Shown here piece by piece: positions 1-64,000 of a stretch of DNA of 64,000 nt; positions within the stretch are counted from its first letter, which is position 1; every line of letters starts with the position of its first letter. This stretch comes from Planctomycetota bacterium. GTDB lineage: Bacteria > Planctomycetota > UBA1135 > UBA2386. Below the pieces are notes generated by a model, which did no database searches, was not told the origin of the DNA, and saw only the letters and a program-made list of their open reading frames with translations. Made by a program: the position numbers and the translations under genes. Location of the stretch: the NCBI GenBank assembly GCA_965228735.1, contig OZ245838.1:3968001-4032000 (forward strand). The letters run 5' to 3'.

Positions 1-687
1 CTCCGCCGTGCCGGGCGCGACCGCGGTGACGAGGCCGGTCGGGCCGAACGTGAGCGCCGAACCCGGAATGCGCATGACGCCGCCATCGGCCATCGCCGTG
101 CCGTTCACGTCGAAGTTCGCCGTGAACGTGAAATACATGTCGCCCGTCGTGACATCGAACGTGAAGCCGTTGACGTCGGGGTTGCTCGTGCTGCTGTTGG
201 CCGCGGTGATGATCTGCGCCTGGCTGATCACCGTCTCGACGCCGGTCTGGTTGCCGTCGTTGAAGAGCCGCACGATCGAGCCCTGCGACAGGGTGCTGCC
301 GTTGAGCAGCCCGCCGCCGTCGACGTCCACCGAGGTCGAGAACCAGATGCCGAAGAACTTCGCCGGCGCGGGCGAGCCGAGCGGCACGTGCAGCGCGTCG
401 ATCTCGCCGACGATGCTGTCGCCGTATTGCCCGTCGCTGTCGTCGTCGCCGAAGAACGCGCACCACGTGCCGTAGTCGCAGTATGGGTAGGCGAACGCCG
501 TGACGCCCGGCGAGTGATACATCACGCCGTCGTCACCGACGATCGCCGCGTCGTTCATGTTGGCCGACGCGAGGCGGACGGTGTCCTCGAACACGAAGAC
601 GAGATTGGCGGGACCCGTGTAGTCGCTCTGGGCCAGGGCGGAGCCGGCGAGCAGGGCCGTGGAGGTGAGTTGCAGGATCTTGTTCAT
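1..687 (-). CDS. Secreted beta-rich hypothetical protein (partial, runs off the window start; absent from ORF track)
   Basis: Manual translation from ATG at 687: MNKILQLTSTALLAGSALAQSDYTGPANLVFVFEDTVR..., open to position 1; Sec signal peptide with an ALA-Q cleavage site. Confidence 0.85.
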   Translation of the reverse strand, partial: MNKILQLTSTALLAGSALAQSDYTGPANLVFVFEDTVRLASANMNDAAIVGDDGVMYHSPGVTAFAYPYCDYGTWCAFFGDDDSDGQYGDSIVGEIDALHVPLGSPAPAKFFGIWFSTSVDVDGGGLLNGSTLSQGSIVRLFNDGNQTGVETVISQAQIITAANSSTSNPDVNGFTFDVTTGDMYFTFTANFDVNGTAMADGGVMRIPGSALTFGPTGLVTAVAPGTAE

Positions 688-861
688 GGTCTGGATCACG
701 AGTGGTGAGTTCAGGGCGACCATGGTCGGGCTACGACCACACCGTGGAAAGAACGGTCTGTGAACATCCGGGGAAGACCGGCGCCGACCGATGCGGTCTA
801 CCAAAACCCCGCTGCGACGTGCATCCGCGGCCGCTCGCGGACCGAATTGCTTCGAACACCC

Positions 862-1599
862 ATGGCAACTCACGTCGTTCTCGATGGCACCGGCGGAATC
901 GGTGCTGCGCTCGTCCGTCGCCTCACCGACCGTGGCGACACGGTCCTCGTTGCGGCCCGGAACGAGGACCGGATCGCCGCCCTGACCGGTGAAGTGCAAA
1001 ACGCGCACGGTCACGCCGTCGACGCGACGTCGTTCGACGCGGTCGAGGCCTGTCTGCAGGCGGGCAAGGAGCTCGGCGACGGTCAGCTCGACGGCGTCGC
1101 CCTCTGCGTCGGCTCCATCCTGCTGCGCCCGGCGCACGCGACGAGCTTCGAGGACTGGCAGGAAACGATCGCGCTCAACCTCACGTCGGCGTTCGCCGTC
1201 ACGCGCGCCGCGGCGAAGACGATGCGCAGCGGCGGCTCGGTCGCGTTCTGCTCGTCGACCGCGGCGACGATCGGCCTCGCCAATCACGAAGCGATCGCGG
1301 CCGCGAAGGCCGGCATCGAGGGCCTCGTGCGCGCCGCGGCCACGACCAACGCCGCGCGCGGCCTGCGCTTCAACGCGGTTGCGCCGGGCCTCGTCGATAC
1401 CCCGATGGCCGAATCGCTGACGGGCAGCCCCGCCGCGCGCGCCGCTTCGGAGAAGCTGCACCCGCTCGGTCGGATCGGCGAGCCCGACGAGGTCGCGAGT
1501 CTGCTCGCGTGGCTGCTGGGGCCGGATGCGACCTGGATGACGGGTGAGGTGATCCGGATCGACGGTGGGATGTCACAGCTGAAGCCGCCGACGCGCTGA
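862..1599 (+). CDS. Short-chain dehydrogenase/reductase (SDR family)
   Basis: GTGGIG Rossmann motif, NAVAPGLVDT, C-terminal TGEVIRIDGG; the catalytic YxxxK appears as IAAAK. Confidence 0.9.
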   Translation: MATHVVLDGTGGIGAALVRRLTDRGDTVLVAARNEDRIAALTGEVQNAHGHAVDATSFDAVEACLQAGKELGDGQLDGVALCVGSILLRPAHATSFEDWQETIALNLTSAFAVTRAAAKTMRSGGSVAFCSSTAATIGLANHEAIAAAKAGIEGLVRAAATTNAARGLRFNAVAPGLVDTPMAESLTGSPAARAASEKLHPLGRIGEPDEVASLLAWLLGPDATWMTGEVIRIDGGMSQLKPPTR

Positions 1600-1618
1600 C
1601 AGCGCCGGCCCGACCCAA

Positions 1619-1657
1619 CTCAGCGCAACCGCTCAGCGCGACCGCTCAGCGCAGTCG
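1619..1657. repeat. Three 13-nt tandem copies of CTCAGCGCRRYCG spanning the anti-sigma stop codon
   Basis: ctcagcgcaaccg ctcagcgcgaccg ctcagcgcagtcg read directly. Confidence 0.7.
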
Positions 1658-2962
1658 CTCGCGCCACTGCTCGAGGACTTCGTCGCGCTCGCCGACCGGC
1701 GCCTCGCGCCAGAACTTCAGGTCCTTCATCGCGTTCTTCGCGCCGCCGACGACACGCTCGAGCGCCCGGAAGCCCGCCGACCGCACGTTGACGTCGTTGC
1801 TCTCGAGCATCGCGAACAGCCACGGCGCCTGGCTGAACTCGGCGTGGCGCTCGATCATCTTCGCGGTCTTCTCGCGCAGCGCGGCGTCCCGCATCTCGAC
1901 CGTGTACTCGTAGAGCAGCGGCACGATGCGCGCGCCGTAGCGCCGCAGCTCGAGCACGGCCTCCTCGCGGAACCGGCCGGCGACGTAGGCCTCGACGAGC
2001 GCTTCGATGCTGTCGTTCATCTCCTGCGCGTCCTGCTGCAGGATCACCATCGGCACCATCCACCCTTTCACAGTGGGCACGAACGGGATGCGCTCGGGGC
2101 GGCTGATCGCGCCCTTCTCGTCGATCCACACGCGCGTCCGCTGCGTCACTCGCCGCGAGTCACCGCCCGCGGTGCGGATCTTCACGAAGCCGCTGAGTGC
2201 GAGCACGGCGCAGCCCTTCTCCTCCCGCTCGACGACGACCTCGGAGTCGCCCGTGAGAATCGTGGCGAAACCGGCCTCGATCCGGATCTGCTCCGGCGCC
2301 CCCATCGGCTTCATCCACAGTCGCCCGGCTTGCAACACGAACTCGGACTCGTCGATGAGCGCCACCGAATCGCGATCGAGCCGGACTGCCATGTCGGTGC
2401 CGTAGACGTAGATGCCCGCGAAGGCAGGCCCCGTACGGAACTGCGTGCCCCACTTGCAGTGGTAGCTGTTCGGGTAGAGCTCCTGCACGCCCTCGCCCGG
2501 CTCGTCGATCTCGATCTTGCCGAGGAAGTTGGTGAAGTAGAGCCCGGTCTCCATCGCCGGGCTGGGCTTCAGGTTGTTGTTGTTCTGCTTGTCCTGCGGA
2601 TCCTGGCCGTCCTCCGGGTTGCCGTCCGGGTTCTCGCCGTTCGGATCGCCCGTCTGGCCATCCCCCGTGCCGTCGGTCGTCCCATCGGTCGACGCGACGT
2701 CCTCACCCGTGGGCGTGAGCGCCGAACTCGTCGCGAGGCCCAGCACGATCCCGAGCGCGAGCACGCCGAGCAGCACCGCGGCGAGCGGCAGACCGATCGG
2801 GCCCCGCGGAGCGGGCTCCGGACCGGACGCGGCCACGGGCTCAGGCGTCACGTCCTCGATGGGCATCGCGTCCTCGAGCGCCGCGAGGACGGCCTGCGCG
2901 TCGTCGACGGGATCGCCGGCCAGCGGCCGGAGCGCGTCGCGTAGTTCGCGGTCGAGGTTCAT
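1646..2962 (-). CDS. Putative anti-sigma factor (one TM helix, low-complexity linker, FecR-like beta domain, helical C-terminus)
   Basis: Directly downstream of an ECF sigma gene; TM segment LPLAAVLLGVLALGIVLGL; FecR-like VRLDRDS..LQAGRLW..VLALSGFV. Confidence 0.7.
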   Translation of the reverse strand: MNLDRELRDALRPLAGDPVDDAQAVLAALEDAMPIEDVTPEPVAASGPEPAPRGPIGLPLAAVLLGVLALGIVLGLATSSALTPTGEDVASTDGTTDGTGDGQTGDPNGENPDGNPEDGQDPQDKQNNNNLKPSPAMETGLYFTNFLGKIEIDEPGEGVQELYPNSYHCKWGTQFRTGPAFAGIYVYGTDMAVRLDRDSVALIDESEFVLQAGRLWMKPMGAPEQIRIEAGFATILTGDSEVVVEREEKGCAVLALSGFVKIRTAGGDSRRVTQRTRVWIDEKGAISRPERIPFVPTVKGWMVPMVILQQDAQEMNDSIEALVEAYVAGRFREEAVLELRRYGARIVPLLYEYTVEMRDAALREKTAKMIERHAEFSQAPWLFAMLESNDVNVRSAGFRALERVVGGAKNAMKDLKFWREAPVGERDEVLEQWRERLR

Positions 2963-2975
2963 GCCACCCCTCCCT

Positions 2976-3587
2976 TCATGGCAGCCCTCCACCCGAACGG
3001 TTCGGCGCCGTCTCGTCCGAGGTCTCGTCATCACCGCTGAAGTCCTCGCCCAGCGCCTGCTTGAGCTGCTGGCGCGCGCGGTGGAGACGTTGACTGACGG
3101 CACCTTCGGTGATTCCGAGCATTGCGGCGATCTCCGCCATCGGCTTCTGCTCGAAATAAAACATCAGTACGGCTTCGCGAAGCGCCAATGGCAACCGTCC
3201 TACCTGACGGCGCATGTGCTCGAGACGTTCCTCCCGAATATCCGCGATTTGGTCCGGCTCGCTCGGCGTGGCGAAATCCACATCCGCCGTCGCCACGGGC
3301 TCACGACCCGAGCGGCGGATGGTGTCGACACAGATGTTATGGGCGATGCGGTGCAAGAACGCTGGAAAACGCTGCGGGTCTTCGAGACGAGACAAACCCC
3401 GAAATGCCCGCAGGAATGCTTCCTGAACCAGATCGTCCAGGTCGTCGCGCCGGCCTGTCCGCGCGAGGCACACCGCGCGTACGGACCGTGAGTATCGGAC
3501 TACGAGGAGTCCGAATGCCTCACGCGAACCGAGGATCGATTGGCGCACCAGGTCTTGATCCCTGGTGCCGGGAGCAATTGCCGACAA
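2976..3587 (-). CDS. ECF RNA polymerase sigma-70 factor
   Basis: Region 2 DDLVQEAFLRAF..FPAFLHRIAHN; region 4 LPLALREAVLM..EIAAMLGITEGAVSQRLHRAR; TTG start uncertain. Confidence 0.9.
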   Translation of the reverse strand: MSAIAPGTRDQDLVRQSILGSREAFGLLVVRYSRSVRAVCLARTGRRDDLDDLVQEAFLRAFRGLSRLEDPQRFPAFLHRIAHNICVDTIRRSGREPVATADVDFATPSEPDQIADIREERLEHMRRQVGRLPLALREAVLMFYFEQKPMAEIAAMLGITEGAVSQRLHRARQQLKQALGEDFSGDDETSDETAPNRSGGGLP

Positions 3588-3792
3588 GATCGGGTTGATA
3601 CGGAAGTCGCAGCGTTTTCGCCAGTCACGACAGAGAAACTGGGAATCGACGCTCGCGGTAGCCGCTGTTCTACGACCGGTTGCCGGCAAATCCTTGGAAC
3701 GGGTGAACTTCCGCACTCCACTGGATCGATGGCCGCAGGGTGGTAGACATGCCGATTCCAAGAGCCCCCGCCCCGTAACCGCCCTTCCCACC

Positions 3793-4881
3793 GTGCGTGT
3801 CCTCTCCGTCGTCGGCGCCCGCCCCAACTTCATGAAGGTGGCGCCCCTGACCGCCGCCCTGACTCGGCGTGGGCACGAGAGCCGGCTGGTCCACACGGGC
3901 CAGCACTACGACGACAACATGTCCGCGGCGTTCTTCCGCGATCTGCGGCTGCCGGAGCCGGACCACTATCTCGGGGTCGGTTCGGGCTCCCACGCGCAGA
4001 TGACGGCGGCGGTCATGACCGCGTTCGAGCCGATCCTGATCGAGGAAAAGCCCGATGTCGTGGTCGTCGTGGGCGATGTGAACTCGACCGTGGCCTGCAC
4101 GCTCGTCGCGACCAAGATGCACGTGCCCGTCGCCCACGTCGAGGCCGGGCTGCGCAGCCGCGACCGCACGATGCCCGAGGAGATCAACCGGCTCGTGACA
4201 GACGCGGTCGCCGACCTGCTGCTGACGCCGTCACCCGACGCCGATGAGAACCTGCGGGCGGAAGGCGTGCCCGCCGAACGCATCCACTTCGTCGGCAACA
4301 TCATGATCGACGCGCTGGCCGCGCGCTTTCAGAACGCGCCGCCGACCGACGTGATCGCGCGGCTCGGTCTCGAGGACGGCAAGTTCGGCGTCGTCACGCT
4401 GCATCGCCCGTCGAACGTCGACGACCCGGCGACGCTGCAGGGCATCGTCGACGCGCTCGTCGAGCTCAGCGCCGAGCTGCCGCTGGTGTTCCCGTGCCAC
4501 CCGCGCACGCGCAGTCGCCTGCAGATCGACCCCGCGGGGGCGCCGCAGCTGCACCTGACCGAACCGCTCGGCTACTTCGACTTCTCCACGCTCGTCAAGG
4601 GCAGCCGCCTCGTGCTGACCGACTCGGGCGGACTGCAGGAGGAGACGACCTGGCACGGCATCCCGTGCGTGACGATCCGGGAGAACACCGAACGGCCGAT
4701 CACGATCACGGCGGGCAGCAACGTGCTCGCCGGCAACGATCCGCGGAAGATCCTCGAGCTGGCGCGCGCGGCGCTGCAGCGTGGCGAACGGGAGGAATTC
4801 GGGGTGCCGGAGCTGTGGGATGGACGGACCGCCGACCGTATCGTGGACGTGTTGGAACAGTGGTGGGCGGTTCGGAGTTAG
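3793..4881 (+). CDS. wecB: UDP-N-acetylglucosamine 2-epimerase (non-hydrolysing)
   Basis: VVGARPNFMK, HTGQHYD, HVEAGLRS, MPEEINR, TDSGGLQEE, RENTERP motifs. Confidence 0.95.
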   Translation: MRVLSVVGARPNFMKVAPLTAALTRRGHESRLVHTGQHYDDNMSAAFFRDLRLPEPDHYLGVGSGSHAQMTAAVMTAFEPILIEEKPDVVVVVGDVNSTVACTLVATKMHVPVAHVEAGLRSRDRTMPEEINRLVTDAVADLLLTPSPDADENLRAEGVPAERIHFVGNIMIDALAARFQNAPPTDVIARLGLEDGKFGVVTLHRPSNVDDPATLQGIVDALVELSAELPLVFPCHPRTRSRLQIDPAGAPQLHLTEPLGYFDFSTLVKGSRLVLTDSGGLQEETTWHGIPCVTIRENTERPITITAGSNVLAGNDPRKILELARAALQRGEREEFGVPELWDGRTADRIVDVLEQWWAVRS

Positions 4882-6215
4882 TCGGACAACGCGGCGAGCC
4901 ACGACAGGAGCGGTTGGAAAGACCGCTCGGTGCCGTACGCCGTGGCCGGCTCGACGTCCATCGCGCCGCCGACCAGCCGCGCGATCGCGGCCGCGAGTTC
5001 GGCCGTCTGATCGTGCGTGAAGCAGTGGCCCGGCCCGCACGCCGCCTCGACGATGCGCCACGCGTCGCCGACCTTGCCGACGAACAGGATCGGCCGCCGC
5101 GCCATCAGGTAGTCGTAGAGCTTGGCCGGCACGAAGATGTTGTCGGCATCCTCTTCGCCGTTCACGAGCACGAGCGCGGTCGTGCCGCGCATCGCGCGCA
5201 GCGCCTCGCCGAACGGCACGTGGCCGTGCTGCCGAACGGCGGCCTTCACGAGGTCGCGCGTCGGCGCGAGGTCCTCGGTGAGCAGCGCCTGCGAGTCGGC
5301 CGCACCGCTGAACGCGTCGAGCCGCACCGTCCGCAGCACGTCGTCCGCGAGCGCGGACAACGCGCGCACGAACGGCAGCAGGCGACGGCGCGGGTAGATC
5401 GTGCCGAAGTAGCCGAGGTGGATGCCGGGGCGGCGCTCGATCGCGGGGCCCTGCGACTCGACCTGCTCCATGAGCGCGAAATCGGCGCCGTTGCGCATGA
5501 CCTCGACGTCGAACGGCAGACCCGTGCCGGCGCCATCAGTGTCCCCCATGTGTTCGAGGAAACTCGCCCTGGCCTCTTCGGTGTTGACGAACAGCACGTC
5601 AGCGTGCCGCAGCCAGCCGCGTTCGCGGTCGCGCAGGCGGCGCTGCAGCCGCGGGTTGCCGGCCGCGGTCCAGACGTTGCCCGTGAGCAGATCGCGGTAG
5701 TCGACGACGATCTTCACGCCGGGCACGAGTTTGCGAAGGCGCGGAATCGCGAGCAGCTGGCCGTGCGGGCCGCACGACAACACGACGACGTCGATGCCGT
5801 TCTCGCGCACGAGCCGGGGCAGGTGGCGCTTGAGCCGCAGCGCCCATTCGACGTGTCGATCGGGCAAGGCGAGCCACTTCGGCAGCTCGTGGTAGAGCGA
5901 CCGCAGGATCTTCTCCGGCAGGTTGCGCGCCGCGGGCCGGGAGTTGAGCGTCGGGCCGCCGAGGCCGTGGCGGACGACCGCGGGCGGGATCAGCGCCGCG
6001 AGCGTATCGTCTCGGACTTGCAGCAGCCGTTCGTCGAGACTGATCCAATGAACGTCGTGGCCGTGCGCGAGCAGCACGCGGCTCAGACGCAGCACGCGGT
6101 GGGATGCGACCGCGGGTTGCGGGGGCGCATAGAAGCTCACGATCGCGACGCGCCGGGCGCGATGCGCGCTCTGGTCGTCGCCAGGGGTCTCGGAGGGCTC
6201 GGCCGAAGCTGACAT
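4878..6215 (-). CDS. GT-B (family 4-like) glycosyltransferase
   Basis: SFYAPP..ASHR N-terminus, VVDYRD, GYFGTIY, PAKLYDYLMARRPIL. Confidence 0.85.
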   Translation of the reverse strand: MSASAEPSETPGDDQSAHRARRVAIVSFYAPPQPAVASHRVLRLSRVLLAHGHDVHWISLDERLLQVRDDTLAALIPPAVVRHGLGGPTLNSRPAARNLPEKILRSLYHELPKWLALPDRHVEWALRLKRHLPRLVRENGIDVVVLSCGPHGQLLAIPRLRKLVPGVKIVVDYRDLLTGNVWTAAGNPRLQRRLRDRERGWLRHADVLFVNTEEARASFLEHMGDTDGAGTGLPFDVEVMRNGADFALMEQVESQGPAIERRPGIHLGYFGTIYPRRRLLPFVRALSALADDVLRTVRLDAFSGAADSQALLTEDLAPTRDLVKAAVRQHGHVPFGEALRAMRGTTALVLVNGEEDADNIFVPAKLYDYLMARRPILFVGKVGDAWRIVEAACGPGHCFTHDQTAELAAAIARLVGGAMDVEPATAYGTERSFQPLLSWLAALSD

Positions 6216-7752
6216 GGGGGCTCTGCGGACATTAGCGCGCAACGTCGCCAGCAATGCCACAGGCTATGTGGTCGCGGCGGTGCTCGCGTTGATCGTGACG
6301 CCGATCGCGAACGACGAGCTCGGCGTCGAGCTCTACGGCGTCTGGCAGGCCATCGTCGCGCTGACTGGCTACTACGGCCTGCTCGACCTCGGGATCCGCG
6401 CGGCCGTGACCCAGTACATCGCGCGGCACTGGAGCCGCGGCGAGAACGAGGAGCTCGGGCGCCTGCTGAGCACGGCGCTCGCGATCACCGGGGCGATTGC
6501 CACGATCCTGCTGCTCGGCACGATCGGCCTGTCGTTCGTCGCCGATTGGTTCTTCGACGGCGCCGCCCGGGAATCGGCGCCCCACGCCATCCTCGTGTTC
6601 GGCGTCGGCGTCGCGATCTCGTTCCCGATGTCCGTGTTCGGCGCCGCGATCCAGGCCCGCGAGCGGTTCGATCTGGCCAACATCATCGGCATCACGGAGC
6701 GCGTCTTGTGCAGCGCGCTCTACGTGTGGGCCCTGCTCACCGGCAAGGGGATCATCGCGCTCGCCTGGATCACGACCGGCACGTCGGTCGCCGCCCACAT
6801 CGCGCGCGGCCTGATCGCCCGGCGTCTGCTGCCGGGCGTGCCGATCGCCGCCAACCTGGTGTGCCGCGAGAAGCGCAAGGACCTGTTCGGGTTCGGCCTC
6901 TACAGCTTCCTCGTGAGCATGAGCGACCGGCTCGTGCTCTACACCGACACGCTCATCATCCTGATCCTGATGAGCGAGGCCGCCGTCACCTACTACAGCA
7001 ACGGCGGCAGCTTCATCCACCACTACCTCGGGCTGATCGCGGCGATCGCGTGGACCCTGACGCCGCGCGCGACGAGCTTCGACGCGCTGCAGAACAAGGC
7101 CGCGCTGCGGCAGATGTGGTACACCGGATCCCGACTGATCGTGCAGTTCGCGACGATCGTGGGCGCCGGCCTGTTCTTCCTCGGCCACGACTTCATCGGT
7201 GTCTGGCTCGACCCCAAGTTCCTGCTCGGCGAACCCTACGCCTCGAGCGCCGTGATCATGCAGCTGCTCGCGCTCGCCGCGCTGACGCGCTGCCTGATGA
7301 CCTGCGGCAAGCAGGTGCTCTACGGCATGCGCGAGGTCCGCTTCCTCGCGCGACTGTCGGTCGCCGAAGCCGTCGCCAACATCGCGCTGTCGGTCCCGGG
7401 CGTGATCTTCTTCGGCAACATCGGCGTCGCGCTCGGCACGCTGATCCCGGCCGTCGTCGTGAACCTGTGGCTGCAGCCGCGCTTCGTGGCCAAGAAACTC
7501 GGCGCGTCGTACGGCCTGTTCCTCGGTAACGTCGTGCCACCCGCACTCATGGTGTTCGGGGCGATGGGCGCCGCGTCGTACGCGTCACGCGCCCTCGTGC
7601 CGGTCACCGGCTGGGGCACGTTCGCGGCCAACGTCGCGTTCGTCGGAACGGTCGGCGTCGGGGTGGCGTGGGCCTTCGGCCTCGGCCCCGCGGAGCGCGA
7701 GCGCGTGCTGCGCAAGCTGCCGTGGCGGACCGGGTCCGTCGAACGGAGTTAG
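6214..7752 (+). CDS. Polysaccharide flippase (Wzx/MOP family)
   Basis: LARNVASN start, LGVELYGVW, LLDLGI, many TM helices. Confidence 0.88.
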   Translation: MGALRTLARNVASNATGYVVAAVLALIVTPIANDELGVELYGVWQAIVALTGYYGLLDLGIRAAVTQYIARHWSRGENEELGRLLSTALAITGAIATILLLGTIGLSFVADWFFDGAARESAPHAILVFGVGVAISFPMSVFGAAIQARERFDLANIIGITERVLCSALYVWALLTGKGIIALAWITTGTSVAAHIARGLIARRLLPGVPIAANLVCREKRKDLFGFGLYSFLVSMSDRLVLYTDTLIILILMSEAAVTYYSNGGSFIHHYLGLIAAIAWTLTPRATSFDALQNKAALRQMWYTGSRLIVQFATIVGAGLFFLGHDFIGVWLDPKFLLGEPYASSAVIMQLLALAALTRCLMTCGKQVLYGMREVRFLARLSVAEAVANIALSVPGVIFFGNIGVALGTLIPAVVVNLWLQPRFVAKKLGASYGLFLGNVVPPALMVFGAMGAASYASRALVPVTGWGTFAANVAFVGTVGVGVAWAFGLGPAERERVLRKLPWRTGSVERS

Positions 7753-7771
7753 CCAATCGACCGGGCAGCCA

Positions 7772-7792
7772 CCGGCGGCGCGACGCCGCCGG
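7772..7792. terminator. GC-rich hairpin between convergent genes (possible bidirectional terminator, no U-tract)
   Basis: ccggcggcg-cga-cgccgccgg perfect 9-bp stem. Confidence 0.45.
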
Positions 7793-7814
7793 CGAACTGC
7801 GCGCGTGGCTGCGC

Positions 7815-8936
7815 CTACTGCGCGGCCCTCTCGGCGGCGGCGATCATCTCTTCGAGGACCTCTTCCATCTGGGTCTCGTTGCGCACGTTCTTGTGGCGGA
7901 TGACGCCGGCGTGATCGATGTAGAACAGCGTCGGCCAGCTGTTCACGCGCCAGGTGTCACTGATCTGCGGCGACACGCTCTCGTTCTGGAAGCTGCGCCA
8001 GGTGACGCCCATTTCCTCGGCCTTCTTGCGATACATCTCCAGGCCCTTCGGCCGGGTCGTGTTGTCGCTGTTGACGCCGATGAGAGCGAAGGGACGGTTC
8101 TTGAACTTTTCCACGAGCGACCGCTCGTGCGGGATCATTGCCACGCAGGGTGGTCACCAGAAGCCCCAGAAGTCCAGGAGGACGACCTTGCCGCGGTAGT
8201 CGCTGAGCTTGAACTTCGTGCCGTCGACGTCCGTCGCCGCGATGTCGGGCGCCTCGCAGCCGACCTGCAGGTGGCGGATCTCGAACAGCGCCTCGTCCGC
8301 CGCGGCGCACAGCTTCTCGTCCTTCGTCAGCTTGGCGACCGACTCGAGGTCTTGCTGCGCGGCTTCGCGGGCGGCGTCGCTGCGCGCGTTCTGCAGGCGC
8401 AGCTTGCCACGCTGCAGATGCGCGGACGCCTTCGCGGCGGCGTGCTCGTTGAACTCGATAACGTCGCTGAAGAGGTCCATGACCTCCTTCTCGCAACCCA
8501 TGCGGACCGCGGTCTCGACGTTGGCCAGGGCCTCGCCGATCTGCGCGCTCTCGCTGTGGTCGAGCGTCAGCGTCGCGAGCGTCTTCTTGACCTGCTCGGT
8601 CTCCTTCGTCGCGTACTTGAGGACGAAGCCGTGGAACAGGATCGCGACGTCCTCACCCGCGTGCTCGGTCGCGAGCTCCCGCGCCTGGGTGATGAACTTC
8701 TTGGACGGCGGGTTCATCGCGATCGCCGGCCGCGGCTGGTTCTTGCGCCGCGCCTCGGCCATGGCGGCCATGGCTTCCTTCTGCCACGCGCTGAACGCCT
8801 GCGTGTAGGCCTTGACGAGGCCGTCGTAGGCCGCCTGGGCCTGCTGCTGATCCGCCACCGCAGCGTCGCCATCCTGGGCGAGCGCGACCGTGGGCAGACC
8901 CAAGAGCAGGGAGGCGGCGAGAGAGGATCGAATCAC
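7815..8936 (-). CDS. Exported TlpA/AhpC-TSA thioredoxin-fold selenoprotein, 373 aa, UxxC (Sec261)
   Basis: ORFs 8154..8936 and 7815..8144 are in one frame joined by TGA at 8154-8156: VVLLDFWGFW-U-PPC-VAMIPHE; AAGGAG RBS, signal peptide, downstream SECIS-like hairpin. Confidence 0.92.
8112..8129 (-). promoter_or_regulatory. Bacterial SECIS-like hairpin
   Basis: mRNA CACGAGC-GGUC-GCUCGUG; apical loop begins 31 nt after the UGA. Confidence 0.75.
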
Positions 8937-9001
8937 TTGGATCTCCTTGCCGAACTGCTGGTATGGGGAACGCGAATACTACGTGAACATACCGAACCCG
9001 G

Positions 9002-9106
9002 TACTACCCGTACGGTACCTGGTTCATGCTGCCGGCCGGCGTAACGCGACCCGCAAGGCAACGCCCTCTCGGCCGGCAGCATGAACCAGGTACCGTACGG
9101 GTGGTA
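9002..9106. repeat. Long intergenic inverted repeat, REP/MITE-like element copy 1
   Basis: Arms 9002-9038 and 9070-9106 (core ccgtacggtacctggttcatgctgccggccg) with one mismatch; homologous copy at about 38.97 kb. Confidence 0.9.
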
Positions 9107-9136
9107 TGTTCACTTCGGTCGGGAAGAATCCCTGAC

Positions 9137-10798
9137 CTACTTGCCGCTGTCGGAGCCCTGCTCTTCCGCCGCCTTCGGCTGCACGAGGTCGGCGCGCGTC
9201 GGCTTCAGCTGGTCGAACAGCGCCTTGTCGATCACGTAGTACCAGGGTCCGAACCGCTTGGTCAGCGACTCGGCCTCTTCCTGGCCTTCCTCGACCTTCT
9301 TGTCGTACGCGTCCCAGGCATCGGCCAGGCGGCGCATGTCGTCCTCGAACGTCCACGCGTCGCTGCGGATGTCCGCGCTCTCGACCTCGCCGCCAGCCGC
9401 GCCGTCTTTGCCGTGACTCAGGACGACGAACGCCTCGCCCTCGACCTCGTAGAGGTAGTCGTTGCCCCACGGGTCCTTCGGCAGCTCAGCGAGCGGCGCC
9501 TCGCCCTCGGCGGGCTTCTCGGTCAGCGCCGTGATGGACGGCGGCAGCTTGCCGTCGTTGCGGTTGCGGTAGACGTCGACGGCCGCGACGACCTTCTCGA
9601 TCTGCTCGCGCGCCGCCCGGCGCTTCTCCATGTGCTCCTCGGCGACGCGCGCGCGCTCCGGCTTCTCGAGCAGCGCCTCGTCGAACTCGGCGACGACCAT
9701 GAGGTAGCGGTTGTTCTTGAGCACGGCCTCGCCGTTCTCGCCTTCCTTCTCCGAGCCGCCGATCTTGCCCGACGTGACCGAGTCGTCGTCGCCCGGAACG
9801 AGCTCGCCGAAGCGCAGCGTGTAGCGCACGCCCTTCTTCGTCTCGAAGATCAGGTCGCCCTCGTTGCTGTAGAGCTTGCCGTCGCGGGTCAGGAAGTAGC
9901 CCTTGTCCTGCAGCGTCTGCTGCAGCATCACCTGCTCGAAACCGGTCGCCTTCTCGAGCGCGCCGGTCAGCCCCTCGGGCTTGCTGCGCACGCCGACGAT
10001 CTTGATGCTCGTGAGCGCGTCCGCGATCTCGCGCAGCTTGTCGGCGTTGGGCTCCTCGGTCGCCTCGTCGAGGCCCTCGAGCGTCCACTGGTTCTCGGCG
10101 TTCTTCTGCACGACGAGCTTCTCGCCCGGCACGATGCGACCGGCTTGCTCGTCGATCGAGTAGTTGTCGAACACGACCTTCTGCATGTCGAACGCCTTCG
10201 CCTTGAGCAGATCGGTCTCGATCCAGTCGGCGAACCTCGTCGACAGCTCACCCTCGAGCTTGGTCGAGTAGGTGCGGCGCTTGCCGGGCTCGCGCACGTA
10301 GTAGACGTCGAGCTTGCCGTCGACCTCCTGGCCGACGATCAGGTCGGCGAGCGGGTTGCCCGAGTTGTCGCGCATCACGACGCGCGAGCCGCGGCCCGCC
10401 GAGTCCGAGCTCGGATCGAGCGGATCGACGACGCCGAACTCGACGTGGTCCTCCTTGCGGTCGCTCACGGCGCGCGTCTTGGTCAGCCCGATGAGCATGG
10501 CCGCGGCCTTGCCCATCTGGTCCTTCGCGTCGGCCGGATAGCCGCCGTGCGACGGGATGATCCAGCGGCCGTTCTTGTCGCGGCTCACGGCGAACTTGCG
10601 GGCCGTGGCCTTCTCGGCGTTGAACTCCGTCACCTCGAGCTCGACGGCGGCGTCGCTCGCGGTGAACGCGGGGAAGAACTCCTCGCCCTCGTCCGAGTAG
10701 AGGTCCTGCTGGACCTCACTGGGACCGAGCGACGCGGCAGCGACGGCGAGACCCGCGGCCGCGCCGAGGATGACGACGGTCTTGACGACCTGGCTCAT
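9137..10798 (-). CDS. DUF4340 domain protein with an inserted GspG (T2SSG)-like domain
   Basis: W..PSHGGYPAD, LIVG, YYVR..LSTRFADWI typical of DUF4340; insert contains LPKDPWGNDYLY..LSHGKDG..GG..ADI. Confidence 0.8.
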   Translation of the reverse strand: MSQVVKTVVILGAAAGLAVAAASLGPSEVQQDLYSDEGEEFFPAFTASDAAVELEVTEFNAEKATARKFAVSRDKNGRWIIPSHGGYPADAKDQMGKAAAMLIGLTKTRAVSDRKEDHVEFGVVDPLDPSSDSAGRGSRVVMRDNSGNPLADLIVGQEVDGKLDVYYVREPGKRRTYSTKLEGELSTRFADWIETDLLKAKAFDMQKVVFDNYSIDEQAGRIVPGEKLVVQKNAENQWTLEGLDEATEEPNADKLREIADALTSIKIVGVRSKPEGLTGALEKATGFEQVMLQQTLQDKGYFLTRDGKLYSNEGDLIFETKKGVRYTLRFGELVPGDDDSVTSGKIGGSEKEGENGEAVLKNNRYLMVVAEFDEALLEKPERARVAEEHMEKRRAAREQIEKVVAAVDVYRNRNDGKLPPSITALTEKPAEGEAPLAELPKDPWGNDYLYEVEGEAFVVLSHGKDGAAGGEVESADIRSDAWTFEDDMRRLADAWDAYDKKVEEGQEEAESLTKRFGPWYYVIDKALFDQLKPTRADLVQPKAAEEQGSDSGK

Positions 10799-13482
10799 GA
10801 CTGACTCCCTCCGCCGACCTGGCGGTTTGCGGGGACGATCGCCGCGGCGCGCGAGCTGCGGCGAATCAGAGTGACGATGCCGAGCAGCAGTGCCGGCACG
10901 GGCGCGAGCAGGATCGTCCAGAGGCGGTAGCCGTCGTGGATGCCCTTCTTCGCCTGGTTGCGTTCGTGCTGCGCGATGCTGATCCGGACGCGCTTGTCGT
11001 CCTCGATCTTCTGCTTCTTGGTCTCGAACTTGCGATTCTCGACCTGCTGGACCTCGACGATCTTGAGCTCCTTGCTCTGCGCGTCGAGCGTCTCGTCCTC
11101 GCGAATCGCGGCGACCGCGGCATCGAGCCGCGCCTGCGCGTCATCGAGCTCCTTCTTGGCCTCGGCCTCGGCCTTGTCGCGCTCCTCGATCCACTTCTTC
11201 TCGAACTCGGCCTGCGCTTCCTGCACCGCCGTGAGGCGACGCAGCACCGGCCGGCGCTTGCGCAGGTCGATCAGCGACTCGTCGCCGACGAGGCTGTCGA
11301 TGCAGTTGAGCACGAACGTGACGTTGTCGAACCGCGTATTCACGTCGGGCGAGTTCTTGCGCAGCTGGAAGAACTGGTTGCCGACGACATCCAGGTCCGC
11401 GCAGGCGATGAAGTCGACCTTGCCGCTCGGGTCGCTCTCACCCTCGCTGGCGGCCACCGGGCCGGTGACCCGGACCGCGAGGTCGTAGCGCTGGTTCTGC
11501 GGCCTCGTCCGGCCACCCGGGTTGAGCTGCAGACGGCCGCCGAACGGGCTCCAGACCAGCAGGCCGTCGCGGGCCCCCTGGCTCGACTCGTACTTCGGAA
11601 TCACGCCGTTGACGAGGCCGCGCGCCGTCGGGTCCGCGGACATGACGAGCGGCTCGACCTCGAAGCCGTCCTTGCCGGCTTCATCGAAGTGACTGCCCGC
11701 CATCCAGATCACCGACTGCATGCCGCTCGTGATCACGCTGTCCTGCGCGAGCCCGCCGTTGTCGCTGCTGCACGCGAGGAAGTACTCGGGCAGACCGCCG
11801 CCGAGCAGGCCGACCTGGGTCTTGTCGAACACGATGTCCGTCTTGCGACACGTGAGCCCGAGGCCGCGGAAGAAGGCGTCGACGTTGCCCTTCTGCGGGC
11901 CGCCGCCGCCCATCATGCGCTGCTGCATGCTGCCCTTCTGGTCGTCGGCGGCCGTGCCCGGCGCGCTGATGGGCAGCGGGTCCTCGAACAGCAACGCCCG
12001 GTTGCCGGCCAGGATCCACTCCTGCAGCTTGTCCATCTGCGGCTGTTCGAGCGAGCTCGGCTGCGGCACGACGAGGCAGTCGATGTCGGTCGGATAGTCC
12101 TCGGACGGGTCGACGTTCTGCACCTCGTACTGCTGCTCGAGCTCCGTCGCGATCTCCCACTTGGGCTTCTGCGCGAACGTCTGGAAGTCGAAGCCGCCGA
12201 TCATGTCGACGTCCGTCTTGAGCAGGCCGATCTTCTTGCGGTCCTTGTTGCTCACGACGCGGATGCTGCGCGTGACCTCGTACTCGAGCGGCTGCGTCGG
12301 CTGGATGAACGGCGTGATGACTTCTTCGGTGCCGCTCGCGACGACGAGGCCGAGGAAGATCTGCATCTCCGCGTAGCCGCCGCCCGGCAGCGGCTGGGCG
12401 ACCATCTGCGGCCGGATGCCGTAGTTGGACTCGGCCCGCCGCGCCTCCTCGGAGAACGGCTCGGGGATCACGACGCTCTTGCGGATCGCGTCACCGCCGA
12501 TCGAATCGAACTGGTCGAGCAGGTTGAGCAGCAGGCGGCGCTGCTCGATGAAGTTCTCGGGCACGTCCTCGCTGACGTAGGCCGTGACGAACACCGGCGT
12601 GCTCGGATCGAGCGAGGCGATCAGTTCGCGGCTCTCGTCACCGAGCGAATGGATGCCCTCGACCGTCGCGTCGATGCGCGGCAGGTAGTAGACGCCGATG
12701 ACGGTGAGGGACAGCGTGGCAACCGCGAGGCCCGCTGCCTGCGTAACGCCGTGCGCGCCCTCGACGCCGCCGCGCCATCGCTGGCGGCCGAGCAGAGCGA
12801 GATTGAGCCAGAGGAAGGCGAACGTCAGGCCGAGGAACAGCACGACGCCCGAGAAGGGGATCATGCCGCGCGCGAACTCGTTGAACTGCCCGATCGTGCC
12901 GTTGACCTGCCAACTCGTGAAACCGACCCAGCCGAGGACCTCGCCGAGGTAGATGACGAGGGCGCAGGCGATGACCGACAGGATGAACGCGACGGTCTGG
13001 TTCTGCGTCAGCTGCGAGCCGAGCATCGAGACCGCTACGAGCATCACACCGAGCAGCCAATAGCCGACGTAGTTGCTGAACAGCTGTCCGAAGTCCGGGT
13101 TGCCGAGCAACATCAGCGTGAACGGCAGTGCCAGCGTGAACAGCAGGGACAGCGAGTAGACCGCGACGTAGGCCAGGTACTTGCCGACCAGGAGGTCGAC
13201 GTCACGCGCCGGCAGCGTGAACAGCAATTCTTGCGTGCCGTTGCTGCGCTCGTTGGTCCACATGCCCATCGTCGCGGCGGCGACGAAGACGGCAGCGATC
13301 TCGGGGAACCAATGGCTCCAGGTCTCGAGGTTGGCGAGGTTGTTCTGGAAGAACCCCTGTGACCACATCATGACGCCCGCCGACACCGCGACGAACAGCA
13401 TGATGAAGACGTAGCCGGTCGGGTTGCCGAACCAGCTCTTGAGGTCGCGCTTGGCGACCGCGAAGACGACGTTGGTGTTCAT
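10795..13482 (-). CDS. ABC transporter permease fused to a GldG-like auxiliary domain
   Basis: KRDLKSWFGNPTGY, ERSNGTQELLFTLP, GKYLA permease motifs followed by a large extracytoplasmic domain with LEYEVTRSI. Confidence 0.9.
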   Translation of the reverse strand: MNTNVVFAVAKRDLKSWFGNPTGYVFIMLFVAVSAGVMMWSQGFFQNNLANLETWSHWFPEIAAVFVAAATMGMWTNERSNGTQELLFTLPARDVDLLVGKYLAYVAVYSLSLLFTLALPFTLMLLGNPDFGQLFSNYVGYWLLGVMLVAVSMLGSQLTQNQTVAFILSVIACALVIYLGEVLGWVGFTSWQVNGTIGQFNEFARGMIPFSGVVLFLGLTFAFLWLNLALLGRQRWRGGVEGAHGVTQAAGLAVATLSLTVIGVYYLPRIDATVEGIHSLGDESRELIASLDPSTPVFVTAYVSEDVPENFIEQRRLLLNLLDQFDSIGGDAIRKSVVIPEPFSEEARRAESNYGIRPQMVAQPLPGGGYAEMQIFLGLVVASGTEEVITPFIQPTQPLEYEVTRSIRVVSNKDRKKIGLLKTDVDMIGGFDFQTFAQKPKWEIATELEQQYEVQNVDPSEDYPTDIDCLVVPQPSSLEQPQMDKLQEWILAGNRALLFEDPLPISAPGTAADDQKGSMQQRMMGGGGPQKGNVDAFFRGLGLTCRKTDIVFDKTQVGLLGGGLPEYFLACSSDNGGLAQDSVITSGMQSVIWMAGSHFDEAGKDGFEVEPLVMSADPTARGLVNGVIPKYESSQGARDGLLVWSPFGGRLQLNPGGRTRPQNQRYDLAVRVTGPVAASEGESDPSGKVDFIACADLDVVGNQFFQLRKNSPDVNTRFDNVTFVLNCIDSLVGDESLIDLRKRRPVLRRLTAVQEAQAEFEKKWIEERDKAEAEAKKELDDAQARLDAAVAAIREDETLDAQSKELKIVEVQQVENRKFETKKQKIEDDKRVRISIAQHERNQAKKGIHDGYRLWTILLAPVPALLLGIVTLIRRSSRAAAIVPANRQVGGGSQS

Positions 13483-13495
13483 GTTCTCGCGTCTC

Positions 13496-14233
13496 CTAGT
13501 TGGTGGCCGCGCCGGTCAGGTTGTGGAACGCCTGGTCCATCGCGCCGCTGCCGCGCTGCTTGAACTCGGCGGGCGTGCCGTCGAACGCGAGCTTGCCTGC
13601 GTCCACGAGCAGCACGCGCCCGGCCATCGCCTCGACCTCCTGGAACAGGTGCGTCGACAGCAGGATCGTGCGCGTCTCGCCGAGCTTCTTGACGAGCTCG
13701 CGCACGTGGCGGATCTGGTTGGGATCGAGCCCGGTCGTCGGCTCGTCGAGGATCAGCACCTCGGGATCGTGGAACAGCGCCTGCGCCATGCCCGTGCGCT
13801 GCTTCTGGCCCTTGCTGCACTTGCCGATCGGCTTGTCGAGCAGGTCCTGCAGCGCGCACTCCTCGGTGACGAACTCGAGGCGCTCCTTGATACGCGCGGT
13901 GTTCATGCCGCGCGCTTCACCGAAGAACGACAGCAGCTCGCGCGGCGTCATCTCGGGATACAGCGGCCCGTTCTCGGGCAGGTAGCCGAGCTTCTCGACG
14001 GCCCGCACGCGATCCTGCGTGATGTCGACGCCGCACAACCTGCCGGTGCCGGACGTCGGCGCGAGGTACCCAGTCAGCACCTTCATCGTCGTCGACTTGC
14101 CGGCGCCGTTCGGGCCGAGGAACGCGACGACTTCACCGCGCGTGATGGTGAAACTCAGATGATCGATGGCAGCGAACGACCCGTAGTACTTGCACAGGTC
14201 GACCGCTTCGATCATGGGCTCTCGTTCGCTCAT
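13496..14233 (-). CDS. ABC transporter ATP-binding protein (GldA-like)
   Basis: Walker A GPNGAGKST, signature SKGQKQR, Walker B LILDEPT. Confidence 0.95.
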   Translation of the reverse strand: MSEREPMIEAVDLCKYYGSFAAIDHLSFTITRGEVVAFLGPNGAGKSTTMKVLTGYLAPTSGTGRLCGVDITQDRVRAVEKLGYLPENGPLYPEMTPRELLSFFGEARGMNTARIKERLEFVTEECALQDLLDKPIGKCSKGQKQRTGMAQALFHDPEVLILDEPTTGLDPNQIRHVRELVKKLGETRTILLSTHLFQEVEAMAGRVLLVDAGKLAFDGTPAEFKQRGSGAMDQAFHNLTGAATN

Positions 14234-14480
14234 GACAGTTCTGCGGAGTCTTGGAATGGGGTGGAACGGGGGAACGTTCCCAGGACGAGTCCGGGCGCGT
14301 CGCCGCACCCGAAATCGGGGCGAAAACCCTTACCGGTGCGGCGTTTGACACGCAACCGCAACCAGGGTCCCGACCCCGGATTCGCGCCGACGCCGAACGC
14401 GGCGCAAAACTCCGAAAACCCGCGGGGGCCCTACGCCCAGCCGGCCGGCGGATCAGCCCGAACGACCAGCAGACCCGAGT

Positions 14481-15122
14481 TCACCAACAGCCCCAATAGC
14501 CGTAGCCGGCACCCCAACCGATGCCCCAGCCCCAACCCCACGGGCCGCCGTAGAACCGCCGCACGGGCCCACCGTACGCGACGGTCGGCGTCCAGGTCGA
14601 GAACGGCGTCACCTGCGTGACGATCGGCTCGTCGTCGGCGACGACCGTGTAGCGCACGGCGAAGTCGGACACCTCGCGCGTGGAGCGGGCTTCGGGTGCA
14701 TGGAACCAGGTGTCGACGCGGGCCGTCTGCCCGGGCCCGGCGCGGGTCGAGCCATCGACGCGCACGAGCGCGAGTTCCGGGCCCTCGGCGCGGATACCGC
14801 CGAGTTCAACCGGCCGGTCGCCCGTGTTCTCCACCTCGAAGCCGACGTGGACCTCGACGCGGCGGTCGAACTCCTCGCCGTTCTCGCCCTGGATGATCCG
14901 GTCCTCGCCGCGGCCGCCGTCGGACCAGAGCCGCACCTCGCCCGCGATCACCTGCTCGCCGGCCGATTCCGCGAACGGATAGATCGCGGCGGGAAATCCC
15001 GACGGCCCCGTGCCGTTCTCGTTCTCGCGCGGCGCGAAGTAGCGTTGATCCACGCAGCCCGGGGCGAGCCCGGCGACCCCGGCGAGGAACACGAATCCGA
15101 GCGCAGAACGCCGCATACTCAT
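14481..15122 (-). CDS. Hypothetical lipoprotein with a Gly/Trp/Tyr-rich tail
   Basis: MRRSALGFVFLAGVAGLAPGC lipobox-like; C-terminus GPWGWGWGIGWGAGYGYWGCW. Confidence 0.75.
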   Translation of the reverse strand: MSMRRSALGFVFLAGVAGLAPGCVDQRYFAPRENENGTGPSGFPAAIYPFAESAGEQVIAGEVRLWSDGGRGEDRIIQGENGEEFDRRVEVHVGFEVENTGDRPVELGGIRAEGPELALVRVDGSTRAGPGQTARVDTWFHAPEARSTREVSDFAVRYTVVADDEPIVTQVTPFSTWTPTVAYGGPVRRFYGGPWGWGWGIGWGAGYGYWGCW

Positions 15123-15182
15123 GCTTTTCGGGCCCTGGCGCGATCCCGACAAGTCCCGATACGCGATAACCGTCTCCCCCCG

Positions 15183-15587
15183 ATGCCACAGCCCGTTCCC
15201 GAGCGGTCGCCGCGAACCGACCCGCTGCTCCTGCGCCTGGCGGCCGCATTCGGCGGCCTCGCCGTCGCCATCGGCGCCTTCGCCGCCCACGTCCTGCGCG
15301 ACCGGCTGGCGGACCAGGCCCTCGCGACCCTCGAGACCGGCGTTCGTTATCAGATGTACCACGCGCTGGCGCTCGGCCTCTGCGCCGTCCTGGCCGGCTC
15401 AGCACCCCGGGCGCGCGTCGCCGGCTACTGCTTCACGGCCGGGATCCTGCTGTTCAGCGGCTCGCTCTACGGCCTGGCCATACTCGAAGCCCGCTGGCTC
15501 GGGCCCGTGACCCCGGTCGGCGGAGTTGCCTTCCTGGCAGGATGGGTGCTGCTGGGACTGGCGCGCCCGCGCTCCCCGGCGCCCTGA
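15183..15587 (+). CDS. DUF423 (YgdD/TMEM256) membrane protein
   Basis: GAFAAH, RYQMYHALAL, LFSGSLY, GPVTPVGG..GW. Confidence 0.92.
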   Translation: MPQPVPERSPRTDPLLLRLAAAFGGLAVAIGAFAAHVLRDRLADQALATLETGVRYQMYHALALGLCAVLAGSAPRARVAGYCFTAGILLFSGSLYGLAILEARWLGPVTPVGGVAFLAGWVLLGLARPRSPAP

Positions 15588-15690
15588 ATCGACCCGCAGC
15601 CGCGCTCCCGTGCTGCTGTGCCGTATTCCGGCAGATGCCCAGTGCAGCAGCAGCCTTGCCACAGTACGTTGCCCGCGGAGGTTCCCCGCG

Positions 15691-17973
15691 ATGGCTCGCA
15701 CGCCGCCCAGGTCGCTGGAACGAACGGTCTCTCGCCCACCGATCGTCGGGATCGGTGCCAGCGCGGGCGGACTGACCGCGATCAAGCTCATTTTCGAACG
15801 GCTCCCCGTCGACACGGGAGCCGCGTTCGTCGTGGTCCAGCATCTCTCGCTGGACTTCAAGAGCGTGATGGACGAGATCCTCGCGAGGCATACGCGCATG
15901 CGGATCGTCCGCGTCGAGGGCCGGGTTACGATCGAACCCAACTGCGTCTACCTGCTGCAACCCGGCGACGAGATCGCCGTGGACGGCAACGACCTCCGCG
16001 CCGAGCGGTTCGAGAACAAGAACCGCGTGCCGTTCCCCGTCGACACGCTGTTCGAGTCGATGGCCCTGACCACCGGTCCGACCCCGATCGCCGTGGTTCT
16101 GTCGGGCACCGGCTCCGATGGTGCGCGCGGGGTTGCCCTCGTCAAGGCGGCGGGCGGCGTCGTCATCGTGCAGGACCCCGATGGCGCCGAGTTCGACGGC
16201 ATGCCGAGTTCGGCGATCGCGACCGGGTGCGTCGACCACCGGCTCGACCCGCCGGCGATCGCGGATCTCATCGCGAGCCTGCTCACGGGCGGAAACGGCG
16301 AGGTGCATCGCCTCGCCTGCGCCCGCGCCCGCGTCCCGATGCTGATCGTGCGTAGAAACGGCGACGTCCAGTGGATCAACGCCGCGGCCGCAAACCTCTT
16401 TCGCAGCAGCGCCCCGCCGCGGAACGTACTCGAGCTGTTCGCGACCGAGGAGATGCGCTCGAGCTGGCGGACGCAGTCGCGCGCCGTCAGCAGCGGCACG
16501 ACTGCGGACGCGGCGATGGAAGGCGAGATCGAACTGGGCCCCGACACCCGCAGGCACTGCCGCCTCGATCTCGCCGGAATGGCGCTGGCCGGCAGCCCAC
16601 CCGAGCTGCTCGCCTGCCAGCTCATCGATCTCTCGGAGCAGGCTTCCCGCACCGCGGCACTGACCGCCATCGCCGAGGAACTCGAGTCCGAAGCGACCAC
16701 GGACTCGCTCACCGGTCTGCTCAATCGTCGTGGTGCCGACACCGCGATCCAACGCATCACGACCCACGATGGCCGTCGTGGCGAGCGGACGATGGCGGTC
16801 CTCATCGACTGCGACAACTTCAAGTCGATCAACGACGAGTTCGGCTACGACTGCGGCGACGCGACGCTCAAGACCATCGCCCGCCGGATGCGAGAGACCT
16901 TGCGGCCGGACGACGTCTGTGCCCGCGTTGGCGGCGACGAGTTCCTCGCCGTCCTGTCGGGCACCCGCCTCGCCGAGGCCACCCATGTCGGCGATCGGCT
17001 GCGACGAGCGATCGCGAAGACCCCGATTCACTGGCACGAGCAGCCGGTGCGGGCCACGGTCAGCATCGGAGTCGTGCCACTCGAGGCCGGGCAAACGAGT
17101 GTCGAGCGGATCCTGAGCGCCGCCGGAGCCACACTGAAACGGAGCAAGACACTCGGTCGCAACCGGGTTTCCAGCTCGCCATCGGACGGGCACGACAGCA
17201 GCGGCTTGCCTTCACTCCAACGCCACCTCGACGATCTGCTTCACGAACAGCGCGTCCGAGTCGTCCGACAGACGCTGAACGACCCGAAGTCTGGCAAGGT
17301 GGTCGCTTGCGAGTACCTGTCACGCGGTCCCGAGCCGTGGACCCAGCCCGCGCGGCTGTTCGATCTCTTTCGCCGTCATGGCCGGATCGAGACGATCGAT
17401 CTGCATTGCCTGCGCGCCTGTCTGTCCGCTTGGCGCGACGAGCTCGAGAGCGACGCTCCCCACGGCCACGGCCAAGCCGAAAGCGTTCGCAATGCCGCCC
17501 GAGTTCCGGCGCGATGCCACATCAACCTGTTGCCGACCTCTCTGACGGGTGACACGTGGCCGGCCATTCTCCACACCCTGGCGACCGCCACGGCCCCGGA
17601 GCGGATCACGCTCGATCTGAGTGAGCAGCAGATCATCGGCCCGGCCCAGAATCTGCGCAGCAAGGTCGACCAGATCCGCGAGCTCGGGATCCGCATCGCC
17701 ATCGACGACATCAGCTACGGGCGTTCGGCGCTCGAGACGCTGCTCGCCCTCGACCCGGACGTGGTGAAGATCGACTGCGGGATGATCCAGGGCATCGACA
17801 ACGACACCGGCAGGCGCCGAGCGCTCACCCGACTGGTGCAACTGGCCAGGACCGTGACCGAGGACCTGATCGCCGAAGGGGTCGAGACGGAGTCGCAACG
17901 CGAACAAATCTGCGAGCTCGACGTCCCCGTTGCCCAGGGGTTCCTCTGGAGCGATCCCGATCGCCTCGACTGA
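15691..17973 (+). CDS. CheB methylesterase - PAS-like - GGDEF - EAL protein
   Basis: GIGASAGG/VVQHL/SGTGSDG CheB triad; TDSLTGLLNRR and RVGGDEF; EAL-like EYL..IAIDD..KID..AEGVE..QGF; GGAGG RBS. Confidence 0.88.
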   Translation: MARTPPRSLERTVSRPPIVGIGASAGGLTAIKLIFERLPVDTGAAFVVVQHLSLDFKSVMDEILARHTRMRIVRVEGRVTIEPNCVYLLQPGDEIAVDGNDLRAERFENKNRVPFPVDTLFESMALTTGPTPIAVVLSGTGSDGARGVALVKAAGGVVIVQDPDGAEFDGMPSSAIATGCVDHRLDPPAIADLIASLLTGGNGEVHRLACARARVPMLIVRRNGDVQWINAAAANLFRSSAPPRNVLELFATEEMRSSWRTQSRAVSSGTTADAAMEGEIELGPDTRRHCRLDLAGMALAGSPPELLACQLIDLSEQASRTAALTAIAEELESEATTDSLTGLLNRRGADTAIQRITTHDGRRGERTMAVLIDCDNFKSINDEFGYDCGDATLKTIARRMRETLRPDDVCARVGGDEFLAVLSGTRLAEATHVGDRLRRAIAKTPIHWHEQPVRATVSIGVVPLEAGQTSVERILSAAGATLKRSKTLGRNRVSSSPSDGHDSSGLPSLQRHLDDLLHEQRVRVVRQTLNDPKSGKVVACEYLSRGPEPWTQPARLFDLFRRHGRIETIDLHCLRACLSAWRDELESDAPHGHGQAESVRNAARVPARCHINLLPTSLTGDTWPAILHTLATATAPERITLDLSEQQIIGPAQNLRSKVDQIRELGIRIAIDDISYGRSALETLLALDPDVVKIDCGMIQGIDNDTGRRRALTRLVQLARTVTEDLIAEGVETESQREQICELDVPVAQGFLWSDPDRLD

Positions 17974-18000
17974 CAGACCGGCGGGTTCGAAGGGACGGGA

Positions 18001-18651
18001 TCAGAACGCCCCGAACGGGTCGCGCGACGCACCGATCAGTGGCCACGGCCCGACCGCACGACCGCCCGACCGCGCGAGAACCGCGACGACGGCGCGCAAT
18101 CCGGCCGGCAGCCCTGGCGCCGATTCGTCGAGCACGTCGACGCTCGCAACTACGGCGTGTTCGATCTCCCCTGCCGCGAACATGCGCTGCGCCTCGCGCA
18201 GAGCCGCACCGCGCCTCGCGTCGTCGACCGACAGGCTCGACGTGAGGCCGCGCAGCCCGAAGCGCAGGGCCATCTCGCCCAGGCTCGTCGTCGGCAGCGT
18301 GTAGGGGAAGATCGTCGCTTCGACGACGTCGTCCGCGAGTGACCGGGTGTATCGCCGATCGATCTCGAGGCAGCCGACATGGGTCTCGGCGAGCACGGCA
18401 GCGGCGTGCCGCGCGGACTCGCCGAGCACGTCCTCGATCCCGGCTGCCATGGCCGCGAGAACGAGCGAACGCGAGATGCGATCGAGCCGGCGGTAGGTCG
18501 AATCCGTCCGATCGAAGAGCCGACGCGGTGTCCGCCCGTCACCCGGCGCAGCGACCCCGAGCTCTTGCCACGTGCGATCGAGTCCGCCGCTCCCCCGGAT
18601 GCGTTCCGCGTCGACCACCCCGACCGCCAGCACTGTCGGCGATTCGCTCAT
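18001..18651 (-). CDS. Ketosynthase N-terminal-like / chain-length-factor-like protein
   Basis: YRRLDRISR, FPYTLPTT..GE.A.RFGLRG; no catalytic Cys-His-His; overlaps the KS stop codon. Confidence 0.75.
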   Translation of the reverse strand: MSESPTVLAVGVVDAERIRGSGGLDRTWQELGVAAPGDGRTPRRLFDRTDSTYRRLDRISRSLVLAAMAAGIEDVLGESARHAAAVLAETHVGCLEIDRRYTRSLADDVVEATIFPYTLPTTSLGEMALRFGLRGLTSSLSVDDARRGAALREAQRMFAAGEIEHAVVASVDVLDESAPGLPAGLRAVVAVLARSGGRAVGPWPLIGASRDPFGAF

Positions 18652-19778
18652 GCCTCGAACACCGCCGCGGCCTGCACCCCGCCGAAGCCGCTCGCCACCT
18701 TGAGCAGACGCCGCGCGCGCGGCAGGGTTCGCGCCGTCGGCTGCACATCGAGTCGCGGGTCGATCGCCTTGTTCGCGAGCCCGACGTTGCCGGGCACGAC
18801 GCCGCGCTCGAGGGCGGCGATGCCGAGCAGCGTCTCGATCGTGCCCGCGGCACCGAGCGTGTGACCGGTCTGCGACTTGGTCCCGAACGCCGGCGGCGTC
18901 GACTCACCGAACACGTTGCCGAGCCCGATCGCCTCGGTCTCGTCGTTGGCCCGCGTTCCGGTCCCGTGCAGGTGCAGGACGTCGACGTCGGTCGTCGCGA
19001 TGCCCGCGTGCGCCATCGCGCGCGCGGCAGCCGTGCCGACCCCGCGACCTTCGTAGTCCGGACCGGTGACGTGACACGCATCGTTCGCGCCGGCGTGGCC
19101 CGTGAGCCGGACCGCGAACCCGCTCGGGCCGGGCGCCGCAGCGAGCACGATCGCGCCCGCACCGTCGCCGAGCGACACCCCGCGACGCTCGCGATCGAAC
19201 GGCCGACACCGGCCGGGATCGAGCGCGTGCATGGCACCGAAGCCGCGCAGGATGAACTCGTTGAGCACGTCGACCCCGATGACGAGCGCGCGGTCGAGCT
19301 CGCCCGCGACGATGCGGCGCGCGGCCATCGAGAGCGCGATCAGGCCAGAGGCGCACGCGCACGAGATCGCCTCGTGCACCGCGCCGACCTCGAGCCGCTG
19401 CGCGATGTCCTGAGCGAGGCGCAACGGCGAGCCGAAGCCCGCGCCCGGCCCCGTGATCCCGCTGAGATCGGCCTTGGTGCTGGCGACGAACACGCCGATC
19501 TCGCGCCGTTCCCGCCCCTCGACTCCGGCTTCCTCGAGCGCCTCGCGCCCCGCGACCGCACCTGCCCAACCGATGAGATCCGCTTCCTCGACGCCGGCAT
19601 CGATCGCCGCGGCCGGGATCTCGGCCGCGACTTCGGTCGGCGCGGAGAACGCGGCCGTCCGCTCACGGGCGCGCAGCGCGGACGCGCCGGCGAACACGCC
19701 GTCGACCAGCGGCGCGAGCCCACGCCCGAACCCGCTGATGGCCCCGCGACCCGCAACGAACACGTCCCGCCGCGTCAC
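18648..19778 (-). CDS. Beta-ketoacyl-ACP synthase
   Basis: SCACASG active Cys, HLHGTGT..ND, KSQTGHTLGAAG, SGFGG. Confidence 0.92.
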   Translation of the reverse strand: MTRRDVFVAGRGAISGFGRGLAPLVDGVFAGASALRARERTAAFSAPTEVAAEIPAAAIDAGVEEADLIGWAGAVAGREALEEAGVEGRERREIGVFVASTKADLSGITGPGAGFGSPLRLAQDIAQRLEVGAVHEAISCACASGLIALSMAARRIVAGELDRALVIGVDVLNEFILRGFGAMHALDPGRCRPFDRERRGVSLGDGAGAIVLAAAPGPSGFAVRLTGHAGANDACHVTGPDYEGRGVGTAAARAMAHAGIATTDVDVLHLHGTGTRANDETEAIGLGNVFGESTPPAFGTKSQTGHTLGAAGTIETLLGIAALERGVVPGNVGLANKAIDPRLDVQPTARTLPRARRLLKVASGFGGVQAAAVFEA

Positions 19779-20455
19779 GTTCCCCCGCCGGGCAAGACGG
19801 ATTCGACCTGGTTGTCGACATCGAGGACGTAGCCGAACCACTGATTCTCGAGTCGCACGCGCCGCGGGCCACGGCGATCGCCCTCGCCCCATTCGTACCG
19901 CACGACGATGGCGCCGTTCTGATCCGGCCGCTCGAAGCGGCGCTCCTGCAGGTGGCCGTCGCGCCAGCGCTCGCTCACCCGTTCGCCGTCGACGGTCGCC
20001 GAGCGGGCGTGGGCCGATCCGCCGACGCCCCCAGCGAAACCCCCATCGAAACCCCACGGATAGAACGCGCGCTGCGCATCGAGCAGGATGAACCGCGCGG
20101 GGAACGGCAGCTCTTCCTCGGTGTTGTTGGTCACCTGGATCTGCCCGTCGGCTCCGAGCTGGATGACGAACCCGACGGTCCCCATCGGCGAGAGTCCGAC
20201 CAGCGTCAGCATGTCGCCGCGCTTCTGCAGCGCGGCGTCGAACCCGCGCTGCTGACCCTCGCCCCACGACGCCGTCACGTGCTGCTGCCACACGACGTCG
20301 AACGGCAGTTCGGCCGGCGCGCGCAACACCCCCGGATAGTCCGCCGGCTCGAACTCACGCCGCGCGGGCGCCGCCGAGCAACCGCACGTCCCGAGAACGG
20401 TGAGAGTCGCAGCGATGGCGGTGAGTGGCGCGAGGCGCGGGCGGACGGCGGTCAT
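19775..20455 (-). CDS. DUF3261 lipoprotein (ApeN-like)
   Basis: Lipoprotein-like Cys after hydrophobic N-terminus; LTLVGLSPMG, ILLDAQ..YP; located after the MMPL gene as in ape clusters. Confidence 0.75.
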   Translation of the reverse strand: MTAVRPRLAPLTAIAATLTVLGTCGCSAAPARREFEPADYPGVLRAPAELPFDVVWQQHVTASWGEGQQRGFDAALQKRGDMLTLVGLSPMGTVGFVIQLGADGQIQVTNNTEEELPFPARFILLDAQRAFYPWGFDGGFAGGVGGSAHARSATVDGERVSERWRDGHLQERRFERPDQNGAIVVRYEWGEGDRRGPRRVRLENQWFGYVLDVDNQVESVLPGGGT

Positions 20456-22827
20456 GACGATCGACGGCCCATCGCGGCGCAGAGCGTCGGGGCCAGGGCC
20501 AGACACAGTAGCACGCCGACGAGAGATGTCAGGCCGATCGAGAACAACGGCGGCTGATCCGACAGCGCCAGGAGACCGAAGCCCAGCGCGGTCGAGATGC
20601 CCGCGACGACGACCGCGAGCAGGCTCGCGGAGAGCCGCCGCGGATCGCCCGCCGTCTCGGCGAGGAAGACGCCGTAGTCGACGCCCATGCTGACGACCAT
20701 GAGCAGCGCGACGAGCGTCAGCATGTTGAGCTCGACGCCGAGCAGGCCGAGCAGACCGACGGTCGCGCCGGCCGCGAGCAGCGCCGGGCCGCACGCGATC
20801 GCGGTCAGGCGAAGCGAACGGTGACGCAGGAAGACGAGGCCGAGCACAGCGGCGAGCCCGACGAGCCAGAGCTGCAGCAGACGCGTCCGATACCCCGCAT
20901 ACGCGGCCGTCAGCGTCGCGGGCACGTCGACGTAGCGGGCGCCCGGAATCGCTCCGATCGCGGCGCTGAGCGCGTCCGCGTCGCGCAGGTCGTGCAGGAA
21001 GCTCAGGAACCCGATGCCGGTCGGGAGCTCGATGCGAAAAGGCCGAACGAGTGCTTCGAGCGGAGTGTCGTCGAGGTCGGCCGGCACGACCGGTTGCGGC
21101 GCCGGCTGCGCGAGTGCCGTGCGGAACGGCTCGAACATCGATGTCCGGAACCCGGCCGCACCGAGCGCTGCGGTCGCGCGATCGAAGAGGCCATCGTCAC
21201 CGCGCACGACCGCGTCGACCGCGCGCTGCCTCTTGGCGCTCGGTACGAGCGGCTCGATGCTGCGAAAGCCGCCGAGCGCCGCGTCGGCTTCGAGCTGCCG
21301 CAGGGCGGCCGCCACGCGATCGTTGACCTCGAGTGCGGCCTGTTCGCTGTCGCCGAGTGCGACCACGAGCCGGCCCTGCTCGTAGCGCACGACCCGCTCG
21401 CGCACCGCCTCGTCGGCCGCCTGGAGTTCGGGATCGAGCCGGTTCATCGCCGCGATGTCGTCGTTCCATCGCGTCATCGGAAGCCCGGCGGCAGCGAGCA
21501 GGGTGGCGACCACGAGCGGCACGAGGAGCCAACCGCGACGCGAGCCGTTCACGCCCGCTCCGAACCAGCCCCCGAGGCGCCGAACGAGCCACTGCGCCCG
21601 CGCCGTCGGCTGCGCCGTGCGCGCGGACAAACCCGGCAGGAAGAGCCGGGTCGCGAGCACCGCACCGAGAATGCCGCACACCGCGAAGACCGCGAGCTGG
21701 CGCAGGCCGGGGAACGACGAGGCGACGAGCGCGAGGAAGCCCGTGATCGTCGTCGCGGCACCGAGCACGAGCGGTCGCCAGATCGCGCGCAGCGTGGCGC
21801 TCGGGCCGCCCGGCTCCGGCGCGAGCACGTGATGACACTGGAAGTGGATCGCGTAGTCGATCGTCACGCCGATGAGCGCCGCGCCGAACGCGAGCGTCAG
21901 ACCGTGCACGCTGCCGAAGAGCAGCTGGCACGCGAGCGTGCCGGAGAGGAAGGCCGTGGCTAGCACCGGCAGCACCAGACCCACGAGCCGCAGCGAGCCG
22001 AAGACGAGGAGCAGGAACGCCACGAGCCCGACCGTCGAGCCGACGCTCACCCGCTCGATGTCCGCCCGAATCGCCTCCTCGGCGCGCACGGCGAACCGGT
22101 TGGTGCCGCTCAGCCCGAGCTCGAGCACGCCGCCGAACTCGGTGTTCATCCGCGCGAACGCCGCATGCAGGCCGTCGAGGAACGGGCGCTGCACGGTGCC
22201 GCTCGACGCGGACGAGCGCGTCGCGAGAAACAGCACGGCCGCGCTGCCGTCCGCAGTGAGGAAGCGATCGTCGTGCATCGACAAGCCCTCGCCACGGCCC
22301 GTTGCGAGCCGCTTGAACAGGTCCTCGAGCACGAGCAACGGGTCGGCCGGCGCGATGCGCGTGAGCACCGTCGACATCGGCAGCAGCAGCCGGTCCTTGA
22401 GGTCACGGGCCGCCACTTCGAGAGCAGCCGGTGTGAGTCGCGCCCGGGCCGCCGCCACATCGGCGGCGACGAACCCGAACCGCCGCGGCTCGTAGAGCTC
22501 GTAGAGCGCCTCCTCGACGCCGGCCGGCGGGCTCGCGTCGAGGAACGCGAGCTCGTCACCGACGTGCGGCTCTGCCCGCAACTCGCGTTCGAACGTCCGA
22601 CTCGCCCGGGCCGCGGTCTCGCGGTCCGGCGCGTCGACGAGCACGACCATCATGCGGCTCAGTTCGCCGGCGGCGAGCTCACGCGCGAGCTGCACGTTCT
22701 CTGCGTCCGCACCCGCCGGCAGGAAGTGCAGGATGTCCGTGACGACCCGCAGCTGCAGCAGGACGAACGTCGCGAGGGTGGCGAGCACGAGCGCGCCGAG
22801 GCCGAGGGCGCGCCGCTCCGACGTCAC
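20452..22827 (-). CDS. MMPL family exporter (ApeM-like)
   Basis: TDILHFLP, DPLL, LTLAFGAALIGVTIDYAIH, FPGLRQLAVF, MGVDYG. Confidence 0.9.
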   Translation of the reverse strand: MTSERRALGLGALVLATLATFVLLQLRVVTDILHFLPAGADAENVQLARELAAGELSRMMVVLVDAPDRETAARASRTFERELRAEPHVGDELAFLDASPPAGVEEALYELYEPRRFGFVAADVAAARARLTPAALEVAARDLKDRLLLPMSTVLTRIAPADPLLVLEDLFKRLATGRGEGLSMHDDRFLTADGSAAVLFLATRSSASSGTVQRPFLDGLHAAFARMNTEFGGVLELGLSGTNRFAVRAEEAIRADIERVSVGSTVGLVAFLLLVFGSLRLVGLVLPVLATAFLSGTLACQLLFGSVHGLTLAFGAALIGVTIDYAIHFQCHHVLAPEPGGPSATLRAIWRPLVLGAATTITGFLALVASSFPGLRQLAVFAVCGILGAVLATRLFLPGLSARTAQPTARAQWLVRRLGGWFGAGVNGSRRGWLLVPLVVATLLAAAGLPMTRWNDDIAAMNRLDPELQAADEAVRERVVRYEQGRLVVALGDSEQAALEVNDRVAAALRQLEADAALGGFRSIEPLVPSAKRQRAVDAVVRGDDGLFDRATAALGAAGFRTSMFEPFRTALAQPAPQPVVPADLDDTPLEALVRPFRIELPTGIGFLSFLHDLRDADALSAAIGAIPGARYVDVPATLTAAYAGYRTRLLQLWLVGLAAVLGLVFLRHRSLRLTAIACGPALLAAGATVGLLGLLGVELNMLTLVALLMVVSMGVDYGVFLAETAGDPRRLSASLLAVVVAGISTALGFGLLALSDQPPLFSIGLTSLVGVLLCLALAPTLCAAMGRRSS

Positions 22828-23546
22828 CGACCGTCCTTGCGCAGCGCCTTCGGCTCGATCCCGAACAACTCGCGCTCTTCCTTCGCCGTGAACTGCCGCT
22901 TCGGGTCGGCGCGCACGATCGTCGTGACCGTGCGATCACCGCTCGGCTCGAGGATCTCGATCTCGCGCACGAAGTAACCCTCACCGCGCAGCGTGAGCGA
23001 CTTCAGCATCTTGTCGAGCGGCTCCGCGCGCGGCCGCAGCACGAGCGACCAGCGCGATTCGTCCTTCTCGTCGAGCCGATACTCGATGCGGTAGTGCCGC
23101 GCGAGCGCCTCCCGGTCGCCGCGAAACACCCGCACGAGTGACGTCACGAACTGCTGCAACACGCCGCTCTTGCCGAGATCGATGACCTCGGTGCCCGACG
23201 TGTCCGCGACTTCGAGGCGCTCCGGTGTGATCCGCAGCCGCACGCGCCGCGGCTTCTCGACCTGGCGGACGAGGTAACCGGGCTGGCGGAAGTAGAGCTT
23301 GCCCGAGCTCTCGTACGGCACGACGAGCAGCTGCAGATGCTTCTTCTCGACGTAGGACGCCTCGAGCGCCGGCATCTCGGCGAACTTCGCGAACAGCTGC
23401 GCCGCGGTCGCCGGCCGCTTCGGGTCGAGCTGCCTCGGACCTGGCTGCTTCGGATCTGGCGTGGCGGCCGCAGGTTCCTGAGCCGGCAACGACAAAGCGC
23501 ACGCGAGGGCGCAGCTAATCGACAGGCAAACGCTCGAGGATCGCAT
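22824..23546 (-). CDS. LolA-like lipoprotein carrier (ApeL-like)
   Basis: Signal peptide; EKKHLQLL.PYESSG..VEKP; E.SGDRT. Confidence 0.8.
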   Translation of the reverse strand: MRSSSVCLSISCALACALSLPAQEPAAATPDPKQPGPRQLDPKRPATAAQLFAKFAEMPALEASYVEKKHLQLLVVPYESSGKLYFRQPGYLVRQVEKPRRVRLRITPERLEVADTSGTEVIDLGKSGVLQQFVTSLVRVFRGDREALARHYRIEYRLDEKDESRWSLVLRPRAEPLDKMLKSLTLRGEGYFVREIEILEPSGDRTVTTIVRADPKRQFTAKEERELFGIEPKALRKDGR

Positions 23547-23937
23547 CAGGGGTGGAAGGCAGCAGTTCGCCGGCAGCATCCGTGACCGCGAGCACCGTCG
23601 TGCCGCGCGCGCTCCAGCGCTCCGTCGCCGGATTGTAGATGTCGTAGTTCACGCGGATCAAGGGCGCCGCGGCGTTGAACCACGCGCTGATCTCCACCGG
23701 GTCGGAGTAGGCGAGCGGCGCCATGTAGCGCAGCTTGAGGTCGACCACGTACATGCGATGACCCAGCGCCCGGATCTCGTGCACCTCGAGCCCCACGCTC
23801 GCGAACAGCTCGGTGCGCGCGAGCTCGAACCACTCGAGGTAGCGGCCGTGCCACGCGACGCCGAGCGGATCGCATTGATGGAACGCCACCTTCGTGCTGA
23901 CGGTGACGGCGTGGTCGGGGCGTTGCGGTCGGCTCAC
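23515..23937 (-). CDS. Acyl-CoA thioesterase (4HBT/YbgC family, ApeK-like)
   Basis: VAFHQCDPLGVAWHGRYLEWFELAR. Confidence 0.88.
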   Translation of the reverse strand: MSRPQRPDHAVTVSTKVAFHQCDPLGVAWHGRYLEWFELARTELFASVGLEVHEIRALGHRMYVVDLKLRYMAPLAYSDPVEISAWFNAAAPLIRVNYDIYNPATERWSARGTTVLAVTDAAGELLPSTPDAILERLPVD

Positions 23938-24833
23938 GGTTTGTTCCAGTAGTCGTAGAAGTTGAACCAGTTGTAGGGTTCCCGTCGACAGATCTCTTCG
24001 AGCTGCGCGGCGTAGCGCGTCACGACGTCGCGCAGCGCCGCATCGCGATCCTTGCGCGGCAGCTGCAGCGTCTCGGCGAACGGCGTGCACGACAGCGCGT
24101 AGTGCCCCGGCGGCTGGTAGAGGCCGAACGTCAGGTAGACCGGGCAGCGCAGCAGCGACGCGAGCAGAAAGGGCCCGGTCGGGAACTCCGCGTCCTCGCC
24201 GAAGAACGGCACCCGGATCGTGCGCTCGTTGAGGCCCGTGCGATCGCCGAGCAACGCGACGAACTCGCCCGCATCCACGCGTTCCTTGACGCTCGCCATC
24301 ACGCCGACGGGGTCGTTCCCGAGGTGAATCACGTTCTCGGCCCGGCCGGGATTGAGCTTCTCGAGCAGCGCGTTGATCATCCGCGCGTTCTCGAAGTAGC
24401 CGAGGACGTTGATCCGCAGCTCTTCGTCGTCGCCGCTCGCGCGCATGGCCTCGAAACTGCCGACGTGCGCGCCGAGCAGCACGGCACCGCGTCCCGACGC
24501 CGCCTGCGCGAACAGGTGATGGTTGCCGTCTCGCGTGAACGTCAGCCCGCGCGTCTTGCCCGAGAGCAGGAACACGCGATCGAGCGTCGCCTGCGTGAAC
24601 GTGCGGATGTGGCGATAGACGCCCCAGAATCCCGGCGGTTTGCCCTGCACGCGGGTCAGCCAGTCGCGCGACGCGCGCACGGCCTTGCGGTCGAACAGCC
24701 GGTACCACAGCGCGACGATGGCGACGAGCAACTTCATCGGCCGGCGACCGACGAGCGTCGCGATCCGGAACGTGAGCCGCGTCAGCCAGATCGCGCCGCG
24801 CTCGCGCTGCGTCAGCCACGTGTCCGCGGTCAT
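23934..24833 (-). CDS. LpxL-type lipid acyltransferase (ApeJ C-terminal-like)
   Basis: W..RERG, LLGAHVGSFE, LLGDR, PFFG..FPTGPFLLA, PYNWFNFYDYW. Confidence 0.9.
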   Translation of the reverse strand: MTADTWLTQRERGAIWLTRLTFRIATLVGRRPMKLLVAIVALWYRLFDRKAVRASRDWLTRVQGKPPGFWGVYRHIRTFTQATLDRVFLLSGKTRGLTFTRDGNHHLFAQAASGRGAVLLGAHVGSFEAMRASGDDEELRINVLGYFENARMINALLEKLNPGRAENVIHLGNDPVGVMASVKERVDAGEFVALLGDRTGLNERTIRVPFFGEDAEFPTGPFLLASLLRCPVYLTFGLYQPPGHYALSCTPFAETLQLPRKDRDAALRDVVTRYAAQLEEICRREPYNWFNFYDYWNKP

Positions 24834-25582
24834 CGGCGCCACCGCCTGCCGGTGATCACCGAGAAGAACCAGCGCAGGCTGCCCGCGGTGCAGAGCCGAC
24901 AGTGCAGCCAGCCGAAGCGCACGTTGTCGCGGAACATCCGGAAGTGCGAGACCCCGCCCTCTTCGGCCGACAGGTACCGCACCTTCACCGGCAGGTTGAT
25001 CGTCGCGGTCCCCGCCCGCACGAGCCGAACGGCGATCTCGATGTCGAACTCCATGCCGCGCCCCACCCGCGGCAGCCTCGCGCACGCAGCGAGCGGATAC
25101 ACCCGGAAGCCGATCATCGCGTCACGAATCCGGCCGCGGCCGACCTCGAGGTTGACCCAGAAGTCGGTGACCTTCCGGCCCGTTCGGCGCAGCTGCGGCG
25201 CCGACTCGTCATACTCGGGATACCCGATGAGGAACGCTTCGGGTCGTTCGCGCGACCGTTCGGCGAACGCCGGCACCCGCGTCAGATCGTGCTGACCGTC
25301 GGCGTCGACCTGCAGGGCATGGGTGAATCCGAGCTCGCGCGCCGCGTCGAACCCGGCCTGCACGGCGCCGCCCTTGCCCTGATTGCGCGGCAGCCGGCGA
25401 ACCTCCGCGAGCCCCGCCGCCCCGATCTCCCGACACGCCGCCTCGCCGGCCGGCCCGCTGCCGTCGTCGACGACGATCACGGGCACGCCGTGCGACCGCA
25501 GCGCTTCGACGACACCACGCACGGTCATCGGATTGTCGTACGTCGGCACGACGGCGCAGAGCCGCCAGTCAGCGACGCTCAT
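24830..25582 (-). CDS. Family 2 glycosyltransferase (ApeJ N-terminal-like)
   Basis: VVPTYDN, VVDDGS, NQGKGGA, QVDADGQH, GFRVYPL, SHFR.FRDN. Confidence 0.92.
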   Translation of the reverse strand: MSVADWRLCAVVPTYDNPMTVRGVVEALRSHGVPVIVVDDGSGPAGEAACREIGAAGLAEVRRLPRNQGKGGAVQAGFDAARELGFTHALQVDADGQHDLTRVPAFAERSRERPEAFLIGYPEYDESAPQLRRTGRKVTDFWVNLEVGRGRIRDAMIGFRVYPLAACARLPRVGRGMEFDIEIAVRLVRAGTATINLPVKVRYLSAEEGGVSHFRMFRDNVRFGWLHCRLCTAGSLRWFFSVITGRRWRR

Positions 25583-27066
25583 TCCTTGGACTCTCCACCC
25601 TCCGCGGCAGCGGCGAAGTGCAGCTTGCCCGACGTACAGCGGGTGTCGCCACACCAGATCTCGAACTGCACGCGCCGGCCCTCGGCGAGCCCGCTGAGCC
25701 GCACCACGAGCTCGTCGCCGGGCGCGATGCGGGCCAGGAACTTGACGCCATCGAGGCGTTCGAGCGGACCGATCGCGGGCCGGGCGGCGCGGATGCAGGG
25801 CAGCACGAGTTCTTGCAGCTGCACCCCGCCCGCCAGCACGGCGTAGGTCGTGAAGTGGCCTTCGAAGAACGCGTACCGCCGCGGCAACTGCGTGCGATAC
25901 CGCTGCTCGTCGCCGCCGTCCTCGAGCTCCGAGCGCCACGACAGCTCGCGGGTCACGCGCGCACCGTCGCGGCCGCGGCCGAGCCGCGCGCAGAGGTCAC
26001 CGAAATCGACGCGGCCGTTGGGGTCGCGAGGCACGGCCTCGACCGTTCGCAGCACGAGCTCGACGTGTTCTTCGAACACGGCCGCCGCGGCAGCGCGTGC
26101 GGAGAGCAACACGGAGTCCGGTCCGACGATGGCGACGAAGGCCTCGGCCGGCGCGTCCGGCGGCGCGATGCCGACCCCGGCGTCGACGACGCCGTCGATC
26201 GCGAACAACCGCTCGGTGCAGGTCGCGAGCGCGTCGACTTCGTCGCCGAGGGCCGCGCCGACGCGCACGTCGTGGCGGTCGCGCACGAGCTCGGCCGGTC
26301 GATCCGGCGGCGGCCCGTCGGTGAGCACGGCCGACAGCCCGCCGAGTCGGCCGGCCGGCAGCTCGGCGAGCCCACGGAGCTGCGGTGCCGAACACAACAG
26401 GATCGCGGCCTCCGCGGCTGCCGCCGCATCCGCGAGTTCCGCCACCGACTTCGGGTGATCGAGGCCGAACCCGCCGCGCAGCCGCAGCGGCGCGAGCAGT
26501 CCGACGAGCACCGCGGGCAGGAACATCGGCGCGAAGCCGTGCACCGCGACCTCGCCGCGAGCGAGCTCGAGATCGTCGATGGCGCGCTCGATCACGGCGG
26601 TCAGTTCGCTCGCGGTGAAGCGCTCGATGCCGATGCGACCGTCGCCCCCCGGCGTGTGCGTCTCGAGCACGATGCGGTCCGGGTCCGGGGGCAGCAGCGG
26701 CGGCACGGTGATCGCCGCGGTGCGTTCGGCGGCGAGCAGCTCGGACACGTCGATCCCCCGCCGCACACCGCAATCGTGCAGGAACTCGGCGTGCTCCGGG
26801 CGCGACATCACGGGCAGCACGCTGGCGCGCCGATCGCTCTCGGGCAACGCGACGCCGTGACCGGCGAGCCACGAGCCGAGCAGCGCGGCCGCGAACGCCG
26901 CGCGGTCGTGGCCGAACGCGAACGTCACCATCGATCCGGGCGACGGTGCCGGCAGCCGGGAGGCGACGAGCGCCGCGTTCTGCCAGAGTTCTTCGGCCAT
27001 CAGGACGCGTTCGCGTCCGCGCGCCACCGCGCCGGTCGTGACCTCGTTGCGCAGGACGTCGAGCAT
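25579..27066 (-). CDS. Degenerate AMP-binding (acyl-ACP synthetase-like) domain fused to a hotdog dehydratase (ApeH-ApeI-like)
   Basis: N-terminal FAAALLGSWLAG..LP and VPRDPNGRV resemble an adenylation enzyme; C-terminal FFEGHF..VLAGGVQL..VKFLARIAPG is FabA/Z-like. Confidence 0.75.
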   Translation of the reverse strand: MLDVLRNEVTTGAVARGRERVLMAEELWQNAALVASRLPAPSPGSMVTFAFGHDRAAFAAALLGSWLAGHGVALPESDRRASVLPVMSRPEHAEFLHDCGVRRGIDVSELLAAERTAAITVPPLLPPDPDRIVLETHTPGGDGRIGIERFTASELTAVIERAIDDLELARGEVAVHGFAPMFLPAVLVGLLAPLRLRGGFGLDHPKSVAELADAAAAAEAAILLCSAPQLRGLAELPAGRLGGLSAVLTDGPPPDRPAELVRDRHDVRVGAALGDEVDALATCTERLFAIDGVVDAGVGIAPPDAPAEAFVAIVGPDSVLLSARAAAAAVFEEHVELVLRTVEAVPRDPNGRVDFGDLCARLGRGRDGARVTRELSWRSELEDGGDEQRYRTQLPRRYAFFEGHFTTYAVLAGGVQLQELVLPCIRAARPAIGPLERLDGVKFLARIAPGDELVVRLSGLAEGRRVQFEIWCGDTRCTSGKLHFAAAAEGGESKE

Positions 27067-27662
27067 CAGGCGACATCCTCACCGGGAGCCGAGAAGCGCC
27101 GGCGCCGCATCACCCACTCGGTGAGCAGCAGCGCGCCGAGCAACGCGTAGGACAGCAGTCCCGTATAGAAGGTCCACCACGTGATCGGCGCGAAGATGGC
27201 GAGCGCGGCCGCGGTCGCGCCATTGACCACGAAGAACGCGCACCAGATGCGCGTCCACGCGCGGCACCACGCGACCTGGTCGGCGTTGAGTTCGGGCTCC
27301 TGCAGCCGCGCGAACCGCTCGATCATCGGCATCGCCCCGGCGCGCAGCGTCGCGCCGAACACGACGAGCAGCGCCGCGTTGATGACGACGGGGACGGCGA
27401 AGATCATCCCGGCGGCGTCGAGGCTCGCCGCCGCCGCCAGAACGACGAACGTGACGAGGGGGATCGCCGCCAGGCCGCGCAGGCCGGCTCGTCGACTCCG
27501 GCGCAACCGCACGACCGCGATGGGCGCGATCACGGCGAGCAGGATCAGCGCCAGCCAGCGCGCCGACAGGACGACACCCGTGGCTCCCGACAACGCCAGC
27601 CAGACGAGGACCGGATAGGCGACGAGCGCGACACCGGCGAGCACTCGGAGCGCGCGGAGCAT
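27066..27662 (-). CDS. COG4648-type membrane protein (ApeG-like)
   Basis: AYPVLVW, PVVIN..FGATL..PMIERFARL, W..FFVVNG, WTFYTGLLSY.L.G..EW.MR. Confidence 0.85.
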   Translation of the reverse strand: MLRALRVLAGVALVAYPVLVWLALSGATGVVLSARWLALILLAVIAPIAVVRLRRSRRAGLRGLAAIPLVTFVVLAAAASLDAAGMIFAVPVVINAALLVVFGATLRAGAMPMIERFARLQEPELNADQVAWCRAWTRIWCAFFVVNGATAAALAIFAPITWWTFYTGLLSYALLGALLLTEWVMRRRRFSAPGEDVA

Positions 27663-27683
27663 GGGCGCGGGCCGCGAGCGCGA

Positions 27684-27974
27684 TCAGGCCGTATCGGCCG
27701 ACGCCGCTTCGGCTTCGGCCTGCTTCTCGCGGATGAACTTCGCGAGCGATTCCACCGAGTAGTAGTACTCGCGGTTCTTCTCGTCGTTCTCCTTGGTGCG
27801 CACGCCGAACTCCTTGTGGATCGCGAGCGCGAGCTCGAGCGCGTCGATCGAGTCGAGGCCGAGCCCCTCGCCGAACAAGGGCGCCGCCGTCTCGATGCTC
27901 GCGGGATCGACGTCCTCGAGCGCGAGCGTCTCGACGATGAGCTTCTTCAACCGGTCTTCGAGCTGATCTGACAT
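27684..27974 (-). CDS. Acyl carrier protein
   Basis: LKKLIVETLALED..PLFGEGLGLDSIDALEL phosphopantetheine motif. Confidence 0.95.
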   Translation of the reverse strand: MSDQLEDRLKKLIVETLALEDVDPASIETAAPLFGEGLGLDSIDALELALAIHKEFGVRTKENDEKNREYYYSVESLAKFIREKQAEAEAASADTA

Positions 27975-28807
27975 TCGGATTCCTGCCCGGAATCGTAGGC
28001 AGGCAGAACCGGCGGCACAAGCTCGCGCAGCCACGCCCGGTAGCGTTCTTCCGCCCGAGCGCGCAGCCGGCGACTGTCGTGGTCCACGACGGCCGGATCG
28101 TCGACCGCGAGGACGGCGAGCCGCAGCACCGGGGTCGGATGCGCTGGACGGAACAGCGGCACTTCCTTGCTCAGGTAGACCGGCTCGCAGGTGACCGTCA
28201 GCGAGACGAGCGGGACGCGCGCGCGGCACGCGACCTCGAACGCGAGGCGGCCGAAGCGGTGCAGACCACCGGGCGGCGACCGCGTGCCCTCGGGGAAGAT
28301 GATCAGGGGCATCCCCCAGCCGAGGCGTTCGACGACGTCGTCGATGACGCGACCCGCAGACACGGGATCGGCGCCCGGCCCCTCGACATGACCGGCCCCC
28401 TCGAGCAGCTGACGCAGCATGGGACGGCCGAAGACCGCCGGCTTGACCACCGTGGTGCCCGCGCCGATCACCGCCGTGATCGACGTGATGTCCATGAGCG
28501 TCGGGTGATTCGCGATCACGACGCACGGGCCCGACGGCAGGCCGGAAAGCGGCGCATCCGGGTCGAAACGGGTGATGCGCAGCCAGGTGAGCCAGCGATG
28601 CATCAGCCGGTAGGCGAACGCCTGCACGCCCTGCAGCCGCCGCGCGCACCGCTGCCGATCGCCGCGCCACAGGAAACACAGCACTGCGAACAGCAGATAG
28701 CCGAGCGGCGTCATCACGGTGTAGATCGACACCGTCAACAGCACGTTGCACCAACGGATCGCGCGCTTGACGGGTCGCCACCGGTCCTGATTGCAGACCT
28801 CCGACAT
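27947..28807 (-). CDS. Lysophospholipid acyltransferase (PlsC family, ApeD-like)
   Basis: ANHPTLMD (HxxxxD), IFPEGTRS. Confidence 0.9.
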   Translation of the reverse strand: MSEVCNQDRWRPVKRAIRWCNVLLTVSIYTVMTPLGYLLFAVLCFLWRGDRQRCARRLQGVQAFAYRLMHRWLTWLRITRFDPDAPLSGLPSGPCVVIANHPTLMDITSITAVIGAGTTVVKPAVFGRPMLRQLLEGAGHVEGPGADPVSAGRVIDDVVERLGWGMPLIIFPEGTRSPPGGLHRFGRLAFEVACRARVPLVSLTVTCEPVYLSKEVPLFRPAHPTPVLRLAVLAVDDPAVVDHDSRRLRARAEERYRAWLRELVPPVLPAYDSGQESECQISSKTG

Positions 28808-28870
28808 GGGGCTAGACTCACGGGGCGAATCGGGCCGTACGGGCCCGATCGCCTGCTCCACCTTACCAAC

Positions 28871-30715
28871 ATGCCCAAAGAGCGCGATACCTCCCCGGCT
28901 TCCCAGGAACGGCCCGTCACCGCCATGGCGGGCCGCGACCAGGCGACGTTCGACGTCGTCATCTGCGGCGGCGGATTGTCCGGCCTCCTGCTCGCCCGGC
29001 AGTTGCGCCAGCAGCAGCCCGACCGCTCGGTCGCGCTCATCGAACGCACCACCCGGCCGCTGCCGGACGGCTGTCACAAGGTGGGCGAATCGTCGGTCGA
29101 GCTCGGCTGTCAGTACATCGAAGAGCTCGGACTCGAGCAGTACATGCTCGACCGGCAGCTCGTGAAGCTCGGCCTTCGGTTCTTCCCGGGCGGCGGCGAT
29201 CGGCCGCTGCACGAACGCACCGAGATCGGACCGTGCGCGGAGCCCGTCGTGAAGTCGTACCAGATGGACCGCGGCCGGCTCGAGAACGACCTGCGCGACT
29301 TCAACGAGGCCGATGGCGTCACGATGCTCGAGGGCCGCAAGGTCACGACCATCGAGCTGCGCCAGGGTGACGAGCTGCACGACATCGCGTACGAGTTGAT
29401 TGCGGATGGGGCGATGGCGGACGGGGCCTCGAGCGGCCAGCTCACGGCGCGCTGGGTCGTCGACGCCACCGGTCGCCAGGCGCTGCTGCGCAAGCGGATG
29501 AAGAGCACGCGGGGCTCACCGCACACGGCCAACGCGAGCTGGTTCCGCATCGAGGGCCGCGTCGGGCCGAACGACCTCGTGCCCGCGAGCGAGACCGAGT
29601 GGCACGCGCGGCCGGTCGCGGACGAGCGCTGGCGTTCGACCAACCACTTCATGGGCCCGGGCTACTGGGCCTGGTTGATCCCGCTGTCGACCGGCATGAC
29701 GAGCGTCGGTCTCGTGCTGCACGAAGAACTGCACGATCCCAAGGTCGTCGCCGGGATCGACAACACGATGGCGTTCCTGCGCGAGCACGAACCGCACCTC
29801 GCGAAGGCGCTCGAGGGTCACGAGGTGAAGGACTTCTTGTGCCTCGGCAAGTACAGCCACCAGGTCGCGCGCGCGTGGTCGCCGGATCGCTGGGCGCTCG
29901 TCGGCGAAGCCGGCGCGTTCGTCGATCCGCTCTACAGCCCGGGCACCGACTACATCGCGTTCGCCAACAACTTCACCGCCGAGCTCATCCGCCGCGACTT
30001 CGCGGGCGAGGAGTGGCTCGCGCAGTGCACGCACCTCAACTACCTCTACCGCGCGCTCGTGAGCGGGGCCATCGACCTGTTTCGCCAGTCGGCACCGGTC
30101 TATGGCCATCCGTCCGCGATGGTCGCCAAGATCTACTGGGACAACCTGTCCTACTGGTCGTTCACCTGCCACCTGTCGCAGCAGGAGATCTACAAGCTGT
30201 CGCCCGAGGAGTACCAGCCCTACGGCGAGATCGGCTCACGCCTCGCCGAGCTCGGCAACTACATCCAGAACTGGCTGCGCGAGTGGGCGCTCGCGGCGCC
30301 GGAAGAGCAGACCCCGAAGTTCTTCGGTGCGCCCCATTTCCCATCCGTGCACATCGACGCGCACATGAAGGTCGGCAACAAGATGTCGCTGCCGGAGACG
30401 CTCGAGTACATGCGCATGCGGCGGCAGCAGATCGAGGACGCGGCGGCCGAGATCGTGCTGCGCACGCTGCGTAAGGTCGGCCCCGAGACCGGCGCCGAGA
30501 TCCTGAAGCGAACCGGTTTCCACGACTGGAACTTCGAGATCCCGGCCGAGCGCATCGAGACGGAGCTCCTGAGCGGCCAGGCCCGACGGCTGCGGATGGG
30601 CATCATCGCGCGCGACGCGGAACGGTCGCTCGGCCGCATCGAGCCGCATGGCCGCTACCCCGAGGCCCTCGCGCTGCTGTCGCAGGGCGAGAGCGCCACG
30701 AGCGCGGTGACCTGA
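28871..30715 (+). CDS. Flavin-dependent halogenase-like protein
   Basis: GGGLSG FAD motif, KVGES, conserved Lys in LVKLGLRFF, WAWLIPL (WxWxIP), FVDPLYSPG. Confidence 0.85.
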   Translation: MPKERDTSPASQERPVTAMAGRDQATFDVVICGGGLSGLLLARQLRQQQPDRSVALIERTTRPLPDGCHKVGESSVELGCQYIEELGLEQYMLDRQLVKLGLRFFPGGGDRPLHERTEIGPCAEPVVKSYQMDRGRLENDLRDFNEADGVTMLEGRKVTTIELRQGDELHDIAYELIADGAMADGASSGQLTARWVVDATGRQALLRKRMKSTRGSPHTANASWFRIEGRVGPNDLVPASETEWHARPVADERWRSTNHFMGPGYWAWLIPLSTGMTSVGLVLHEELHDPKVVAGIDNTMAFLREHEPHLAKALEGHEVKDFLCLGKYSHQVARAWSPDRWALVGEAGAFVDPLYSPGTDYIAFANNFTAELIRRDFAGEEWLAQCTHLNYLYRALVSGAIDLFRQSAPVYGHPSAMVAKIYWDNLSYWSFTCHLSQQEIYKLSPEEYQPYGEIGSRLAELGNYIQNWLREWALAAPEEQTPKFFGAPHFPSVHIDAHMKVGNKMSLPETLEYMRMRRQQIEDAAAEIVLRTLRKVGPETGAEILKRTGFHDWNFEIPAERIETELLSGQARRLRMGIIARDAERSLGRIEPHGRYPEALALLSQGESATSAVT

Positions 30716-30724
30716 GGCGGAGCC

Positions 30725-31759
30725 CTGGCCGACTCCGGACAACCGCCGTCCCAGAACCCCGCCGACCACCTGCTCCATCTGCTCGGCGGCAAGCACCGCG
30801 CACAGGCGCTCTCGACCGCGGCCGCGCTGGGGATCGCCGATCGACTCCGAGAACGGCAACCGCAGACCGCGAACGAGCTGGCCGATGCGATCGGCTCGGC
30901 GGACCCGGACGCGCTGGCGAGCCTGCTGCAACTGCTGGCCGGCCTCGGCTACCTGCAGCAACCGGAGCCCGGCGCGTTCGCGCTCACATCGCACGGCGAA
31001 CTGCTCTGCGCCGACGCGCTCGGCCCGTTCGCCGCGTTCCTCGGCAGCCCCGAGCAATGGGATCCATGGTCGCGGCTGCGCGACACGCTGACCGATCCGC
31101 AGAACAGTGGCCGAACGCCGTTCGAACTCAGCAACGGCGCGCCGCTCTACGAGCACATGGCGCAGGACCCGGCCGCGGCGGCGCGCTACGACCGCGCGAT
31201 CGACGCGTTCACCCGCCACGAGGCCCGCCTGCTCGTCGAGCGCTTCCCCGATGGTGTGACGGGCACCATCGTCGACGTCGGCGGCGGGCGCGGCACGCTG
31301 CTGCACGAACTGCTGCCGGCCTGGCCGAGCGCGCGCGGCGTGCTGTTCGACCTGCCGCACGTGATCGCGGCGGCACCGGCGGCGGCACCGGCCGAGCTGC
31401 GCGACCGACTCGACTTCGTCGCCGGCGACTTCTTCGAGACGATGCCCGGCGGCGCTGAGCTCTACATCGTGAAGCACGTGCTGCACAACTGGGACGATGA
31501 CCGCGCCGTCGCACTGCTGCAGCGTTGCCGAGCTGCGATGGCCGAGGGTGGTCGCGTTCTCGTGATCGACGCCGTTCTCGCGCCGGACAGTCGGCCCGAT
31601 CTCGCGCGTCTGCTCGACCTCGAGATGCGGGTCCTGACCGCCGGTCGCGAACGCCGCAAGCCGGAGATCCGGCGCTTGTTCACGCGCGCGGGGTTGCGCC
31701 TTACCGACGTCGAGCAGCTGACCGCGGCCAGCTGGATGCTGCTCGGCACGCGGGCCTGA
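30725..31759 (+). CDS. O-methyltransferase (dimerisation domain + Methyltransf_2); start uncertain (CTG or read-through)
   Basis: Frame open from 30716: ALSTAAALGIADRL dimerisation domain, VDVGGGRG, FDLP, GDFF, KHVLHNW; first ATG/GTG/TTG only at 31157. Confidence 0.85.
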   Translation: MADSGQPPSQNPADHLLHLLGGKHRAQALSTAAALGIADRLRERQPQTANELADAIGSADPDALASLLQLLAGLGYLQQPEPGAFALTSHGELLCADALGPFAAFLGSPEQWDPWSRLRDTLTDPQNSGRTPFELSNGAPLYEHMAQDPAAAARYDRAIDAFTRHEARLLVERFPDGVTGTIVDVGGGRGTLLHELLPAWPSARGVLFDLPHVIAAAPAAAPAELRDRLDFVAGDFFETMPGGAELYIVKHVLHNWDDDRAVALLQRCRAAMAEGGRVLVIDAVLAPDSRPDLARLLDLEMRVLTAGRERRKPEIRRLFTRAGLRLTDVEQLTAASWMLLGTRA

Positions 31760-31805
31760 ACGCCGTCGCCGAGCCGCCCGCCGCCTTCTCAACCGGGGGC
31801 CCAGA

Positions 31806-32240
31806 TCAACCGGGAGGCTGCGTGCCGTGCACGAGCGTCAGCGTCGACGTCGCGACGGTCGCACCGGCCTCGTCGACGACGGAGGCTTCGAAGTGACTGA
31901 GGCTCTCCGTGCCGCGCACGCAACGTGCCTCGACGACGTACCGCGACCCGACGGGCAGACTCGGGCGGTGCACCGCCATCTGCCGGCACGCGATGACCAT
32001 GCCGACGCGCACTTCCTCGCCTTCGGCGTAGGCCTCCATGCCGAGGCACGCGGCGACGGTCTGCGCCATGTACTCGAGCGTCATCACCGCATCGACCGCG
32101 CCGTCACGGACCGTGAGTCCGTCCGGGTGGATCACGAGCCGTGCCCGCGCGCGCCCCTTCTCGTACTCGACGAGTTCGTCGAGGCCGAGCATCGGGCGCT
32201 GGTGCGGCACGAGCTCCGAGACCGACGGGAAGGCGCTCAC
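31806..32240 (-). CDS. 3-hydroxyacyl-ACP dehydratase (ApeP-like hotdog)
   Basis: ELVPHQRPMLGLD, LEYMAQTVAA, GMVIACR. Confidence 0.85.
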   Translation of the reverse strand: MSAFPSVSELVPHQRPMLGLDELVEYEKGRARARLVIHPDGLTVRDGAVDAVMTLEYMAQTVAACLGMEAYAEGEEVRVGMVIACRQMAVHRPSLPVGSRYVVEARCVRGTESLSHFEASVVDEAGATVATSTLTLVHGTQPPG

Positions 32241-33037
32241 TGCTGACCACCTTCGGGGTCGCGGATCTCGGCGCAGTAGCCGCGCCCGTGCCCGCGATCG
32301 AGCGCGACCACGCCCCGTTCCTCGCGAGCGATCGCGGCGACGAGATCGAACATCCCGACAGTGGGGTTGCCGGCCAACGCATCCTCGCCCGCGGGCTCGA
32401 GGCTGGCGGGCGCAGCCTCGCCGTCACTCACCAGCTGCAACCTCGCAAGACCACCTTCGCCTGCCGGAGCGAGCACGAGCGCCGCCGCGAGCATGTCCCA
32501 GTTGGGATCATCCTTGCTCATCAGGCTGCGGGGCGACGCCTCGTCGGCACAGACCACGACGACCGGACCGCCGGTCGTCGCGACGAGGGCGGCACCCTCG
32601 AGCAGCGCCGCGAACGGCGTGTCGCGGTCCGCCGCGAGCGAAGTCGTGAACCCGACGTTCTTCTTGGCGATGGAGATCATCCCGCTCGCGGCGTTGTGCA
32701 CGCTGACCGTGAACGCCGCGGGCGACATCGGCTCGCGCGTGCGCCACATCGAGTCGAGCAACCCGATCATCGTCGACGCCTCGCCGACCGCCGAGCCGAC
32801 GATCACGGGCGTCGTGACGGGATCGACCCCCGCCGCGGTAACGGCCTCTTCGACCGCGTCGCCGATCGCGCGACCGAGCGAGCTGACCCGCCGCCGCCCG
32901 CGCTTGTCGAACGCGAGCCCGATCGGCTTGAGCTCGCCCGGTGCGCGATCGTCGTTACGAAACGCGCTCGCCGACGCGTAGTGCATCGTCCAGAGGCCGA
33001 TGCCGGTGACGTGGACGTGGACGGCAGCCTCGGTCAT
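32237..33037 (-). CDS. Ketosynthase chain-length factor (ApeC-like)
   Basis: RRRVSSLGR, SPAAFTVSVHNAASG; no catalytic Cys. Confidence 0.85.
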   Translation of the reverse strand: MTEAAVHVHVTGIGLWTMHYASASAFRNDDRAPGELKPIGLAFDKRGRRRVSSLGRAIGDAVEEAVTAAGVDPVTTPVIVGSAVGEASTMIGLLDSMWRTREPMSPAAFTVSVHNAASGMISIAKKNVGFTTSLAADRDTPFAALLEGAALVATTGGPVVVVCADEASPRSLMSKDDPNWDMLAAALVLAPAGEGGLARLQLVSDGEAAPASLEPAGEDALAGNPTVGMFDLVAAIAREERGVVALDRGHGRGYCAEIRDPEGGQQ

Positions 33038-34215
33038 GGCGCCCCCACGATCAGACTGACGTTGTTGCCGCCGAACGCGAACGAGTTGCTCAACACCCGC
33101 CGGATCGTGCCGCTGGTCTTGGAGTTCGGAATCGTGAGCTCGACCGCGGGGTCCACGGGGTCCACCGCGAGCGCCGGCGGGATCCAACCCTCCTCGATCG
33201 CCAGAGCGGCCATGACGAACTCGATGGCCGCGGCCGCGCCGAGCGTGTGGCCGGTGTACGCCTTGGTCGATACGACCGGCACGTCGCGGCCGAGGGTGGC
33301 CGCGATCGCCTTGGATTCGGCAGTGTCGTTGAGGTGCGTGCCGGTCCCGTGCGCGTTCACGTGATCGATGTCGGACGCCGCGCACCCGGCCTCGGCGAGC
33401 GCCGCGGTCATCGCGGCGCGCGCGCCCGCGCCCTCGGGATGCGGCGCGCTGATGTGATAGGAGTCGGAGGTCTCACCGACGCCCTCGACGACCACCCGCG
33501 CATCACCCTCGCGTTCGACGAGCGCGAACGCGCCGCCCTCGCCGATGCTGATGCCGTTGCGCTCCGCCGAGAACGGGCGGCACGGCACCTGATCGAGCGC
33601 CTGTAGCGACTGGAAGCCCTGCAGCGTCATGCTGCAGAGTGTGTCCATGCCGCCGACGATGGCCGCATCGACCAGCCCGGCCGCGATGAGCCGACGCGCG
33701 GTCGCGAACGACTTGCCGCTCGACGTGCACGCCGTCGAGATCATCCACGACGGGCCGCGCGCACCCGAAAGCTCGCGGACGACGTGCAGCGCCGCACCGA
33801 ACGTATGCTGCCGATGGAAGTCGTAGCGCCCCGGGAAGTGCCCGTGTTCCACGAGCTCGCGGTAGGCGACCTCCGTCGTCTCGGCCCCGGCCGTGCTCGT
33901 GCCGAGGATCACGGCGATGCGTTCGGGCCGCCAGCGTTCGCGCGCGCGCCCGAGCGGCTCGCCGAGATCCTGCACGAGCTGCGCGGCCATCCGCGACAAC
34001 CTGGTCGACCACGGCAGCAACCGTTCGGGGAGTTCCGGCAGTTCCGTCCCGACCGCGCCGACGGCCGTCTTGAAGTCGAGCGGGATCGGCGAGTCGCCGA
34101 GTCCCGTCCGCCCGGCCGCGAGGGCGTCGAGGTGCGCCGCGCGGCCGTGGCCGAGTGCGCTGAGGACGCTGTAGCCGGTCACGGGCAGCGGTCGAAACGT
34201 CGAAGCAGTCGGCAT
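33034..34215 (-). CDS. Beta-ketoacyl-ACP synthase (ApeO-like)
   Basis: STACTSS, NAHGTGT..ND, STK.YTGHTLGAA, NSFAFGGNN. Confidence 0.95.
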   Translation of the reverse strand: MPTASTFRPLPVTGYSVLSALGHGRAAHLDALAAGRTGLGDSPIPLDFKTAVGAVGTELPELPERLLPWSTRLSRMAAQLVQDLGEPLGRARERWRPERIAVILGTSTAGAETTEVAYRELVEHGHFPGRYDFHRQHTFGAALHVVRELSGARGPSWMISTACTSSGKSFATARRLIAAGLVDAAIVGGMDTLCSMTLQGFQSLQALDQVPCRPFSAERNGISIGEGGAFALVEREGDARVVVEGVGETSDSYHISAPHPEGAGARAAMTAALAEAGCAASDIDHVNAHGTGTHLNDTAESKAIAATLGRDVPVVSTKAYTGHTLGAAAAIEFVMAALAIEEGWIPPALAVDPVDPAVELTIPNSKTSGTIRRVLSNSFAFGGNNVSLIVGAP

Positions 34216-34240
34216 GCAGTGATCTCGCGATCTCGCCGCG

Positions 34241-35530
34241 TCAGGCTCGCACCGAGCCGGCCCGACGGCGCGCCCGCAGCAGCATCTCCTGGAACGGGTT
34301 GCCCGTGCGCCAGACATCGCCGGCGAGGACGCTCATGACGCCGCTGCGCAGCTCCATGTCCGTGTTGTCGCCGAGGAACATCGTCTCGGCGAAGTGTGAG
34401 TTGTAGAAGCGCTCGATGAGCCCGGCGAACGTGCGATACGCCCGGTCCATGCTCGCGTGGTGTTCGTCGAGCAGTGCCGGGTCCGCTTCCGTACCATTGG
34501 CGAGTGCCGGTCCGACGACGTTCGCGATGCTCGCGGCCGCCCGCAGAGCGAGCGTGACACCGGACGAGAACACCGGGTCGAGGAAGCACGCCGCGTCGCC
34601 CGCGGCCGCGAACCGCGCGCCATGGGCCTTGGTGTTACGATAGCTGAAGTTGCCGACCACCCGCGTCTCCTCGCGGGTCGCCGACCGCGTGAGCCGCTGC
34701 GCGAGGGGACCGCTGAGCAGGCCCGCATCGAGCTCTTCGCGCGTCATCTTGCCCTGGCTCACCATGCCGATGCTCACCCGCCGATCCGGCAACGGGATGA
34801 TCCATCCCCACCCTTCGGCGCGCAGCATGATCCGGATGTCGAAATCCGGCCCGAGCTCCGCGGTATCGGCGTTGGCGAAGTGCGTGAACGCCGCGGAGTG
34901 GCCGAACTGACTGTAGTGCTCGACGGCGTCCGCCCGCCGGGCCAGGAGCCGCGACTGCCCCGAGGCATCGATCAGATACCGCGCCCGGAACCGCCGCGTC
35001 GCGCCGGTCGCGTCGCGGGTCTCGGCCCAGGCCGCGTGCGGACCAGATCCGTGTTGACCAGATCCGTGTTGGCCAGAGGGCTCCGCGTCGACCCCCGCGT
35101 CGATCACCGTCTCACCATGCCGCACCTCGGCGCCGAGCTCACGCGCGCGATCCCGGAGCTGGGTGTCGAACGTCGCGCGCGTGACGTGCCACGCGTGCGG
35201 CGGACAGCCCGGCAGCGCCTCGTCGAAGCCGAACGCCTGCTCGCGTTTCGTCGCCTCGCAGACGAAGCGTGCGCCGCGCTTGTAGACGAACGTGTCGGGG
35301 GCGGACTCGATCCCGAGCTCCTCGAGCACCGGCAGGCACGCGGGCAGCAGCGACTCACCGATCCGGAAGCGCGGAAACTCCTCGCGCTCGAGCACGAGCA
35401 CGTCGTGCCCCTGCCGCGCGAGCAGCCCGGCCACGGCCGTGCCCGCAGGCCCGCCCCCCAATACGAGGACATCGCGGACGAGGACATCGCGGACCATGAC
35501 GTCGCGTTCGCCGGTATCGGTCGCCGCCAT
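34241..35530 (-). CDS. FAD-dependent oxidoreductase / halogenase-like protein
   Basis: GGGPAG, PRFRIGESLLP, YKRGA, WGWIIPL, GDAACFLDPVFSSGV. Confidence 0.88.
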   Translation of the reverse strand: MAATDTGERDVMVRDVLVRDVLVLGGGPAGTAVAGLLARQGHDVLVLEREEFPRFRIGESLLPACLPVLEELGIESAPDTFVYKRGARFVCEATKREQAFGFDEALPGCPPHAWHVTRATFDTQLRDRARELGAEVRHGETVIDAGVDAEPSGQHGSGQHGSGPHAAWAETRDATGATRRFRARYLIDASGQSRLLARRADAVEHYSQFGHSAAFTHFANADTAELGPDFDIRIMLRAEGWGWIIPLPDRRVSIGMVSQGKMTREELDAGLLSGPLAQRLTRSATREETRVVGNFSYRNTKAHGARFAAAGDAACFLDPVFSSGVTLALRAAASIANVVGPALANGTEADPALLDEHHASMDRAYRTFAGLIERFYNSHFAETMFLGDNTDMELRSGVMSVLAGDVWRTGNPFQEMLLRARRRAGSVRA

Positions 35531-36276
35531 CAGCCGAATCCTCCATCGATCCCGATGGATTGCCCCGTGATGTAGGCCGCGTCGTCGGACGCCAGGAATC
35601 CGACGAGCGCGGCGACCTCCTCCGGCCGCCCGACGCGCTGCATCGGAATCTGCTTCGTCACGAAGTCGGGCACGCCCTCGATCATAGCGGTGTCGATCAG
35701 CCCGGGTGCGACGGCGTTGACGGTGATCTTGCGCTTGGCGAGTTCCATCGCGAGCGCGCGCGTCGCGCCCACGATCCCGGCCTTGGCGGCGGCATAGTTG
35801 ACCTGGCCGCGGTTGCCGCGCGTCGCCGAGATCGACGACATGTTGATGATGCGACCCCACTTCCGCTGCACCATCTGCATCACGAGCGGATGGGTGACGT
35901 GGTAGAAGCCGTCGAGCGACGTCCGCAGCACCGCGTGCCAGTCGTCGAGCGCGAGCGCCGGGAACGCGTTGTCCCGCACGACGCCGGCGTTGTTCACGAG
36001 CACGCCGATCGGGCGTTCGTCGGTGAGCAGCTCCTCGATCGCGGCGCCCGTGGCCGCGCCGTCACCGACGTCGAACTGGCGCGCCACCGCCTCGCCGCCG
36101 CCAGCTGTGATCGACTCCACGATGGCCTGCGCGCCGGCTTCGTCACGGTTGAAGTTGACGATTACGGGATGCCCCATCGCGCCGAGGCGGCGGGCGATCG
36201 CCGCACCGATGCCCTTGCTCGCGCCCGTGACGAGCGCCCGCGTCGCGCGGGCCCGATCGTTCGTAGCCACCGTCAT
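35530..36276 (-). CDS. fabG: 3-oxoacyl-ACP reductase (ApeQ/FabG-like)
   Basis: TGASKGIG, NNAG, GQVNYAAAK, NAVAPGLIDT. Confidence 0.92.
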   Translation of the reverse strand: MTVATNDRARATRALVTGASKGIGAAIARRLGAMGHPVIVNFNRDEAGAQAIVESITAGGGEAVARQFDVGDGAATGAAIEELLTDERPIGVLVNNAGVVRDNAFPALALDDWHAVLRTSLDGFYHVTHPLVMQMVQRKWGRIINMSSISATRGNRGQVNYAAAKAGIVGATRALAMELAKRKITVNAVAPGLIDTAMIEGVPDFVTKQIPMQRVGRPEEVAALVGFLASDDAAYITGQSIGIDGGFG

Positions 36277-36869
36277 TGCACCTCCAGGACGCGACCAGCC
36301 GCGTCGAAGTGGACGCGCACCGGCGACCTATCGTCGCGCCAGTACTTCCAGACGGTGCTGGAGAGCGAGATCGTGCCGCTCTGCGGCGGTGGTCCGAACG
36401 CCGCGAGCACGGCCTTCTTCGTCATGCCCGGCAGAACCTGCCCGGTCTCGATCGCGCGCTGTTCCGCGCCGCCGAACTCGCTGAGATCGATCGGCTTCGG
36501 CGCGAGGACCTGGCGGTAGGCGTCCCACAGCGAACCGCCGGTCGCGCGCGGGTCGTTCTGCACGATCAGCGTGCTGCCGTCCTCGGTTCGCAGCTCGATC
36601 GTGTCCCCGCCGCTCTGCAGCAGTTCGACCTTCGTGTTGATCGGCACGAAGCGGCAGCCCTCGAAGAACAGGGCGGGCAGCGCCGGCCGGAGATTGCGGG
36701 TGTCGTGCACGCCGTCCTGACTGTAGAGCGAGTAGCGCGTGTAGTGCTCGCCTTCGACGATCGCCGCACGATTCGACATCACGCACCCGGCACCGACGAC
36801 GAGCAGCCCGGTAGCCGTAACGACGGCGAACATCACCGCGGCAACGCGACGAGGGGAGAACCGGGGCAT
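36273..36869 (-). CDS. Hypothetical lipoprotein
   Basis: VVGAGC lipobox; AIETGQVLPGMTKKAVLAAFGPP..W.YW (BamE/SmpA-like tail); overlaps the fabG start. Confidence 0.75.
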   Translation of the reverse strand: MPRFSPRRVAAVMFAVVTATGLLVVGAGCVMSNRAAIVEGEHYTRYSLYSQDGVHDTRNLRPALPALFFEGCRFVPINTKVELLQSGGDTIELRTEDGSTLIVQNDPRATGGSLWDAYRQVLAPKPIDLSEFGGAEQRAIETGQVLPGMTKKAVLAAFGPPPQSGTISLSSTVWKYWRDDRSPVRVHFDAAGRVLEVQ

Positions 36870-36914
36870 CCGGCCCAAACTACGGGACCCGAAGGGCCGT
36901 GCAAGCGCGACCGC

Positions 36915-37874
36915 CTACTCGCGGGTCCGCAACGTCTGCTGGCGCGTCCGGTCGAGTTCGAGGCGCAGCACGTCGGGCCGGGCGTAGTGGCCCGCGGGGT
37001 CGAAGTTCTGCCGCTCCCGGCGCACCGCGGCGGGATCGAGCACGGCGGTGATCAGGCGTTCTTCTCCAGTGACCGGCTCCACGACGAACTCTCCGTCCGG
37101 CCCCGCGATGCACGAGCCGCCGTCGGCCGAGACCGCAGGTAGCGCCGCCCGCAGTTCGGCCGCGTACGGGATGTGGTCCGGGACGTCCTCCCGCCGCATC
37201 AGCCCGCAGGCAGCCAGCGAATAGCCGCGACCTTCGCGCGCGAGGAACGGCGTGATCGGCCGGGTGTTGCGCTCGTTGCCGGGCCACAGCGCCACGTGCA
37301 GATCCTCGCCGTCGGCGTGCAGCGCCGCGCGCGGCAGCGTCATCCAGTTCTCCCAGCACGACAACCCACCGAGACGGAACGGCCCGACGTCGTGACAACG
37401 CAACCCGTGGCCGTCACCCGGCGACCAGACGAGCCGCTCTTCGTGGGTCGGCACGAGCTTTCTGTGCAACGGCAGCACCCGCCCACCCGCGTCGATCACG
37501 ACGAGCGCGCAGTAGAGCGAATGGCCGCCGCGGTCAAGCGCCCGCTCCATGCACCCGAGCACGATCGTCAGCGCATGCGCGCGGGCCAGCTCGCGCAGCC
37601 CGTCGAGGTGACCGGCCTCCGGATCGACCCCCTGGTCGAGGTAGTGGGCGTAGAGTTCCTTCTGCCACGCGTCCTCGAAGCGCGCTCCATTCGTGTGCTC
37701 GACCCAGAACGGGTAGCCGGGCACGAGCGCCTCGCCGAACACGCAGAGCCGCGCACCGCCGGCCGCGGCCCGTTCGACCCACTCAGTGACCTTGACGAAC
37801 GTGCGGTCACGATCGAGCCAGACGGGTGCGATCTGCGCGATCGCGACGGGCAGCACGGACGCGGTGGCATTCAC
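36915..37874 (-). CDS. Nitrilase (carbon-nitrogen hydrolase)
   Basis: Glu-Lys-Cys triad: GEALVPGYP, HRKLVPT, CWEN; FDPAGHYARPDV. Confidence 0.92.
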   Translation of the reverse strand: MNATASVLPVAIAQIAPVWLDRDRTFVKVTEWVERAAAGGARLCVFGEALVPGYPFWVEHTNGARFEDAWQKELYAHYLDQGVDPEAGHLDGLRELARAHALTIVLGCMERALDRGGHSLYCALVVIDAGGRVLPLHRKLVPTHEERLVWSPGDGHGLRCHDVGPFRLGGLSCWENWMTLPRAALHADGEDLHVALWPGNERNTRPITPFLAREGRGYSLAACGLMRREDVPDHIPYAAELRAALPAVSADGGSCIAGPDGEFVVEPVTGEERLITAVLDPAAVRRERQNFDPAGHYARPDVLRLELDRTRQQTLRTRE

Positions 37875-37922
37875 GGGGGCCACGATAGTGGCTCGCCGGA
37901 GCTACGCGAGCTGCGAGCTCAC

Positions 37923-38921
37923 TCAGCGCACCGGCCCGGCCGGCGACGCCGCGCCCCGCTCCATCGCCGACAGCGCGCGTTCGGCCGCCGGCAGCCCCTG
38001 GTCGGCGGCCCGGGCCAGCAGCGCGCGCGCAACGTCCGTCTGCGGGACGCGCCCGGCGCGGCCGCGGAGGTGCGCGAGCGCCAGGGTGTACTGCGCGATG
38101 GCGAGGTCCTGCTCGGCCGCCTGCTCGAGCCAGTAGAGCGCCTCGTTGTTGTCCGACACGACCCCTCGGCCCGTCAGGTACATCCAACCGAGGTGATGCT
38201 GCGCCTCGGCGAGCCCCTGCTTCGAAGCCGCCATGAACCAGCTCGCGGCGATCGCGTCGCTCTGCTCCGTGCCCTGCCCGTGGAAGTGCAGCAGGCCGAG
38301 CCGATGCTGCGCGCCCGCGTCACCCGCGTCGGCCGCCTCTTCGTAGTAGGCGAGCGCTCGTTCGCAGTCGATCTCGACGCCGAGCCCCTCCTCGTAGATC
38401 GAGCCGAGCACGCGATGGGCCTTGACGTCACCCTGATCCGCCGCGCGCGCGAGCCAGACCCGCGCGAGCTCGAGGTTCTGATCGACGCCATGGCCGAACA
38501 GGAACACGACACCGCGGTTGCACTGCGCCCGCGCGAACCCCTGTTCGGCCGACTTCTCGAACCACCGGGCAGCTTCACTGTGCGACTGCTCGCAGCCCTT
38601 GCCCTCATAGCAGAGTAGACCGAGGTTGTTCTGCGCCGCAGCGTGCCCCTGCTCGGCGGCCTGACGGTAGTAGTCGTGCGCGAGGGCGAGGTCGGGCGCG
38701 ACACCCTGGCCTTCTTCGTAGGCCAGGCCGAGCAGGAACTGGGAATCCGCGTCGCCCGCGATCGCGTTGGGCCGCAGGACCTCGAGCGCGGCGATGTGAT
38801 CACCACGCGCGTTCGCCAGCCACGCTCGCTGCGTCGACGTGCTGCAGGCCGAGAGCCCGAGGAAGCCGATGGCAAGGGCAGCAGCGAAACGAGTCACCCG
38901 GGAGATGTGCTCCATTCCCAT
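37923..38921 (-). CDS. Sel1-repeat lipoprotein
   Basis: LSAC lipobox; repeated AQxxLG..Y..G.G..A..W..AA.QG. Confidence 0.92.
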   Translation of the reverse strand: MGMEHISRVTRFAAALAIGFLGLSACSTSTQRAWLANARGDHIAALEVLRPNAIAGDADSQFLLGLAYEEGQGVAPDLALAHDYYRQAAEQGHAAAQNNLGLLCYEGKGCEQSHSEAARWFEKSAEQGFARAQCNRGVVFLFGHGVDQNLELARVWLARAADQGDVKAHRVLGSIYEEGLGVEIDCERALAYYEEAADAGDAGAQHRLGLLHFHGQGTEQSDAIAASWFMAASKQGLAEAQHHLGWMYLTGRGVVSDNNEALYWLEQAAEQDLAIAQYTLALAHLRGRAGRVPQTDVARALLARAADQGLPAAERALSAMERGAASPAGPVR

Positions 38922-38957
38922 CGCATCGGTGATGCGACGGATGAAGCTTGAACAAGC

Positions 38958-39079
38958 CCGTACGGAACCAGCCCGTACGGAACCTGGTTCATGCTGCCGG
39001 CCACCGTACGGCCACCCGCGAGGCGCCCCCCCGGGGCCGGCAGCATGAACCAGGTTCCGTACGGCCGGGTTCCGTACGG
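38958..39079. repeat. Long intergenic inverted repeat, REP/MITE-like element copy 2
   Basis: Arms 38973-39002 and 39035-39064 (ccgtacggaacctggttcatgctgccggcc), plus duplicated outer ccgtacggaacc/ggttccgtacgg. Confidence 0.9.
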
Positions 39080-39089
39080 CCGGTTCGGA

Positions 39090-40520
39090 TCAGCCGCCTT
39101 GGGCGGCCAGGCGCTCCACCTTCTCGAGCCAGTCCTGGACGTCGTCGCGGGGGTCGAGGGCCTGCGCGCGCTTGAGCAGCGGCAGGGCCTTGCCGTACTG
39201 GCCCTCGCGCACGAGCACCTGCGCGTGCCGCACCTTGGCGTCGGCCTCGAACTTCGGGATGGCCGCCGCGTTCTCGTAGTAGAGGATCGCGCGGTCGATC
39301 TCGTTCTTGCTAGCGTAGTGCTGCCCCAGCAGGATCAGCGCTTCGCCATCGAGCGGATCGAGCGCGACGATCTCCTCGAGGATCGCGGCCTGCTCGTCGC
39401 TCGACTGCTCGGCCATCGCGATGCGGGCCTTGAGCTTGAGCATGTCCTTCTTGGCCTCGCCCTGCAGCTCGTCCGCGAAGCGGGTCTGGATGATCTCGAG
39501 CAGTCGCTTGCCCTGGTCGCCGGCGTTGCGCGCGATGAGCACCTTGGCGTTGCGCAGCGCCTTCTGCACGTCGGCACCCGCGTCCTTGCCGAGCGCGCGC
39601 TCGTAGGCGCCGGCGGCCAACTCGAACATCTCCTGGTTGACGTAGATGTCGCCGAGCGTGTTGAGCGAATCCGCGGTGGACTGACCGAGGTGGTCGACGA
39701 TCTCGAGGTTCTCGGCGGCCTTGCCGACCGAGCCCATGCCGAGGTAGGCGTTGGCCTGCAGCTGCCACAGCTTGCCGTCGTGCGAGTTGTCCTCGAGCAT
39801 GCCGTCGAGCAGCGACGCGACGGCGGCGAAGCGCTTCTGCTGGAACAGCGACTTGGCGAGCCCCATCTGCCAGTCGATCAGGTCGGGATCGAACAACGCC
39901 GCCATCCGGTATGCCGATTCGGCTGCGACGTGGTTGTCGATCATCGCGTAGCTGTAGCCGAGCAGACCGTAGGTCAGCGCGTCGCTGCCGCCGGTCTGGA
40001 TGACCTTGGCGAACGCACGGGTCGCGCCGCGGAAGTCGTTGAGGCGGACGTGGCAGATGCCCTTGTTCTTCCACGCGCGGCGGAACTTCGCATGCTTGCC
40101 GATCGCCTTGTCGTAGGCCGCGATCGCCTCCTGCCACTGCTGCTGCTGCATGTGCACGTTGCCGAGCGTGAACTCGAAGACCGCCGACGAGGTCGGTCCG
40201 ATCAACGTGCGGAGCTGCTCGACCGCCCACTTGAGGCGGTCCTTCGAGATCGCGCCCAACACCTCCTGCATCGAATCACGCTCGAACTCCTCGAGCCGCG
40301 GTTCGACCTCGGTCTCCGGCAGGTAGCTCTCCGCGAATGCGCGCCGGTAGTCGATGTCGTTCCAGATATCGAGCCAGCCCTGGCGGTCGGACTTGCTCGC
40401 CCGCGCATTCTGGGCGCGGGCCTCCTGGACGTTCGCAGGCGGCCCCTGGGGCGCGGCGGCCGCGGTCGCCGTCAGCGACAGGCCAAGCAGGATAGAGAGA
40501 CAGTGGAATCGCATGCTCAT
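39090..40520 (-). CDS. Exported TPR protein (TtpD-like)
   Basis: Signal peptide; multiple TPR repeats; last gene of the TonB operon. Confidence 0.85.
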   Translation of the reverse strand: MSMRFHCLSILLGLSLTATAAAAPQGPPANVQEARAQNARASKSDRQGWLDIWNDIDYRRAFAESYLPETEVEPRLEEFERDSMQEVLGAISKDRLKWAVEQLRTLIGPTSSAVFEFTLGNVHMQQQQWQEAIAAYDKAIGKHAKFRRAWKNKGICHVRLNDFRGATRAFAKVIQTGGSDALTYGLLGYSYAMIDNHVAAESAYRMAALFDPDLIDWQMGLAKSLFQQKRFAAVASLLDGMLEDNSHDGKLWQLQANAYLGMGSVGKAAENLEIVDHLGQSTADSLNTLGDIYVNQEMFELAAGAYERALGKDAGADVQKALRNAKVLIARNAGDQGKRLLEIIQTRFADELQGEAKKDMLKLKARIAMAEQSSDEQAAILEEIVALDPLDGEALILLGQHYASKNEIDRAILYYENAAAIPKFEADAKVRHAQVLVREGQYGKALPLLKRAQALDPRDDVQDWLEKVERLAAQGG

Positions 40521-41176
40521 CGGGACCTCTTGAAGCGCATCGGCAGGCGCATCCGGTCGGGAACGGGAACGTTTCTGCGCTTGGCGGGTTCGAACCGCCA
40601 CTTCATGATCGCCTCGAGCGCGGGGCGCTCGAACGCGGGATCACTGGATCGATAGACCTCGGGGTCCTTCACCTTGCCGTCGACCGTGACGTAGAAGACG
40701 ACGACGACGGTCGCGTCCTTGCGGCGCAGCTCGGGCGAGAGGTTGGGGGCGTGCCGGTAGATCACCTTCGGCTTCTGGTCGACCTCGAGACCGCCGAACA
40801 TGTCCTCGGCGCTGGCACCGCCACCGCCCGCGAGGTTGTCGAGATTGACCCCGAAGTCGCCGGCGAGATAGCCACCGCCGAGCGACGGGTTGAGCGCGAG
40901 CTCGAGCTGCGAGAGGTCGAGCGGCGCCATCTGCTCCTGCAGCTCCGGCGGTTTCTCGTCGGGTTCCGGCTCGGGCTCCGGCTCCGGCGGCGGCGGCTCG
41001 TCCGGCGGCGGGATGTACGTATCGACGTCCGTCAGCCTGACGGAGTCGTCGTCGGACTTCGCGATCGCCTGCAGGATCGGCAGCACGAGGAAGCACAGGA
41101 GCGTCAGCCCCGACGATCCGAGGAGCACGCCGATGCGGTGCCGCCAGCTGGTCTTGGTCGACTTCGAAAAGGCCAT
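40517..41176 (-). CDS. tonB: Energy transducer TonB
   Basis: N-terminal TM, PPPPEPEPEPEP linker, TonB_C (V..DG.V..FERPAL.AI.KWRFEPA). Confidence 0.9.
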   Translation of the reverse strand: MAFSKSTKTSWRHRIGVLLGSSGLTLLCFLVLPILQAIAKSDDDSVRLTDVDTYIPPPDEPPPPEPEPEPEPDEKPPELQEQMAPLDLSQLELALNPSLGGGYLAGDFGVNLDNLAGGGGASAEDMFGGLEVDQKPKVIYRHAPNLSPELRRKDATVVVVFYVTVDGKVKDPEVYRSSDPAFERPALEAIMKWRFEPAKRRNVPVPDRMRLPMRFKRSR

Positions 41177-41183
41177 GGCTAGC

Positions 41184-41597
41184 TCAGCTGCCGCGCGCGT
41201 CGGTGGCGATGCTGATCTTCTGCGCGCCGGCGAGCTTGGCCTCGTCGATCACGCGGACGAGCATGCCCGATGGCGCCTCGCGGTCGGCCTGGATGATGAC
41301 CGGCACCGTCGGCTCCTTCTGGATCTCACGCTTCACGAGCGGCTGCACGCCGGCGATCGAGATCGACCGCTCGGCGTGGTAGACGTCGCCGTTCGCCGTG
41401 AGCGCGATGAAGATGCTCGTCTTCTCGAGGTTGCTGGCCGAGGCGGCCTGCGGCTTGTCGACCTCGACGCCGGTCTCCTCGACGAACGTCGTGGTGACGA
41501 TGAAGAAGATCAGCAGGATGAAGACGCAGTCGATCATCGGCGAGATGTCGATCGAGCCTTCGCCTTCGTCTTCGGCAGCTGCGCGGAATCGGGACAT
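41184..41597 (-). CDS. exbD: Biopolymer transporter ExbD
   Basis: IDISPMIDCVFILLIFFIVTT, VIIQAD. Confidence 0.95.
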   Translation of the reverse strand: MSRFRAAAEDEGEGSIDISPMIDCVFILLIFFIVTTTFVEETGVEVDKPQAASASNLEKTSIFIALTANGDVYHAERSISIAGVQPLVKREIQKEPTVPVIIQADREAPSGMLVRVIDEAKLAGAQKISIATDARGS

Positions 41598-41632
41598 GGT
41601 TTGCTTTTCGTCTCGAGTTCTGGAGGTTTGCT

Positions 41633-42280
41633 TCAGGCGGCCGAATGGGCGCGCTTCTGCCTCTGCAGGCGCGCGTACAGCCGCTGCGTGCAGACGGTTT
41701 CGAGGTGAGCCAGGAAGGCCCGGTACTCGTCGAACTTGCGGGTCAGGAGGTACCGCAGGAACAAGCCGGGGATCGCGATGACGAGCCCGGTCTCGGTCGT
41801 GATGAGCGCGGCGGAGATGCCCTTGGCCACCATCGCCATCGTCTGATCGCCACCCGCACCGGTCGCGAGCGCGCCGAACGTCTGCAGCATGCCCGTCACG
41901 GTGCCGAGCAGGCCGAGCAGCGGCGCCGCCGCGACGCAGACCTTCATCACGCGCAGGTCCCGCATGAACGGCGCGAGCTCCGTCGCGCGGATCTCGGCGA
42001 ACGCGGTCGCCTGCTCCTTGACGCTCGGCGCACCGGCGACGTTGTCGAGCAGGTCGCCGATCGGCCCCTCGCGGCGTTCGGGCAGGTCGATCCACCGGCG
42101 CCACAACCCCTCGGGCACGTCGTTGTAGCGCTTGCCCGCGAGCCGCAGCTGCACGTGAAAGCCGACCGCGAACGTGATCAACGCGAGCGACGCGAGCAGC
42201 GGCATGCACCACCCGCCGTCGTTCCAGATCCGCGCGGCTTCGACCCAGAGGGTGTCGAGTTGATCGAGGACGAAGTCCAT
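41633..42280 (-). CDS. exbB: ExbB/TolQ/MotA proton channel
   Basis: APLLGLLGTVTGM, GISAALITTETGL. Confidence 0.92.
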   Translation of the reverse strand: MDFVLDQLDTLWVEAARIWNDGGWCMPLLASLALITFAVGFHVQLRLAGKRYNDVPEGLWRRWIDLPERREGPIGDLLDNVAGAPSVKEQATAFAEIRATELAPFMRDLRVMKVCVAAAPLLGLLGTVTGMLQTFGALATGAGGDQTMAMVAKGISAALITTETGLVIAIPGLFLRYLLTRKFDEYRAFLAHLETVCTQRLYARLQRQKRAHSAA

Positions 42281-42285
42281 GGCCC

Positions 42286-43896
42286 CTATGCGGTGCGGTG
42301 AGCGTCCTTGTTGGTGGCGAGCATCTCGGCCACGACCTCACGGACGCGGTCGATCGACAGCGAGTCGACATCGCTGCCGCCCTCGCCGCCGTCCGCGGGG
42401 AGGAGCCGTTCACGCCCGTCGCCGCCGTCCGGATCCTCGACGAGAAGCACGTTCTGACCCATCCGGTTCATGAACGCGACGGCGGTCTTCTCCATGCGGT
42501 CCACGATGCCCTTGGCCTTGCGCGCGAGGAACGCATGCAGCAGCAGCGACGGGATCGCGACATAGAGGCCGGTCTCCGTCGTGATGAGCGCCTCGGAGAT
42601 GCCGCTCGACAGCGCCTTGGCGTTGCCGGTGCCGAACACGGTCATGAGCGCGAACGTGTTCATGATGCCGGTCACGGTGCCGAGCAGGCCGAGCAACGGC
42701 GCCGAAGCGGCCGTGATCGCGATGAACGGCAGCATCCGCTGCAGCTTGAGGCGCGTGGACAGCGTGTGCTCGTACATCACCTCCTCGATGAGCTCCCGCG
42801 GTTCACCGAGATGCTCGACAGCGTCGCGCAGCATGTCGCCGACCGGACCCTGCACGGCGCCGGCCTCCTCGCGCGCGCCGTCCTGGTCACCGGCACTCAC
42901 GCTCGCCATGAACTCGTTGAGCCGCCGCTGCGAGGGCATGCGGACGAACATCATCGAGACCCACTTCCAGAGCGCGACCAGCAGCGCGAGGCCGGCGAGC
43001 ACGCCCATCGGATACATGACGGCGCCACCCTTCTCGAGGTGCTCGAGGTAGGTCTCGTCGAGCGCCGCGACCTGCGCGGCCTCGCCGAGGCTCGGGTCGA
43101 CCGGCAGGTCGCCGACGCCCGTCTCCACGAGGTTCTTGCCCGCGGCCTCGAGCTCCGGGGTCGGCAGCGGCGTCAACGACGGTTCGTTGCTGTCCGCGCG
43201 ATTCTCGACCGTGCCGACGTTGTTGCCGCTCTTGGAGAGGAACACCGCCGCGGGGCCGATCAGCACGAACTCGCCCTCGACGACGAGGCCCTCGGCGTTG
43301 ACCGCTTCGCCGGCGAACTTGACGCCACCGGCGGCGTCCTCGAGTCGGCTGACGGCGTCTTCCATCACCGCGACCTGCGCCGCGAGGACGTCTCGCGTCT
43401 CTAGCGAGGTGTTCTCGCGGGCCAGGCGCGCCGTTTCGAGCGCCGCGGCGTAGCGATCCTTCTCCGCGACGTGCAGGCCCGACTCGAACTTGCGGATGTA
43501 CTCACTCAGGGTGTTGCGCACGCGCTCGGCGTCGCCCTCGAGCCACTTGATCGTGTCCTCGAGGTTGGTCAGCGACAGCGCCCGCGTCTCGAGCATGCGC
43601 GACCGGTCCTGGAACTCCGCGCGCGCCGCGATGAGCTCGTTCTGCGCATCGCGCAGCTGCTGGGTCATCGGCAGCTTCTCCTGGGAGATCTGCTCGCGCA
43701 GCTGGCTCAGCGTCTTCAGCGCGGTCTCGTACTTGGCCTCGAGCGCGCGGTTGGCGTTCTCGAGCGCGCTGTTCTGCATGATCGCGGCCGCGGGATCCTG
43801 CGGCACCGCCGGCTCTTCGTTCTGCGCCCGCAGTCCGCCGGCCCCGAAGGCCGTGACTGCTAGCAGGGTGAACGTGACAAGGTTGTTCTGCATCAC
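42286..43896 (-). CDS. Extended ExbB (TtpC-like) with a coiled-coil periplasmic N-terminus
   Basis: Signal peptide, coiled coil, LPVDPS.G, then APLLGLLGTVTG..GISEALITT. Confidence 0.88.
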   Translation of the reverse strand: MMQNNLVTFTLLAVTAFGAGGLRAQNEEPAVPQDPAAAIMQNSALENANRALEAKYETALKTLSQLREQISQEKLPMTQQLRDAQNELIAARAEFQDRSRMLETRALSLTNLEDTIKWLEGDAERVRNTLSEYIRKFESGLHVAEKDRYAAALETARLARENTSLETRDVLAAQVAVMEDAVSRLEDAAGGVKFAGEAVNAEGLVVEGEFVLIGPAAVFLSKSGNNVGTVENRADSNEPSLTPLPTPELEAAGKNLVETGVGDLPVDPSLGEAAQVAALDETYLEHLEKGGAVMYPMGVLAGLALLVALWKWVSMMFVRMPSQRRLNEFMASVSAGDQDGAREEAGAVQGPVGDMLRDAVEHLGEPRELIEEVMYEHTLSTRLKLQRMLPFIAITAASAPLLGLLGTVTGIMNTFALMTVFGTGNAKALSSGISEALITTETGLYVAIPSLLLHAFLARKAKGIVDRMEKTAVAFMNRMGQNVLLVEDPDGGDGRERLLPADGGEGGSDVDSLSIDRVREVVAEMLATNKDAHRTA

Positions 43897-43903
43897 ATAC
43901 TCC

Positions 43904-44737
43904 TCACTGCACGCGAACCGGCAGGCTCACGAACTTGGCGGTCTTGGACTTCTTGTAGATCTCGATCGCCTCGCGGATGGCCGGAGCGGCCTTGTCGACC
44001 GGGTTCCATACCCAACCCGTCGCGGTCGCCGCGCCGACGCCCGCGTGCTTGTCGTCGGGCGACACGAAGTAGCCCTGGCCGATGCCGATGTAGAGCGCGG
44101 TCACCTCGACCTTGCGCCCGTCGCCGAGCTCCTGCAGCTCGGGCCCGATCGTGATCAGGCGATTCCACTTGTCGACCTCCTGCAGAACGGCGGCGACGTT
44201 GCCGAACCGCGCGGCCAGGCCGATGTCCTTCGCGGTCTTCTGGGCGATGAGCTGCGAGATCGGCCGCACGTGATTCTGCAGCGGCTGCGGCAGCCGGGGC
44301 AGCAGCTTCAGCACGCGCTGCTCGATCTGGTCGATCGGCTCCTTGAACGACGTCGCCGCCGACTCGAGCTCGTCCTTGCGCTCGGTCAGCTCGTTGTTCT
44401 TGACGTCGGTCTCCGTGATGTTCTCGTCGGCCTTCTGGGTCTTCTCGCGCAGCGCCGCCGTCTCGCGCCGCGCCGTCGCGATCTGCTCCTGCAGGATCTC
44501 GCGACCGAGTTGCCAGTCCGCCTTCTCCTTCGTGATGATCGTCCAGAGTTCCCGGTGCTGCTGCAGATAGTTCCGCGCCGCCAGGATCGGGCTCGTTCGC
44601 TCGGCCGATTCCTGGGTGCCGGCCGCACCAGAGCCTTGCGCCGTCGCGACCGGAGCGAGCAACGCCACGGTCGCCGCCGCATTCAGCAGGAAGGTCGCCG
44701 CGCGACGACGGGATGCCATGAAGTGAGTGACTTGCAT
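43904..44737 (-). CDS. DUF3450 family protein (TtpB-like)
   Basis: Signal peptide, coiled coil, LYIGIGQGYF, W.W, FVSLP; position in a TonB2-like operon. Confidence 0.8.
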   Translation of the reverse strand: MQVTHFMASRRRAATFLLNAAATVALLAPVATAQGSGAAGTQESAERTSPILAARNYLQQHRELWTIITKEKADWQLGREILQEQIATARRETAALREKTQKADENITETDVKNNELTERKDELESAATSFKEPIDQIEQRVLKLLPRLPQPLQNHVRPISQLIAQKTAKDIGLAARFGNVAAVLQEVDKWNRLITIGPELQELGDGRKVEVTALYIGIGQGYFVSPDDKHAGVGAATATGWVWNPVDKAAPAIREAIEIYKKSKTAKFVSLPVRVQ

Positions 44738-44769
44738 TGGGGAGGGAAGGAGGGCTGTGATTCGTTCGC

Positions 44770-47721
44770 TCAGAAGCGGACTTCGCCGGCGATGCTGATG
44801 CTGAACTCCATGCCAGCGGAGCGGTTGGTCTTGGTGATGTCGGGGCCGATCGCCGCCGACCGGTAGACCTCACGCTGATCGGGATCGGTGAGGTTCTTCG
44901 CCTGGAAGCGAATCTGCGTCGTGTCGTTCAGGCGCTGCGACAGCGTGACGTTGAGGCGGTCGTTCTCGACGAGGTAGACGTCGGGGACGAAGAAGCGCGA
45001 CTCGGATACGCCCGCGCCCTCGACCAGCGTGTCGCCCTGGATCGTGTAGAACACGCCGAGCTGGGTGCCGGTGGCCGCGATGTCGTAGGTCAGGAAGAAG
45101 TTGTAGAGGAAGTCCGGCGCATTGGTCATCTTGCGCGACGTCATCGGGACGTTGACCGTCGGGCTGGCGAAGATCGCCTGATCCTCGTCCGGCAGCGTCA
45201 CGTCGGAGTCGATCACGGTCGCGTTGGCGCCGACGTCGAGGCCCTCGAGGAAGTTCACGAAGTGCCCGAGCGCCTGCCGGGTCTCGATCTCGTAGCCCTC
45301 GATCTCGCCCTTCGGGTAGTTGACCGGCGTCGTGAAGTCGAACGTCGACACGCGCTGCACGAACTCGATCGGGCCCGTGATGTCCTTGCGGAAGTACGAC
45401 GCGGAGAACAGGCCGCCTTCGTAGGGCGTCCAGTCGACGCGCAGGTCGTAGTTCTTGATGTCGCTCTGCTCGAGATCGGGGTTGCCGACGAAGATCGGGC
45501 CGCCGAGGAACTCCTGCTGCAGGATCGGCGACAGCTCCTTGAACGTCTGGCGCGCGACCGTCTCCGCGTACGACGCGCGCAGGGTCACGCCCTCGAACGG
45601 CCGCGCGATGACGGCGACCGACGGCAGCACGGCGTCCTTCTTGTACGAGACGTCGCCCTCGGAGCCCTGCAACTCGATCTGGTTGGTCGAGCCCGGCGGG
45701 AACCAGGTCGCGTCCTCCTCGGCCTCGTTCTGGATCTTGATCGACGCGTTCTCGAACCGCACGCCGGTGATCACGTTGACCTTCGGCACGATCGGGATGT
45801 CGAGCATCAGGTAGCTCGCCGCGAGCCGCTGGCTGCCGTTGTAGTCGATGTCGGTCTCGGCGGCCTGGACCGGGTGGTTCTCGAACGGGAACGTGAGGCT
45901 CCACGGCACCTCCCACGGCCCGTTGAAGATCTCGTTGTCCTCGAAGTTGGAGAACGTGTCCTGATCGAAGCGGCGCGTCGTCTCGTCGTAGAACGCGCCG
46001 ACCTTGAGGAAGCCGCGCTGCTCGTTCCACAGCTCGAACGGCAGCTTCACGGCCAGCTGGCCCTGCTCGCTCTCCTCGGAGATCGCTTTGTAGATGCGCT
46101 GCAGGGAGCCGAGCGTGAAGTTGGCCGCCGGCTTGAACGGACCGTAGCGCGGCTCGGTGATCACGATCTCGCCGATCTTGATGCCCGGCACCCACTGCGA
46201 ACCGAACAGGCGCTTGTCGGGCTCCCGCGAGCCGGCCTCGCTCTTGGCGAGCGTCCAGTTGATCTCCGGCGCGAACGCCGAACGGGTGTCGAACTGGTGG
46301 CGTCCGGCGAGCTGCATCGTCTCCGTCGCCCGCTCGATGTAGTTGAGCGTCTGCAGTCGCAGGTAGGGCGCCGCGGCCGACTCCTGGAAGCCGTTCGACT
46401 GGAAGTTCGTCGGATCGTAGCCCGGGAAGAAGTACTGCTTGCCGCGCGTATCCTCCGCGAGCGTCGCCGTGTCCTCCGCGGACTGCGTCTGCAGGAACGC
46501 GAAGGTCAGGGAGTGGTTGTCCGTCGCGATGCCGGCGGTGGCCAGGACACCCCATTGCACCGACTGCGAGCCCTGCTGGACATCGAACAGGGCCGTCGTG
46601 AAGTCGCCCTCGTCGCCGGCGAACTGCGGGGTCAGCGGCTCGCCGGGGGTGCCGCGCCAGTACGAGTCGTCGACGCCGTCGCTGAAGTACGAGCTGTCAC
46701 GTTCGTAGAACACGCTGACCTGGCCGCCGGCGCGCACCCCGCTGCCGACCTCGAAGCTGCCACCCATGCGGTAGTTCATCTTGAAGTCGGTCGGCGCGTT
46801 GTCGCGCGTCACGCCGACGGCGCCAGTCCAGTTGTCGTCGATGTTGTCGAACTGGATGGCGCGGTCGCCGGCGTCGCTCGCGTTCCAGCGGACGCCGCCG
46901 CCGTCGTACGAGAGGAAGTCGCTGCGCCCCGTCACCTGCGTGTTGTGGGACAGCTGGCCGCTACCGCGGAAGAAGAACGTGTCCTCGGGCACGCCGTTGA
47001 GCACGACGTTGACCGCACCGCCCGACGCGTCGCCCTGCTGATCGGGCGTGAACGTCTTGGTGACCTGCAGGCTCTCGATGACCTGCCGCGGGAACTGGTC
47101 GAGCTCGACCGCGCGCTTGTTCTCGTCGGCGGACGGCACGCGGACGCCGTTGATCTGCGAGCTGACGTAGCGATCGGGCAGGCCGCGGATGACCGCGGTC
47201 TTGCCGTTCTGCACGGACGCGCCGGCGATGAGCCGCAGCGCACCCGCCGCGTCGCTGACCCCGCCCTTGCTCATCAGGTCGGACCCGACCGAGTCCATCA
47301 CGGCCGGACTCTCGAAGCGCAGCTGCAGGAGGTCCGCCTCCGTGCTGCCACCGAGCTGGAGGACGTCCTCGACGACGTATTCCTCCATGTCGGTGAAGTC
47401 GCCGGCCATCGTGACGTTGACGTCCGTGAGCCGACCCGCCGCGACGACGACGTCGGGCTTGATGACCCGCACGTAGCCGGCCTTGGCGAAGACCAGCGTG
47501 TAGGTGCCGGGCGGCAGGCTGGGCAGCGAGTAGTTGCCCTGCTCGCCCGTCGTGGTCTTGTCGGCGCGACCGACCACGGTGACCTCGACGCCGGGCAACG
47601 GCTGGCTGAAGTCGCCGTCGTTGACGACGCCGGTGATCGTGCCGACCTGCTGGGCGGCCACGCTGCCGCACACGGCCATGACCGCCGAGGCGAGGACGAG
47701 TCTGGTCGAAGCGTGCTTCAC
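44770..47721 (-). CDS. TonB-dependent receptor with an N-terminal carboxypeptidase-regulatory-like domain
   Basis: Plug IRGLPDRY..VPS..LD.FP..KTFTPD, GNPDL..NYDLR, KNLTD, terminal Phe. Confidence 0.92.
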   Translation of the reverse strand: MKHASTRLVLASAVMAVCGSVAAQQVGTITGVVNDGDFSQPLPGVEVTVVGRADKTTTGEQGNYSLPSLPPGTYTLVFAKAGYVRVIKPDVVVAAGRLTDVNVTMAGDFTDMEEYVVEDVLQLGGSTEADLLQLRFESPAVMDSVGSDLMSKGGVSDAAGALRLIAGASVQNGKTAVIRGLPDRYVSSQINGVRVPSADENKRAVELDQFPRQVIESLQVTKTFTPDQQGDASGGAVNVVLNGVPEDTFFFRGSGQLSHNTQVTGRSDFLSYDGGGVRWNASDAGDRAIQFDNIDDNWTGAVGVTRDNAPTDFKMNYRMGGSFEVGSGVRAGGQVSVFYERDSSYFSDGVDDSYWRGTPGEPLTPQFAGDEGDFTTALFDVQQGSQSVQWGVLATAGIATDNHSLTFAFLQTQSAEDTATLAEDTRGKQYFFPGYDPTNFQSNGFQESAAAPYLRLQTLNYIERATETMQLAGRHQFDTRSAFAPEINWTLAKSEAGSREPDKRLFGSQWVPGIKIGEIVITEPRYGPFKPAANFTLGSLQRIYKAISEESEQGQLAVKLPFELWNEQRGFLKVGAFYDETTRRFDQDTFSNFEDNEIFNGPWEVPWSLTFPFENHPVQAAETDIDYNGSQRLAASYLMLDIPIVPKVNVITGVRFENASIKIQNEAEEDATWFPPGSTNQIELQGSEGDVSYKKDAVLPSVAVIARPFEGVTLRASYAETVARQTFKELSPILQQEFLGGPIFVGNPDLEQSDIKNYDLRVDWTPYEGGLFSASYFRKDITGPIEFVQRVSTFDFTTPVNYPKGEIEGYEIETRQALGHFVNFLEGLDVGANATVIDSDVTLPDEDQAIFASPTVNVPMTSRKMTNAPDFLYNFFLTYDIAATGTQLGVFYTIQGDTLVEGAGVSESRFFVPDVYLVENDRLNVTLSQRLNDTTQIRFQAKNLTDPDQREVYRSAAIGPDITKTNRSAGMEFSISIAGEVRF

Positions 47722-47735
47722 GTCGCGGTCGCCGG

Positions 47736-48977
47736 CTACCAGGGGGCCTTGAGGCCAGCTCGCAGCGCCTGCAGCTGGTCCCGCATGACGCGCGGCGGCT
47801 CGAAGCCGGCATCGACCATCGAGCACACGATCAGGACGAGGTCCTGGAGCCGCGGCCGAGCGTTGGGATTGAGCGCCGCGTTCTCGATCGCGCGCCGGTA
47901 GGTCGCGACCGCGGCCGGCTCGGAGCCGCACGCGAGATAGGCCGCGGCCACCGGGGCGAGCCCGTCGGCCCGGAACATGTTGAGGATCTCGTCCTCGTGC
48001 TGCTCGTAGAACGCGATCGTCTCGTTGAGTTCGTCGATCGCCTCGCCGGCGGCGCCGGCCTCGTAGAACGTGCGAGCAACCCGCGCGCGCACCTCCATGA
48101 GGTCCTCCTTGTGCATTCGGAACGTCGCGAGACGCTCGCGCATCGCGCGGGCCCGACGCTGCGCCTCCGCCTGGTCGCCCTGACTAGCAGCCACGCCGGC
48201 GATGCGGGCCTCGAGCTCGATCGCTGCCATGGCGGGCATGTTCTTCGTCGCGCGCGCGACCCGGTCGAGCACGCGCTCTCGACGCGATGGATCGCCGTAG
48301 TAGCGCTCGAGCAGCACCAGACCGATCTCGGTGAGGTTCATCGCCTCCTGCATGCCGCCCGCCCGGAGCGCGCCATCCATGGCTTGCAGCTGGGCTTCGA
48401 AGGCCGTGTCGTCGAGCGTCCCCGCGACCTCGGTCTCGAACTCGGTCGTCTGGCCGGACTGAACGAGCCGCGCCATGTCGACCGCGTCATCGAGGCGCCC
48501 GAGGCGCTTGTAGGCGACGGCGATCCGCGAGCGAATGCGGTCGCTCTGCCACGGTTGTCCGGCCTCCGCGTTCTGCTGGGCCACGGCAGCTCGCGCGGCC
48601 CGATCGCAGAGCGCGGCCGCGAGCTCCTCGTTCTCCTGTTCCGCTGCGACCTGCGCGAGCTCGGCCTGGACGACGCCACGGCGCCAGTCCGTGATCTTCT
48701 CCGCGTAGGCGAGAGCCAGGTCGAACTGGCCGTGAGCGATGCAGCAGAGGGCGACCTGCTCCTGGAGCATGCAGCGGTCGACGGCGTGCGGACGCAACGG
48801 CATCAGGACCGTCGCATCGAACGCGAACTCGAGCAGCTCGCGCTGCGCCGGCGGGATCACGCGCGTCGTCAACACGTCGGACGCCGCGTCCGACACTGCT
48901 GGGGCGGCGGCATCGACCTGCGCCGGCACGCCGGCAACGAGCAACGCGGCAACGAAGAGAGATCTGGTAGCGGTCAT
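47736..48977 (-). CDS. Exported helical-repeat (TPR-like) hypothetical protein
   Basis: Signal peptide; Ala/Leu helical repeats; co-oriented in the operon. Confidence 0.7.
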   Translation of the reverse strand: MTATRSLFVAALLVAGVPAQVDAAAPAVSDAASDVLTTRVIPPAQRELLEFAFDATVLMPLRPHAVDRCMLQEQVALCCIAHGQFDLALAYAEKITDWRRGVVQAELAQVAAEQENEELAAALCDRAARAAVAQQNAEAGQPWQSDRIRSRIAVAYKRLGRLDDAVDMARLVQSGQTTEFETEVAGTLDDTAFEAQLQAMDGALRAGGMQEAMNLTEIGLVLLERYYGDPSRRERVLDRVARATKNMPAMAAIELEARIAGVAASQGDQAEAQRRARAMRERLATFRMHKEDLMEVRARVARTFYEAGAAGEAIDELNETIAFYEQHEDEILNMFRADGLAPVAAAYLACGSEPAAVATYRRAIENAALNPNARPRLQDLVLIVCSMVDAGFEPPRVMRDQLQALRAGLKAPW

Positions 48978-49107
48978 CGCTGTCGAACCGGGCACCCGTC
49001 GAGCGCCCGCCAAACTCCAGCGGGAGACCACGCTGCAAAGAGCGCGGTCTCCCGGCAAATGCCCGGTCCGAAGGACCGAGCGTCGTGACAATCGTTGGTA
49101 TCGATTC

Positions 49108-51012
49108 TCAGTTGAGGGTGAACTGCACGCCGTTCGAGCCCGAGGCCTGGAAGGCGCTCGCGCCGGCGGCGTCGCTGAAGAGGAACTGCCCGGTCAGCTG
49201 CAGACCCGGCAGGACGCCCGTGGGCAGGTTGAGGTTGAGGGCGGCGTTGCCCGACGCGTCCGAGAACGTGACGAGCGACTGCAGGCCGAGGCTGCGCGGG
49301 GCGATCGTCAGACCACCGCCGACGGGCAGACCGTTGGCCGCCGGGCCGACGTTGAAGACGAGGACCGAGAGCGTCGATGCCGCCGCGTTCGAGGCGGAGA
49401 ACGTCGTCGCGCCCGTGCTCGTGTTGTAGGAGCCGGCGAGGACCGGGTTGCCGTTCACGCCGGAGGTCGAGCCGCCGACGTCCGTGAGGTCGGTCTTCGC
49501 GAGAACGCCGTACTCGGCGAGCGCGGTCCAGTTGGCCCAGCTGACGCCCGGGGCGAACGCACCGCGGAAGTTGTGGCCCGTGTCCGAGACGCCGTTCGGC
49601 GTCAGGGCGTCGCCCTGCGGCTGCGCGTTGAGCGCGTCGACGCGGGTGATCGGACCCGTGGTCGTCGTGATCTCGCTGCCGTGCGTGACCGCCGTGATCG
49701 GCGACGAGGCGGCGCTCGTGACGTTGCTGGCGCCGAGGCCGAGGCTGTTGAAGACCGTGTAGGCGTCGGTCGCGGTGGCGTTGAAGACCGCGCAGTCGGT
49801 CATCTCGCAGACCGTGCCGCTCGGATCCTGAGCCGTGTAGAGGTCCTGCGGGCGGTTGCCCGTGAGGCCGGCAGCGCCGGTACCGGGGCCGTCGACACCG
49901 GCGTTGACGGACGGCAGCGTGGCTGCGCTGATCGACCAGATGGCCGGCCAGTCCGGCGTGCCGTTGTGGCCGTAGCCCGCGCCACCGTCACCGTCGACGT
50001 TGTCGAACGAGATGACGCGCTGGCCGACGTCGACGAACAGGCAGTTGCGGTACTGAACGCCGGCGCCGTCGCGCCACGCCGTGGCGTGGTCCGAACCCGA
50101 GCCCGGGATGACGATGCCCGAGATCACCTTCTGCGGCGCGCCGATGACGGTCGCGTTGGTGATCTTGGCGCGCGTGCGCGGCTGGTAGTCCGACTGCTCG
50201 GCTCCGTCGACCTCGAACGCGTTGTCGCCGTGACCGGAGCCCTGCTTCGCGTTGGTGCTGTAGCCCTGAACGATGCAGATCTGGTCGGCAGTGCCGCGCC
50301 AGCCCTGGTCGACGTCGAAGCTGTCGTCACCGACGTGGCTGATGAGCGCCTTCTTGATCGAGACGGTGCCGCCCCAGATCTCGATGCCGTCGTCGACGTT
50401 GTTGTAGATCTCGACGTTGTTGATCGTCGTGTTGCGGCCGATGCCACCGAGCGACAGACCGTTGAGCTCGTTGGTCAGCGCGATCACGCGGCCGCCGAAC
50501 CGGAACGAGCAGTAGCTGATCGTGCCGCTGTTGTCGTTGTCGTTGCCGCCACCGTAGGTGTCGGTGCTCGGGCCGTTCTGCAGACCCTCCATGACGGCGA
50601 AGTTCGCCGCGGCCGGGAAGGCCGAGTTGGTGGCGCCCGAAACCATGTCCTCGGAGATGTAGGCGTCACCCATGACGGTGAGGTTGCCCCACTCGTTGGC
50701 GCCGATGCGCTGCGTGCCGTTGTCGTTCGTCGACGTGAAGACGATCGGCGCGCCGGCGTGCCCCTTGGCCTCGATCTTCGAGCCGCGGGTGACGGCGAGC
50801 GAACCACCGACGCCGGCCGTGCTCTCGATGCGGGTACCCGCCTGAATCGTGAGCGTCGCACCGTTGGTGACGTAGATCTGCTGCTGCAGGCTGTAGACGT
50901 TGTTCGCCGTCCAGGTCGTGGACGTCGTGATGTTCTGGGTGACCAGAACCTGAGCGCTGGCGCTGGCAGCGAAGGCGAGCGCACCGGCGAAGGCGAAGAA
51001 GTTGGTGTTCAT
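49108..51012 (-). CDS. Secreted right-handed beta-helix surface protein of the type commonly found beside TonB receptors
   Basis: Signal ASA-Q; GATLTIQAGT, PIVFTS, YGG..DNSG, NELNGLSLGG.G..DDGIE.WGG; distinct C-terminal domain. Confidence 0.85.
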   Translation of the reverse strand: MNTNFFAFAGALAFAASASAQVLVTQNITTSTTWTANNVYSLQQQIYVTNGATLTIQAGTRIESTAGVGGSLAVTRGSKIEAKGHAGAPIVFTSTNDNGTQRIGANEWGNLTVMGDAYISEDMVSGATNSAFPAAANFAVMEGLQNGPSTDTYGGGNDNDNSGTISYCSFRFGGRVIALTNELNGLSLGGIGRNTTINNVEIYNNVDDGIEIWGGTVSIKKALISHVGDDSFDVDQGWRGTADQICIVQGYSTNAKQGSGHGDNAFEVDGAEQSDYQPRTRAKITNATVIGAPQKVISGIVIPGSGSDHATAWRDGAGVQYRNCLFVDVGQRVISFDNVDGDGGAGYGHNGTPDWPAIWSISAATLPSVNAGVDGPGTGAAGLTGNRPQDLYTAQDPSGTVCEMTDCAVFNATATDAYTVFNSLGLGASNVTSAASSPITAVTHGSEITTTTGPITRVDALNAQPQGDALTPNGVSDTGHNFRGAFAPGVSWANWTALAEYGVLAKTDLTDVGGSTSGVNGNPVLAGSYNTSTGATTFSASNAAASTLSVLVFNVGPAANGLPVGGGLTIAPRSLGLQSLVTFSDASGNAALNLNLPTGVLPGLQLTGQFLFSDAAGASAFQASGSNGVQFTLN

Positions 51013-51089
51013 TGCAGTGATGTCCCTGATTGGTGGGAGGGTTCTCGAGCAGTCGTTGGCGGGCGTTGTGCGACCCGCGATCGAGAGTC

Positions 51090-51188
51090 ACCGTAGGAAC
51101 GTTTGTTGAGGCGCCGTGAAGACCCCGTCAGGAGTGCGCGACGAACAACCTGCAGACCCCGATGAGGGGCCTGTCAACGTTGCGTTAA
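51090..51188 (-). promoter_or_regulatory. Putative promoter (-10 TACGGT) with 11-bp-spaced direct repeats (PhoB/OmpR-type boxes)
   Basis: Minus strand: TTAAC(N6)TTGAC at 51188-51173, CTGAC(N6)TTCAC(N6)TCAAC at 51131-51105, TACGGT at 51095-51090. Confidence 0.55.
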
Positions 51189-51370
51189 GGCATCGCGAAG
51201 ACGACGCGCGGGATCGCATTGCGCAGCGCCGAGCGACGCCTCCTACCCGCCCGAGGCAACGGCAATCGGCGCCGCACCCCGGCCGCTCACGAGCAACCCA
51301 CCGCCCGACGCCGATGGCCGTGTGAAGTCCGCGTGTAGATCACGCGGCGCCGAACACCCCCGCCGACCCG

Positions 51371-51925
51371 CTACACCATCTGCCGCCGGCGCCGCTTCCG
51401 CCACTTCGGCCAGAGCCACATCACGTAGCCACTGCCCGCGAGATACAGCAGGATCAATGCCACCGTCGGGAGCACGCGGTCGTGCGCGAAGTCGCCGAAC
51501 CAGGAACCATCGTGCAGCGCCTCGAGCCAGTCGCTGCGCCGCTCACGCGGCTCGGAGGTCGCGAGGCTGGTCGCGCAGACCTGCACCTCGAGCGCCCCGT
51601 GCCGGCTGATGACCTTGTGCATCCCCTTGCTCGGGCGGAAGTCGACCCGCTCGATGTCGTCGACTCGGCGAAACTCGGGGAGCTCGAGGGCGAGGACGGC
51701 ACCGAGCACCGCCTCGAGCGGCTGGAGACGGGCCTGGGCCGGCGTAACGTCCGCGTCCAAAGTGAGTTCTGGGAGCGGCTGCCCGACCGTGACCGGCGGC
51801 TGCAGCCACGCGTAGTCCTTCTTCAGCAGCAACAGAAAGCCGGTCGCCGCCGTCACCAGCAACACGAGCCCGGCCGTGACCCCGAGCCAGCGATGCAGCA
51901 GCCATAGCAGTCGAAACCAGCGCAT
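51371..51925 (-). CDS. PepSY-associated TM helix protein
   Basis: LHRWLG..TG.LL, RRSDWLEALHDGSWFG, SG..MW. Confidence 0.85.
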   Translation of the reverse strand: MRWFRLLWLLHRWLGVTAGLVLLVTAATGFLLLLKKDYAWLQPPVTVGQPLPELTLDADVTPAQARLQPLEAVLGAVLALELPEFRRVDDIERVDFRPSKGMHKVISRHGALEVQVCATSLATSEPRERRSDWLEALHDGSWFGDFAHDRVLPTVALILLYLAGSGYVMWLWPKWRKRRRRQMV

Positions 51926-52023
51926 GGCCGCGAGGATGCGGCCGCGGGCCGTCGGAAACCAGCGCCGGGAGCGTCACCCGTTCGTGACAGGGCCCGGCAG
52001 CAACCGGCCACCACAACCCCGTC

Positions 52024-53745
52024 ATGCGTGCCCCGATCGCCTTGGCCAGGAACCTGGCCGCTCTCCTGACCGTGGCGCTGGCCACCGATGCGCCTCTTCT
52101 CGGCCAGACCGAGGCCGATCCCGGGGCGACGGCGGCGGCCGGCGAACTCGTCACGGCACCCCACATCACGATCGATACGGTCGGTCCGGACGGCTGGCGC
52201 ATGCGATTCGGCCCGACCAACCTCGGCACGATGCTCGAGTCCGAGCGCGGCCGGGAGCTCTGGCAGCCCCATATCGAACCGCTGCTCGGCATCTGGCAGC
52301 AGGTCACCGGGGACGCGGCCGCCTACGACGCGTCGCGCCAGCTGCTGCTCGGCTACGGCGGCCGGATCCAGGCTGCGCTGTGGATCGATCCGGACGACGC
52401 GCGCGGACGCAACGGGCCGCCCGCGAAGATGGCGTTCGTTCTGCACGACGACGGCCGCAGCGAGCTCCCCGCGCTCGCCGGCGAACTGCGAAAGACGCTC
52501 TATCAGGCCATCGCGGGGGAGTGGACGGCGACCGAATGGCACGGCCAGGGCGTCGACGTGCGCCACGGCGCCGAACTGTCGGTCACGGCGCCCATCCTGA
52601 GTGGCGGCGCGCTGCTCATCGCTGCGAGCAACGGACCCGATCTGCCTGCCGTGCTCACCGCGGCGAGCGATCTCGCCAAGCAGGGCAAGGCAGAGCTGCG
52701 ACCCGACTCACCGGCGCTGCGGATCGACTTCGATCTCGCGAGCATCGTGAAGCTCGCGCTCGCGGCGGAGGACGAGGACGAACGGGCCGTGATGCAGGCG
52801 TTCGGCGTCACGACGCTCGAGACCGGCACGTTCACGATCGGCACGGCCGGCCCGCAGGTGCGGATCGACTACGCGCAGCAGTTCTCGCAGGACGATCGCG
52901 GCCTGTTCAGCGCGTTCCTGCCCGCGACGAAGCGGATCCCGTCCCTGCTGCAGGCGGTCGGCGAGGGCACGTGGACCGTCGGCCACTTCGACTGTGGCAA
53001 GCTCTACGAGACCGTTCTCGCGGTGCTCGTCGCGAACGACCTCGGCGACGACGAGAAGCTCGAACGTGAGATCCGCTCGGAGCTCGGCATCGATCTCGCG
53101 GACGATCTCCTCGCGCACATGACGGACGACGTCATGTTCTGGCTGCCCGAGTCCGACGACTTCGACCAGCCGCTCGAGCGCGCTGACTGGGCGCTCGCGT
53201 TCCGGCTGCAGGACGAGGACGCGTTCCGCGCGGGCCTGTTCAAGATGCTGCCGAACGCGCGCCCGTTCATGCAGCGCGAGCGGCAGGAGACGTTCGAGGA
53301 CGTCGAGCTGTTCCGCTACGGCAACTTCATCGGCTACGACCTGTGGCTCGCCGTCGGCCGCGGCGTCTTCGTGCTGTCCGGCGGTCGCAACGCCGAGACC
53401 CGCGTCGAAGAGATCCTGACGCGCTGCAAGGAACTGCCGGCCGAACTGCCGGCAGAAGCCCAGATCCCGGCGGCGTTCGCCAAACTGCAGCGCTACCTGC
53501 CCCCCGGCTGCCACGGCTTCGCGGTCGGCCGCGCGACCAACATCATCAGCATGCCGACGACGGTGTGGATCGAGATCCTGCGCGAGTTCCTGCCCGTTCC
53601 GCTGCCGCGCGGCTCGGTCGACCCGGACGCCGACGCCGAACGCCGCGAACAGCTGCACGAGCTGCTCGAAGAGCACCGCCTGCTCGAAGCCAAGAGCGCG
53701 ACGGGCTACGCCGATCAGACCTGGCGCATCCGCATCTTCTGGTAG
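52024..53745 (+). CDS. Exported hypothetical protein
   Basis: 573-aa ORF with signal peptide and host-like codon usage; terminal aromatic residue. Confidence 0.75.
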   Translation: MRAPIALARNLAALLTVALATDAPLLGQTEADPGATAAAGELVTAPHITIDTVGPDGWRMRFGPTNLGTMLESERGRELWQPHIEPLLGIWQQVTGDAAAYDASRQLLLGYGGRIQAALWIDPDDARGRNGPPAKMAFVLHDDGRSELPALAGELRKTLYQAIAGEWTATEWHGQGVDVRHGAELSVTAPILSGGALLIAASNGPDLPAVLTAASDLAKQGKAELRPDSPALRIDFDLASIVKLALAAEDEDERAVMQAFGVTTLETGTFTIGTAGPQVRIDYAQQFSQDDRGLFSAFLPATKRIPSLLQAVGEGTWTVGHFDCGKLYETVLAVLVANDLGDDEKLEREIRSELGIDLADDLLAHMTDDVMFWLPESDDFDQPLERADWALAFRLQDEDAFRAGLFKMLPNARPFMQRERQETFEDVELFRYGNFIGYDLWLAVGRGVFVLSGGRNAETRVEEILTRCKELPAELPAEAQIPAAFAKLQRYLPPGCHGFAVGRATNIISMPTTVWIEILREFLPVPLPRGSVDPDADAERREQLHELLEEHRLLEAKSATGYADQTWRIRIFW

Positions 53746-53755
53746 CTCCCCGCCC

Positions 53756-55777
53756 TCAACGGGGGACCGCCGCGACGCGGGGGCGCTGCACGCGCTGGAA
53801 GAAGCTCCAGATCGCCTCGGTCGCCTCGAAGTCGAACGGCCGATCCCGCAGCAGACGGCCGGGTTCGACCGGGCTGCCGGGCCACGCGTGGCCGCCACCC
53901 TGCAGCGTGATCACGCGGACGGGCGTGTCGGTGAGCTTGTCGTCGTCCTCGCCCGCACCGGCGACCCGGTCGAACGTGTCGATGCGCACGCCGCTGTCCG
54001 CGTTCTCCTTGCGGTCGGGGCGCGCGAGCAGGCCGTTGCGCGCGACGTAGTAGTCGATCGCGTCCTGCACCGAAGCGTCTTCCCGCCGACCGGCGCGGCC
54101 GAGCGCGCGCTCGGGCCGGCCGCCGTCGTAGCGCACGTGCTCGTCGTCCGTGCCATGCACGAGACAGACGCCGATGGGCAACCGGCTGTCCTCGGCCGTG
54201 AAGTTCATCGCGCCGCCGACGACGGCGATGCCCGCGAACAGGTCGGCCGCTTCGCGCGCGAGGCGATGGCACATCATGCCGCCGTTGCTGTGACCGACGG
54301 CGAAGATCCGGGCCGGGTCGATCGGCGCGCGCTTCGCGACGTCACGCACGACTTCGCGCAGGAACCCGACGTCGTCGATCTTCTGGTCCTTCGCGTAGAC
54401 CGGCAGCACGCCGTCGTTCCACGTCAGCAGCTTGCCGCGCAGCCGGCCGGTCCCGTCGGGGAACGCGACGACGAAGCCCTCGCGATCGGCCAGCTCGGCG
54501 AACTGCGACGTGCGCGCCACGTGCTCACCGTTGCCGCCGCCGCCATGCAGGACGACGACGAGCGGCAGGCGCTTGCTCTGCTGCGGCTTCTGCGCCGCGC
54601 CCGAGGCTGCTTCCGGGGCCACGACCGCAGCCGGCAGGTGCAGGTGATAGCGCCGGTCGCGGCCGTCGTGCCGCAGCGTGATGGTCTCTTCGGTGCCCGC
54701 GACGAGCGGCGACTCCGCCACCTCGCGCACCACGGCCATCACCGCGAGCAGCTTGCCGAACACGCGACGCACCCGGTCCCGCACCGCGAACACGCCGCCG
54801 ATGCCGAGATCGCGATCGATCCAGGGCGTGAATCCGAACGCGCCCGGATCGGCGACCCGCGTTGCGTCATCGTCGAGCGGGAAGATCCAGGTGCCGAGCC
54901 CGTAGCGCACGTCCTCGGCCTCGACACCGACCGGGTGGACCTCGACGTAGCTGTTCACCTGATCGGTGAACATCGTGTCCACACTGTCTTCCGACAGCAC
55001 CTGCTTGCCGCCGAAGCGCCCGCCCGCGAGCAGGCACTGCACGAACTTCTCGTAGTCGGCGAGCGACGACACCGCGCCGCCCGCGACCCACGGCAACGCG
55101 TGCGTGCCAGGATCACCCGCGATCGGATACAACCCGCCGAACGCGGTCGCCTGCAGCCCGAGCGGCTCGGCGATGCGCGTCTTGAACAGCTCGTGCCACG
55201 ACTTGCCGGTCGCGCGCTCCGCCGCGACCGCGGCGACCTGGAAGGTCACGCCGCCGTAGCGGAAGCTGCTGCCCGGCTCGAAGCGCAGCGGCGCGTCGGC
55301 CACCGCCTCGGCGAACTTGTCCGTGCCCCAACCGCGCATGCGACCGCCGAGCCGCGCAGCGAAGCCTGCCGTGCACGACAGGCACTGCCGCAACGTGAGG
55401 TCGTCCTTGTCGTCGCGCCGCAGTTCTTCGACGTAGCGCGCGACCGGCAGATCGAGATCGAGCACTCCTTCGTCGACGAGCGCCATGATCGTCGCGACGG
55501 TCAGCCACTTGCTCGCCGACGCGATCGGAATCACCGAGCCCGCGCCGAGGTTGCCGTGCTCACTGCGATGCACGAGGCCGTTCTCGCGCAGCACCGCGAG
55601 GCTCGCGCCATCGAGCCGCAACGCGTGCACGACCGTGTCGCCGGCCGCAGTGAGCGGCTCGAGTTGCGGTGGCGCGGCCGGCCGGCCGGCGATCGGGTTG
55701 CCGACGACCTGGGCCGAGACGTTCGCCGCCGCAGCGGCGATGGCGACCAGCGAAGCGAACGACAGGTAGCAGCGCAT
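53756..55777 (-). CDS. Beta-lactamase-family serine hydrolase fused to an LpqC/PHB-depolymerase-like esterase
   Basis: SxxK (ASASKW) and F.Y motifs; LHGGGG, DDVGF, GHSNGG (GxSxG), HGT.D, GGHAWPG. Confidence 0.88.
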   Translation of the reverse strand: MRCYLSFASLVAIAAAAANVSAQVVGNPIAGRPAAPPQLEPLTAAGDTVVHALRLDGASLAVLRENGLVHRSEHGNLGAGSVIPIASASKWLTVATIMALVDEGVLDLDLPVARYVEELRRDDKDDLTLRQCLSCTAGFAARLGGRMRGWGTDKFAEAVADAPLRFEPGSSFRYGGVTFQVAAVAAERATGKSWHELFKTRIAEPLGLQATAFGGLYPIAGDPGTHALPWVAGGAVSSLADYEKFVQCLLAGGRFGGKQVLSEDSVDTMFTDQVNSYVEVHPVGVEAEDVRYGLGTWIFPLDDDATRVADPGAFGFTPWIDRDLGIGGVFAVRDRVRRVFGKLLAVMAVVREVAESPLVAGTEETITLRHDGRDRRYHLHLPAAVVAPEAASGAAQKPQQSKRLPLVVVLHGGGGNGEHVARTSQFAELADREGFVVAFPDGTGRLRGKLLTWNDGVLPVYAKDQKIDDVGFLREVVRDVAKRAPIDPARIFAVGHSNGGMMCHRLAREAADLFAGIAVVGGAMNFTAEDSRLPIGVCLVHGTDDEHVRYDGGRPERALGRAGRREDASVQDAIDYYVARNGLLARPDRKENADSGVRIDTFDRVAGAGEDDDKLTDTPVRVITLQGGGHAWPGSPVEPGRLLRDRPFDFEATEAIWSFFQRVQRPRVAAVPR

Positions 55778-55900
55778 GTTCGGTGTTATCGGCCACAGCT
55801 CCCGCGGGGACGGAGCGATTCCGGGATTCCGCCGGACCGGGCTACAGAGCGCCGAAAACGGCCCGCAACGCCTTCCGCCAGCTCGCGCTGAGTTGCCATC

Positions 55901-56026
55901 ATGACGAACTCACTCCGCCGTCTCATGCGCCCGATCCTGCTGATCCTGGTGGCCTCGAGCTTTGCGGCCTGCCACTTCCACCATCACGGCTTCGGCCGCT
56001 GCGCGCCGATCCGGCATTGCCGCTAA
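55901..56026 (+). CDS. 41-aa His/Cys-rich putative lipopeptide (not in ORF track)
   Basis: MTNSLRRLMRPILLILVASSFAA-CHFHHHGFGRCAPIRHCR*; basic N-region, hydrophobic core, lipobox-like FAAC. Confidence 0.6.
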   Translation: MTNSLRRLMRPILLILVASSFAACHFHHHGFGRCAPIRHCR

Positions 56027-56106
56027 CCGGCAATGCCGCTCTCGGGCATTGCCGCTCCGCTAACCGGCAATGCCGGTATCCGGCATTGCCGCGATCTGGC
56101 ATTGCT
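56013..56106. repeat. Array of six GGCA(T/A)TGC(C/T) units, mostly alternating in orientation
   Basis: Units start at 56013, 56029, 56045, 56066, 56082, 56098 (spacing 16, 16, 21, 16, 16). Confidence 0.85.
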
Positions 56107-56136
56107 GCCGATCTGGCACAGCGCCAGACTGGGCGC

Positions 56137-56358
56137 ATGCACATCTCCATCGAGTACTGCGTCGTTTGAAACTACGAACCGAAGGCGGCCAGTCTGGCTG
56201 CCGCGATTCGCGACCAGCACCCGGGCGCCGACGTCCAGATCATTCCCGGCGGCAGAGGTGACTTCATCGTCAAGGCCGGCGACCGGCTGCTCTGGGACAA
56301 GAACGGCAGGGACTCGGACTTCCCGCCGCACGAACGCATTCTCGAGCAGCTGGCGTGA
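56137..56358 (+). CDS. Rdx (SelW/SelT/SelH-like) selenoprotein, 73 aa, CxxU
   Basis: MHISIEYCVV-U-NYEPKAASLAAAI..IPGGRGDFIV..LLWDK..FP; in-frame TGA at 56167-56169. Confidence 0.92.
56175..56210 (+). promoter_or_regulatory. Bacterial SECIS-like hairpin
   Basis: GGCGGCCA-GUC-UGGCUGCC (56184-56202) plus lower stem CGAACCG/CGAUUCG; loop 22 nt after the UGA. Confidence 0.75.
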
Positions 56359-56399
56359 GCCGCCCCGCGGGCACCGCAGGTCGAACGCCGCCCCCGCCA

Positions 56400-57128
56400 T
56401 CAGCGCGGTTTCTCGAACGTGATGAAGTAGTTCTCGGCGAGCCCGTCGATCGCGGCCTCACCGACGAAGCGGAGACCCGCGGCCTCGACCTCCGCGATGA
56501 CGGTCGCCTTGCCGCAGCGCACGTGGCCGAGGATCCACTCGCGGCTCTCGCCCGGGATACGCTCGAAGTCGACGATGACGAAGCGACCCCCGGGGCGCAG
56601 GGCGCGGTGGATCGAAGCGAGCGTCGAACGCGGATACTCGAAGTGATGGTACGTGTCACAGGTGAACACGACGTCGACGCTGGCCGGCGGCAGATTGACG
56701 TCACGCTCGGTGCACAAGACGGGCTCGACCTGCGACAGTCCGCGGGTTCGCACCCGCTCCCGCAGCCGTTCGACGAACTTCTCGGCGATCTCGACCGCGT
56801 AGACCTTGCCCGTTGCCGTCACATCGCGGGCGAAGAAGTCGACGAAGATTCCCGTGCCCGCGCCGACGTCGGCGACCGCCATACCGGGCTGCAGACCAAC
56901 GGCGCGGGCGATCCGGCTGCGGTGGGCGAACACCTCGCGGCTCTCCGTCTCGAAACGCTTCACGTAGCGGTCGACGTCGAGCTCGGGGTCGAGGAAGTTG
57001 TCGTTGATGCCGGGCTTGACGCTCGCCTCGGCCCCGCCGGCGATCACCTCACGCGAGCCACCCGCAGACTCGCACGAGCCGAAGAACGCGAACACGAGGA
57101 CGGTCGACGCAGGCAGGAGCTGGCGCAT
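56400..57128 (-). CDS. Class I SAM-dependent methyltransferase with a signal/lipoprotein-like N-terminus
   Basis: VADVGAGTG, VYAVEI, TYHHFE, ALRPGG. Confidence 0.9.
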   Translation of the reverse strand: MRQLLPASTVLVFAFFGSCESAGGSREVIAGGAEASVKPGINDNFLDPELDVDRYVKRFETESREVFAHRSRIARAVGLQPGMAVADVGAGTGIFVDFFARDVTATGKVYAVEIAEKFVERLRERVRTRGLSQVEPVLCTERDVNLPPASVDVVFTCDTYHHFEYPRSTLASIHRALRPGGRFVIVDFERIPGESREWILGHVRCGKATVIAEVEAAGLRFVGEAAIDGLAENYFITFEKPR

Positions 57129-58125
57129 GACGGGTAACCTACCGCCCGCGGACCGCGTCGTCATCGTCACGCCCGCGGCGCGCGGCAACTGGTCGGGCAA
57201 CCGCGTCACCGCCGTGCGCTGGGCGGGGTTGCTGCGCCAGCTCGGGATCCGCGTGCGCATCGTGACGGAGTGGCGGGCGGGCGACGACGCGCGCGACGCC
57301 GGCGAGCGCGTCGCGCTGTTCGCGGTGCATGCGAAGAAGTCGGCCGCGAGCGTCATCGCGTTTGCCAAAGCGCTCCCGGAAGCCCCGATCGTCGTGCTGC
57401 TCGCCGGCACCGACATCTATCCGAGGTTCGAACCCGACGCGGCAACGCTCACGGCGCTCGAGGCCGCGAGCGCGCTGATCGCGCTGCAGCCGCTCGCTCG
57501 TGACGTCGTGCCGCCCCACCTGCGCGACCGGGTGCGAACGGTCTGGCAGTCGGCGACAGCGGTCGTCGTCGAACCCCGTCAGGACGGTGAGTTCGCCGCG
57601 TGCGTGCTCGCACACCTGCGGCCCGTGAAGGACCCGCTGCTGCCGTTCGCCGCGTTGCGTGATCTGCCGCCGAGCCTGCCGGTGCGCGTGACGGTCGCCG
57701 GGCGCGCGATGACCGACGAGCTCGCGACGCTCGCCCGGCTCGCGACCGAGTCCGATCCGCGCGCGACCTGGCTCGGTCCGCTGCGTCGCCCCGCCGCCAA
57801 GGCGCTGCTCGCGCAGAGCGACCTCTGCATCGTCCCGTCGACGAGCGAGGGCGGTGCGAACGTGATCTCCGAGGCGATCGCCGCCGGCACTCCGATCGCC
57901 GCAACGCGAATCCCCGGCAACACCGGGCTGCTCGGCGACGACTGGCCGGCGCTCTTCGAACCGGGCGATGCGACCGCGCTCGCCGGGCTGCTCCAGCGGT
58001 GCGCGACCGACCCGTCGTTCTTCCAGGCTCTCGTCGAACGGACGGCCGCGCTGCAGCCGCAGGTCACGCCGGCGCGTGAGCGCGAGACGCTCGCCGATCT
58101 GCTCACCGAACTGTTCCCCCGGTAG
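57127..58125 (+). CDS. senB: Selenosugar synthase SenB-like glycosyltransferase (TIGR04348-type)
   Basis: IVTPA..SGNRVTA.RWA, AVHAKKS, LAGTDIY, HLRPVKDP, SEGGANV.SEA..G.P, GN.GLLG.DW. Confidence 0.85.
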   Translation: MTGNLPPADRVVIVTPAARGNWSGNRVTAVRWAGLLRQLGIRVRIVTEWRAGDDARDAGERVALFAVHAKKSAASVIAFAKALPEAPIVVLLAGTDIYPRFEPDAATLTALEAASALIALQPLARDVVPPHLRDRVRTVWQSATAVVVEPRQDGEFAACVLAHLRPVKDPLLPFAALRDLPPSLPVRVTVAGRAMTDELATLARLATESDPRATWLGPLRRPAAKALLAQSDLCIVPSTSEGGANVISEAIAAGTPIAATRIPGNTGLLGDDWPALFEPGDATALAGLLQRCATDPSFFQALVERTAALQPQVTPARERETLADLLTELFPR

Positions 58126-58180
58126 TCGCACAGAACTGTTGGGCGGTGACCGTCGTCGCGCGCCGCAAGCCACCAGCAGC

Positions 58181-58453
58181 ATGAACGACCCGACCCAGAC
58201 CGTTGCGCGCGACGCCCTGCGACGCCTCTCCGCCCCCCACGCCATCGCGTTCGGCAGCCGCCTCCTCGAGCGCGGCCAGGCCAAGACGCGGCCGGGCCAG
58301 ATCACGTTCCGCGAGTTCCTCGGCGTCGCGCGCGAGCTCGTCGCCCAGAAGCCCGAACAGTCCGCGATCTACCTCGCCGCCCTCGTGGCCCTCGACATGC
58401 ACACCGACGACAGCATCCTCTCCGCGCGGGCGGAGCCGCCGTCGACCAACTGA
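58181..58453 (+). CDS. Small hypothetical protein
   Basis: 90-aa ORF with host-like codon usage filling the gap after senB. Confidence 0.55.
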   Translation: MNDPTQTVARDALRRLSAPHAIAFGSRLLERGQAKTRPGQITFREFLGVARELVAQKPEQSAIYLAALVALDMHTDDSILSARAEPPSTN

Positions 58454-58476
58454 CGCCCGCGCGGTACGGTAGGGCC

Positions 58477-59451
58477 GTGGCGGAATCCACGAAGGCCCCG
58501 GTTCGCGCGCACGCCCCGCGACGGTTGGACGTCCCGCTGCTCGCCGGGATCGCGCTCGGCATGCTCTGCGGCGGTGTCGCCATGCCGGCACTCGAGTTCG
58601 AGTACCTGTTCGGAGGCGAGTCGTTCTCCGTCCTGAGCGGCATCTGGGGCTTCGCGACGTCGGGGAACCTGCTGCTGGCAGTGCTCCTGTTCGCGTTCTC
58701 CGTCCTCTTCCCGGTCGCCAAGCTCGTCGCGATCCTCGGGCTGTGGTTCGTGCCGACGCGCCGGGCGACGCGTCGCGAACTCGTCGAGTGGCTCGAGATG
58801 CTCGGCAAGTGGTCCCTGCTCGACGCGTTCGTGATCACCGTCATCATCGGTGCGGTGCAGCTCGGCATCCTCGCGGAGGCAGCCGCCCAGCCGGGCGTAT
58901 ACCTCTACCTCACAGCCATCGTGCTCTCACTCGTCGCGACGGCGCTCCTGCGCAACGTCGCCGGGATCGATGGCGAAGAACGCGCCCGGCGCCTGCACCT
59001 GCCCGGCTTGCTGATCACGATTCCGGCCGCATCGTTGTTCGCGGCCGGTCTGTCGACGCCGCTGATCGAAGTCGAGAAGGGCTGGTTCTGGAGCAACGAG
59101 TATTCGCTCCTCGACGGCATCGGCGAGCTCTTCGCCCGCGGCGACTGGGGCCTCGCGACCGCGCTCCTCGGCTTCGTCGTCGTCGTACCCGGTGTCCGCT
59201 TCCTCGCCCTGATCGTGCTGCGGGCGCTGCGAACGAAGGACACCCGCCTGACCTCTCCCCTGCGCATGTTGGATCGCTGGTCGATGGTCGAGGTCTTCGT
59301 GCTCGCGCTGCTGGTCGTGTTCACGAAACTGAGTTCGCTCGCGACGCCGACACCGCGGCTCGGCATGTGGCTCCTGATGGGTTCGGCCGCCCTGACGTTC
59401 GTCGACTCGATCGTGCTCCACCGTGGCTGGCGTCGACAGCAGTCGACGTGA
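58477..59451 (+). CDS. Paraquat-inducible protein A family (two PqiA domains)
   Basis: FSVLFPVAK..LGKWSLLDAF and LDRWSMVEVFV duplicated motifs. Confidence 0.85.
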   Translation: MAESTKAPVRAHAPRRLDVPLLAGIALGMLCGGVAMPALEFEYLFGGESFSVLSGIWGFATSGNLLLAVLLFAFSVLFPVAKLVAILGLWFVPTRRATRRELVEWLEMLGKWSLLDAFVITVIIGAVQLGILAEAAAQPGVYLYLTAIVLSLVATALLRNVAGIDGEERARRLHLPGLLITIPAASLFAAGLSTPLIEVEKGWFWSNEYSLLDGIGELFARGDWGLATALLGFVVVVPGVRFLALIVLRALRTKDTRLTSPLRMLDRWSMVEVFVLALLVVFTKLSSLATPTPRLGMWLLMGSAALTFVDSIVLHRGWRRQQST

Positions 59452-59470
59452 CCGCGCCAACGCAAATAGA

Positions 59471-60946
59471 TCACGCGATGAGTTCGGGGACCGGATCGGC
59501 GCCTTCGGTGCCGACGAGGCGCTGGTCGAGACCCGCGTAGAAGTAGGCGAGGCGGTTGGGGTCCAGTCCGAGCTGCTGCAGGATCGTCGCGTGCAGGTGC
59601 TTGACGTGCAGCGGCCGCTCGACGGCGGCGTTGCCGAGTTCGTCCGTCGTGCCGAGCGAGAAGCCGCCTTTGATGCCGCCGCCGGCGAGCCACATCGTGA
59701 AGCCCTTGCTGTCGTGGTCGCGACCGGTGCCCTTCGCGTACTCGGCGGTCGGCTGGCGGCCGAACTCGCCGCCCCAGACGACGATCGTCGAGTCGAGCAG
59801 CCCCCGTTGCTTGAGGTCGGTCAGCAGCGCCGCGATCGGCTGATCCGTCGCCCCCGCGTGCTTGTTGTGGTTGATCTCGAGATCGCCGTGGGCGTCCCAG
59901 TTGTGATCATTGTGGTTGCCGCCGGAGTAGATCTGGATGAAGCGCACGCCACGTTCGACGAGTCGGCGCGCGAGCAGGCACTTCCTGCCGAAGTCCTCCG
60001 TCCGCTCGTCCTCGATGCCGTAGAGCTGCTTGATGTAGTCCGGCTCGTTGCTGATGTCGATCGCTTCGGGCGCGTGCGACTGCATGCGATAGGCGAGCTC
60101 GTAGCTCGAGATCCGCGCCGCGAGATCGGTGTCGTCGTGGCGGGGCCGCAGGTGCGCCTCGTTCTGCTCCCTCAGCGTGTCGAGCAACCGGCGCTGCTCC
60201 GACTTCGTCATGCCCTTCGGCAGCGCGAGATCGAGGATCGGCTCGCCCGTCGGGCGCAACACGGTGCCCTGGTAGACCGCGGGCATGTAGCCGCTCGACC
60301 AGTTCTTCGCGCCCGAGATCGGCCCGCCGGTCTTGTCGAGCATCACGACGAAGCCCGGCAGGTTCTCGTTCTCGCTGCCGAGTCCGTAGGTCACCCACGA
60401 GCCCATGCACGGCGCTCCCGACAGGATGCGGCCGCTGTTCATCATCAGCATCGCCGAGCCGTGCAGCGGCGAGTCGGCGTACATGCTGTGCACGAACGAG
60501 ATGTCGTCGACGCAGCGCGCGACGTGCGGGAACAGGTCGCTCACGTACTTGCCGCATTCACCGTACTGGCGGAAGTTCCACTTCGGTCCGACGACGCGGC
60601 CCTGCGCCTTGGTGCCGCCACGGCCCTTCGTCTGGATGTCGATCGTCTTGCCGTCGAGCGGGTAGAGCTTCGGCTTGTAGTCGAACGTGTCGACCTGGCT
60701 CGGCCCCCCGTACATGAACAGGAAGATCACCGCCTTGGCCTTGCCCGGATGATGTGGGCGCTTCGGCGCCATCGGGTTGCCCTGGCCCTCGTCTGGCTGC
60801 GATCCGACCCGTCGATCCAGGCGGTCGAACGCGCCGTCGCGCGACAAGAGGTCGACGAGGCCGAGCGAGCCGAAACCGGCGCCGGCCTGCCAGACGAACT
60901 CGCGGCGCGTGCGGCCGCAGAACGTGTTCTTCGCGTTCATTGCCAT
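59471..60946 (-). CDS. DUF1501 protein (Tat-like signal)
   Basis: TRREFV, KAVIFLFM.GGPSQ.DTFD.KP, LLARRLVERGVRF, WD.H, GEFGR. Confidence 0.93.
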   Translation of the reverse strand: MAMNAKNTFCGRTRREFVWQAGAGFGSLGLVDLLSRDGAFDRLDRRVGSQPDEGQGNPMAPKRPHHPGKAKAVIFLFMYGGPSQVDTFDYKPKLYPLDGKTIDIQTKGRGGTKAQGRVVGPKWNFRQYGECGKYVSDLFPHVARCVDDISFVHSMYADSPLHGSAMLMMNSGRILSGAPCMGSWVTYGLGSENENLPGFVVMLDKTGGPISGAKNWSSGYMPAVYQGTVLRPTGEPILDLALPKGMTKSEQRRLLDTLREQNEAHLRPRHDDTDLAARISSYELAYRMQSHAPEAIDISNEPDYIKQLYGIEDERTEDFGRKCLLARRLVERGVRFIQIYSGGNHNDHNWDAHGDLEINHNKHAGATDQPIAALLTDLKQRGLLDSTIVVWGGEFGRQPTAEYAKGTGRDHDSKGFTMWLAGGGIKGGFSLGTTDELGNAAVERPLHVKHLHATILQQLGLDPNRLAYFYAGLDQRLVGTEGADPVPELIA

Positions 60947-60947
60947 C

Positions 60948-63734
60948 TCAATCGATGTAGATCATCTCGTTGCAGTTGAGCAGCACCAGACAGCATCGCT
61001 GCAACGCCTCCACGGCAGTGCGCCCGTGGTCGCGCACGAGGTCGCGATGGAGCGCCAGCAGGCGATCGAGGTCGGCGGCCCGCTCCGGCCGTTGCGTCAC
61101 GAGCCGCAGGCCGAGCGCGAGCTGCGCCCGCAGCTCCGAGCTCTCGGACTGCAGACGCAGCGCGAACCTGGCCGCCTGCTCCTGCGCGAAGTCGCCGTTG
61201 AGCATCGTCAACGCCTGCGTCGCCTGCACGGTCGCGAAGCGCACGGGGCAGCTGTTGTCGGTATCCGCCTTGTCGAACCCGGCGAGCAGCGGCTCGGGCA
61301 ACGACCGCTTCGTGTGCACGTAGAGACTGCGGCGCGCCGCCTGCTCGGGCGATGACCGGCCCCACGCCGCGTCGGGCCGCGATGCGGTCGCGAGCACGGC
61401 CGGCGGCAACGGCGGATACACCCACGGGCCGCCGAGCTGCGGGTTGAGCTCGTTGCTCATCGTGAGGATCGTGTCCCGGATCTCCTCCGCCGTGAGACGC
61501 CGGCGATCGAAGCGCCAGAACGCGTCGTTCCGCGGGTCGACAACCGCCGCCGCGGGGCGCGGCGCCGACGACATGCGATAGGTCGACGACAGCACGATCA
61601 GCCGGTGCATCGCCTTGAGGCTGCCGCCCTGCGCCTTGACCTCACACGCGAGCCAGTCGAGCAGCTCGGGATGCGTCGGATGCTCGCCGAGCCGGCCGAA
61701 GTCGTTGGGGAAGCGCGACAGGCCGCGGCCGAAGTGGAACTGCCAGAGGCGATTGCCGATTACGCGCCACGTGAGCACGTTGTTCGCGTCGGTGATCCAG
61801 CGCGCGAGCGCCGTGCGACGTCGGTGATCCTCGATCACCGGCGCGCGCGGCGTGAGCATTCCGGGGAACGCCGGCTCGACCTCGTCGCCCTTCACGTGCG
61901 CGCTGCCGCGGACCCGGACGAAGCTCGGCTCCGGCGGAGTGCGCTTGTCGCTGACGCACAGGATCTCGACCGTCGGCAACACGGGCCGCGTGAGGCCCTG
62001 CAATTCGTCGAACGCCGCCGCCCGTCCGTCGACGTCGCCGCTGCCGGCCGGCAACGCACGGACCATCGCCGGCGCCGCGATCCCGTCACGCAATCCGAGC
62101 GCGAGCGCTGCGACCTCGCCCGGCGCGAGCGCGCGCGAGAAGAACTGCAGTTCGTCGAGATCGCCGCGGAAGAAGCGCCCGCCCGCGGCCGACCGGCCGA
62201 CGACGAGGCGCTGCGGCGCGTTGAGCGCCTTGGTGTTGCCCTGCTTGCTGTCGGCGAGCACGCCGTCGACGTAGAGCGCGGCGCGACCGGAATCGCGATC
62301 GCGGGTGAACGCCACGTGGTGCCACTCGCCGTCGTGGTGACCGGAGCCGGAAGCGAGAAACGTCTCGGGCTGCCCGACACCCGCCGCGATCCGCCCGTCG
62401 CCATACCACGAGACGCCCCAGTCACGCGTGATCCCGCGCACCTCGCCGTCGACGAGCCCCGCGCCCTGGAACCACCGCGGGCGTTTCTCTTGCCCCGGGC
62501 CCGGCTGGTCGCTGCGCACGAAGAACGACACCGTGAACGAGCTCTGCACGACCCGCGGCAGGAGCACGGCGTCGTCGCCGTCGAAGCGCATGGCCGAGCC
62601 CATCCGCCCGTCGACCTCCACGACCTGGCCCTCGATGACCCCGTCGCGGTTGCCGTACTCGTCGCGCAGGACGGTCGCGTGCAGTTCGTCGCCGCTGTAG
62701 CGCGCGACCACGTCGGCGCGCGCGTCCTCGAGCAGCCGCGCCCGATCGAGCTCACTCGTCGCCGCCCGCGCGGCTTCGGCCACGCCACGGATGCGCGTGA
62801 CGATGTCCTGCCGACGCGCCTCGAACGCGTTCATCTCGCGCTCGAACACGTCTTCCGCACCGTCGACCGGCACCTCGCGCGACTGCCGATCGTAGGGCTC
62901 GAGGTTCTCGAAGAACGCCAGGAACGAGTAGTAGTCGCGCGCGAGCAGCGGGTCCTTCTTGTGATCGTGGCACCGCGCACAACCCATCGAGATGCCGAGC
63001 ATGACGCGCCCCGTCGTATCGGCGATGCCGTCGAGGTCGTCGTACCGCGCCTGCAGCCGATCCGTCGGCTCATCGTCGCTGATGCCGAGCCGGTAGTAGC
63101 CCGTCGCGATCCGATCCGCGACCGTCGCGTTCGCGAGCTCGTCGCCCGCGAGCTGCTTCGTCAGGAAGTCCTGATACGGCATGTCCGCGTTGAACGCGTC
63201 GACGACCCAGTCGCGATAGCGCCAGATGAACGGCTTCTTGTTGTCGCGCTCGTAGCCGTCGGTCTCGGCATAGCGCACGAGGTCGAGCCAGTGCCGCGCC
63301 CATTTGACGCCGTACTGCTCCGAGCTGAGCAGGCGTTCGACGACCCGGTCGTAGGCGTCCGGCGACTCGTCCGCGAGGAACGCTACGATTTCGCCGGCGG
63401 TCGGCGGCAACCCGGTCAGGTCGTACGTCACGCGTCGCAGCAGCGCGTGCTTGTCGGCCGCCGCCGCCGGCTCGAGGCCGCGCGCTTCGAGCCCGGCGAG
63501 CACGAAGCGATCGATCGCGCCCCGCGCCCAGCCCGCGTCCTGCACCGCCGGCACGGCGGGTCGAGTGAGCGGCCGATACGCCCACCAGTCGTCGCCCTCG
63601 CCCTGCGCGAGCAGCGCCGACGTGACGCCGAAGCACGTGATGGACGCGATCAGCGCACGGGCCGACGTGGCGCGGGTCAACCTGGGAAGGGCCAACCTGG
63701 CGCGGGTGAGCCTGGCACGGACGAACTTGATCAC
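60948..63734 (-). CDS. DUF1549/DUF1553 (PSCyt2/PSD1) protein with an inserted LamG-like domain
   Basis: IDRFV, LLRRVT.DLTGLPP, WARHWLD.VRYAET.G, CARCHDH, NR.W..HFG.G, P.HPELLDWLA; LamG-like WHHVA..LYVDG. Confidence 0.93.
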   Translation of the reverse strand: MIKFVRARLTRARLALPRLTRATSARALIASITCFGVTSALLAQGEGDDWWAYRPLTRPAVPAVQDAGWARGAIDRFVLAGLEARGLEPAAAADKHALLRRVTYDLTGLPPTAGEIVAFLADESPDAYDRVVERLLSSEQYGVKWARHWLDLVRYAETDGYERDNKKPFIWRYRDWVVDAFNADMPYQDFLTKQLAGDELANATVADRIATGYYRLGISDDEPTDRLQARYDDLDGIADTTGRVMLGISMGCARCHDHKKDPLLARDYYSFLAFFENLEPYDRQSREVPVDGAEDVFEREMNAFEARRQDIVTRIRGVAEAARAATSELDRARLLEDARADVVARYSGDELHATVLRDEYGNRDGVIEGQVVEVDGRMGSAMRFDGDDAVLLPRVVQSSFTVSFFVRSDQPGPGQEKRPRWFQGAGLVDGEVRGITRDWGVSWYGDGRIAAGVGQPETFLASGSGHHDGEWHHVAFTRDRDSGRAALYVDGVLADSKQGNTKALNAPQRLVVGRSAAGGRFFRGDLDELQFFSRALAPGEVAALALGLRDGIAAPAMVRALPAGSGDVDGRAAAFDELQGLTRPVLPTVEILCVSDKRTPPEPSFVRVRGSAHVKGDEVEPAFPGMLTPRAPVIEDHRRRTALARWITDANNVLTWRVIGNRLWQFHFGRGLSRFPNDFGRLGEHPTHPELLDWLACEVKAQGGSLKAMHRLIVLSSTYRMSSAPRPAAAVVDPRNDAFWRFDRRRLTAEEIRDTILTMSNELNPQLGGPWVYPPLPPAVLATASRPDAAWGRSSPEQAARRSLYVHTKRSLPEPLLAGFDKADTDNSCPVRFATVQATQALTMLNGDFAQEQAARFALRLQSESSELRAQLALGLRLVTQRPERAADLDRLLALHRDLVRDHGRTAVEALQRCCLVLLNCNEMIYID

Positions 63735-63832
63735 CGCGACACGGTATGCGCTCCGACCGGTCGGCTCACCCCCCGGTCGGGTGTCAAAGTGGTGATTCTG
63801 TGGGCCGAGTTCCGACCGCGAGGCCAGGACCG

Positions 63833-64000
63833 CTACCGCTGCTCCGTTGCCGACGCCGCGTCGGCATCGTCGGGGCCGTCACCGGTCATCTCGTCCTCCG
63901 CGGCGGCCTCGGCTGCCGCGATCAGCTCCGCGAGCGCGAGCACCCGCGGGTTCTGCACGTCCACGCCGGCGGCCAGCGCGAGGTCGAGATCGGCGGCCGC
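63833..64000 (-). CDS. 3' end of a gene starting beyond the window
   Basis: Open frame AAADLDLALAAGVDVQNPRVLALAELI..EQR*. Confidence 0.6.
   Translation of the reverse strand, partial: AAADLDLALAAGVDVQNPRVLALAELIAAAEAAAEDEMTGDGPDDADAASATEQR

What the first reader, a model, noticed from the sequence alone, without database searches (positions are those of the whole stretch)
7815..8936. Exported TlpA-like selenoprotein hidden by an in-frame UGA (W-U-P-P-C)
Seen: two ORFs are one reading frame joined by TGA exactly where the first Cys of a thioredoxin CxxC belongs. A perfect hairpin with a GGUC loop follows, 31 nt downstream. The N-terminus has a signal peptide and a helical domain. Known: UGA plus a downstream SECIS encodes selenocysteine in bacteria. 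Standard annotation would call this a truncated gene or pseudogene.
Basis: partly seen in the sequence, partly recalled or inferred. Interest (0 to 1): 0.7.

Follow-up and report, generated by a model that had tools for sequence, protein, structure and literature searches.

The report
Exported selenocysteine thioredoxin split by annotation
Two apparent genes are one reading frame joined by a TGA at an enzyme's catalytic site, almost certainly read as selenocysteine to make a likely exported disulfide-reducing enzyme, a real but already familiar kind of bacterial selenoprotein.

Summary
Confirmed, on the minus strand. 8936→7815 is one 373-aa frame with TGA (8156-8154) at the first position of W-U-P-P-C in a ResA/TlpA-fold domain, behind a predicted signal peptide and an all-helical domain. 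The genome has selA, selB, Sec-containing selD and tRNA-Sec. The 7-bp GGUC hairpin meets all four published bacterial SECIS criteria. Its 18-mer occurs four times in 7.2 Mb, each time 24 nt after a paralogue's TGA. In a codon-neutral scan, 117 of 119 relatives have TGA with the hairpin codons nearly frozen; four Cys copies examined have lost it. All 46 of 301 phylum genomes carrying the TGA form have selA. Four runs from four studies show no base difference. In 3 of 19 orthologous loci a DsbD gene with its own active-site TGA lies directly upstream, pointing to a DsbD-fed envelope reductase (inferred). UxxC TlpA-like selenoproteins have been catalogued since 2005, split candidates were reported in a planctomycete in 2016, and this scan noted this family at least five times in other genomes. 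Verdict: new member of a known kind; interest 0.3.

The parts
7815..8936 (-). Single gene for a 373-aa predicted selenoprotein (GTG start, TAG stop, one in-frame TGA)
   Evidence: read-through model mean pLDDT 94.1 (C in place of U)
8943..8948 (-). Shine-Dalgarno-like AAGGAG 6 nt before the GTG start
   Evidence: sequence
8877..8936 (-). Predicted Sec-pathway signal peptide, residues 1-20, cleavage after A-L-A inferred; no lipobox Cys, no Tat motif
   Evidence: hydropathy; 84 of 88 truncated homologues have a hydrophobic N-terminal core, 0 of 88 a Tat motif
8271..8876 (-). All-helical domain, residues 21-222: a long first helix, then helical hairpins (alpha-solenoid, TPR-like arrangement); no specific family
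   Evidence: model pLDDT 96.2; best Z 13.0 to a designed toroid, Z 8-11 to natural TPR/solenoid proteins; no Foldseek match at E<=0.001; no Pfam match
7818..8270 (-). ResA/TlpA-type thioredoxin domain, residues 223-373, with U261-P-P-C264 and the W334-P335 loop
   Evidence: PF00578 E 7.8e-19, PF08534 E 6e-17; ResA 4nmu E 7.7e-17; Z 19.9, rmsd 1.8 A over 136 residues to ResA 2f9s
8154..8156 (-). In-frame TGA, predicted selenocysteine 261 (nucleophile position)
8145..8147 (-). TGC, Cys264 (resolving position of UxxC)
8112..8129 (-). SECIS hairpin, 7 bp with GGUC loop (loop 8122-8119), overlapping the codons for H-E-R-S-L-V
   Evidence: criteria from PMC13188914

Best explanation
The frame runs through an in-frame TGA at the catalytic position, which is almost certainly read as selenocysteine to give a predicted exported ResA/TlpA-type enzyme that likely reduces disulfides in the cell envelope with electrons that would come from DsbD. 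Shown: one frame, the UxxC position, the hairpin and its conservation, the Sec machinery, the predicted fold. Inferred from established Sec decoding: SelB with Sec-tRNA binds the GGUC hairpin and decodes the UGA. Inferred from family knowledge of ResA/TlpA/CcmG: after export and signal cleavage, the Sec261 selenolate attacks a substrate disulfide or oxidised Cys, Cys264 resolves it, and the Se-S bond is re-reduced by a DsbD alpha domain. Inferred from gene neighbourhood: the donor is the genome's DsbD, which has a TGA at its own gamma-domain active site. The helical domain probably selects substrates or partners (untested). The substrate is not identified. Sec reading about 0.96; DsbD-fed reductase role about 0.7.
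For: Sec machinery: selA 454 bits, selB 337 bits, selD 367 bits with its own TGA, tRNA-Sec 76.6 bits, all over cut-off. TGA conservation: 108 of 112 matches in 49 of 61 family genomes contain a TGA; its position was checked in 31 copies and is the active-site codon in all 31. A scan neutral at that codon gave 117 TGA, 1 TGT and 1 TGC of 119. SECIS constraint among those 117: Arg codon CGG 117/117, Ser TCG 116/116, Leu CTC 114/116, against top-codon shares of 0.36-0.79 at flanking Gly, Pro, Ala and Phe codons. The inner six pairs are kept in 116/117, GG loop in 117/117, energy <= -7.5 in 115/117; one copy has a G-C to A-U double change. Four Cys copies keep only 4-5 of 7 pairs and lack the GG loop. 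Co-occurrence: 46 of 46 genomes with the TGA form have selA, which 221 of 301 have (hypergeometric 1.6e-7, overstated because kin are not independent). Fold: ResA/TlpA. DsbD link: in 3 of 19 orthologous loci (L224, L227, L228; 2 genera) a DsbD gene (PF11412 x2, PF02683, PF13899 checked on L227) with TGA at its UxxC ends 68, 4 and 8 nt before the start on the same strand. Of 55 family genomes with a DsbD match, 39 of 43 with a TGA-containing DsbD carry this family, against 4 of 12 with a stop-free DsbD (Fisher p 1.5e-4, kin not independent).
Against: No protein, 75Se or RNA evidence. Covariation is weak because the hairpin hardly varies: 50 of 500 shuffles reach the observed score on a hand-picked 20-sequence set. 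The Cys control is only 4 sequences. The DsbD gene is adjacent in just 3 of 19 loci and lies about 287 kb away in this genome; in 16 of 19 loci the upstream neighbour is a Gld-like ABC/DUF4340 cluster instead. The DsbD co-occurrence may reflect general loss of selenoproteins in a few genera. The TGA position in DsbD was checked in only 4 genomes. Redox direction cannot be read from sequence. No curated NCBIfam cut-off is reached.
Confidence: 0.7

Rival explanations
1. It is the same selenoprotein, but it works as a peroxide-reducing (Prx-like) enzyme or as a disulfide isomerase or oxidase, not as a DsbD-fed reductase.
For: [quoted passage not shown] Peroxiredoxins appear among the fold matches at Z 13-15. 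A substrate-binding helical domain would also suit an isomerase (inference).
Against: The motif is W-U-x-x-C, not the PxxxTxxU peroxiredoxin motif (PMC13188914). The best structural and sequence matches are ResA, DsbE and TlpA. DsbD is adjacent in 3 loci.
Confidence: 0.17
2. It is the same selenoprotein, dedicated to the upstream Gld-like ABC transporter and DUF4340 protein, keeping their periplasmic cysteines or cargo reduced.
For: The ABC/GldFG-like/DUF4340 cluster lies upstream on the same strand in the window and in 16 of 19 orthologous loci. The GldFG-like protein has 6 Cys.
Against: In at least 5 of those 16 loci an opposite-strand gene lies between (L210, L211, L212, L217, L220), which argues against one transcript. 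The DUF4340 protein has no Cys. All loci come from one family, so the order may simply be inherited.
Confidence: 0.08
3. UGA is a true stop, giving a 260-aa exported helical protein and a separate 107-109-aa fragment, or a pseudogene.
For: Databases hold it that way: 90 of 120 listed homologues end at FWxxW (their stop codons were not seen). An in-frame ATG follows six codons after the TGA. Some termination at UGA is expected when selenium is scarce (own knowledge).
Against: The break cuts a thioredoxin fold at the nucleophile. Both halves stay in frame and conserved, the codon at this position is never TAA or TAG in the 31 copies checked, the hairpin is tied to TGA, and the TGA form was not found in any of 80 genomes without a selA match.
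Confidence: 0.02
4. UGA is read through as Cys or Trp by a changed genetic code or a suppressor tRNA.
For: Cys homologues exist (27 of 120 listed full-length hits have WCxxC).
Against: The only UCA-anticodon tRNA among 67 found is tRNA-Sec. TGA ends ordinary genes in this genome, for example the paralogue whose TGA lies at C1:206071 ends in TGA. The conserved hairpin would be unnecessary.
Confidence: 0.02

Closest known systems
[quoted passage not shown]
   Same: UxxC motif in a PF00578/PF13905 thioredoxin-like domain, in-frame UGA, downstream SECIS.
   Different: A 200-aa helical domain, a signal peptide and a near-invariant 18-nt SECIS in HERSLV codons. I did not compare sequences with the families' named reference proteins. 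Both published families are predictions only.
'thiol-disulfide isomerase-like thioredoxin' selenoprotein candidates of planctomycete P1 (PMC4807772, Table S9, read whole)
   Same: Planctomycete host, annotated as two separate genes, Cys homologue.
   Different: Those two were listed with no SECIS found by bSECISearch, whereas this one meets all four criteria. Whether they belong to the same subfamily was not tested.
ResA / TlpA / CcmG (DsbE) extracytoplasmic thiol-disulfide reductases (PDB 2f9s, 4nmu, 1jfu, 3gl3)
   Same: Fold (Z 19.9, rmsd 1.8 A over 136 residues), W-C/U-x-x-C site, loop Pro aligned, export.
   Different: Sec for Cys, predicted cleavable signal instead of a membrane anchor, extra helical domain, scores far below NCBIfam cut-offs, no cytochrome c maturation genes among the neighbours examined.
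Selenoprotein operons such as Tso, with the rhodanese/DsbD-like TsoB (NF045694; PMC13188914 section 9 and table passages)
   Same: Sec in linked redox proteins, including a DsbD-like one.
   Different: The linked DsbD here is a plain alpha-alpha-beta-gamma type with UxxC, and it is adjacent only in 3 of 19 relatives, not in this window.

Membership tests
Bacterial selenoprotein (UGA-Sec) | In-frame UGA aligned to a catalytic Cys of homologues | tested here: met
Bacterial selenoprotein (UGA-Sec) | selA, selB, selC, selD in the genome | tested here: met
Bacterial selenoprotein (UGA-Sec) | SECIS model: 3-9 nt loop, 4-16 bp stem, G in first two loop positions, 16-37 nt spacing, energy <= -7.5 kcal/mol | tested here: met
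   4 nt, 7 bp, GG, 31 nt, -10.5; criteria from PMC13188914; bSECISearch itself was not available
Bacterial selenoprotein (UGA-Sec) | Selenium detected in the protein | not testable with these tools
   needs 75Se labelling or mass spectrometry
TlpA/ResA-like thioredoxin superfamily (PF00578/PF08534/PF13905) | Domain match over Pfam gathering score, spanning the UGA | tested here: met
   68.3 vs 26, 62.2 vs 26.6, 39.3 vs 27 bits
TlpA/ResA-like thioredoxin superfamily (PF00578/PF08534/PF13905) | ResA-type fold with CxxC-position motif and loop Pro | tested here: met
   (predicted model)
TlpA/ResA-like thioredoxin superfamily (PF00578/PF08534/PF13905) | Extracytoplasmic location | tested here: inconclusive
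   signal peptide by hydropathy and pattern only; no dedicated predictor or experiment
TlpA/ResA-like thioredoxin superfamily (PF00578/PF08534/PF13905) | Reduced by DsbD/CcdA | tested here: inconclusive
   adjacent DsbD in 3 of 19 loci; co-occurrence; no biochemical test
ResA (NF002854) or rhizobial TlpA (NF047696) in the strict sense | Score over curated cut-off | tested here: not met
   77.4 vs 170 and 52.8 vs 230 bits
WAxxUGC / UGC-containing TlpA selenoproteins (NF041054) | UGC motif and score over cut-off | tested here: not met
   motif is UPPC; 33.6 vs 300 bits
Sec-peroxiredoxin | PxxxTxxU motif | tested here: not met
   motif from PMC13188914
Published 'Thiol-disulfide isomerase-like' UxxC selenoprotein family (cd02966) | Homology to the family's reference sequences or CDD model | not tested
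   CDD and the reference proteins were not searched; motif and the PF13905 match agree
TPR repeat proteins (N-terminal domain) | TPR profile match or clear structural match | tested here: inconclusive
   no Pfam match; Z 8-11 to TPR proteins, within the range common for helical folds; Atlas lead TPR_6 at 0.81

The most novel reading that the evidence does not exclude
This family is the output arm of an undescribed all-selenium envelope relay in Planctomycetota: a Sec-DsbD passes electrons to several Sec-TlpA paralogues whose helical domains choose different clients, among them the genome's many other exported selenoproteins. Sec is the ancestral and dominant state, and the SECIS has fixed the protein's own HERSLV sequence.
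Probability: 0.3. Interest if true: 0.55.

Novelty: new member of a known kind. Interest (0 to 1): 0.3.

Why it matters
Mostly as an annotation correction at scale: 90 of the 120 best database homologues are truncated at the active site, and the TGA form occurs in 46 of 301 sampled genomes of the phylum. No experimentally verified member of the two nearest published families is listed (they are filed as predicted in PMC9312934 and PMC13188914), so this family, with its compact and nearly invariant SECIS, is a convenient test case for extracytoplasmic Sec chemistry. The adjacent Sec-DsbD in three relatives gives a concrete, testable electron donor.

Tried and rejected
Plus-strand reading: an open shadow frame without motif; rejected. 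Global folding stability after the UGA: not above shuffles. Extended lower SECIS stem: RNAalifold on 117 copies finds only the 6-bp core. Covariation test: not significant, as the stem is nearly invariant (one of 21 rows was a mistyped one-base reference and added only gaps). Sigma-70 promoter and terminator scans of 7600-9200: none. Expression: no RNA holder listed, which says nothing either way; small unlaid shares in that list were not used. N-terminal domain: no Pfam, NCBIfam or Foldseek assignment; Atlas hits are the family's own truncated clusters. Larger Cys control: only 2 of 301 phylum genomes matched the Cys pattern. Operon with the Gld-like ABC cluster: weakened by intervening opposite-strand genes. 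Downstream neighbours are not conserved. No complex prediction with DsbD was run. Literature: 7 searches found no paper on this subfamily or on a Sec-DsbD/Sec-TlpA pair; the library lacks most subscription journals, the BSepDB database could not be queried, and supplement files 13-14 of PMC4807772 were not searched.

Full report
Observation. The plus strand holds only a shadow frame. On the minus strand, 8936→7815 is one frame of 373 codons with a single internal TGA at 8156-8154, giving D-F-W-G-F-W-U-P-P-C; table 11 splits it into 260-aa and 109-aa ORFs. AAGGAG lies 6 nt before the GTG start. A 7-bp hairpin with a GGUC loop spans 8129→8112, the loop starting 31 nt after the UGA. It folds at -10.5 kcal/mol, although the wider region is not more stable than shuffles. 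Contigs of four runs from four studies match 7700-9035 without a difference.

Sec machinery. The single-contig 7.19-Mb genome has selA, selB and selD over the curated cut-offs, selD with its own in-frame TGA, and tRNA-Sec at 76.6 bits against a gathering score of 47. It is the only UCA tRNA among 67. selA and selB are each found in 57 of 60 family genomes.

Conservation of the TGA. The genome has three close paralogues with TGA at the same position and one more distant UGPC protein; the other five thioredoxin hits have Cys. In the family, 49 of 61 genomes match and 108 of 112 matches contain a TGA; in the 31 copies whose position I checked it is the active-site codon. Of the 120 best of 563 database homologues, 90 end at FWxxW, 27 are full-length WCxxC proteins and 3 are other. 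In 301 genomes of the phylum the TGA form occurs in 46 and the Cys form in 2. All 46 have selA, against 221 of 301 overall (compared by hand from the two tables; 1.6e-7 if genomes were independent, which they are not).

SECIS. The review PMC13188914 (passages) gives four criteria, and all are met: loop 4 nt with stem 7 bp, GG first, spacing 31 nt, energy -10.5. The 18-mer occurs four times in the genome, each 24 nt after a paralogue's TGA. Among 117 TGA copies, the codons under the hairpin are nearly frozen (CGG 117/117, TCG 116/116, CTC 114/116, GAG 115/117) while flanking codons vary freely. The inner six pairs hold in 116 of 117, and the terminal pair in 78 of 117. Changes are mostly G-U wobbles, with one G-C to A-U double change and one broken pair. 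Formal covariation is weak (50 of 500 shuffles, on 20 hand-picked rows). Four Cys copies keep 4-5 of 7 pairs and lack the GG loop; this control is small.

Protein. Residues 1-20 look like a cleavable signal peptide, with no later transmembrane segment; 84 of 88 truncated homologues have a similar hydrophobic start (hydropathy only). The read-through model has mean pLDDT 94. Residues 223-373 match PF00578, PF08534 and PF13905 over their cut-offs and superpose on ResA at Z 19.9, rmsd 1.8 A over 136 residues. No NCBIfam cut-off is reached. Residues 21-222 form a helical solenoid with only generic matches: Z 13 to a designed toroid, 8-11 to TPR-type proteins, none by Foldseek at E<=0.001.

Neighbourhood and mechanism. 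Upstream in the window lie an ABC ATPase, a GldF/G-like permease and a DUF4340 protein. This cluster precedes the gene in 16 of 19 orthologous loci, but opposite-strand genes intervene in at least five, so it may be inherited order. In three loci (L224, L227, L228; two genera) a DsbD gene with TGA at its own UxxC site ends 68, 4 and 8 nt before the start; domains were confirmed on L227. L224 has both the DsbD and, further up, the ABC cluster. This genome's matching DsbD, also with TGA, lies about 287 kb away. Among 55 of 60 family genomes with a DsbD match, 39 of 43 with a TGA-containing DsbD carry this family, against 4 of 12 with a stop-free DsbD; this may reflect a general loss of Sec in a few genera. 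The most likely mechanism is that SelB decodes the UGA, the protein is exported, Sec261 and Cys264 reduce envelope disulfides, DsbD recharges them, and the helical domain selects clients. The first step follows from established Sec biology; the rest is inference from family knowledge and neighbourhood.

What is known. UxxC 'Prx-like' and 'thiol-disulfide isomerase-like' selenoproteins were listed in 2005 (PMC1088965, passages) and in later reviews as predicted families (PMC9312934, passages; PMC13188914, passages and section 9). PMC4807772 lists two split 'thiol-disulfide isomerase-like thioredoxin' candidates in a planctomycete (passages and Table S9). BSepDB holds 57,630 entries in 111 families (PMC13326102, section 11) and may contain this subfamily; I could not query it. 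PMC12013277 gave nothing specific (one passage). Seven searches found no paper on this subfamily. Earlier notes of this scan report the same family in five other genomes and a Sec-DsbD operon elsewhere; these are unchecked AI notes and were not used as support.

Verdict. Observation confirmed, interpretation supported, new member of a known kind, interest 0.3. The bolder reading, an all-selenium DsbD-to-TlpA envelope relay, has probability about 0.3 and would merit about 0.55.

Noticed in passing
G000 whole genome (loci L170-L209): Large predicted selenoproteome. Of 344 TGAs with coding signal on both sides, I hand-picked 52 and scanned 40. In 25 of 40 the TGA lies inside a matched redox or metal-binding family (Prx, Bcp, Grx, MsrA, AhpD, deiodinase-like, HMA, rhodanese, ArsC, SelL-like, VPGUxxT, DsbD and others); 3 looked like true stops between genes. 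With SelD and the four TlpA-like genes that makes about 30 supported and up to about 40 candidates; the top 10 in BSepDB have 46-63.
   Followed up: partly
G000 C1:3484699(+), 6929513(+), 4855623(-), 7087946(-); L179-L182: Four paralogues with signal-peptide-like starts and a G-H-P-L-G-x-T-U motif, with no Pfam or NCBIfam match; L209 and L208 look similar in layout. Possibly an uncurated selenoprotein family.
   Followed up: partly
G000 C1:3065085(+), 5872224(-), 406817(-); L185, L189, L190: Three FG-GAP repeat proteins with a U-C dipeptide and a shared hairpin with an AGUUC loop 19 nt after the TGA. FG-GAP selenoprotein candidates were listed for planctomycetes in PMC4807772 Table S9.
   Followed up: partly
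G000 C1:2372(-) and 2123(-); L198, L199: One small exported-looking frame with two in-frame TGAs, each in a G-x-G-U context resembling heavy-metal-associated domains; no family match.
   Followed up: no
G000 C1:4263181-about 4265730 (-); L205; relatives L224, L227, L228: DsbD-type gene with TGA at the gamma-domain UxxC; 43 of 55 family genomes with a match have a TGA inside it. In G005 it lies directly upstream of a distant stop-free TlpA-like gene.
   Followed up: partly
window 9002-9106: Palindromic element with 37-nt arms, 97% complementary, fold z -10.9, between the DUF4340 gene and the selenoprotein gene. It has about 50 copies in the genome, so it is a REP- or MITE-like repeat not specific to this gene.
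   Followed up: partly
window 8136-8153 (-), and 117 relatives: A second small hairpin directly after the UGA: +1..+21 folds at a mean -6.3 against -3.1 kcal/mol for synonymous resampling, more stable in 99 of 117. It is absent from the RNAalifold consensus and weak in the window (-5.0). Role unexplained.
   Followed up: partly
window 9137-14233 (-): ABC ATPase, GldF/GldG-like fusion and a DUF4340 protein carrying a T2SSG (pseudopilin-like) domain; conserved upstream of the selenoprotein gene in 16 of 19 loci.
   Followed up: partly
window 1646-7752: A flippase, GT4 glycosyltransferase and UDP-GlcNAc 2-epimerase block sits between the selenoprotein gene and an ECF-sigma-like/anti-sigma-like pair (labels from sequence appearance, not scanned). 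In both same-genus relatives the sigma-like gene follows the selenoprotein gene directly, suggesting an insertion here.
   Followed up: no

What the first reader, a model, noticed from the sequence alone, without database searches (positions are those of the whole stretch)
18001..36869. Aryl-polyene-like lipid cluster with two halogenase-like enzymes and an O-methyltransferase in a probable planctomycete
Seen: one operon follows the ape order (acyltransferase, ACP, COG4648, AMP-ligase/DH, GT2, LpxL-like, thioesterase, LolA, MMPL, DUF3261, KS, CLF-like). A second operon has KR, FAD enzyme, KS, CLF and DH. A divergent halogenase-O-methyltransferase unit sits between them. Both FAD enzymes have GxGxxG and WxWxIP. 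Known: xanthomonadins are brominated, methoxy-aryl polyenes made by related clusters. Inference: a multiply halogenated, O-methylated aryl-polyene glycolipid. No ammonia-lyase, chorismate-derived starter enzyme or flavin reductase was recognised here.
Basis: partly seen in the sequence, partly recalled or inferred. Interest (0 to 1): 0.75.

Follow-up and report, generated by a model that had tools for sequence, protein, structure and literature searches.

The report
Polyene-lipid cluster with dead starter loader
A probable marine planctomycete carries an aryl-polyene-type lipid gene cluster whose usual starter-loading enzyme has lost its catalytic parts, here and in its relatives, so it likely starts its chain another way and likely makes a halogenated membrane polyene lipid of unknown structure.

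Summary
The 20 genes are there as described, with intact active-site motifs except one. The 'AMP-ligase/DH' is a pseudo-ligase: no Pfam, NCBIfam or PDB hit; P-loop lost, about 75 residues (A5-A8) deleted, catalytic Lys replaced. The same decay is in 23 of 23 full-length copies from this family, and the cluster-type ammonia-lyase is found in 0 of 91 family genomes (control 5 of 5). Myxobacterial and spirochaete versions keep lyase and ligase but lack the second KS-CLF pair, which groups with the flexirubin-type pair; flexirubin starts from a CoA thioester. Best reading: an ape-family glycolipid pathway re-primed through KS2-CLF2 from an outside thioester; an aryl head is not established. Two halogenase-like genes are not new: the xanthomonadin cluster has both types. 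The ArcA-like one occurs in a cluster making a non-brominated pigment, so 'multiply halogenated' is weak; the divergent enzyme is the better halogenase candidate. New variant of a known kind.

The parts
18001..18651 (-). CLF2: short chain-length-factor-like partner of KS2 (216 aa)
   Evidence: No Pfam/NCBIfam hit; BLASTP to Bacteroidota short CLFs E 4e-12 and 9e-07; modelled with KS2, score 0.94 vs best control 0.00
18648..19778 (-). KS2: ketosynthase, Cys-His-His kept, groups with the flexirubin-type KS that precedes a short CLF
19775..20455 (-). DUF3261 (ApeN-like)
   Evidence: PF11659 2e-13
20452..22827 (-). MMPL/RND exporter (ApeM-like)
   Evidence: PF03176
22824..23546 (-). LolA-like carrier (ApeL-like); start may be 23579
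   Evidence: PF19574; NF053544 below cut-off
23515..23937 (-). 4HBT thioesterase (ApeK-like)
   Evidence: PF13279
23934..24833 (-). LpxL-like acyltransferase (ApeJ C-half)
   Evidence: PF03279
24830..25582 (-). GT2 glycosyltransferase (ApeJ N-half)
   Evidence: PF00535
25579..27066 (-). Pseudo-ligase (dead ApeH-type adenylation domain) fused to an ApeI-like dehydratase
   Evidence: No family or PDB hit alone; aligns to intact orthologues that hit PF00501; motifs lost; profile hits ANL enzymes and 3ESI
27066..27662 (-). COG4648-like membrane protein (ApeG-like; label by position and recall)
   Evidence: conserved in relatives; no family hit
27684..27974 (-). Single ACP (DSID)
   Evidence: NF006617 over cut-off
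27947..28807 (-). PlsC-type acyltransferase (ApeD-like), NHPTLMD kept
   Evidence: PF01553
28871..30715 (+). FAD-B: long flavin-dependent halogenase-family enzyme (614 aa; alternative start 28925); Lys at 29165-29167
   Evidence: PF04820; Lys in 120 of 120 homologues; Foldseek top hits all halogenases; tree
30725..31759 (+). Class II O-methyltransferase, inferred CTG start, SAM motif and His kept
   Evidence: PF00891 + PF08100
31806..32240 (-). ApeP-like dehydratase
   Evidence: PF22817
32237..33037 (-). CLF1 (ApeC-like)
   Evidence: PF13723 4e-26; 7F28_A E 0.0014
33034..34215 (-). KS1 (ApeO-like), Cys-His-His kept
   Evidence: PRK09185 over cut-off; 6QSP 2e-71
34241..35530 (-). FAD-A: ArcA/Xcc4013-like halogenase-family enzyme (429 aa); Lys at 35281-35279
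   Evidence: PF04820; FasV 8ZOP and 3NIX best; Lys in 119 of 119 homologues; tree
35530..36276 (-). FabG ketoreductase (ApeQ-like)
   Evidence: NF004200 over cut-off
36273..36869 (-). Small lipoprotein-like protein, found only in close relatives
   Evidence: no family hit; homologues in G001 and G022 only

Best explanation
This is an ape/xanthomonadin-family type II polyketide cluster whose starter-loading ligase is catalytically dead, and it likely primes its chain through the second KS-CLF pair from a thioester made outside the cluster, giving a likely halogenated polyene glycolipid exported to the outer membrane. Shown: gene content, motif loss in the ligase, absence of the cluster lyase, family-wide conservation. 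Inferred steps: KS2-CLF2 accepts an acyl- or aryl-acyl-CoA and hands the first extended unit to the ACP; KS1-CLF1, FabG and the two dehydratases (the ApeP-like one and the domain kept on the pseudo-ligase) extend the polyene; FAD-B halogenates an ACP-bound intermediate using a flavin reductase from elsewhere; the methyltransferase acts only if a phenol or enol is present; the ApeD-like, GT2 and LpxL-like enzymes build the glycolipid; MMPL, LolA-like and DUF3261 export it. Whether the head is aromatic is open (about even); FAD-A is probably not a second independent halogenase.
For: Ligase: intact orthologues keep P-loop, GSTETGG, GRxDGxVK and NGK with 78-92 residues between A5 and A8 (8 of 8 rows); 23 of 23 full-length family copies have none of them and 0-10 residues there (6 partial rows and 1 unaligned locus left out). 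Cluster-type lyase 0 of 91 family genomes, control 5 of 5; G000's one lyase is hutH beside hutU; no UbiC or XanB2 hit. Complement: KS2 in 33 of 91, FAD-B orthologue in 31 of 91, both in 28; no KS2 orthologue in 7 of 7 genomes with a full-length ligase, and other genes follow DUF3261 in 3 of 3 such loci that run on past it. KS2 groups with the Bacteroidota KS-before-short-CLF (99 SH-aLRT, quick tree); FlxY makes 4-coumaroyl-CoA, so flexirubin is CoA-primed (PMC3992019, passages). KS2-CLF2 model 0.94 vs control 0.00 (mark met by 116 of 157 solved and 2 of 215 mismatched pairs; runs agree in 98% of contacts; partner pLDDT 91 or more; like complexes are solved, so it may pass by likeness). Two PaaK/FlxY-like CoA ligases in G000, at least one in 4 of 4 cluster-bearing family genomes tested. 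FAD-B is under strong constraint (dN/dS 0.18-0.31), and its family sits after KS-CLF(-GT2), the place of Xcc4001, in gammaproteobacterial ape loci and in an enacyloxin-type cluster. Holders include coral and macroalgae metagenomes.
Against: No function is published for the flexirubin short-CLF pair in what I read, so CoA priming by KS2 is a guess. Bacteroidota clusters hold this pair together with a lyase and ligase. The swap is essentially one event in one family, not many independent ones. The PaaK-like ligases lie in beta-oxidation-type loci, the better-conserved one is in 66 of 91 genomes, many without the cluster, and is not found in cluster-bearing G022. All FlxY hits are far below the family cut-off. 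FAD-B = Xcc4001-type rests on gene order and matching identity ranges, not on a direct alignment. No product, expression or enzyme data.
Confidence: 0.45

Rival explanations
1. Two aliphatic chains, no aryl head: KS1-CLF1 is primed by acetyl or a fatty acyl group, and KS2-CLF2 makes a second chain, like the conjugated fatty acyl of Xenorhabdus APELs. FAD-B makes a vinyl halide on the chain.
For: APELs carry a C26:5 conjugated acyl chain beside the aryl polyene, placed by ApeD (10.1101/2020.12.19.423268, main text read). KS2-CLF2 sits at the end of the operon, there is no ApeR, and two acyltransferases are kept. No dedicated aromatic acid supply. Methyltransferase relaxed (dN/dS 0.39-0.51) and absent in 5 clusters. 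The FAD-B family serves an enacyloxin-type cluster whose product has no aromatic ring (structure recalled).
Against: One ACP only. Intact-type clusters have both acyltransferases with one KS pair, so two acyltransferases do not imply two pathway chains. Most clusters keep the class II methyltransferase next to FAD-B.
Confidence: 0.25
2. The product carries no halogen: both FAD enzymes act as reductases or hydroxylases, or are idle.
For: Arcuflavin C41H52O4 is non-brominated despite arcA; Xcc4013 is annotated 'reductase/halogenase'; weaker hits to QhpG and geranylgeranyl reductases; no flavin reductase in the cluster.
Against: WxWxIP and the Lys are invariant in both sets; the first 24 Foldseek rows listed for FAD-B are halogenases or 3NIX; a flavin reductase family gene is in the genome.
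Confidence: 0.12
3. KS2-CLF2 builds a ring head from malonate on the ACP (resorcinol or pyrone), which FAD-B halogenates and the methyltransferase methylates.
For: Would explain keeping FAD-B and a phenol-type methyltransferase without any aromatic acid supply.
Against: No cyclase gene; KS2's relatives are in polyene clusters; methyltransferase is dispensable in some.
Confidence: 0.08
4. The cluster is a decaying relic.
For: Dead ligase, lost lyase, non-standard methyltransferase start.
Against: Open frames and dN/dS 0.18-0.33 for core genes; kept in about a third of 91 family genomes; even the N-terminal 110 residues of the pseudo-ligase are constrained (0.25).
Confidence: 0.05
5. One reading: classical aryl polyene loaded by the in-cluster AMP ligase and halogenated twice.
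For: Gene order and both halogenase motifs.
Against: ATP-binding and catalytic motifs are gone.
Confidence: 0.03

Closest known systems
Aryl polyene (ape) clusters of E. coli CFT073 / Xenorhabdus doucetiae (APEL lipids)
   Same: ApeD, ACP, G, H/I, J (split), K, L, M, N order; ApeO/ApeC-like KS-CLF, ApeP, ApeQ
   Different: ApeH is dead and fused to the DH; one ACP; no ApeR, ApeA or ApeB-type C-methyltransferase; flexirubin-type second pair; two FAD enzymes and a class II O-methyltransferase
Xanthomonadin cluster (Xcc3998-4015)
   Same: Two halogenase-like genes of two distant types, one ACP, KS-CLF, GT, exporter (PMC3949708 Table S4)
   Different: Xanthomonas has XanB2 and an intact AMP ligase and one KS pair; here no chorismatase, dead ligase, two pairs, linked O-methyltransferase
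Arcuflavin cluster (Azoarcus BH72)
   Same: FAD-A-type gene (ArcA), O-methylated aryl polyene
   Different: Intact ArcB/ArcT, no Xcc4001-type gene, non-brominated product
Flexirubin clusters (Bacteroidota)
   Same: KS plus short CLF pair related to KS2-CLF2; CoA-thioester start
   Different: They keep lyase, FlxY and three KS systems; DarAB not seen in this cluster
Intact sister clusters in Myxococcota and a spirochaete MAG (L042-L046)
   Same: FAD-B 50-52%, methyltransferase, FAD-A, KS1, same layout
   Different: Keep lyase and ligase, lack KS2-CLF2; products unknown to me
Enacyloxin-type halogenase (Burkholderia ubonensis locus L055)
   Same: 41% to FAD-B over 408 residues, same family in the tree
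   Different: Modular PKS; cluster identified from Pfam content and recalled gene order; papers read confirm two chlorinations and an MT-GNAT loading module only
3,5-dibromo-p-anisic acid (baa) of planctomycete strain 10988
   Same: Planctomycete, halogenase, O-methylation
   Different: Free small molecule from a chorismate lyase; no PKS; no UbiC in G000

Membership tests
ape gene cluster | ApeO/ApeC-type KS-CLF, ACP, KR, DH, ApeM transporter | tested here: met
ape gene cluster | Second KS of ApeR type | tested here: not met
   KS2 is outside the ApeR clade
ape gene cluster | Active aryl-acid:ACP ligase (ApeH) | tested here: not met
   motifs lost; no orthologue elsewhere
ape gene cluster | Lipid attachment and export set (ApeD, J, K, L, M, N) | tested here: met
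aryl polyene (product class) | Aromatic head conjugated to a polyene | not testable with these tools
   needs chemistry; no dedicated precursor gene found
xanthomonadin cluster | XanB2 chorismatase plus 3-HBA ligase | tested here: not met
   no XanB2 hit in genome
xanthomonadin cluster | Xcc4001-type and Xcc4013-type FAD genes | tested here: inconclusive
   two matching types by gene order and identity range; no direct alignment to the Xcc proteins
flavin-dependent halogenase | GxGxxG, WxWxIP, conserved Lys | tested here: met
   (motif roles recalled)
flavin-dependent halogenase | Halide-dependent halogenation | not testable with these tools
   assay needed
flexirubin cluster | Ammonia-lyase FlxA and CoA ligase FlxY in cluster | tested here: not met
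flexirubin cluster | KS with short CLF partner | tested here: met
flexirubin cluster | DarA/DarB in genome | not tested
   not searched
ladderane / plain FAS II | KS1 in FabF-like or ladderane clade | tested here: inconclusive
   KS1 is ApeO-like, not FabF; no ladderane sequences were in the tree

The most novel reading that the evidence does not exclude
A family of uncultured marine and freshwater planctomycetes rebuilt the aryl-polyene pathway: it discarded lyase and ligase catalysis, kept the dead ligase as a scaffold for its dehydratase, and recruited a flexirubin-type KS-CLF pair as primer, making an outer-membrane polyene glycolipid with no aryl head and a vinyl halide put on by an enacyloxin/xanthomonadin-type halogenase. 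It would also give a function to the unexplained short-CLF pair of flexirubin clusters.
Probability: 0.25. Interest if true: 0.72.

Novelty: new variant of a known kind. Interest (0 to 1): 0.5.

Why it matters
ape clusters are among the commonest bacterial clusters and are annotated as 'aryl polyene' from gene content. Here a third of a family's genomes carry one whose defining first enzyme cannot work, so the label mispredicts the chemistry. The natural pair of cluster types (lyase + ligase versus KS2-CLF2) makes two open points testable: what the flexirubin short-CLF pair does, and which of the two xanthomonadin-type FAD enzymes halogenates what. It is also a candidate source of organohalogen lipids on corals and seaweeds.

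Tried and rejected
Sequencing error or read-through fusion at the FAD-B/methyltransferase junction: sequence confirmed; relatives have two separate genes in different frames (8 of 8), so fusion is rejected. Genome ammonia-lyase as starter source: it is hutH with hutU. ApeH orthologue elsewhere: none among 10 PF00501 matches. G122 (Polyangiales MAG with a decayed ligase and no KS2) looked like a counter-example, but it holds a second ligase with P-loop, A5 and A8 motifs beside a lyase. Cabrillospirals: linked to type I PKS candidates, rejected. Promoter/terminator scan: at chance level. No RNA holder listed. First KS tree contained a mis-framed row and a long-branch row and did not finish; rebuilt without them as a quick tree only. 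ESM Atlas: FAD-B gave only halogenase-family clusters; CLF2 did not complete twice. Earlier scan findings: nothing. Primary enacyloxin paper not held. Paper searches: 'aryl polyene' + 'planctomycet' + 'halogenase' 0 papers; 'xanj' 0 occurrences in the 4 listed; review PMC12078418 has 0 occurrences of 'polyene'. Most subscription papers on xanthomonadin halogenation are outside the library. bioRxiv supplements (APEL Fig. S1, S17) were not seen and may bear on cluster subtypes.
Full report
Observation. GC is 69-73%, close to the rest of the window. The window also encodes DUF1501, PSD1 and PSCyt2 proteins (planctomycete association recalled), and the closest named homologues of FAD-B with the same gene order come from records titled Planctomycetota (61-76%; one 83% record is titled only 'bacterium'). 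Runs holding the DNA include coral and macroalgae metagenomes; the coral run was laid and matches without differing letters where it covers.

Family. KS1 passes the PRK09185 cut-off and its best solved relatives are 6QSP (2e-71) and 7F28_B, well ahead of FabF; that these are ApeO is recalled. CLF1 carries Ketoacyl-synt_2 and weakly hits their partner chains. The acyltransferase-to-DUF3261 run matches the E. coli apeD-apeN table (PMC8253772, passages).

The ligase is dead. The 495-aa gene at 25579-27066 hits nothing in Pfam, NCBIfam or PDB. Orthologues in Myxococcota and a spirochaete MAG (580-621 aa) hit PF00501. Against them the window protein has HTPGGDG for the TSGxTG loop, lacks the stretch from GSTETGG to GRxDGVVK, and has Arg at the NGK lysine, while the dehydratase motif is kept (motif roles recalled). 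Of 30 family loci fetched, 29 were aligned; 23 are full length and all 23 lack these motifs, against 8 of 8 intact rows outside the family. The N-terminal 110 residues and the DH remain constrained (dN/dS 0.25; 0.27-0.38), the old active-site region is relaxed (0.52-0.62) (two pairs, rough NG86). No ApeH orthologue lies elsewhere in G000.

Lyase lost, second pair gained. Intact-type clusters carry an aromatic ammonia-lyase between LpxL and the thioesterase. That lyase type is found in 0 of 91 family genomes and 5 of 5 controls. G000 has only hutH with hutU, no UbiC and no XanB2 hit (genome 93% complete). Conversely KS2 is in 33 of 91 family genomes, 28 of them also with the FAD-B orthologue, and is not found in 7 of 7 genomes with a full-length ligase; these are draft genomes. 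This is one evolutionary swap, not a statistical sample. KS2 keeps Cys-His-His and groups with the Bacteroidota KS that precedes a roughly 190-aa partner (quick tree, composition warnings); CLF2 matches those partners; a second cluster in G019 has the pair in the Bacteroidota order. The pair models as a dimer at 0.94 against 0.00 for the best control (116 of 157 solved, 2 of 215 mismatched pairs reach the mark; 98% contact agreement; pLDDT 91 or more), which may reflect likeness to solved KS-CLF complexes. Flexirubin starts from 4-coumaroyl-CoA made by FlxY (PMC3992019, passages). G000 has two PaaK/FlxY-like ligases, below cut-off, in beta-oxidation-type neighbourhoods; one is widespread regardless of the cluster (66 of 91) and not found in G022, which has a weaker FlxY-family match.

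The FAD enzymes. Both keep the motifs and a Lys that aligns between them. They are about 25% identical and fall in two well separated clades. FAD-A's clade includes FAD genes of ordinary ape clusters in Pseudoalteromonas and Azospirillum. FAD-B's clade includes genes directly after KS-CLF(-GT2) in gammaproteobacterial ape loci, some with XanB2, and a PKS cluster with enacyloxin-like content. Table S4 of PMC3949708 lists two halogenase-like genes in Xanthomonas: Xcc4001 after KS-CLF-GT (26% to ArcA) and Xcc4013 after the ACP (46% to ArcA); loci L066 and L075 show FAD-B and FAD-A types in those two places. Arcuflavin, from a cluster with ArcA only, is non-brominated (sections read); Lysobacter lacks a halogenase and makes non-brominated pigment (PMC3691225, passages). 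So two genes is the known xanthomonadin state, and FAD-B is the better halogenase candidate. A flavin-reductase family gene is elsewhere in the genome.

The methyltransferase. Complete class II enzyme with SAM motif and His, but the only plausible start is a CTG 9 bases after FAD-B's stop, 7 bases behind a GAGG; relatives mostly use a GTGA overlap. It is missing after FAD-B in 5 dead-ligase clusters (L047, L084, L086, L208, L209) and in one intact-type locus (L090).

Mechanism and verdict. Most likely (0.45): outside thioester to KS2-CLF2, extension by KS1-CLF1/KR/DHs, halogenation by FAD-B, attachment to a sugar-phosphoglycerolipid as in APELs (10.1101/2020.12.19.423268, main text), export. 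Rivals: two aliphatic chains (0.25), no halogen (0.12), ring made de novo (0.08), relic (0.05), classical in-cluster loading (0.03). It works like an ape cluster but fails the ApeH test, so 'aryl' is not established. I found no paper on this cluster type in the held library, which lacks most subscription journals. New variant of a known kind; interest 0.5.

Noticed in passing
L031, L032, L033, L034, L030, L035 (G013, G020, G008, G032, G036, G012): A second, uncharacterised cluster in the same family: ACP, KS, KS-like partner, FAD-B paralogue (36-40%), with MMPL, LolA, LpxL and an AMP ligase nearby. About 30 of 91 genomes have the paralogue; G000 does not. Its ligase could act in trans where present.
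   Followed up: partly
L236:11541-19998 (G019): A third cluster type in flexirubin-like order (KR, ACP, DH, TE, KS2-like, short CLF, ACP, KS, deacetylase) with a FAD-A-like gene 10 kb away.
   Followed up: partly
G000:C1:6619119-6623190: A third halogenase-family gene (CmlS-like 2e-54) near a thioesterase and a radical-SAM-like gene, among PQQ-repeat-like genes (neighbours judged by eye).
   Followed up: partly
window 30713-30727: Likely CTG start for the methyltransferase, same frame as the upstream gene; could lower or tune its expression.
   Followed up: yes
L056:8193-11596; L073; L112, L113, L123, L142: Tandem pairs of FAD-B-family genes in Rhodanobacter and metagenome loci.
   Followed up: no
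L048-L052, L065, L069: Cultured Nannocystis strains carry a stand-alone full-length FAD-B homologue (42-44%), a convenient source for an assay.
   Followed up: partly
L054, L080: Aquabacterium sp. A7-Y and a Janthinobacterium lividum plasmid carry the same halogenase-hydroxylase-thioesterase-PKS block as the enacyloxin-like Burkholderia locus.
   Followed up: partly
window 15526-17973 (+): CheB methylesterase fused to GGDEF and EAL domains, converging on the cluster's end.
   Followed up: no
window 36915-38921 (-): Nitrilase and Sel1-repeat genes just upstream of the KR operon; syntenic only in G001.
   Followed up: partly
window 39090-51012 (-): TonB-dependent receptor, ExbB/TonB-like and TPR genes with a secreted beta-helix-like protein; read by eye from translations.
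   Followed up: no

Follow-up and report, generated by a model that had tools for sequence, protein, structure and literature searches.

Selenoneine biosynthesis has been described for the sen cluster, which encodes SenA, SenB and SenC. The portion of the sen study cited here counts 827 clustered cases among 2,353 TIGR04348 genes (Kayrouz et al., bioRxiv 10.1101/2022.04.13.486033), and by that count an unclustered senB is therefore common. In the SenA of V. paradoxus, the alanine mutants of N63 and E68 are impaired, according to excerpts of PMC11237966. The ovs cluster combines OvsA and OvsM with SenB and SenC and is associated with ovoselenol; according to excerpts of PMC11030361, the occurrence of a methyltransferase gene next to senB and the chromosomal separation of the genes both have a precedent there.

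The window analysed here is a stretch of 64,000 nucleotides from an uncultured member of the Planctomycetota. The first-pass annotation of its positions 55901..58125 listed a His/Cys micro-ORF, a palindrome array, a CxxU selenoprotein, a SAM methyltransferase (MT) and a SenB-like protein, saw neither senA nor selD, and proposed that the selenosugar is routed to a different, undescribed product. All five features are present in the sequence. The region 55800-58300 shows zero letter differences in the contigs of 4/4 runs from 3 studies, any of which is possibly the source of this DNA.

The predicted selenosugar synthase

The open-reading frame at 57127..58125 (plus strand, 332 aa) is senB, and its product is a predicted selenosugar synthase. 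It scores 307.8 bits with the TIGR04348 model, above the cut-off of 300, and its best PDB matches are SenB structures (E 1e-48). The motifs GNRVTA, HLRPVKDP and EGGANV, from which the similarity was first recognized, are all found. The protein keeps the catalytic K158, the sugar residues N20, T23 and E231, as well as E239, and the pocket residues H58, T85, D86 and R155, and differs by R61K, T83A and the presence of EGGANV in place of EGGAHV.

Probable selenoneine genes elsewhere in the genome

The lack of senA and selD holds for the 64-kb window and not for the genome, where a search for the selenium and selenoneine genes recovered selD, the Sec machinery, egtD and a senA-like gene. The selD gene (367 vs 125 bits) is located at C1:122771-123694 behind selA and itself carries a UGA; selA and selB score over their cut-offs, and a tRNA-Sec (tRNA-SeC) is present. 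The egtD gene (TIGR03438, 331 vs 291) overlaps with a senA-like gene at C1:4104515-4106754, and there is also a separate egtB gene. The senA-like gene, senB and selD are not clustered within 5 kb, being placed at three sites, 78 kb (senA-like gene to senB) and >3 Mb apart. Since the remaining genes of the selenoneine pathway sit elsewhere in the genome, the view of senB as an orphan was rejected, and no new route is required for it.

The senA-like protein is made of 421 residues. Its best NCBIfam model is NF041186 with 397 bits, below the cut-off of 420, while TIGR04373 gives 74.4 bits in one search and 69.4 bits in another, on either side of the cut-off of 71; the best PDB match is SenA (E 2e-61), compared with 2e-40 for EgtB. 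In residue numbers taken manually from an alignment with 8RYZ, the protein keeps the iron triad H71/H167/H171, Y363 and Y366, which include the catalytic tyrosine, the hercynine residues N395 and F396, and R120 and H117, with a histidine replacing Arg87 of EgtB. The EgtB of the same genome lacks part of this set, and in the tree the senA-like protein groups with the senB-adjacent SenAs, away from EgtB.

Two sugar-binding sites differ, with Gln at N63 and Asp at E68. These conservative, clade-wide replacements are shared by all 10 proteins of a subclade that has a long branch and full support, eight of them encoded directly behind egtD. They lower the expectation of a canonical SenA, not that of an enzyme that works like SenA. 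The possibility that the variant tracks the MT link was rejected, as it follows the clade: G003 and G006 have the Q/D pair and G005 does not.

The SenA signature is found in 16 of 41 relatives, all 16 of which possess senB, and in G005 rdx, MT, senB and senA form one block. A senA-type gene is present in 9 of the 11 genomes with MT nested at senB, and also in G076 and G045. Among the hits of a DinB search in five senA-less genomes, none was identified as an EgtB/SenA-type enzyme.

The Rdx selenoprotein and the layout of the locus

The rdx gene (56137..56358, plus strand) encodes a 73-residue protein of the SelT/SelW/SelH type, which passes the family cut-offs of PF10262 (54.6 vs 22.6 bits) and TIGR02174 (44.5 vs 34.2 bits). 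Its CVVU motif contains an in-frame TGA at 56167 (UGA at 56167-56169), which, together with the Sec machinery in the genome, bears out its reading as a CxxU selenoprotein. A single in-frame TGA is found in 42/42 Rdx matches from 41 genomes. A SECIS hairpin with a 6 bp stem and an RGTCT loop is predicted at 56185..56201 (plus strand); 97% of cells are paired over 11 loci vs 18-68% when the hairpin is slid, its covariation is not significant (88/500 shuffles), with one compensatory change and two mismatches, and the single-sequence z is -0.62. The link of rdx to senB was observed in a single clade, and in four relatives without a nested MT the gap between the two genes is -4 to about 100 nt.

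The MT gene (56400..57128, minus strand) lies antisense between rdx and senB. A single CATG (57126..57129) gives the starts of both MT on the minus strand and senB on the plus strand, and is common to both starts in 8/11 nested loci. A TANNNT box (57136..57141, minus strand), which falls within codons 4-5 of senB and exactly 7 nt upstream of the MT start codon, is predicted to be the -10 element of a leaderless promoter. It is found in 11/11 nested loci, all from one clade, and a -10 box at this offset precedes 89 of the 3769 ATG genes of the genome. A degenerate -10-like hexamer (56125..56130, plus strand), 6 nt upstream of the rdx ATG, may likewise represent a leaderless promoter and reads TANNNT in most relatives. 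There is no -10 box before senB, which is weak evidence because only ~530/3769 genes carry one at -19 to -12. An AGGAG (57115..57119, plus strand), antisense of the MT signal-peptide codons, could serve senB as a Shine-Dalgarno-like sequence; similar purine runs occur in some relatives only. A consensus promoter and terminator scan of 55700-59600 found nothing. Scripted gene calls were made with a home-made codon-score caller, which misses overlapping and low-GC genes.

The other two features of the first-pass annotation exist, and neither shows a link to selenium metabolism. The micro-ORF (55901..56026, plus strand) encodes a 41-residue predicted lipopeptide with a hydrophobic stretch, a lipobox Cys and a His-rich tail ending in HCR; it has no match in Pfam or NCBIfam, has homologues in 10/14 related loci scanned, and is a conserved syntenic neighbour. 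The imperfect palindrome array (56007..56125) is a local expansion: the final codons of the micro-ORF, which form a quasi-palindrome, are repeated there in both direct and inverted orientation. It is strain-specific, being missing from both same-genus genomes, G001 and G002, and as the sole cluster among the 53 GGCAWTGCC sites of the whole genome it was rejected as a genome-wide repeat family or a pathway element.

The nested methyltransferase

The class I SAM-binding motifs of MT are intact, in line with its initial assignment. Within this uncharacterised family the GxGxG region and a DTYHHF motif are invariant, and the structure model is confident (pLDDT 97). A Foldseek comparison gave the Aquifex methyltransferase 3DH0 as the closest solved structure (TM 0.76-0.78, 26% identity), and among the fold matches listed there was no characterised thiol or selenol methyltransferase. 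The title of 3DH0 names no substrate. Only generic methyltransferase clusters were retrieved from the ESM Atlas, and no relative was found in viral contigs. MT is single-copy. TIGR04345 (OvoA C-terminal/OvsM-like) has no match at MT and none over the cut-off in the genome, and an identity with OvsM was therefore rejected.

The first-pass annotation had cautioned that the methyltransferase looks exported, and this extends to the family. By a crude heuristic, 92 of 104 MT loci have an N-terminal hydrophobic stretch (58 with a lipobox), two have none and four are truncated, as opposed to 6/49 senB loci taken as a control; in 6/104 loci MT is fused to an N-terminal BLH/DUF442-type domain. MT of this locus carries a predicted lipoprotein signal, and export is predicted family-wide. 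The MT tree excludes five GTDB loci that duplicate relatives, and the export count likewise excludes such duplicates. MT also occurs in four genomes that are 99-100% complete and have no selD match; together with the predicted export, this argues against a dedicated selenosugar methylase. In the phylum sample, 18/29 MT genomes are without senB, and confinement of MT to selenium users was rejected (25/29 vs 126/172, p 0.17).

MT-senB linkage

MT is nested antisense between rdx and senB in 11 loci of one clade, within which the linkage is conserved. In G076 the two genes are co-directional with a gap of 13 nt, in G085 they are divergent and ~245 bp apart, and in G045 and L227 MT lies within 3-4 kb of senB. 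These four further lineages sit on separate branches of both the MT and the senB trees, and together with the nested clade they amount to five independent juxtapositions within ~4 kb. Inherited synteny was accordingly dropped as a full account, as it does not cover the recurrence. MT is found in 11/27 senB genomes vs 18/174 others, with an odds ratio of ~5.8 within selD-positive genomes. Outside the nested set, the genes are adjacent in 2/21 genomes having both, against a naive expectation of 0.009, and apart in 19/21. The naive P values of proximity in two samples, ~4e-5 and 3e-3, overstate the significance, because the nulls take gene order to be random and leave a shared aerobic lifestyle out of account. 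The weak, long-branched senB-like match of G039 was left out of the senB tree and these counts, and the class-level search around G076 covered three genomes only. The earlier suspicion that the linkage is due to chance does not hold in its plain form, and given the recurrence of the linkage MT may have an accessory role in selenium metabolism.

Proposed pathway and alternative readings

The senB gene probably performs the selenosugar step of a scattered selenoneine pathway, and selenoneine is the most likely destination of the selenosugar because the same genome encodes SelD, SelA, SelB, tRNA-Sec and the egtD-senA-like pair. SelD would supply selenophosphate, which SenB would join to a UDP-sugar, EgtD would produce hercynine, and the SenA-like iron enzyme would couple hercynine with the selenosugar, from which selenoneine is released. 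The separate EgtB likely leads to ergothioneine. Rdx, a putative selenol/thiol oxidoreductase, and SenB are likely encoded by one selenium-responsive unit, the genes directly abutting where MT is absent. A senA/senC pair elsewhere in the genome, named at the outset as evidence against a new product, exists as the senA-like gene and selD, whereas the absence of conserved linkage, named with it, was not observed; selenoneine is thus the likelier product, while MT may still play some part.

Export and a separate, leaderless antisense transcript are both predicted for MT, which would therefore not be a step between SenB and SenA. This transcript would overlap an rdx-senB mRNA, which favours alternate rather than joint expression. 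Our tentative reading, held at somewhat less than even confidence, is that MT is a sulfur/selenium methyltransferase acting outside the cytoplasm, where it would cap thiols or selenols that have been exported, as an accessory disposal or storage step; it draws on the five juxtapositions, the odds ratio and the BLH/DUF442-type fusions. We know of no established occurrence of SAM outside the cytoplasm, and this counts against the proposal.

Rather unlikely, yet the strongest competitor, is that MT is a passenger outside selenium chemistry that landed here once by rearrangement; it would work with an amino-acid permease in the periplasm, as a methyltransferase or as a binding protein of the SAM fold. 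This is compatible with the selenoneine pathway. An APC permease is the commonest neighbour of MT (18/80 GTDB and 5/80 metagenome loci), and MT is present in 8/10 permease genomes. Unrelated genes of the block, a beta-lactamase/esterase fusion and a hypothetical 90-residue open-reading frame (58181..58453, plus strand, co-directional with senB), are equally conserved in 10 loci of the clade, and G003, G006, G017 and G018 keep rdx-senB while their MT, of another branch, is elsewhere in the genome. A single landing does not account for the four additional lineages. The MT-associated permease was not found in this genome. A rule by which MT depends on the presence of the permease or of senB, which had come from relatives with senB in 14/15 permease-free MT genomes, was rejected, as 12/18 senB-less MT genomes of the phylum sample are without a permease match too.

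A bolder version of the preferred accessory role is unlikely, by a further margin of doubt: a widespread exported sulfur/selenium methyltransferase family would, in senB genomes, methylate an exported selenol, either the selenosugar or selenoneine, to methylselenosugar or Se-methylselenoneine, and the nested layout would switch the clade between making and capping the selenol.

It is improbable that MT Se-methylates the SenB selenosugar itself, be it once exported or in a form that stays in the cytoplasm, to give a methylselenosugar beside or instead of selenoneine; this is the route of the first-pass annotation, taken as a branch. The three arrangements of MT adjoining senB (nested antisense, co-directional and divergent) and the excess of adjacent pairs would fit such a branch, as would G016, G028 and G036, which have senB and MT and no SenA/EgtB-type match. 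However, most nested-MT genomes, G076 and G045 have a senA-type gene, an export signal is predicted for MT and none is present in SenB, MT persists in complete selD-negative genomes, the senA-less senB genomes G009, G024, G029 and G030 have no MT match, and the genes are mostly apart outside the nested set.

Least probable is that the Q/D enzyme coupled to egtD departs from the known kind of selenoneine synthase, using another sugar donor or making another product so that the SenB of the clade feeds a variant selenometabolite: the invariance of the Q/D pair and its position behind egtD, the score below the SenA cut-off and T83A in the selenophosphate pocket of the wider clade's SenB speak for it, but every other diagnostic site carries the SenA-type residue, among them the Y/N/F set, by which hercynine and 2'-attack are fixed (excerpts of PMC11030361), the N-to-Q with E-to-D change looks like a compensating swap, the effect of T83A is minor in the cited part of PMC11237966, and the pair follows the clade rather than the MT link.

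Comparison with known systems

The chief outcome is a correction: a senB that seemed to be an orphan is explained by a scattered selenoneine pathway. It extends the pathway to uncultured Planctomycetota, and the SenA enzymes gain a subclade in which sugar-binding residues are swapped; the literature searched held no paper with both "selenoneine" and "Planctomyc". MT is a lead to keep, being a predicted exported enzyme that has come to lie next to senB on several independent occasions. Should it methylate selenols, bacterial selenosugars would have a third fate, and the reaction would be a SAM-dependent one outside the cytoplasm; the reading is cheap to test because a SenB/SelD assay is already published.

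MT shares the class I UbiE-like fold with 3DH0 and with the thiol S-methyltransferases MddH and TMT1A/B (PMC11445057, in part). MddH is described in the cited portion as cytosolic and without a signal peptide, which by description sets it apart from the MT family with its predicted export and DTYHHF motif.

The Rdx protein is an ordinary member of its family in the CxxU motif, size and predicted downstream hairpin, and is notable solely for its coupling to senB. The rdx-MT-senB arrangement resembles the noncontiguous operons of PMC11034616, where an opposite-strand gene lies inside a co-transcribed unit with mutual repression; these operons, according to the cited part of that paper, are not predictable without transcript data, and here the likeness is drawn from the sequence.

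Compared with the ovs cluster as excerpted, the locus differs in the lack of an OvsM-like match over the cut-off, in the SenA-type Y/N/F motif of the iron enzyme and in the presence of egtD. With the sen cluster, as far as the cited portion describes it, the genome shares a SenB with the catalytic residues, SelD, a SenA-type enzyme and EgtD, plus EgtB. It differs in the dispersal of these genes over three sites, in the coupling of the N63Q/E68D senA-like gene to egtD, and in that senB is coupled to the gene of an Rdx selenoprotein, an antisense methyltransferase gene being nested between the two.

Probable selenoneine genes in the genome

The first-pass annotation took senB for an orphan, without senA or selD, that could serve a new route replacing selenoneine synthesis. 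The absence holds for the window but not for the genome, a single 7.19-Mb contig (C1) in which the window spans C1:3968001-4032000, and the replacement route fails, since selD, egtD and a SenA-like gene lie elsewhere. selA is followed by selD at C1:121286-123802, the latter with an in-frame TGA, selB lies at 1.54 Mb and tRNA-SeC at 2.83 Mb. egtD, scoring over its cut-off, is located 78 kb downstream of senB and overlaps a SenA-like gene of 421 codons (C1:4105489-4106754; L034:9490-10755 in its extracted locus).

SenA is the best NCBIfam model for the 421-aa protein, at a score below the cut-off (397 vs 420), and among solved structures it is closest to SenA (E 2e-61), then to OvsA (2e-49) and EgtB (2e-40). 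With the TIGR04373 signature (cut-off 71), searching the genome gave 74.4 and the protein itself scored 69.4. The His triad, Y363, Y366, N395/F396, H117 and R120 are retained, while the sugar-binding residues are changed (N63Q, E68D). This Q/D pair is found in 10 of 20 SenA-type rows, which form a fully supported subclade, eight of them directly behind egtD, and it tracks descent, not linkage to the methyltransferase gene (MT) beside senB. An EgtB that scores over cut-off is encoded separately at C1:3879467-3880672 and has none of H117, R120 and Y363; a gene for a PhnD-like substrate-binding protein lies ahead of this egtB and overlaps it, the two together spanning C1:3878754-3880672. A putative selenate transporter is reported in sen clusters in the available text of a 2022 preprint. 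No OvsM-like gene of the ovoselenol pathway reaches cut-off in the genome.

SelD, SenB, EgtD and the Q/D SenA-like enzyme would lead from selenophosphate through a selenosugar to selenoneine. Judged from gene content, this pathway is very probably the use of this senB; together with the remainder of the favoured reading, it is still rather probable.

Among 41 genomes (this one and 40 relatives), selD is present in all, a senB match in 27 and the SenA signature in 16, all of which have senB. A senA-type gene occurs in nine of the 11 genomes with MT nested at senB (in G008 the contig ends within it); for G043 there was no match, and for G044 EgtB types only. senA was not found in the senB genomes G016, G018, G020, G024, G028, G029, G030, G036 and G009 (senB loci L012, L022, L029, L028, L015, L014, L031, L016 and L032, respectively), which include G020 and G028 (8 contigs, 91-94% complete); all but G018 and G020 lack any EgtB/SenA-type match at E 1e-60. 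These nine are candidates for a true orphan senB, and no common partner gene is found among the neighbours.

Organization of the senB locus

Contigs from four of four sequencing runs, which may include the source sample, show no letter differences at the locus, and sequence and profile scores confirmed the five features first described there. The micro-ORF (55901-56026, + strand) encodes a His/Cys-rich predicted lipopeptide of 41 aa with a His-rich tail ending in HCR and no family match; homologues, conserved in the clade, occur in 10 of 14 loci scanned, and the product is possibly a metal binder. Imperfect palindromes (56007-56125), seen in the sequence, repeat the last codons of the micro-ORF, form the sole cluster of that motif genome-wide and are absent from both same-genus genomes. 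Family profiles identify the Rdx ORF (56137-56358, + strand), which encodes CVVU through one TGA read-through, and MT (56400-57128, - strand), a class I methyltransferase of 242 aa. A DUF423 gene sits between the micro-ORF and rdx in several relatives, and a beta-lactamase-family domain fused to a PHB-depolymerase-like esterase (53756-55777, - strand) is syntenic with senB in 10 loci.

senB (57127-58125, + strand) encodes a glycosyltransferase of 332 aa, which passed TIGR04348 (307.8 vs cut-off 300) and has SenB as its best structure matches. Relative to the V. paradoxus enzyme it retains N20, T23, H58, T85, D86, R155, K158, E231 and E239 (residue roles from the available part of PMC10891094) and departs at R61K, T83A and EGGANV; the effect of T83A is mild according to the accessible portion of PMC11237966. 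In G136 (L211, near 1500), an in-frame TGA immediately precedes the first conserved strand of senB, and an in-frame ATG lies upstream.

The 41 genomes yielded 42 Rdx matches, each with one in-frame TGA. A 6-bp hairpin with an RGTCT loop begins 18 nt after the UGA start; 97% of its cells are paired over 11 loci, the covariation is not significant, and the single-sequence fold is no better than shuffles. Rdx adjoins senB in 11 of 27 relatives' loci, all in one senB clade (support 100/99), and in one of 23 more loci from the phylum, which belongs to the same family. In loci without MT, rdx and senB run in the same direction and either overlap, by up to 4 nt, or are separated by up to about 100 nt; given these short gaps and the adjacency in this clade, they likely form a shared unit. 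That Rdx may reduce pathway diselenides, as first proposed, we only infer. At C1:4838102 (+) lies a second AhpD-like ORF, besides one near 1.425 Mb; it has CxY-UGA followed downstream by a GGTCT motif.

In 11 loci MT is nested antisense between rdx and senB. Here the ATG at 57127 is the only in-frame start before SenB's first conserved strand, and it overlaps the MT start within one CATG, an arrangement shared by eight of the 11. In all 11, TANNNT precedes the MT ATG by exactly 7 nt, mostly inside senB codons 4-5; TANNNT at this offset is found in 89 of 3769 ATG genes, that codon pattern in 5 of 5087 genes and a 2-nt overlap in 4 of 875 called divergent pairs. Since the nested loci are one clade, the conserved layout is one event kept by selection. 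Across the genome, about 530 of 3769 genes have TANNNT in a sharp peak 12-19 nt upstream of the ATG, which suggests that transcripts with short leaders or none are frequent. On the plus strand, the nested loci have no conserved TANNNT in the interval from rdx to senB, and senB could be served by other sigma factors. A leaderless MT transcript would be antisense to the rdx-senB mRNA, and such a predicted noncontiguous operon is the simplest reading of the layout; this arrangement yields mutual repression (PMC11034616, available part).

The MT family and its association with senB

MT is near single-copy per genome and occurs in 26 of the 41 genomes, in 29 of 201 phylum genomes and in other phyla; its closest named relatives are mostly Planctomycetota assemblies. 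Its exported look, remarked on at first, was borne out by a crude test: in 92 of 104 family loci the N-terminus is hydrophobic (6 of 49 for the senB control), and 58 have a lipobox. Of the others, six have an additional domain fused at the N-terminus (of BLH/DUF442 type in the one that was scanned), two lack the hydrophobic N-terminus and four are cut. The SAM motifs, DTYHHF, and H and R residues are invariant. The structure model is confident and closest to Aquifex 3DH0, with no thiol or selenol methyltransferase among the matches listed.

Of its neighbours, an APC permease is the most frequent (18 of 80 GTDB loci, 5 of 80 metagenome loci); it was not found in any of seven nested-MT relatives, this genome included. 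MT-permease operons occur across phyla (L096, L109, L113, L154, L217, L227 and others), and three MT-permease loci also carry a protein-L-isoaspartate methyltransferase, whose N-terminus is signal-like in L109 and L113. Methyltransferases outside the cytoplasm might receive SAM or substrate through the permease.

Among relatives having both genes, MT abuts senB in 7 of 20, all one MT clade. Inherited synteny alone, which the relatives suggested, was overturned by phylum-sample loci with MT near senB. The same family adjoins senB in two of 23 new phylum senB loci: in G076 they are co-directional with a 13-nt gap (canonical senA being 80 kb away), and in G085 (86% complete, 1010 contigs), where only EgtB-type matches were found for senA, they are divergent, followed by the permease. 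In G045 a complete senA-senB-ABC-egtD operon lies 4 kb from MT, and in the metagenome locus L227 senB lies 3.1 kb from it. These four and the nested clade fall on separate branches of both the MT and senB trees (FastTree). Two adjacent pairs were seen vs 0.009 expected in 21 genomes, two MT-side loci vs 0.07, and 11 genomes have both genes, for an odds ratio of about 6 that holds among selD-positive genomes as well. All these figures are naive and take no account of kinship, lifestyle or the non-random order of genes. The proposed linkage is conserved in the nested clade and recurs on four more branches, but most genomes with both genes keep them apart; we read the association as a functional link that is real but loose. 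Other, unrelated methyltransferase-like genes flank senB in G066 (L203), G143 (L214) and G076 (L210).

Tentatively, MT is best read as an exported S/Se methyltransferase whose substrates are thiols or selenols that are themselves exported. That MT is a passenger at the locus is doubtful: unrelated genes of the senB block are conserved equally well and four senB-clade members retain rdx-senB with a different MT elsewhere, but the separate-branch placements and the naive excess of neighbouring pairs speak against it. Methylation of either selenol (the selenosugar or selenoneine) by MT is unlikely, and the narrower original proposal of a methylselenosugar more so, as the family occurs in four genomes of 99-100% completeness without a selD match. 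Eighteen of the 29 phylum-sample MT genomes also have no senB match, so at least in such genomes the family has a non-selenosugar substrate.

Comparison with known systems

Listings of the surveyed, mostly non-subscription literature contain no description of this MT, the rdx-senB coupling or the Q/D variant, and none of the 15 entries listed for methylselenosugar uses that term; the accessible part of PMC13674229 does not mention the first three. The SenA variant, the MT association and the nested layout are real and testable. Scattered sen genes have precedent, in the available portions of both sources, in unclustered senB (827 clusters among 2,353 senB genes; 2022 preprint) and in ovs genes, which can be chromosomally separated (PMC11030361). 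For the favoured exported S/Se methyltransferase, the nearest functional idea is MddH, which is cytosolic according to the accessible text of PMC11445057, whereas MT is predicted to be exported.
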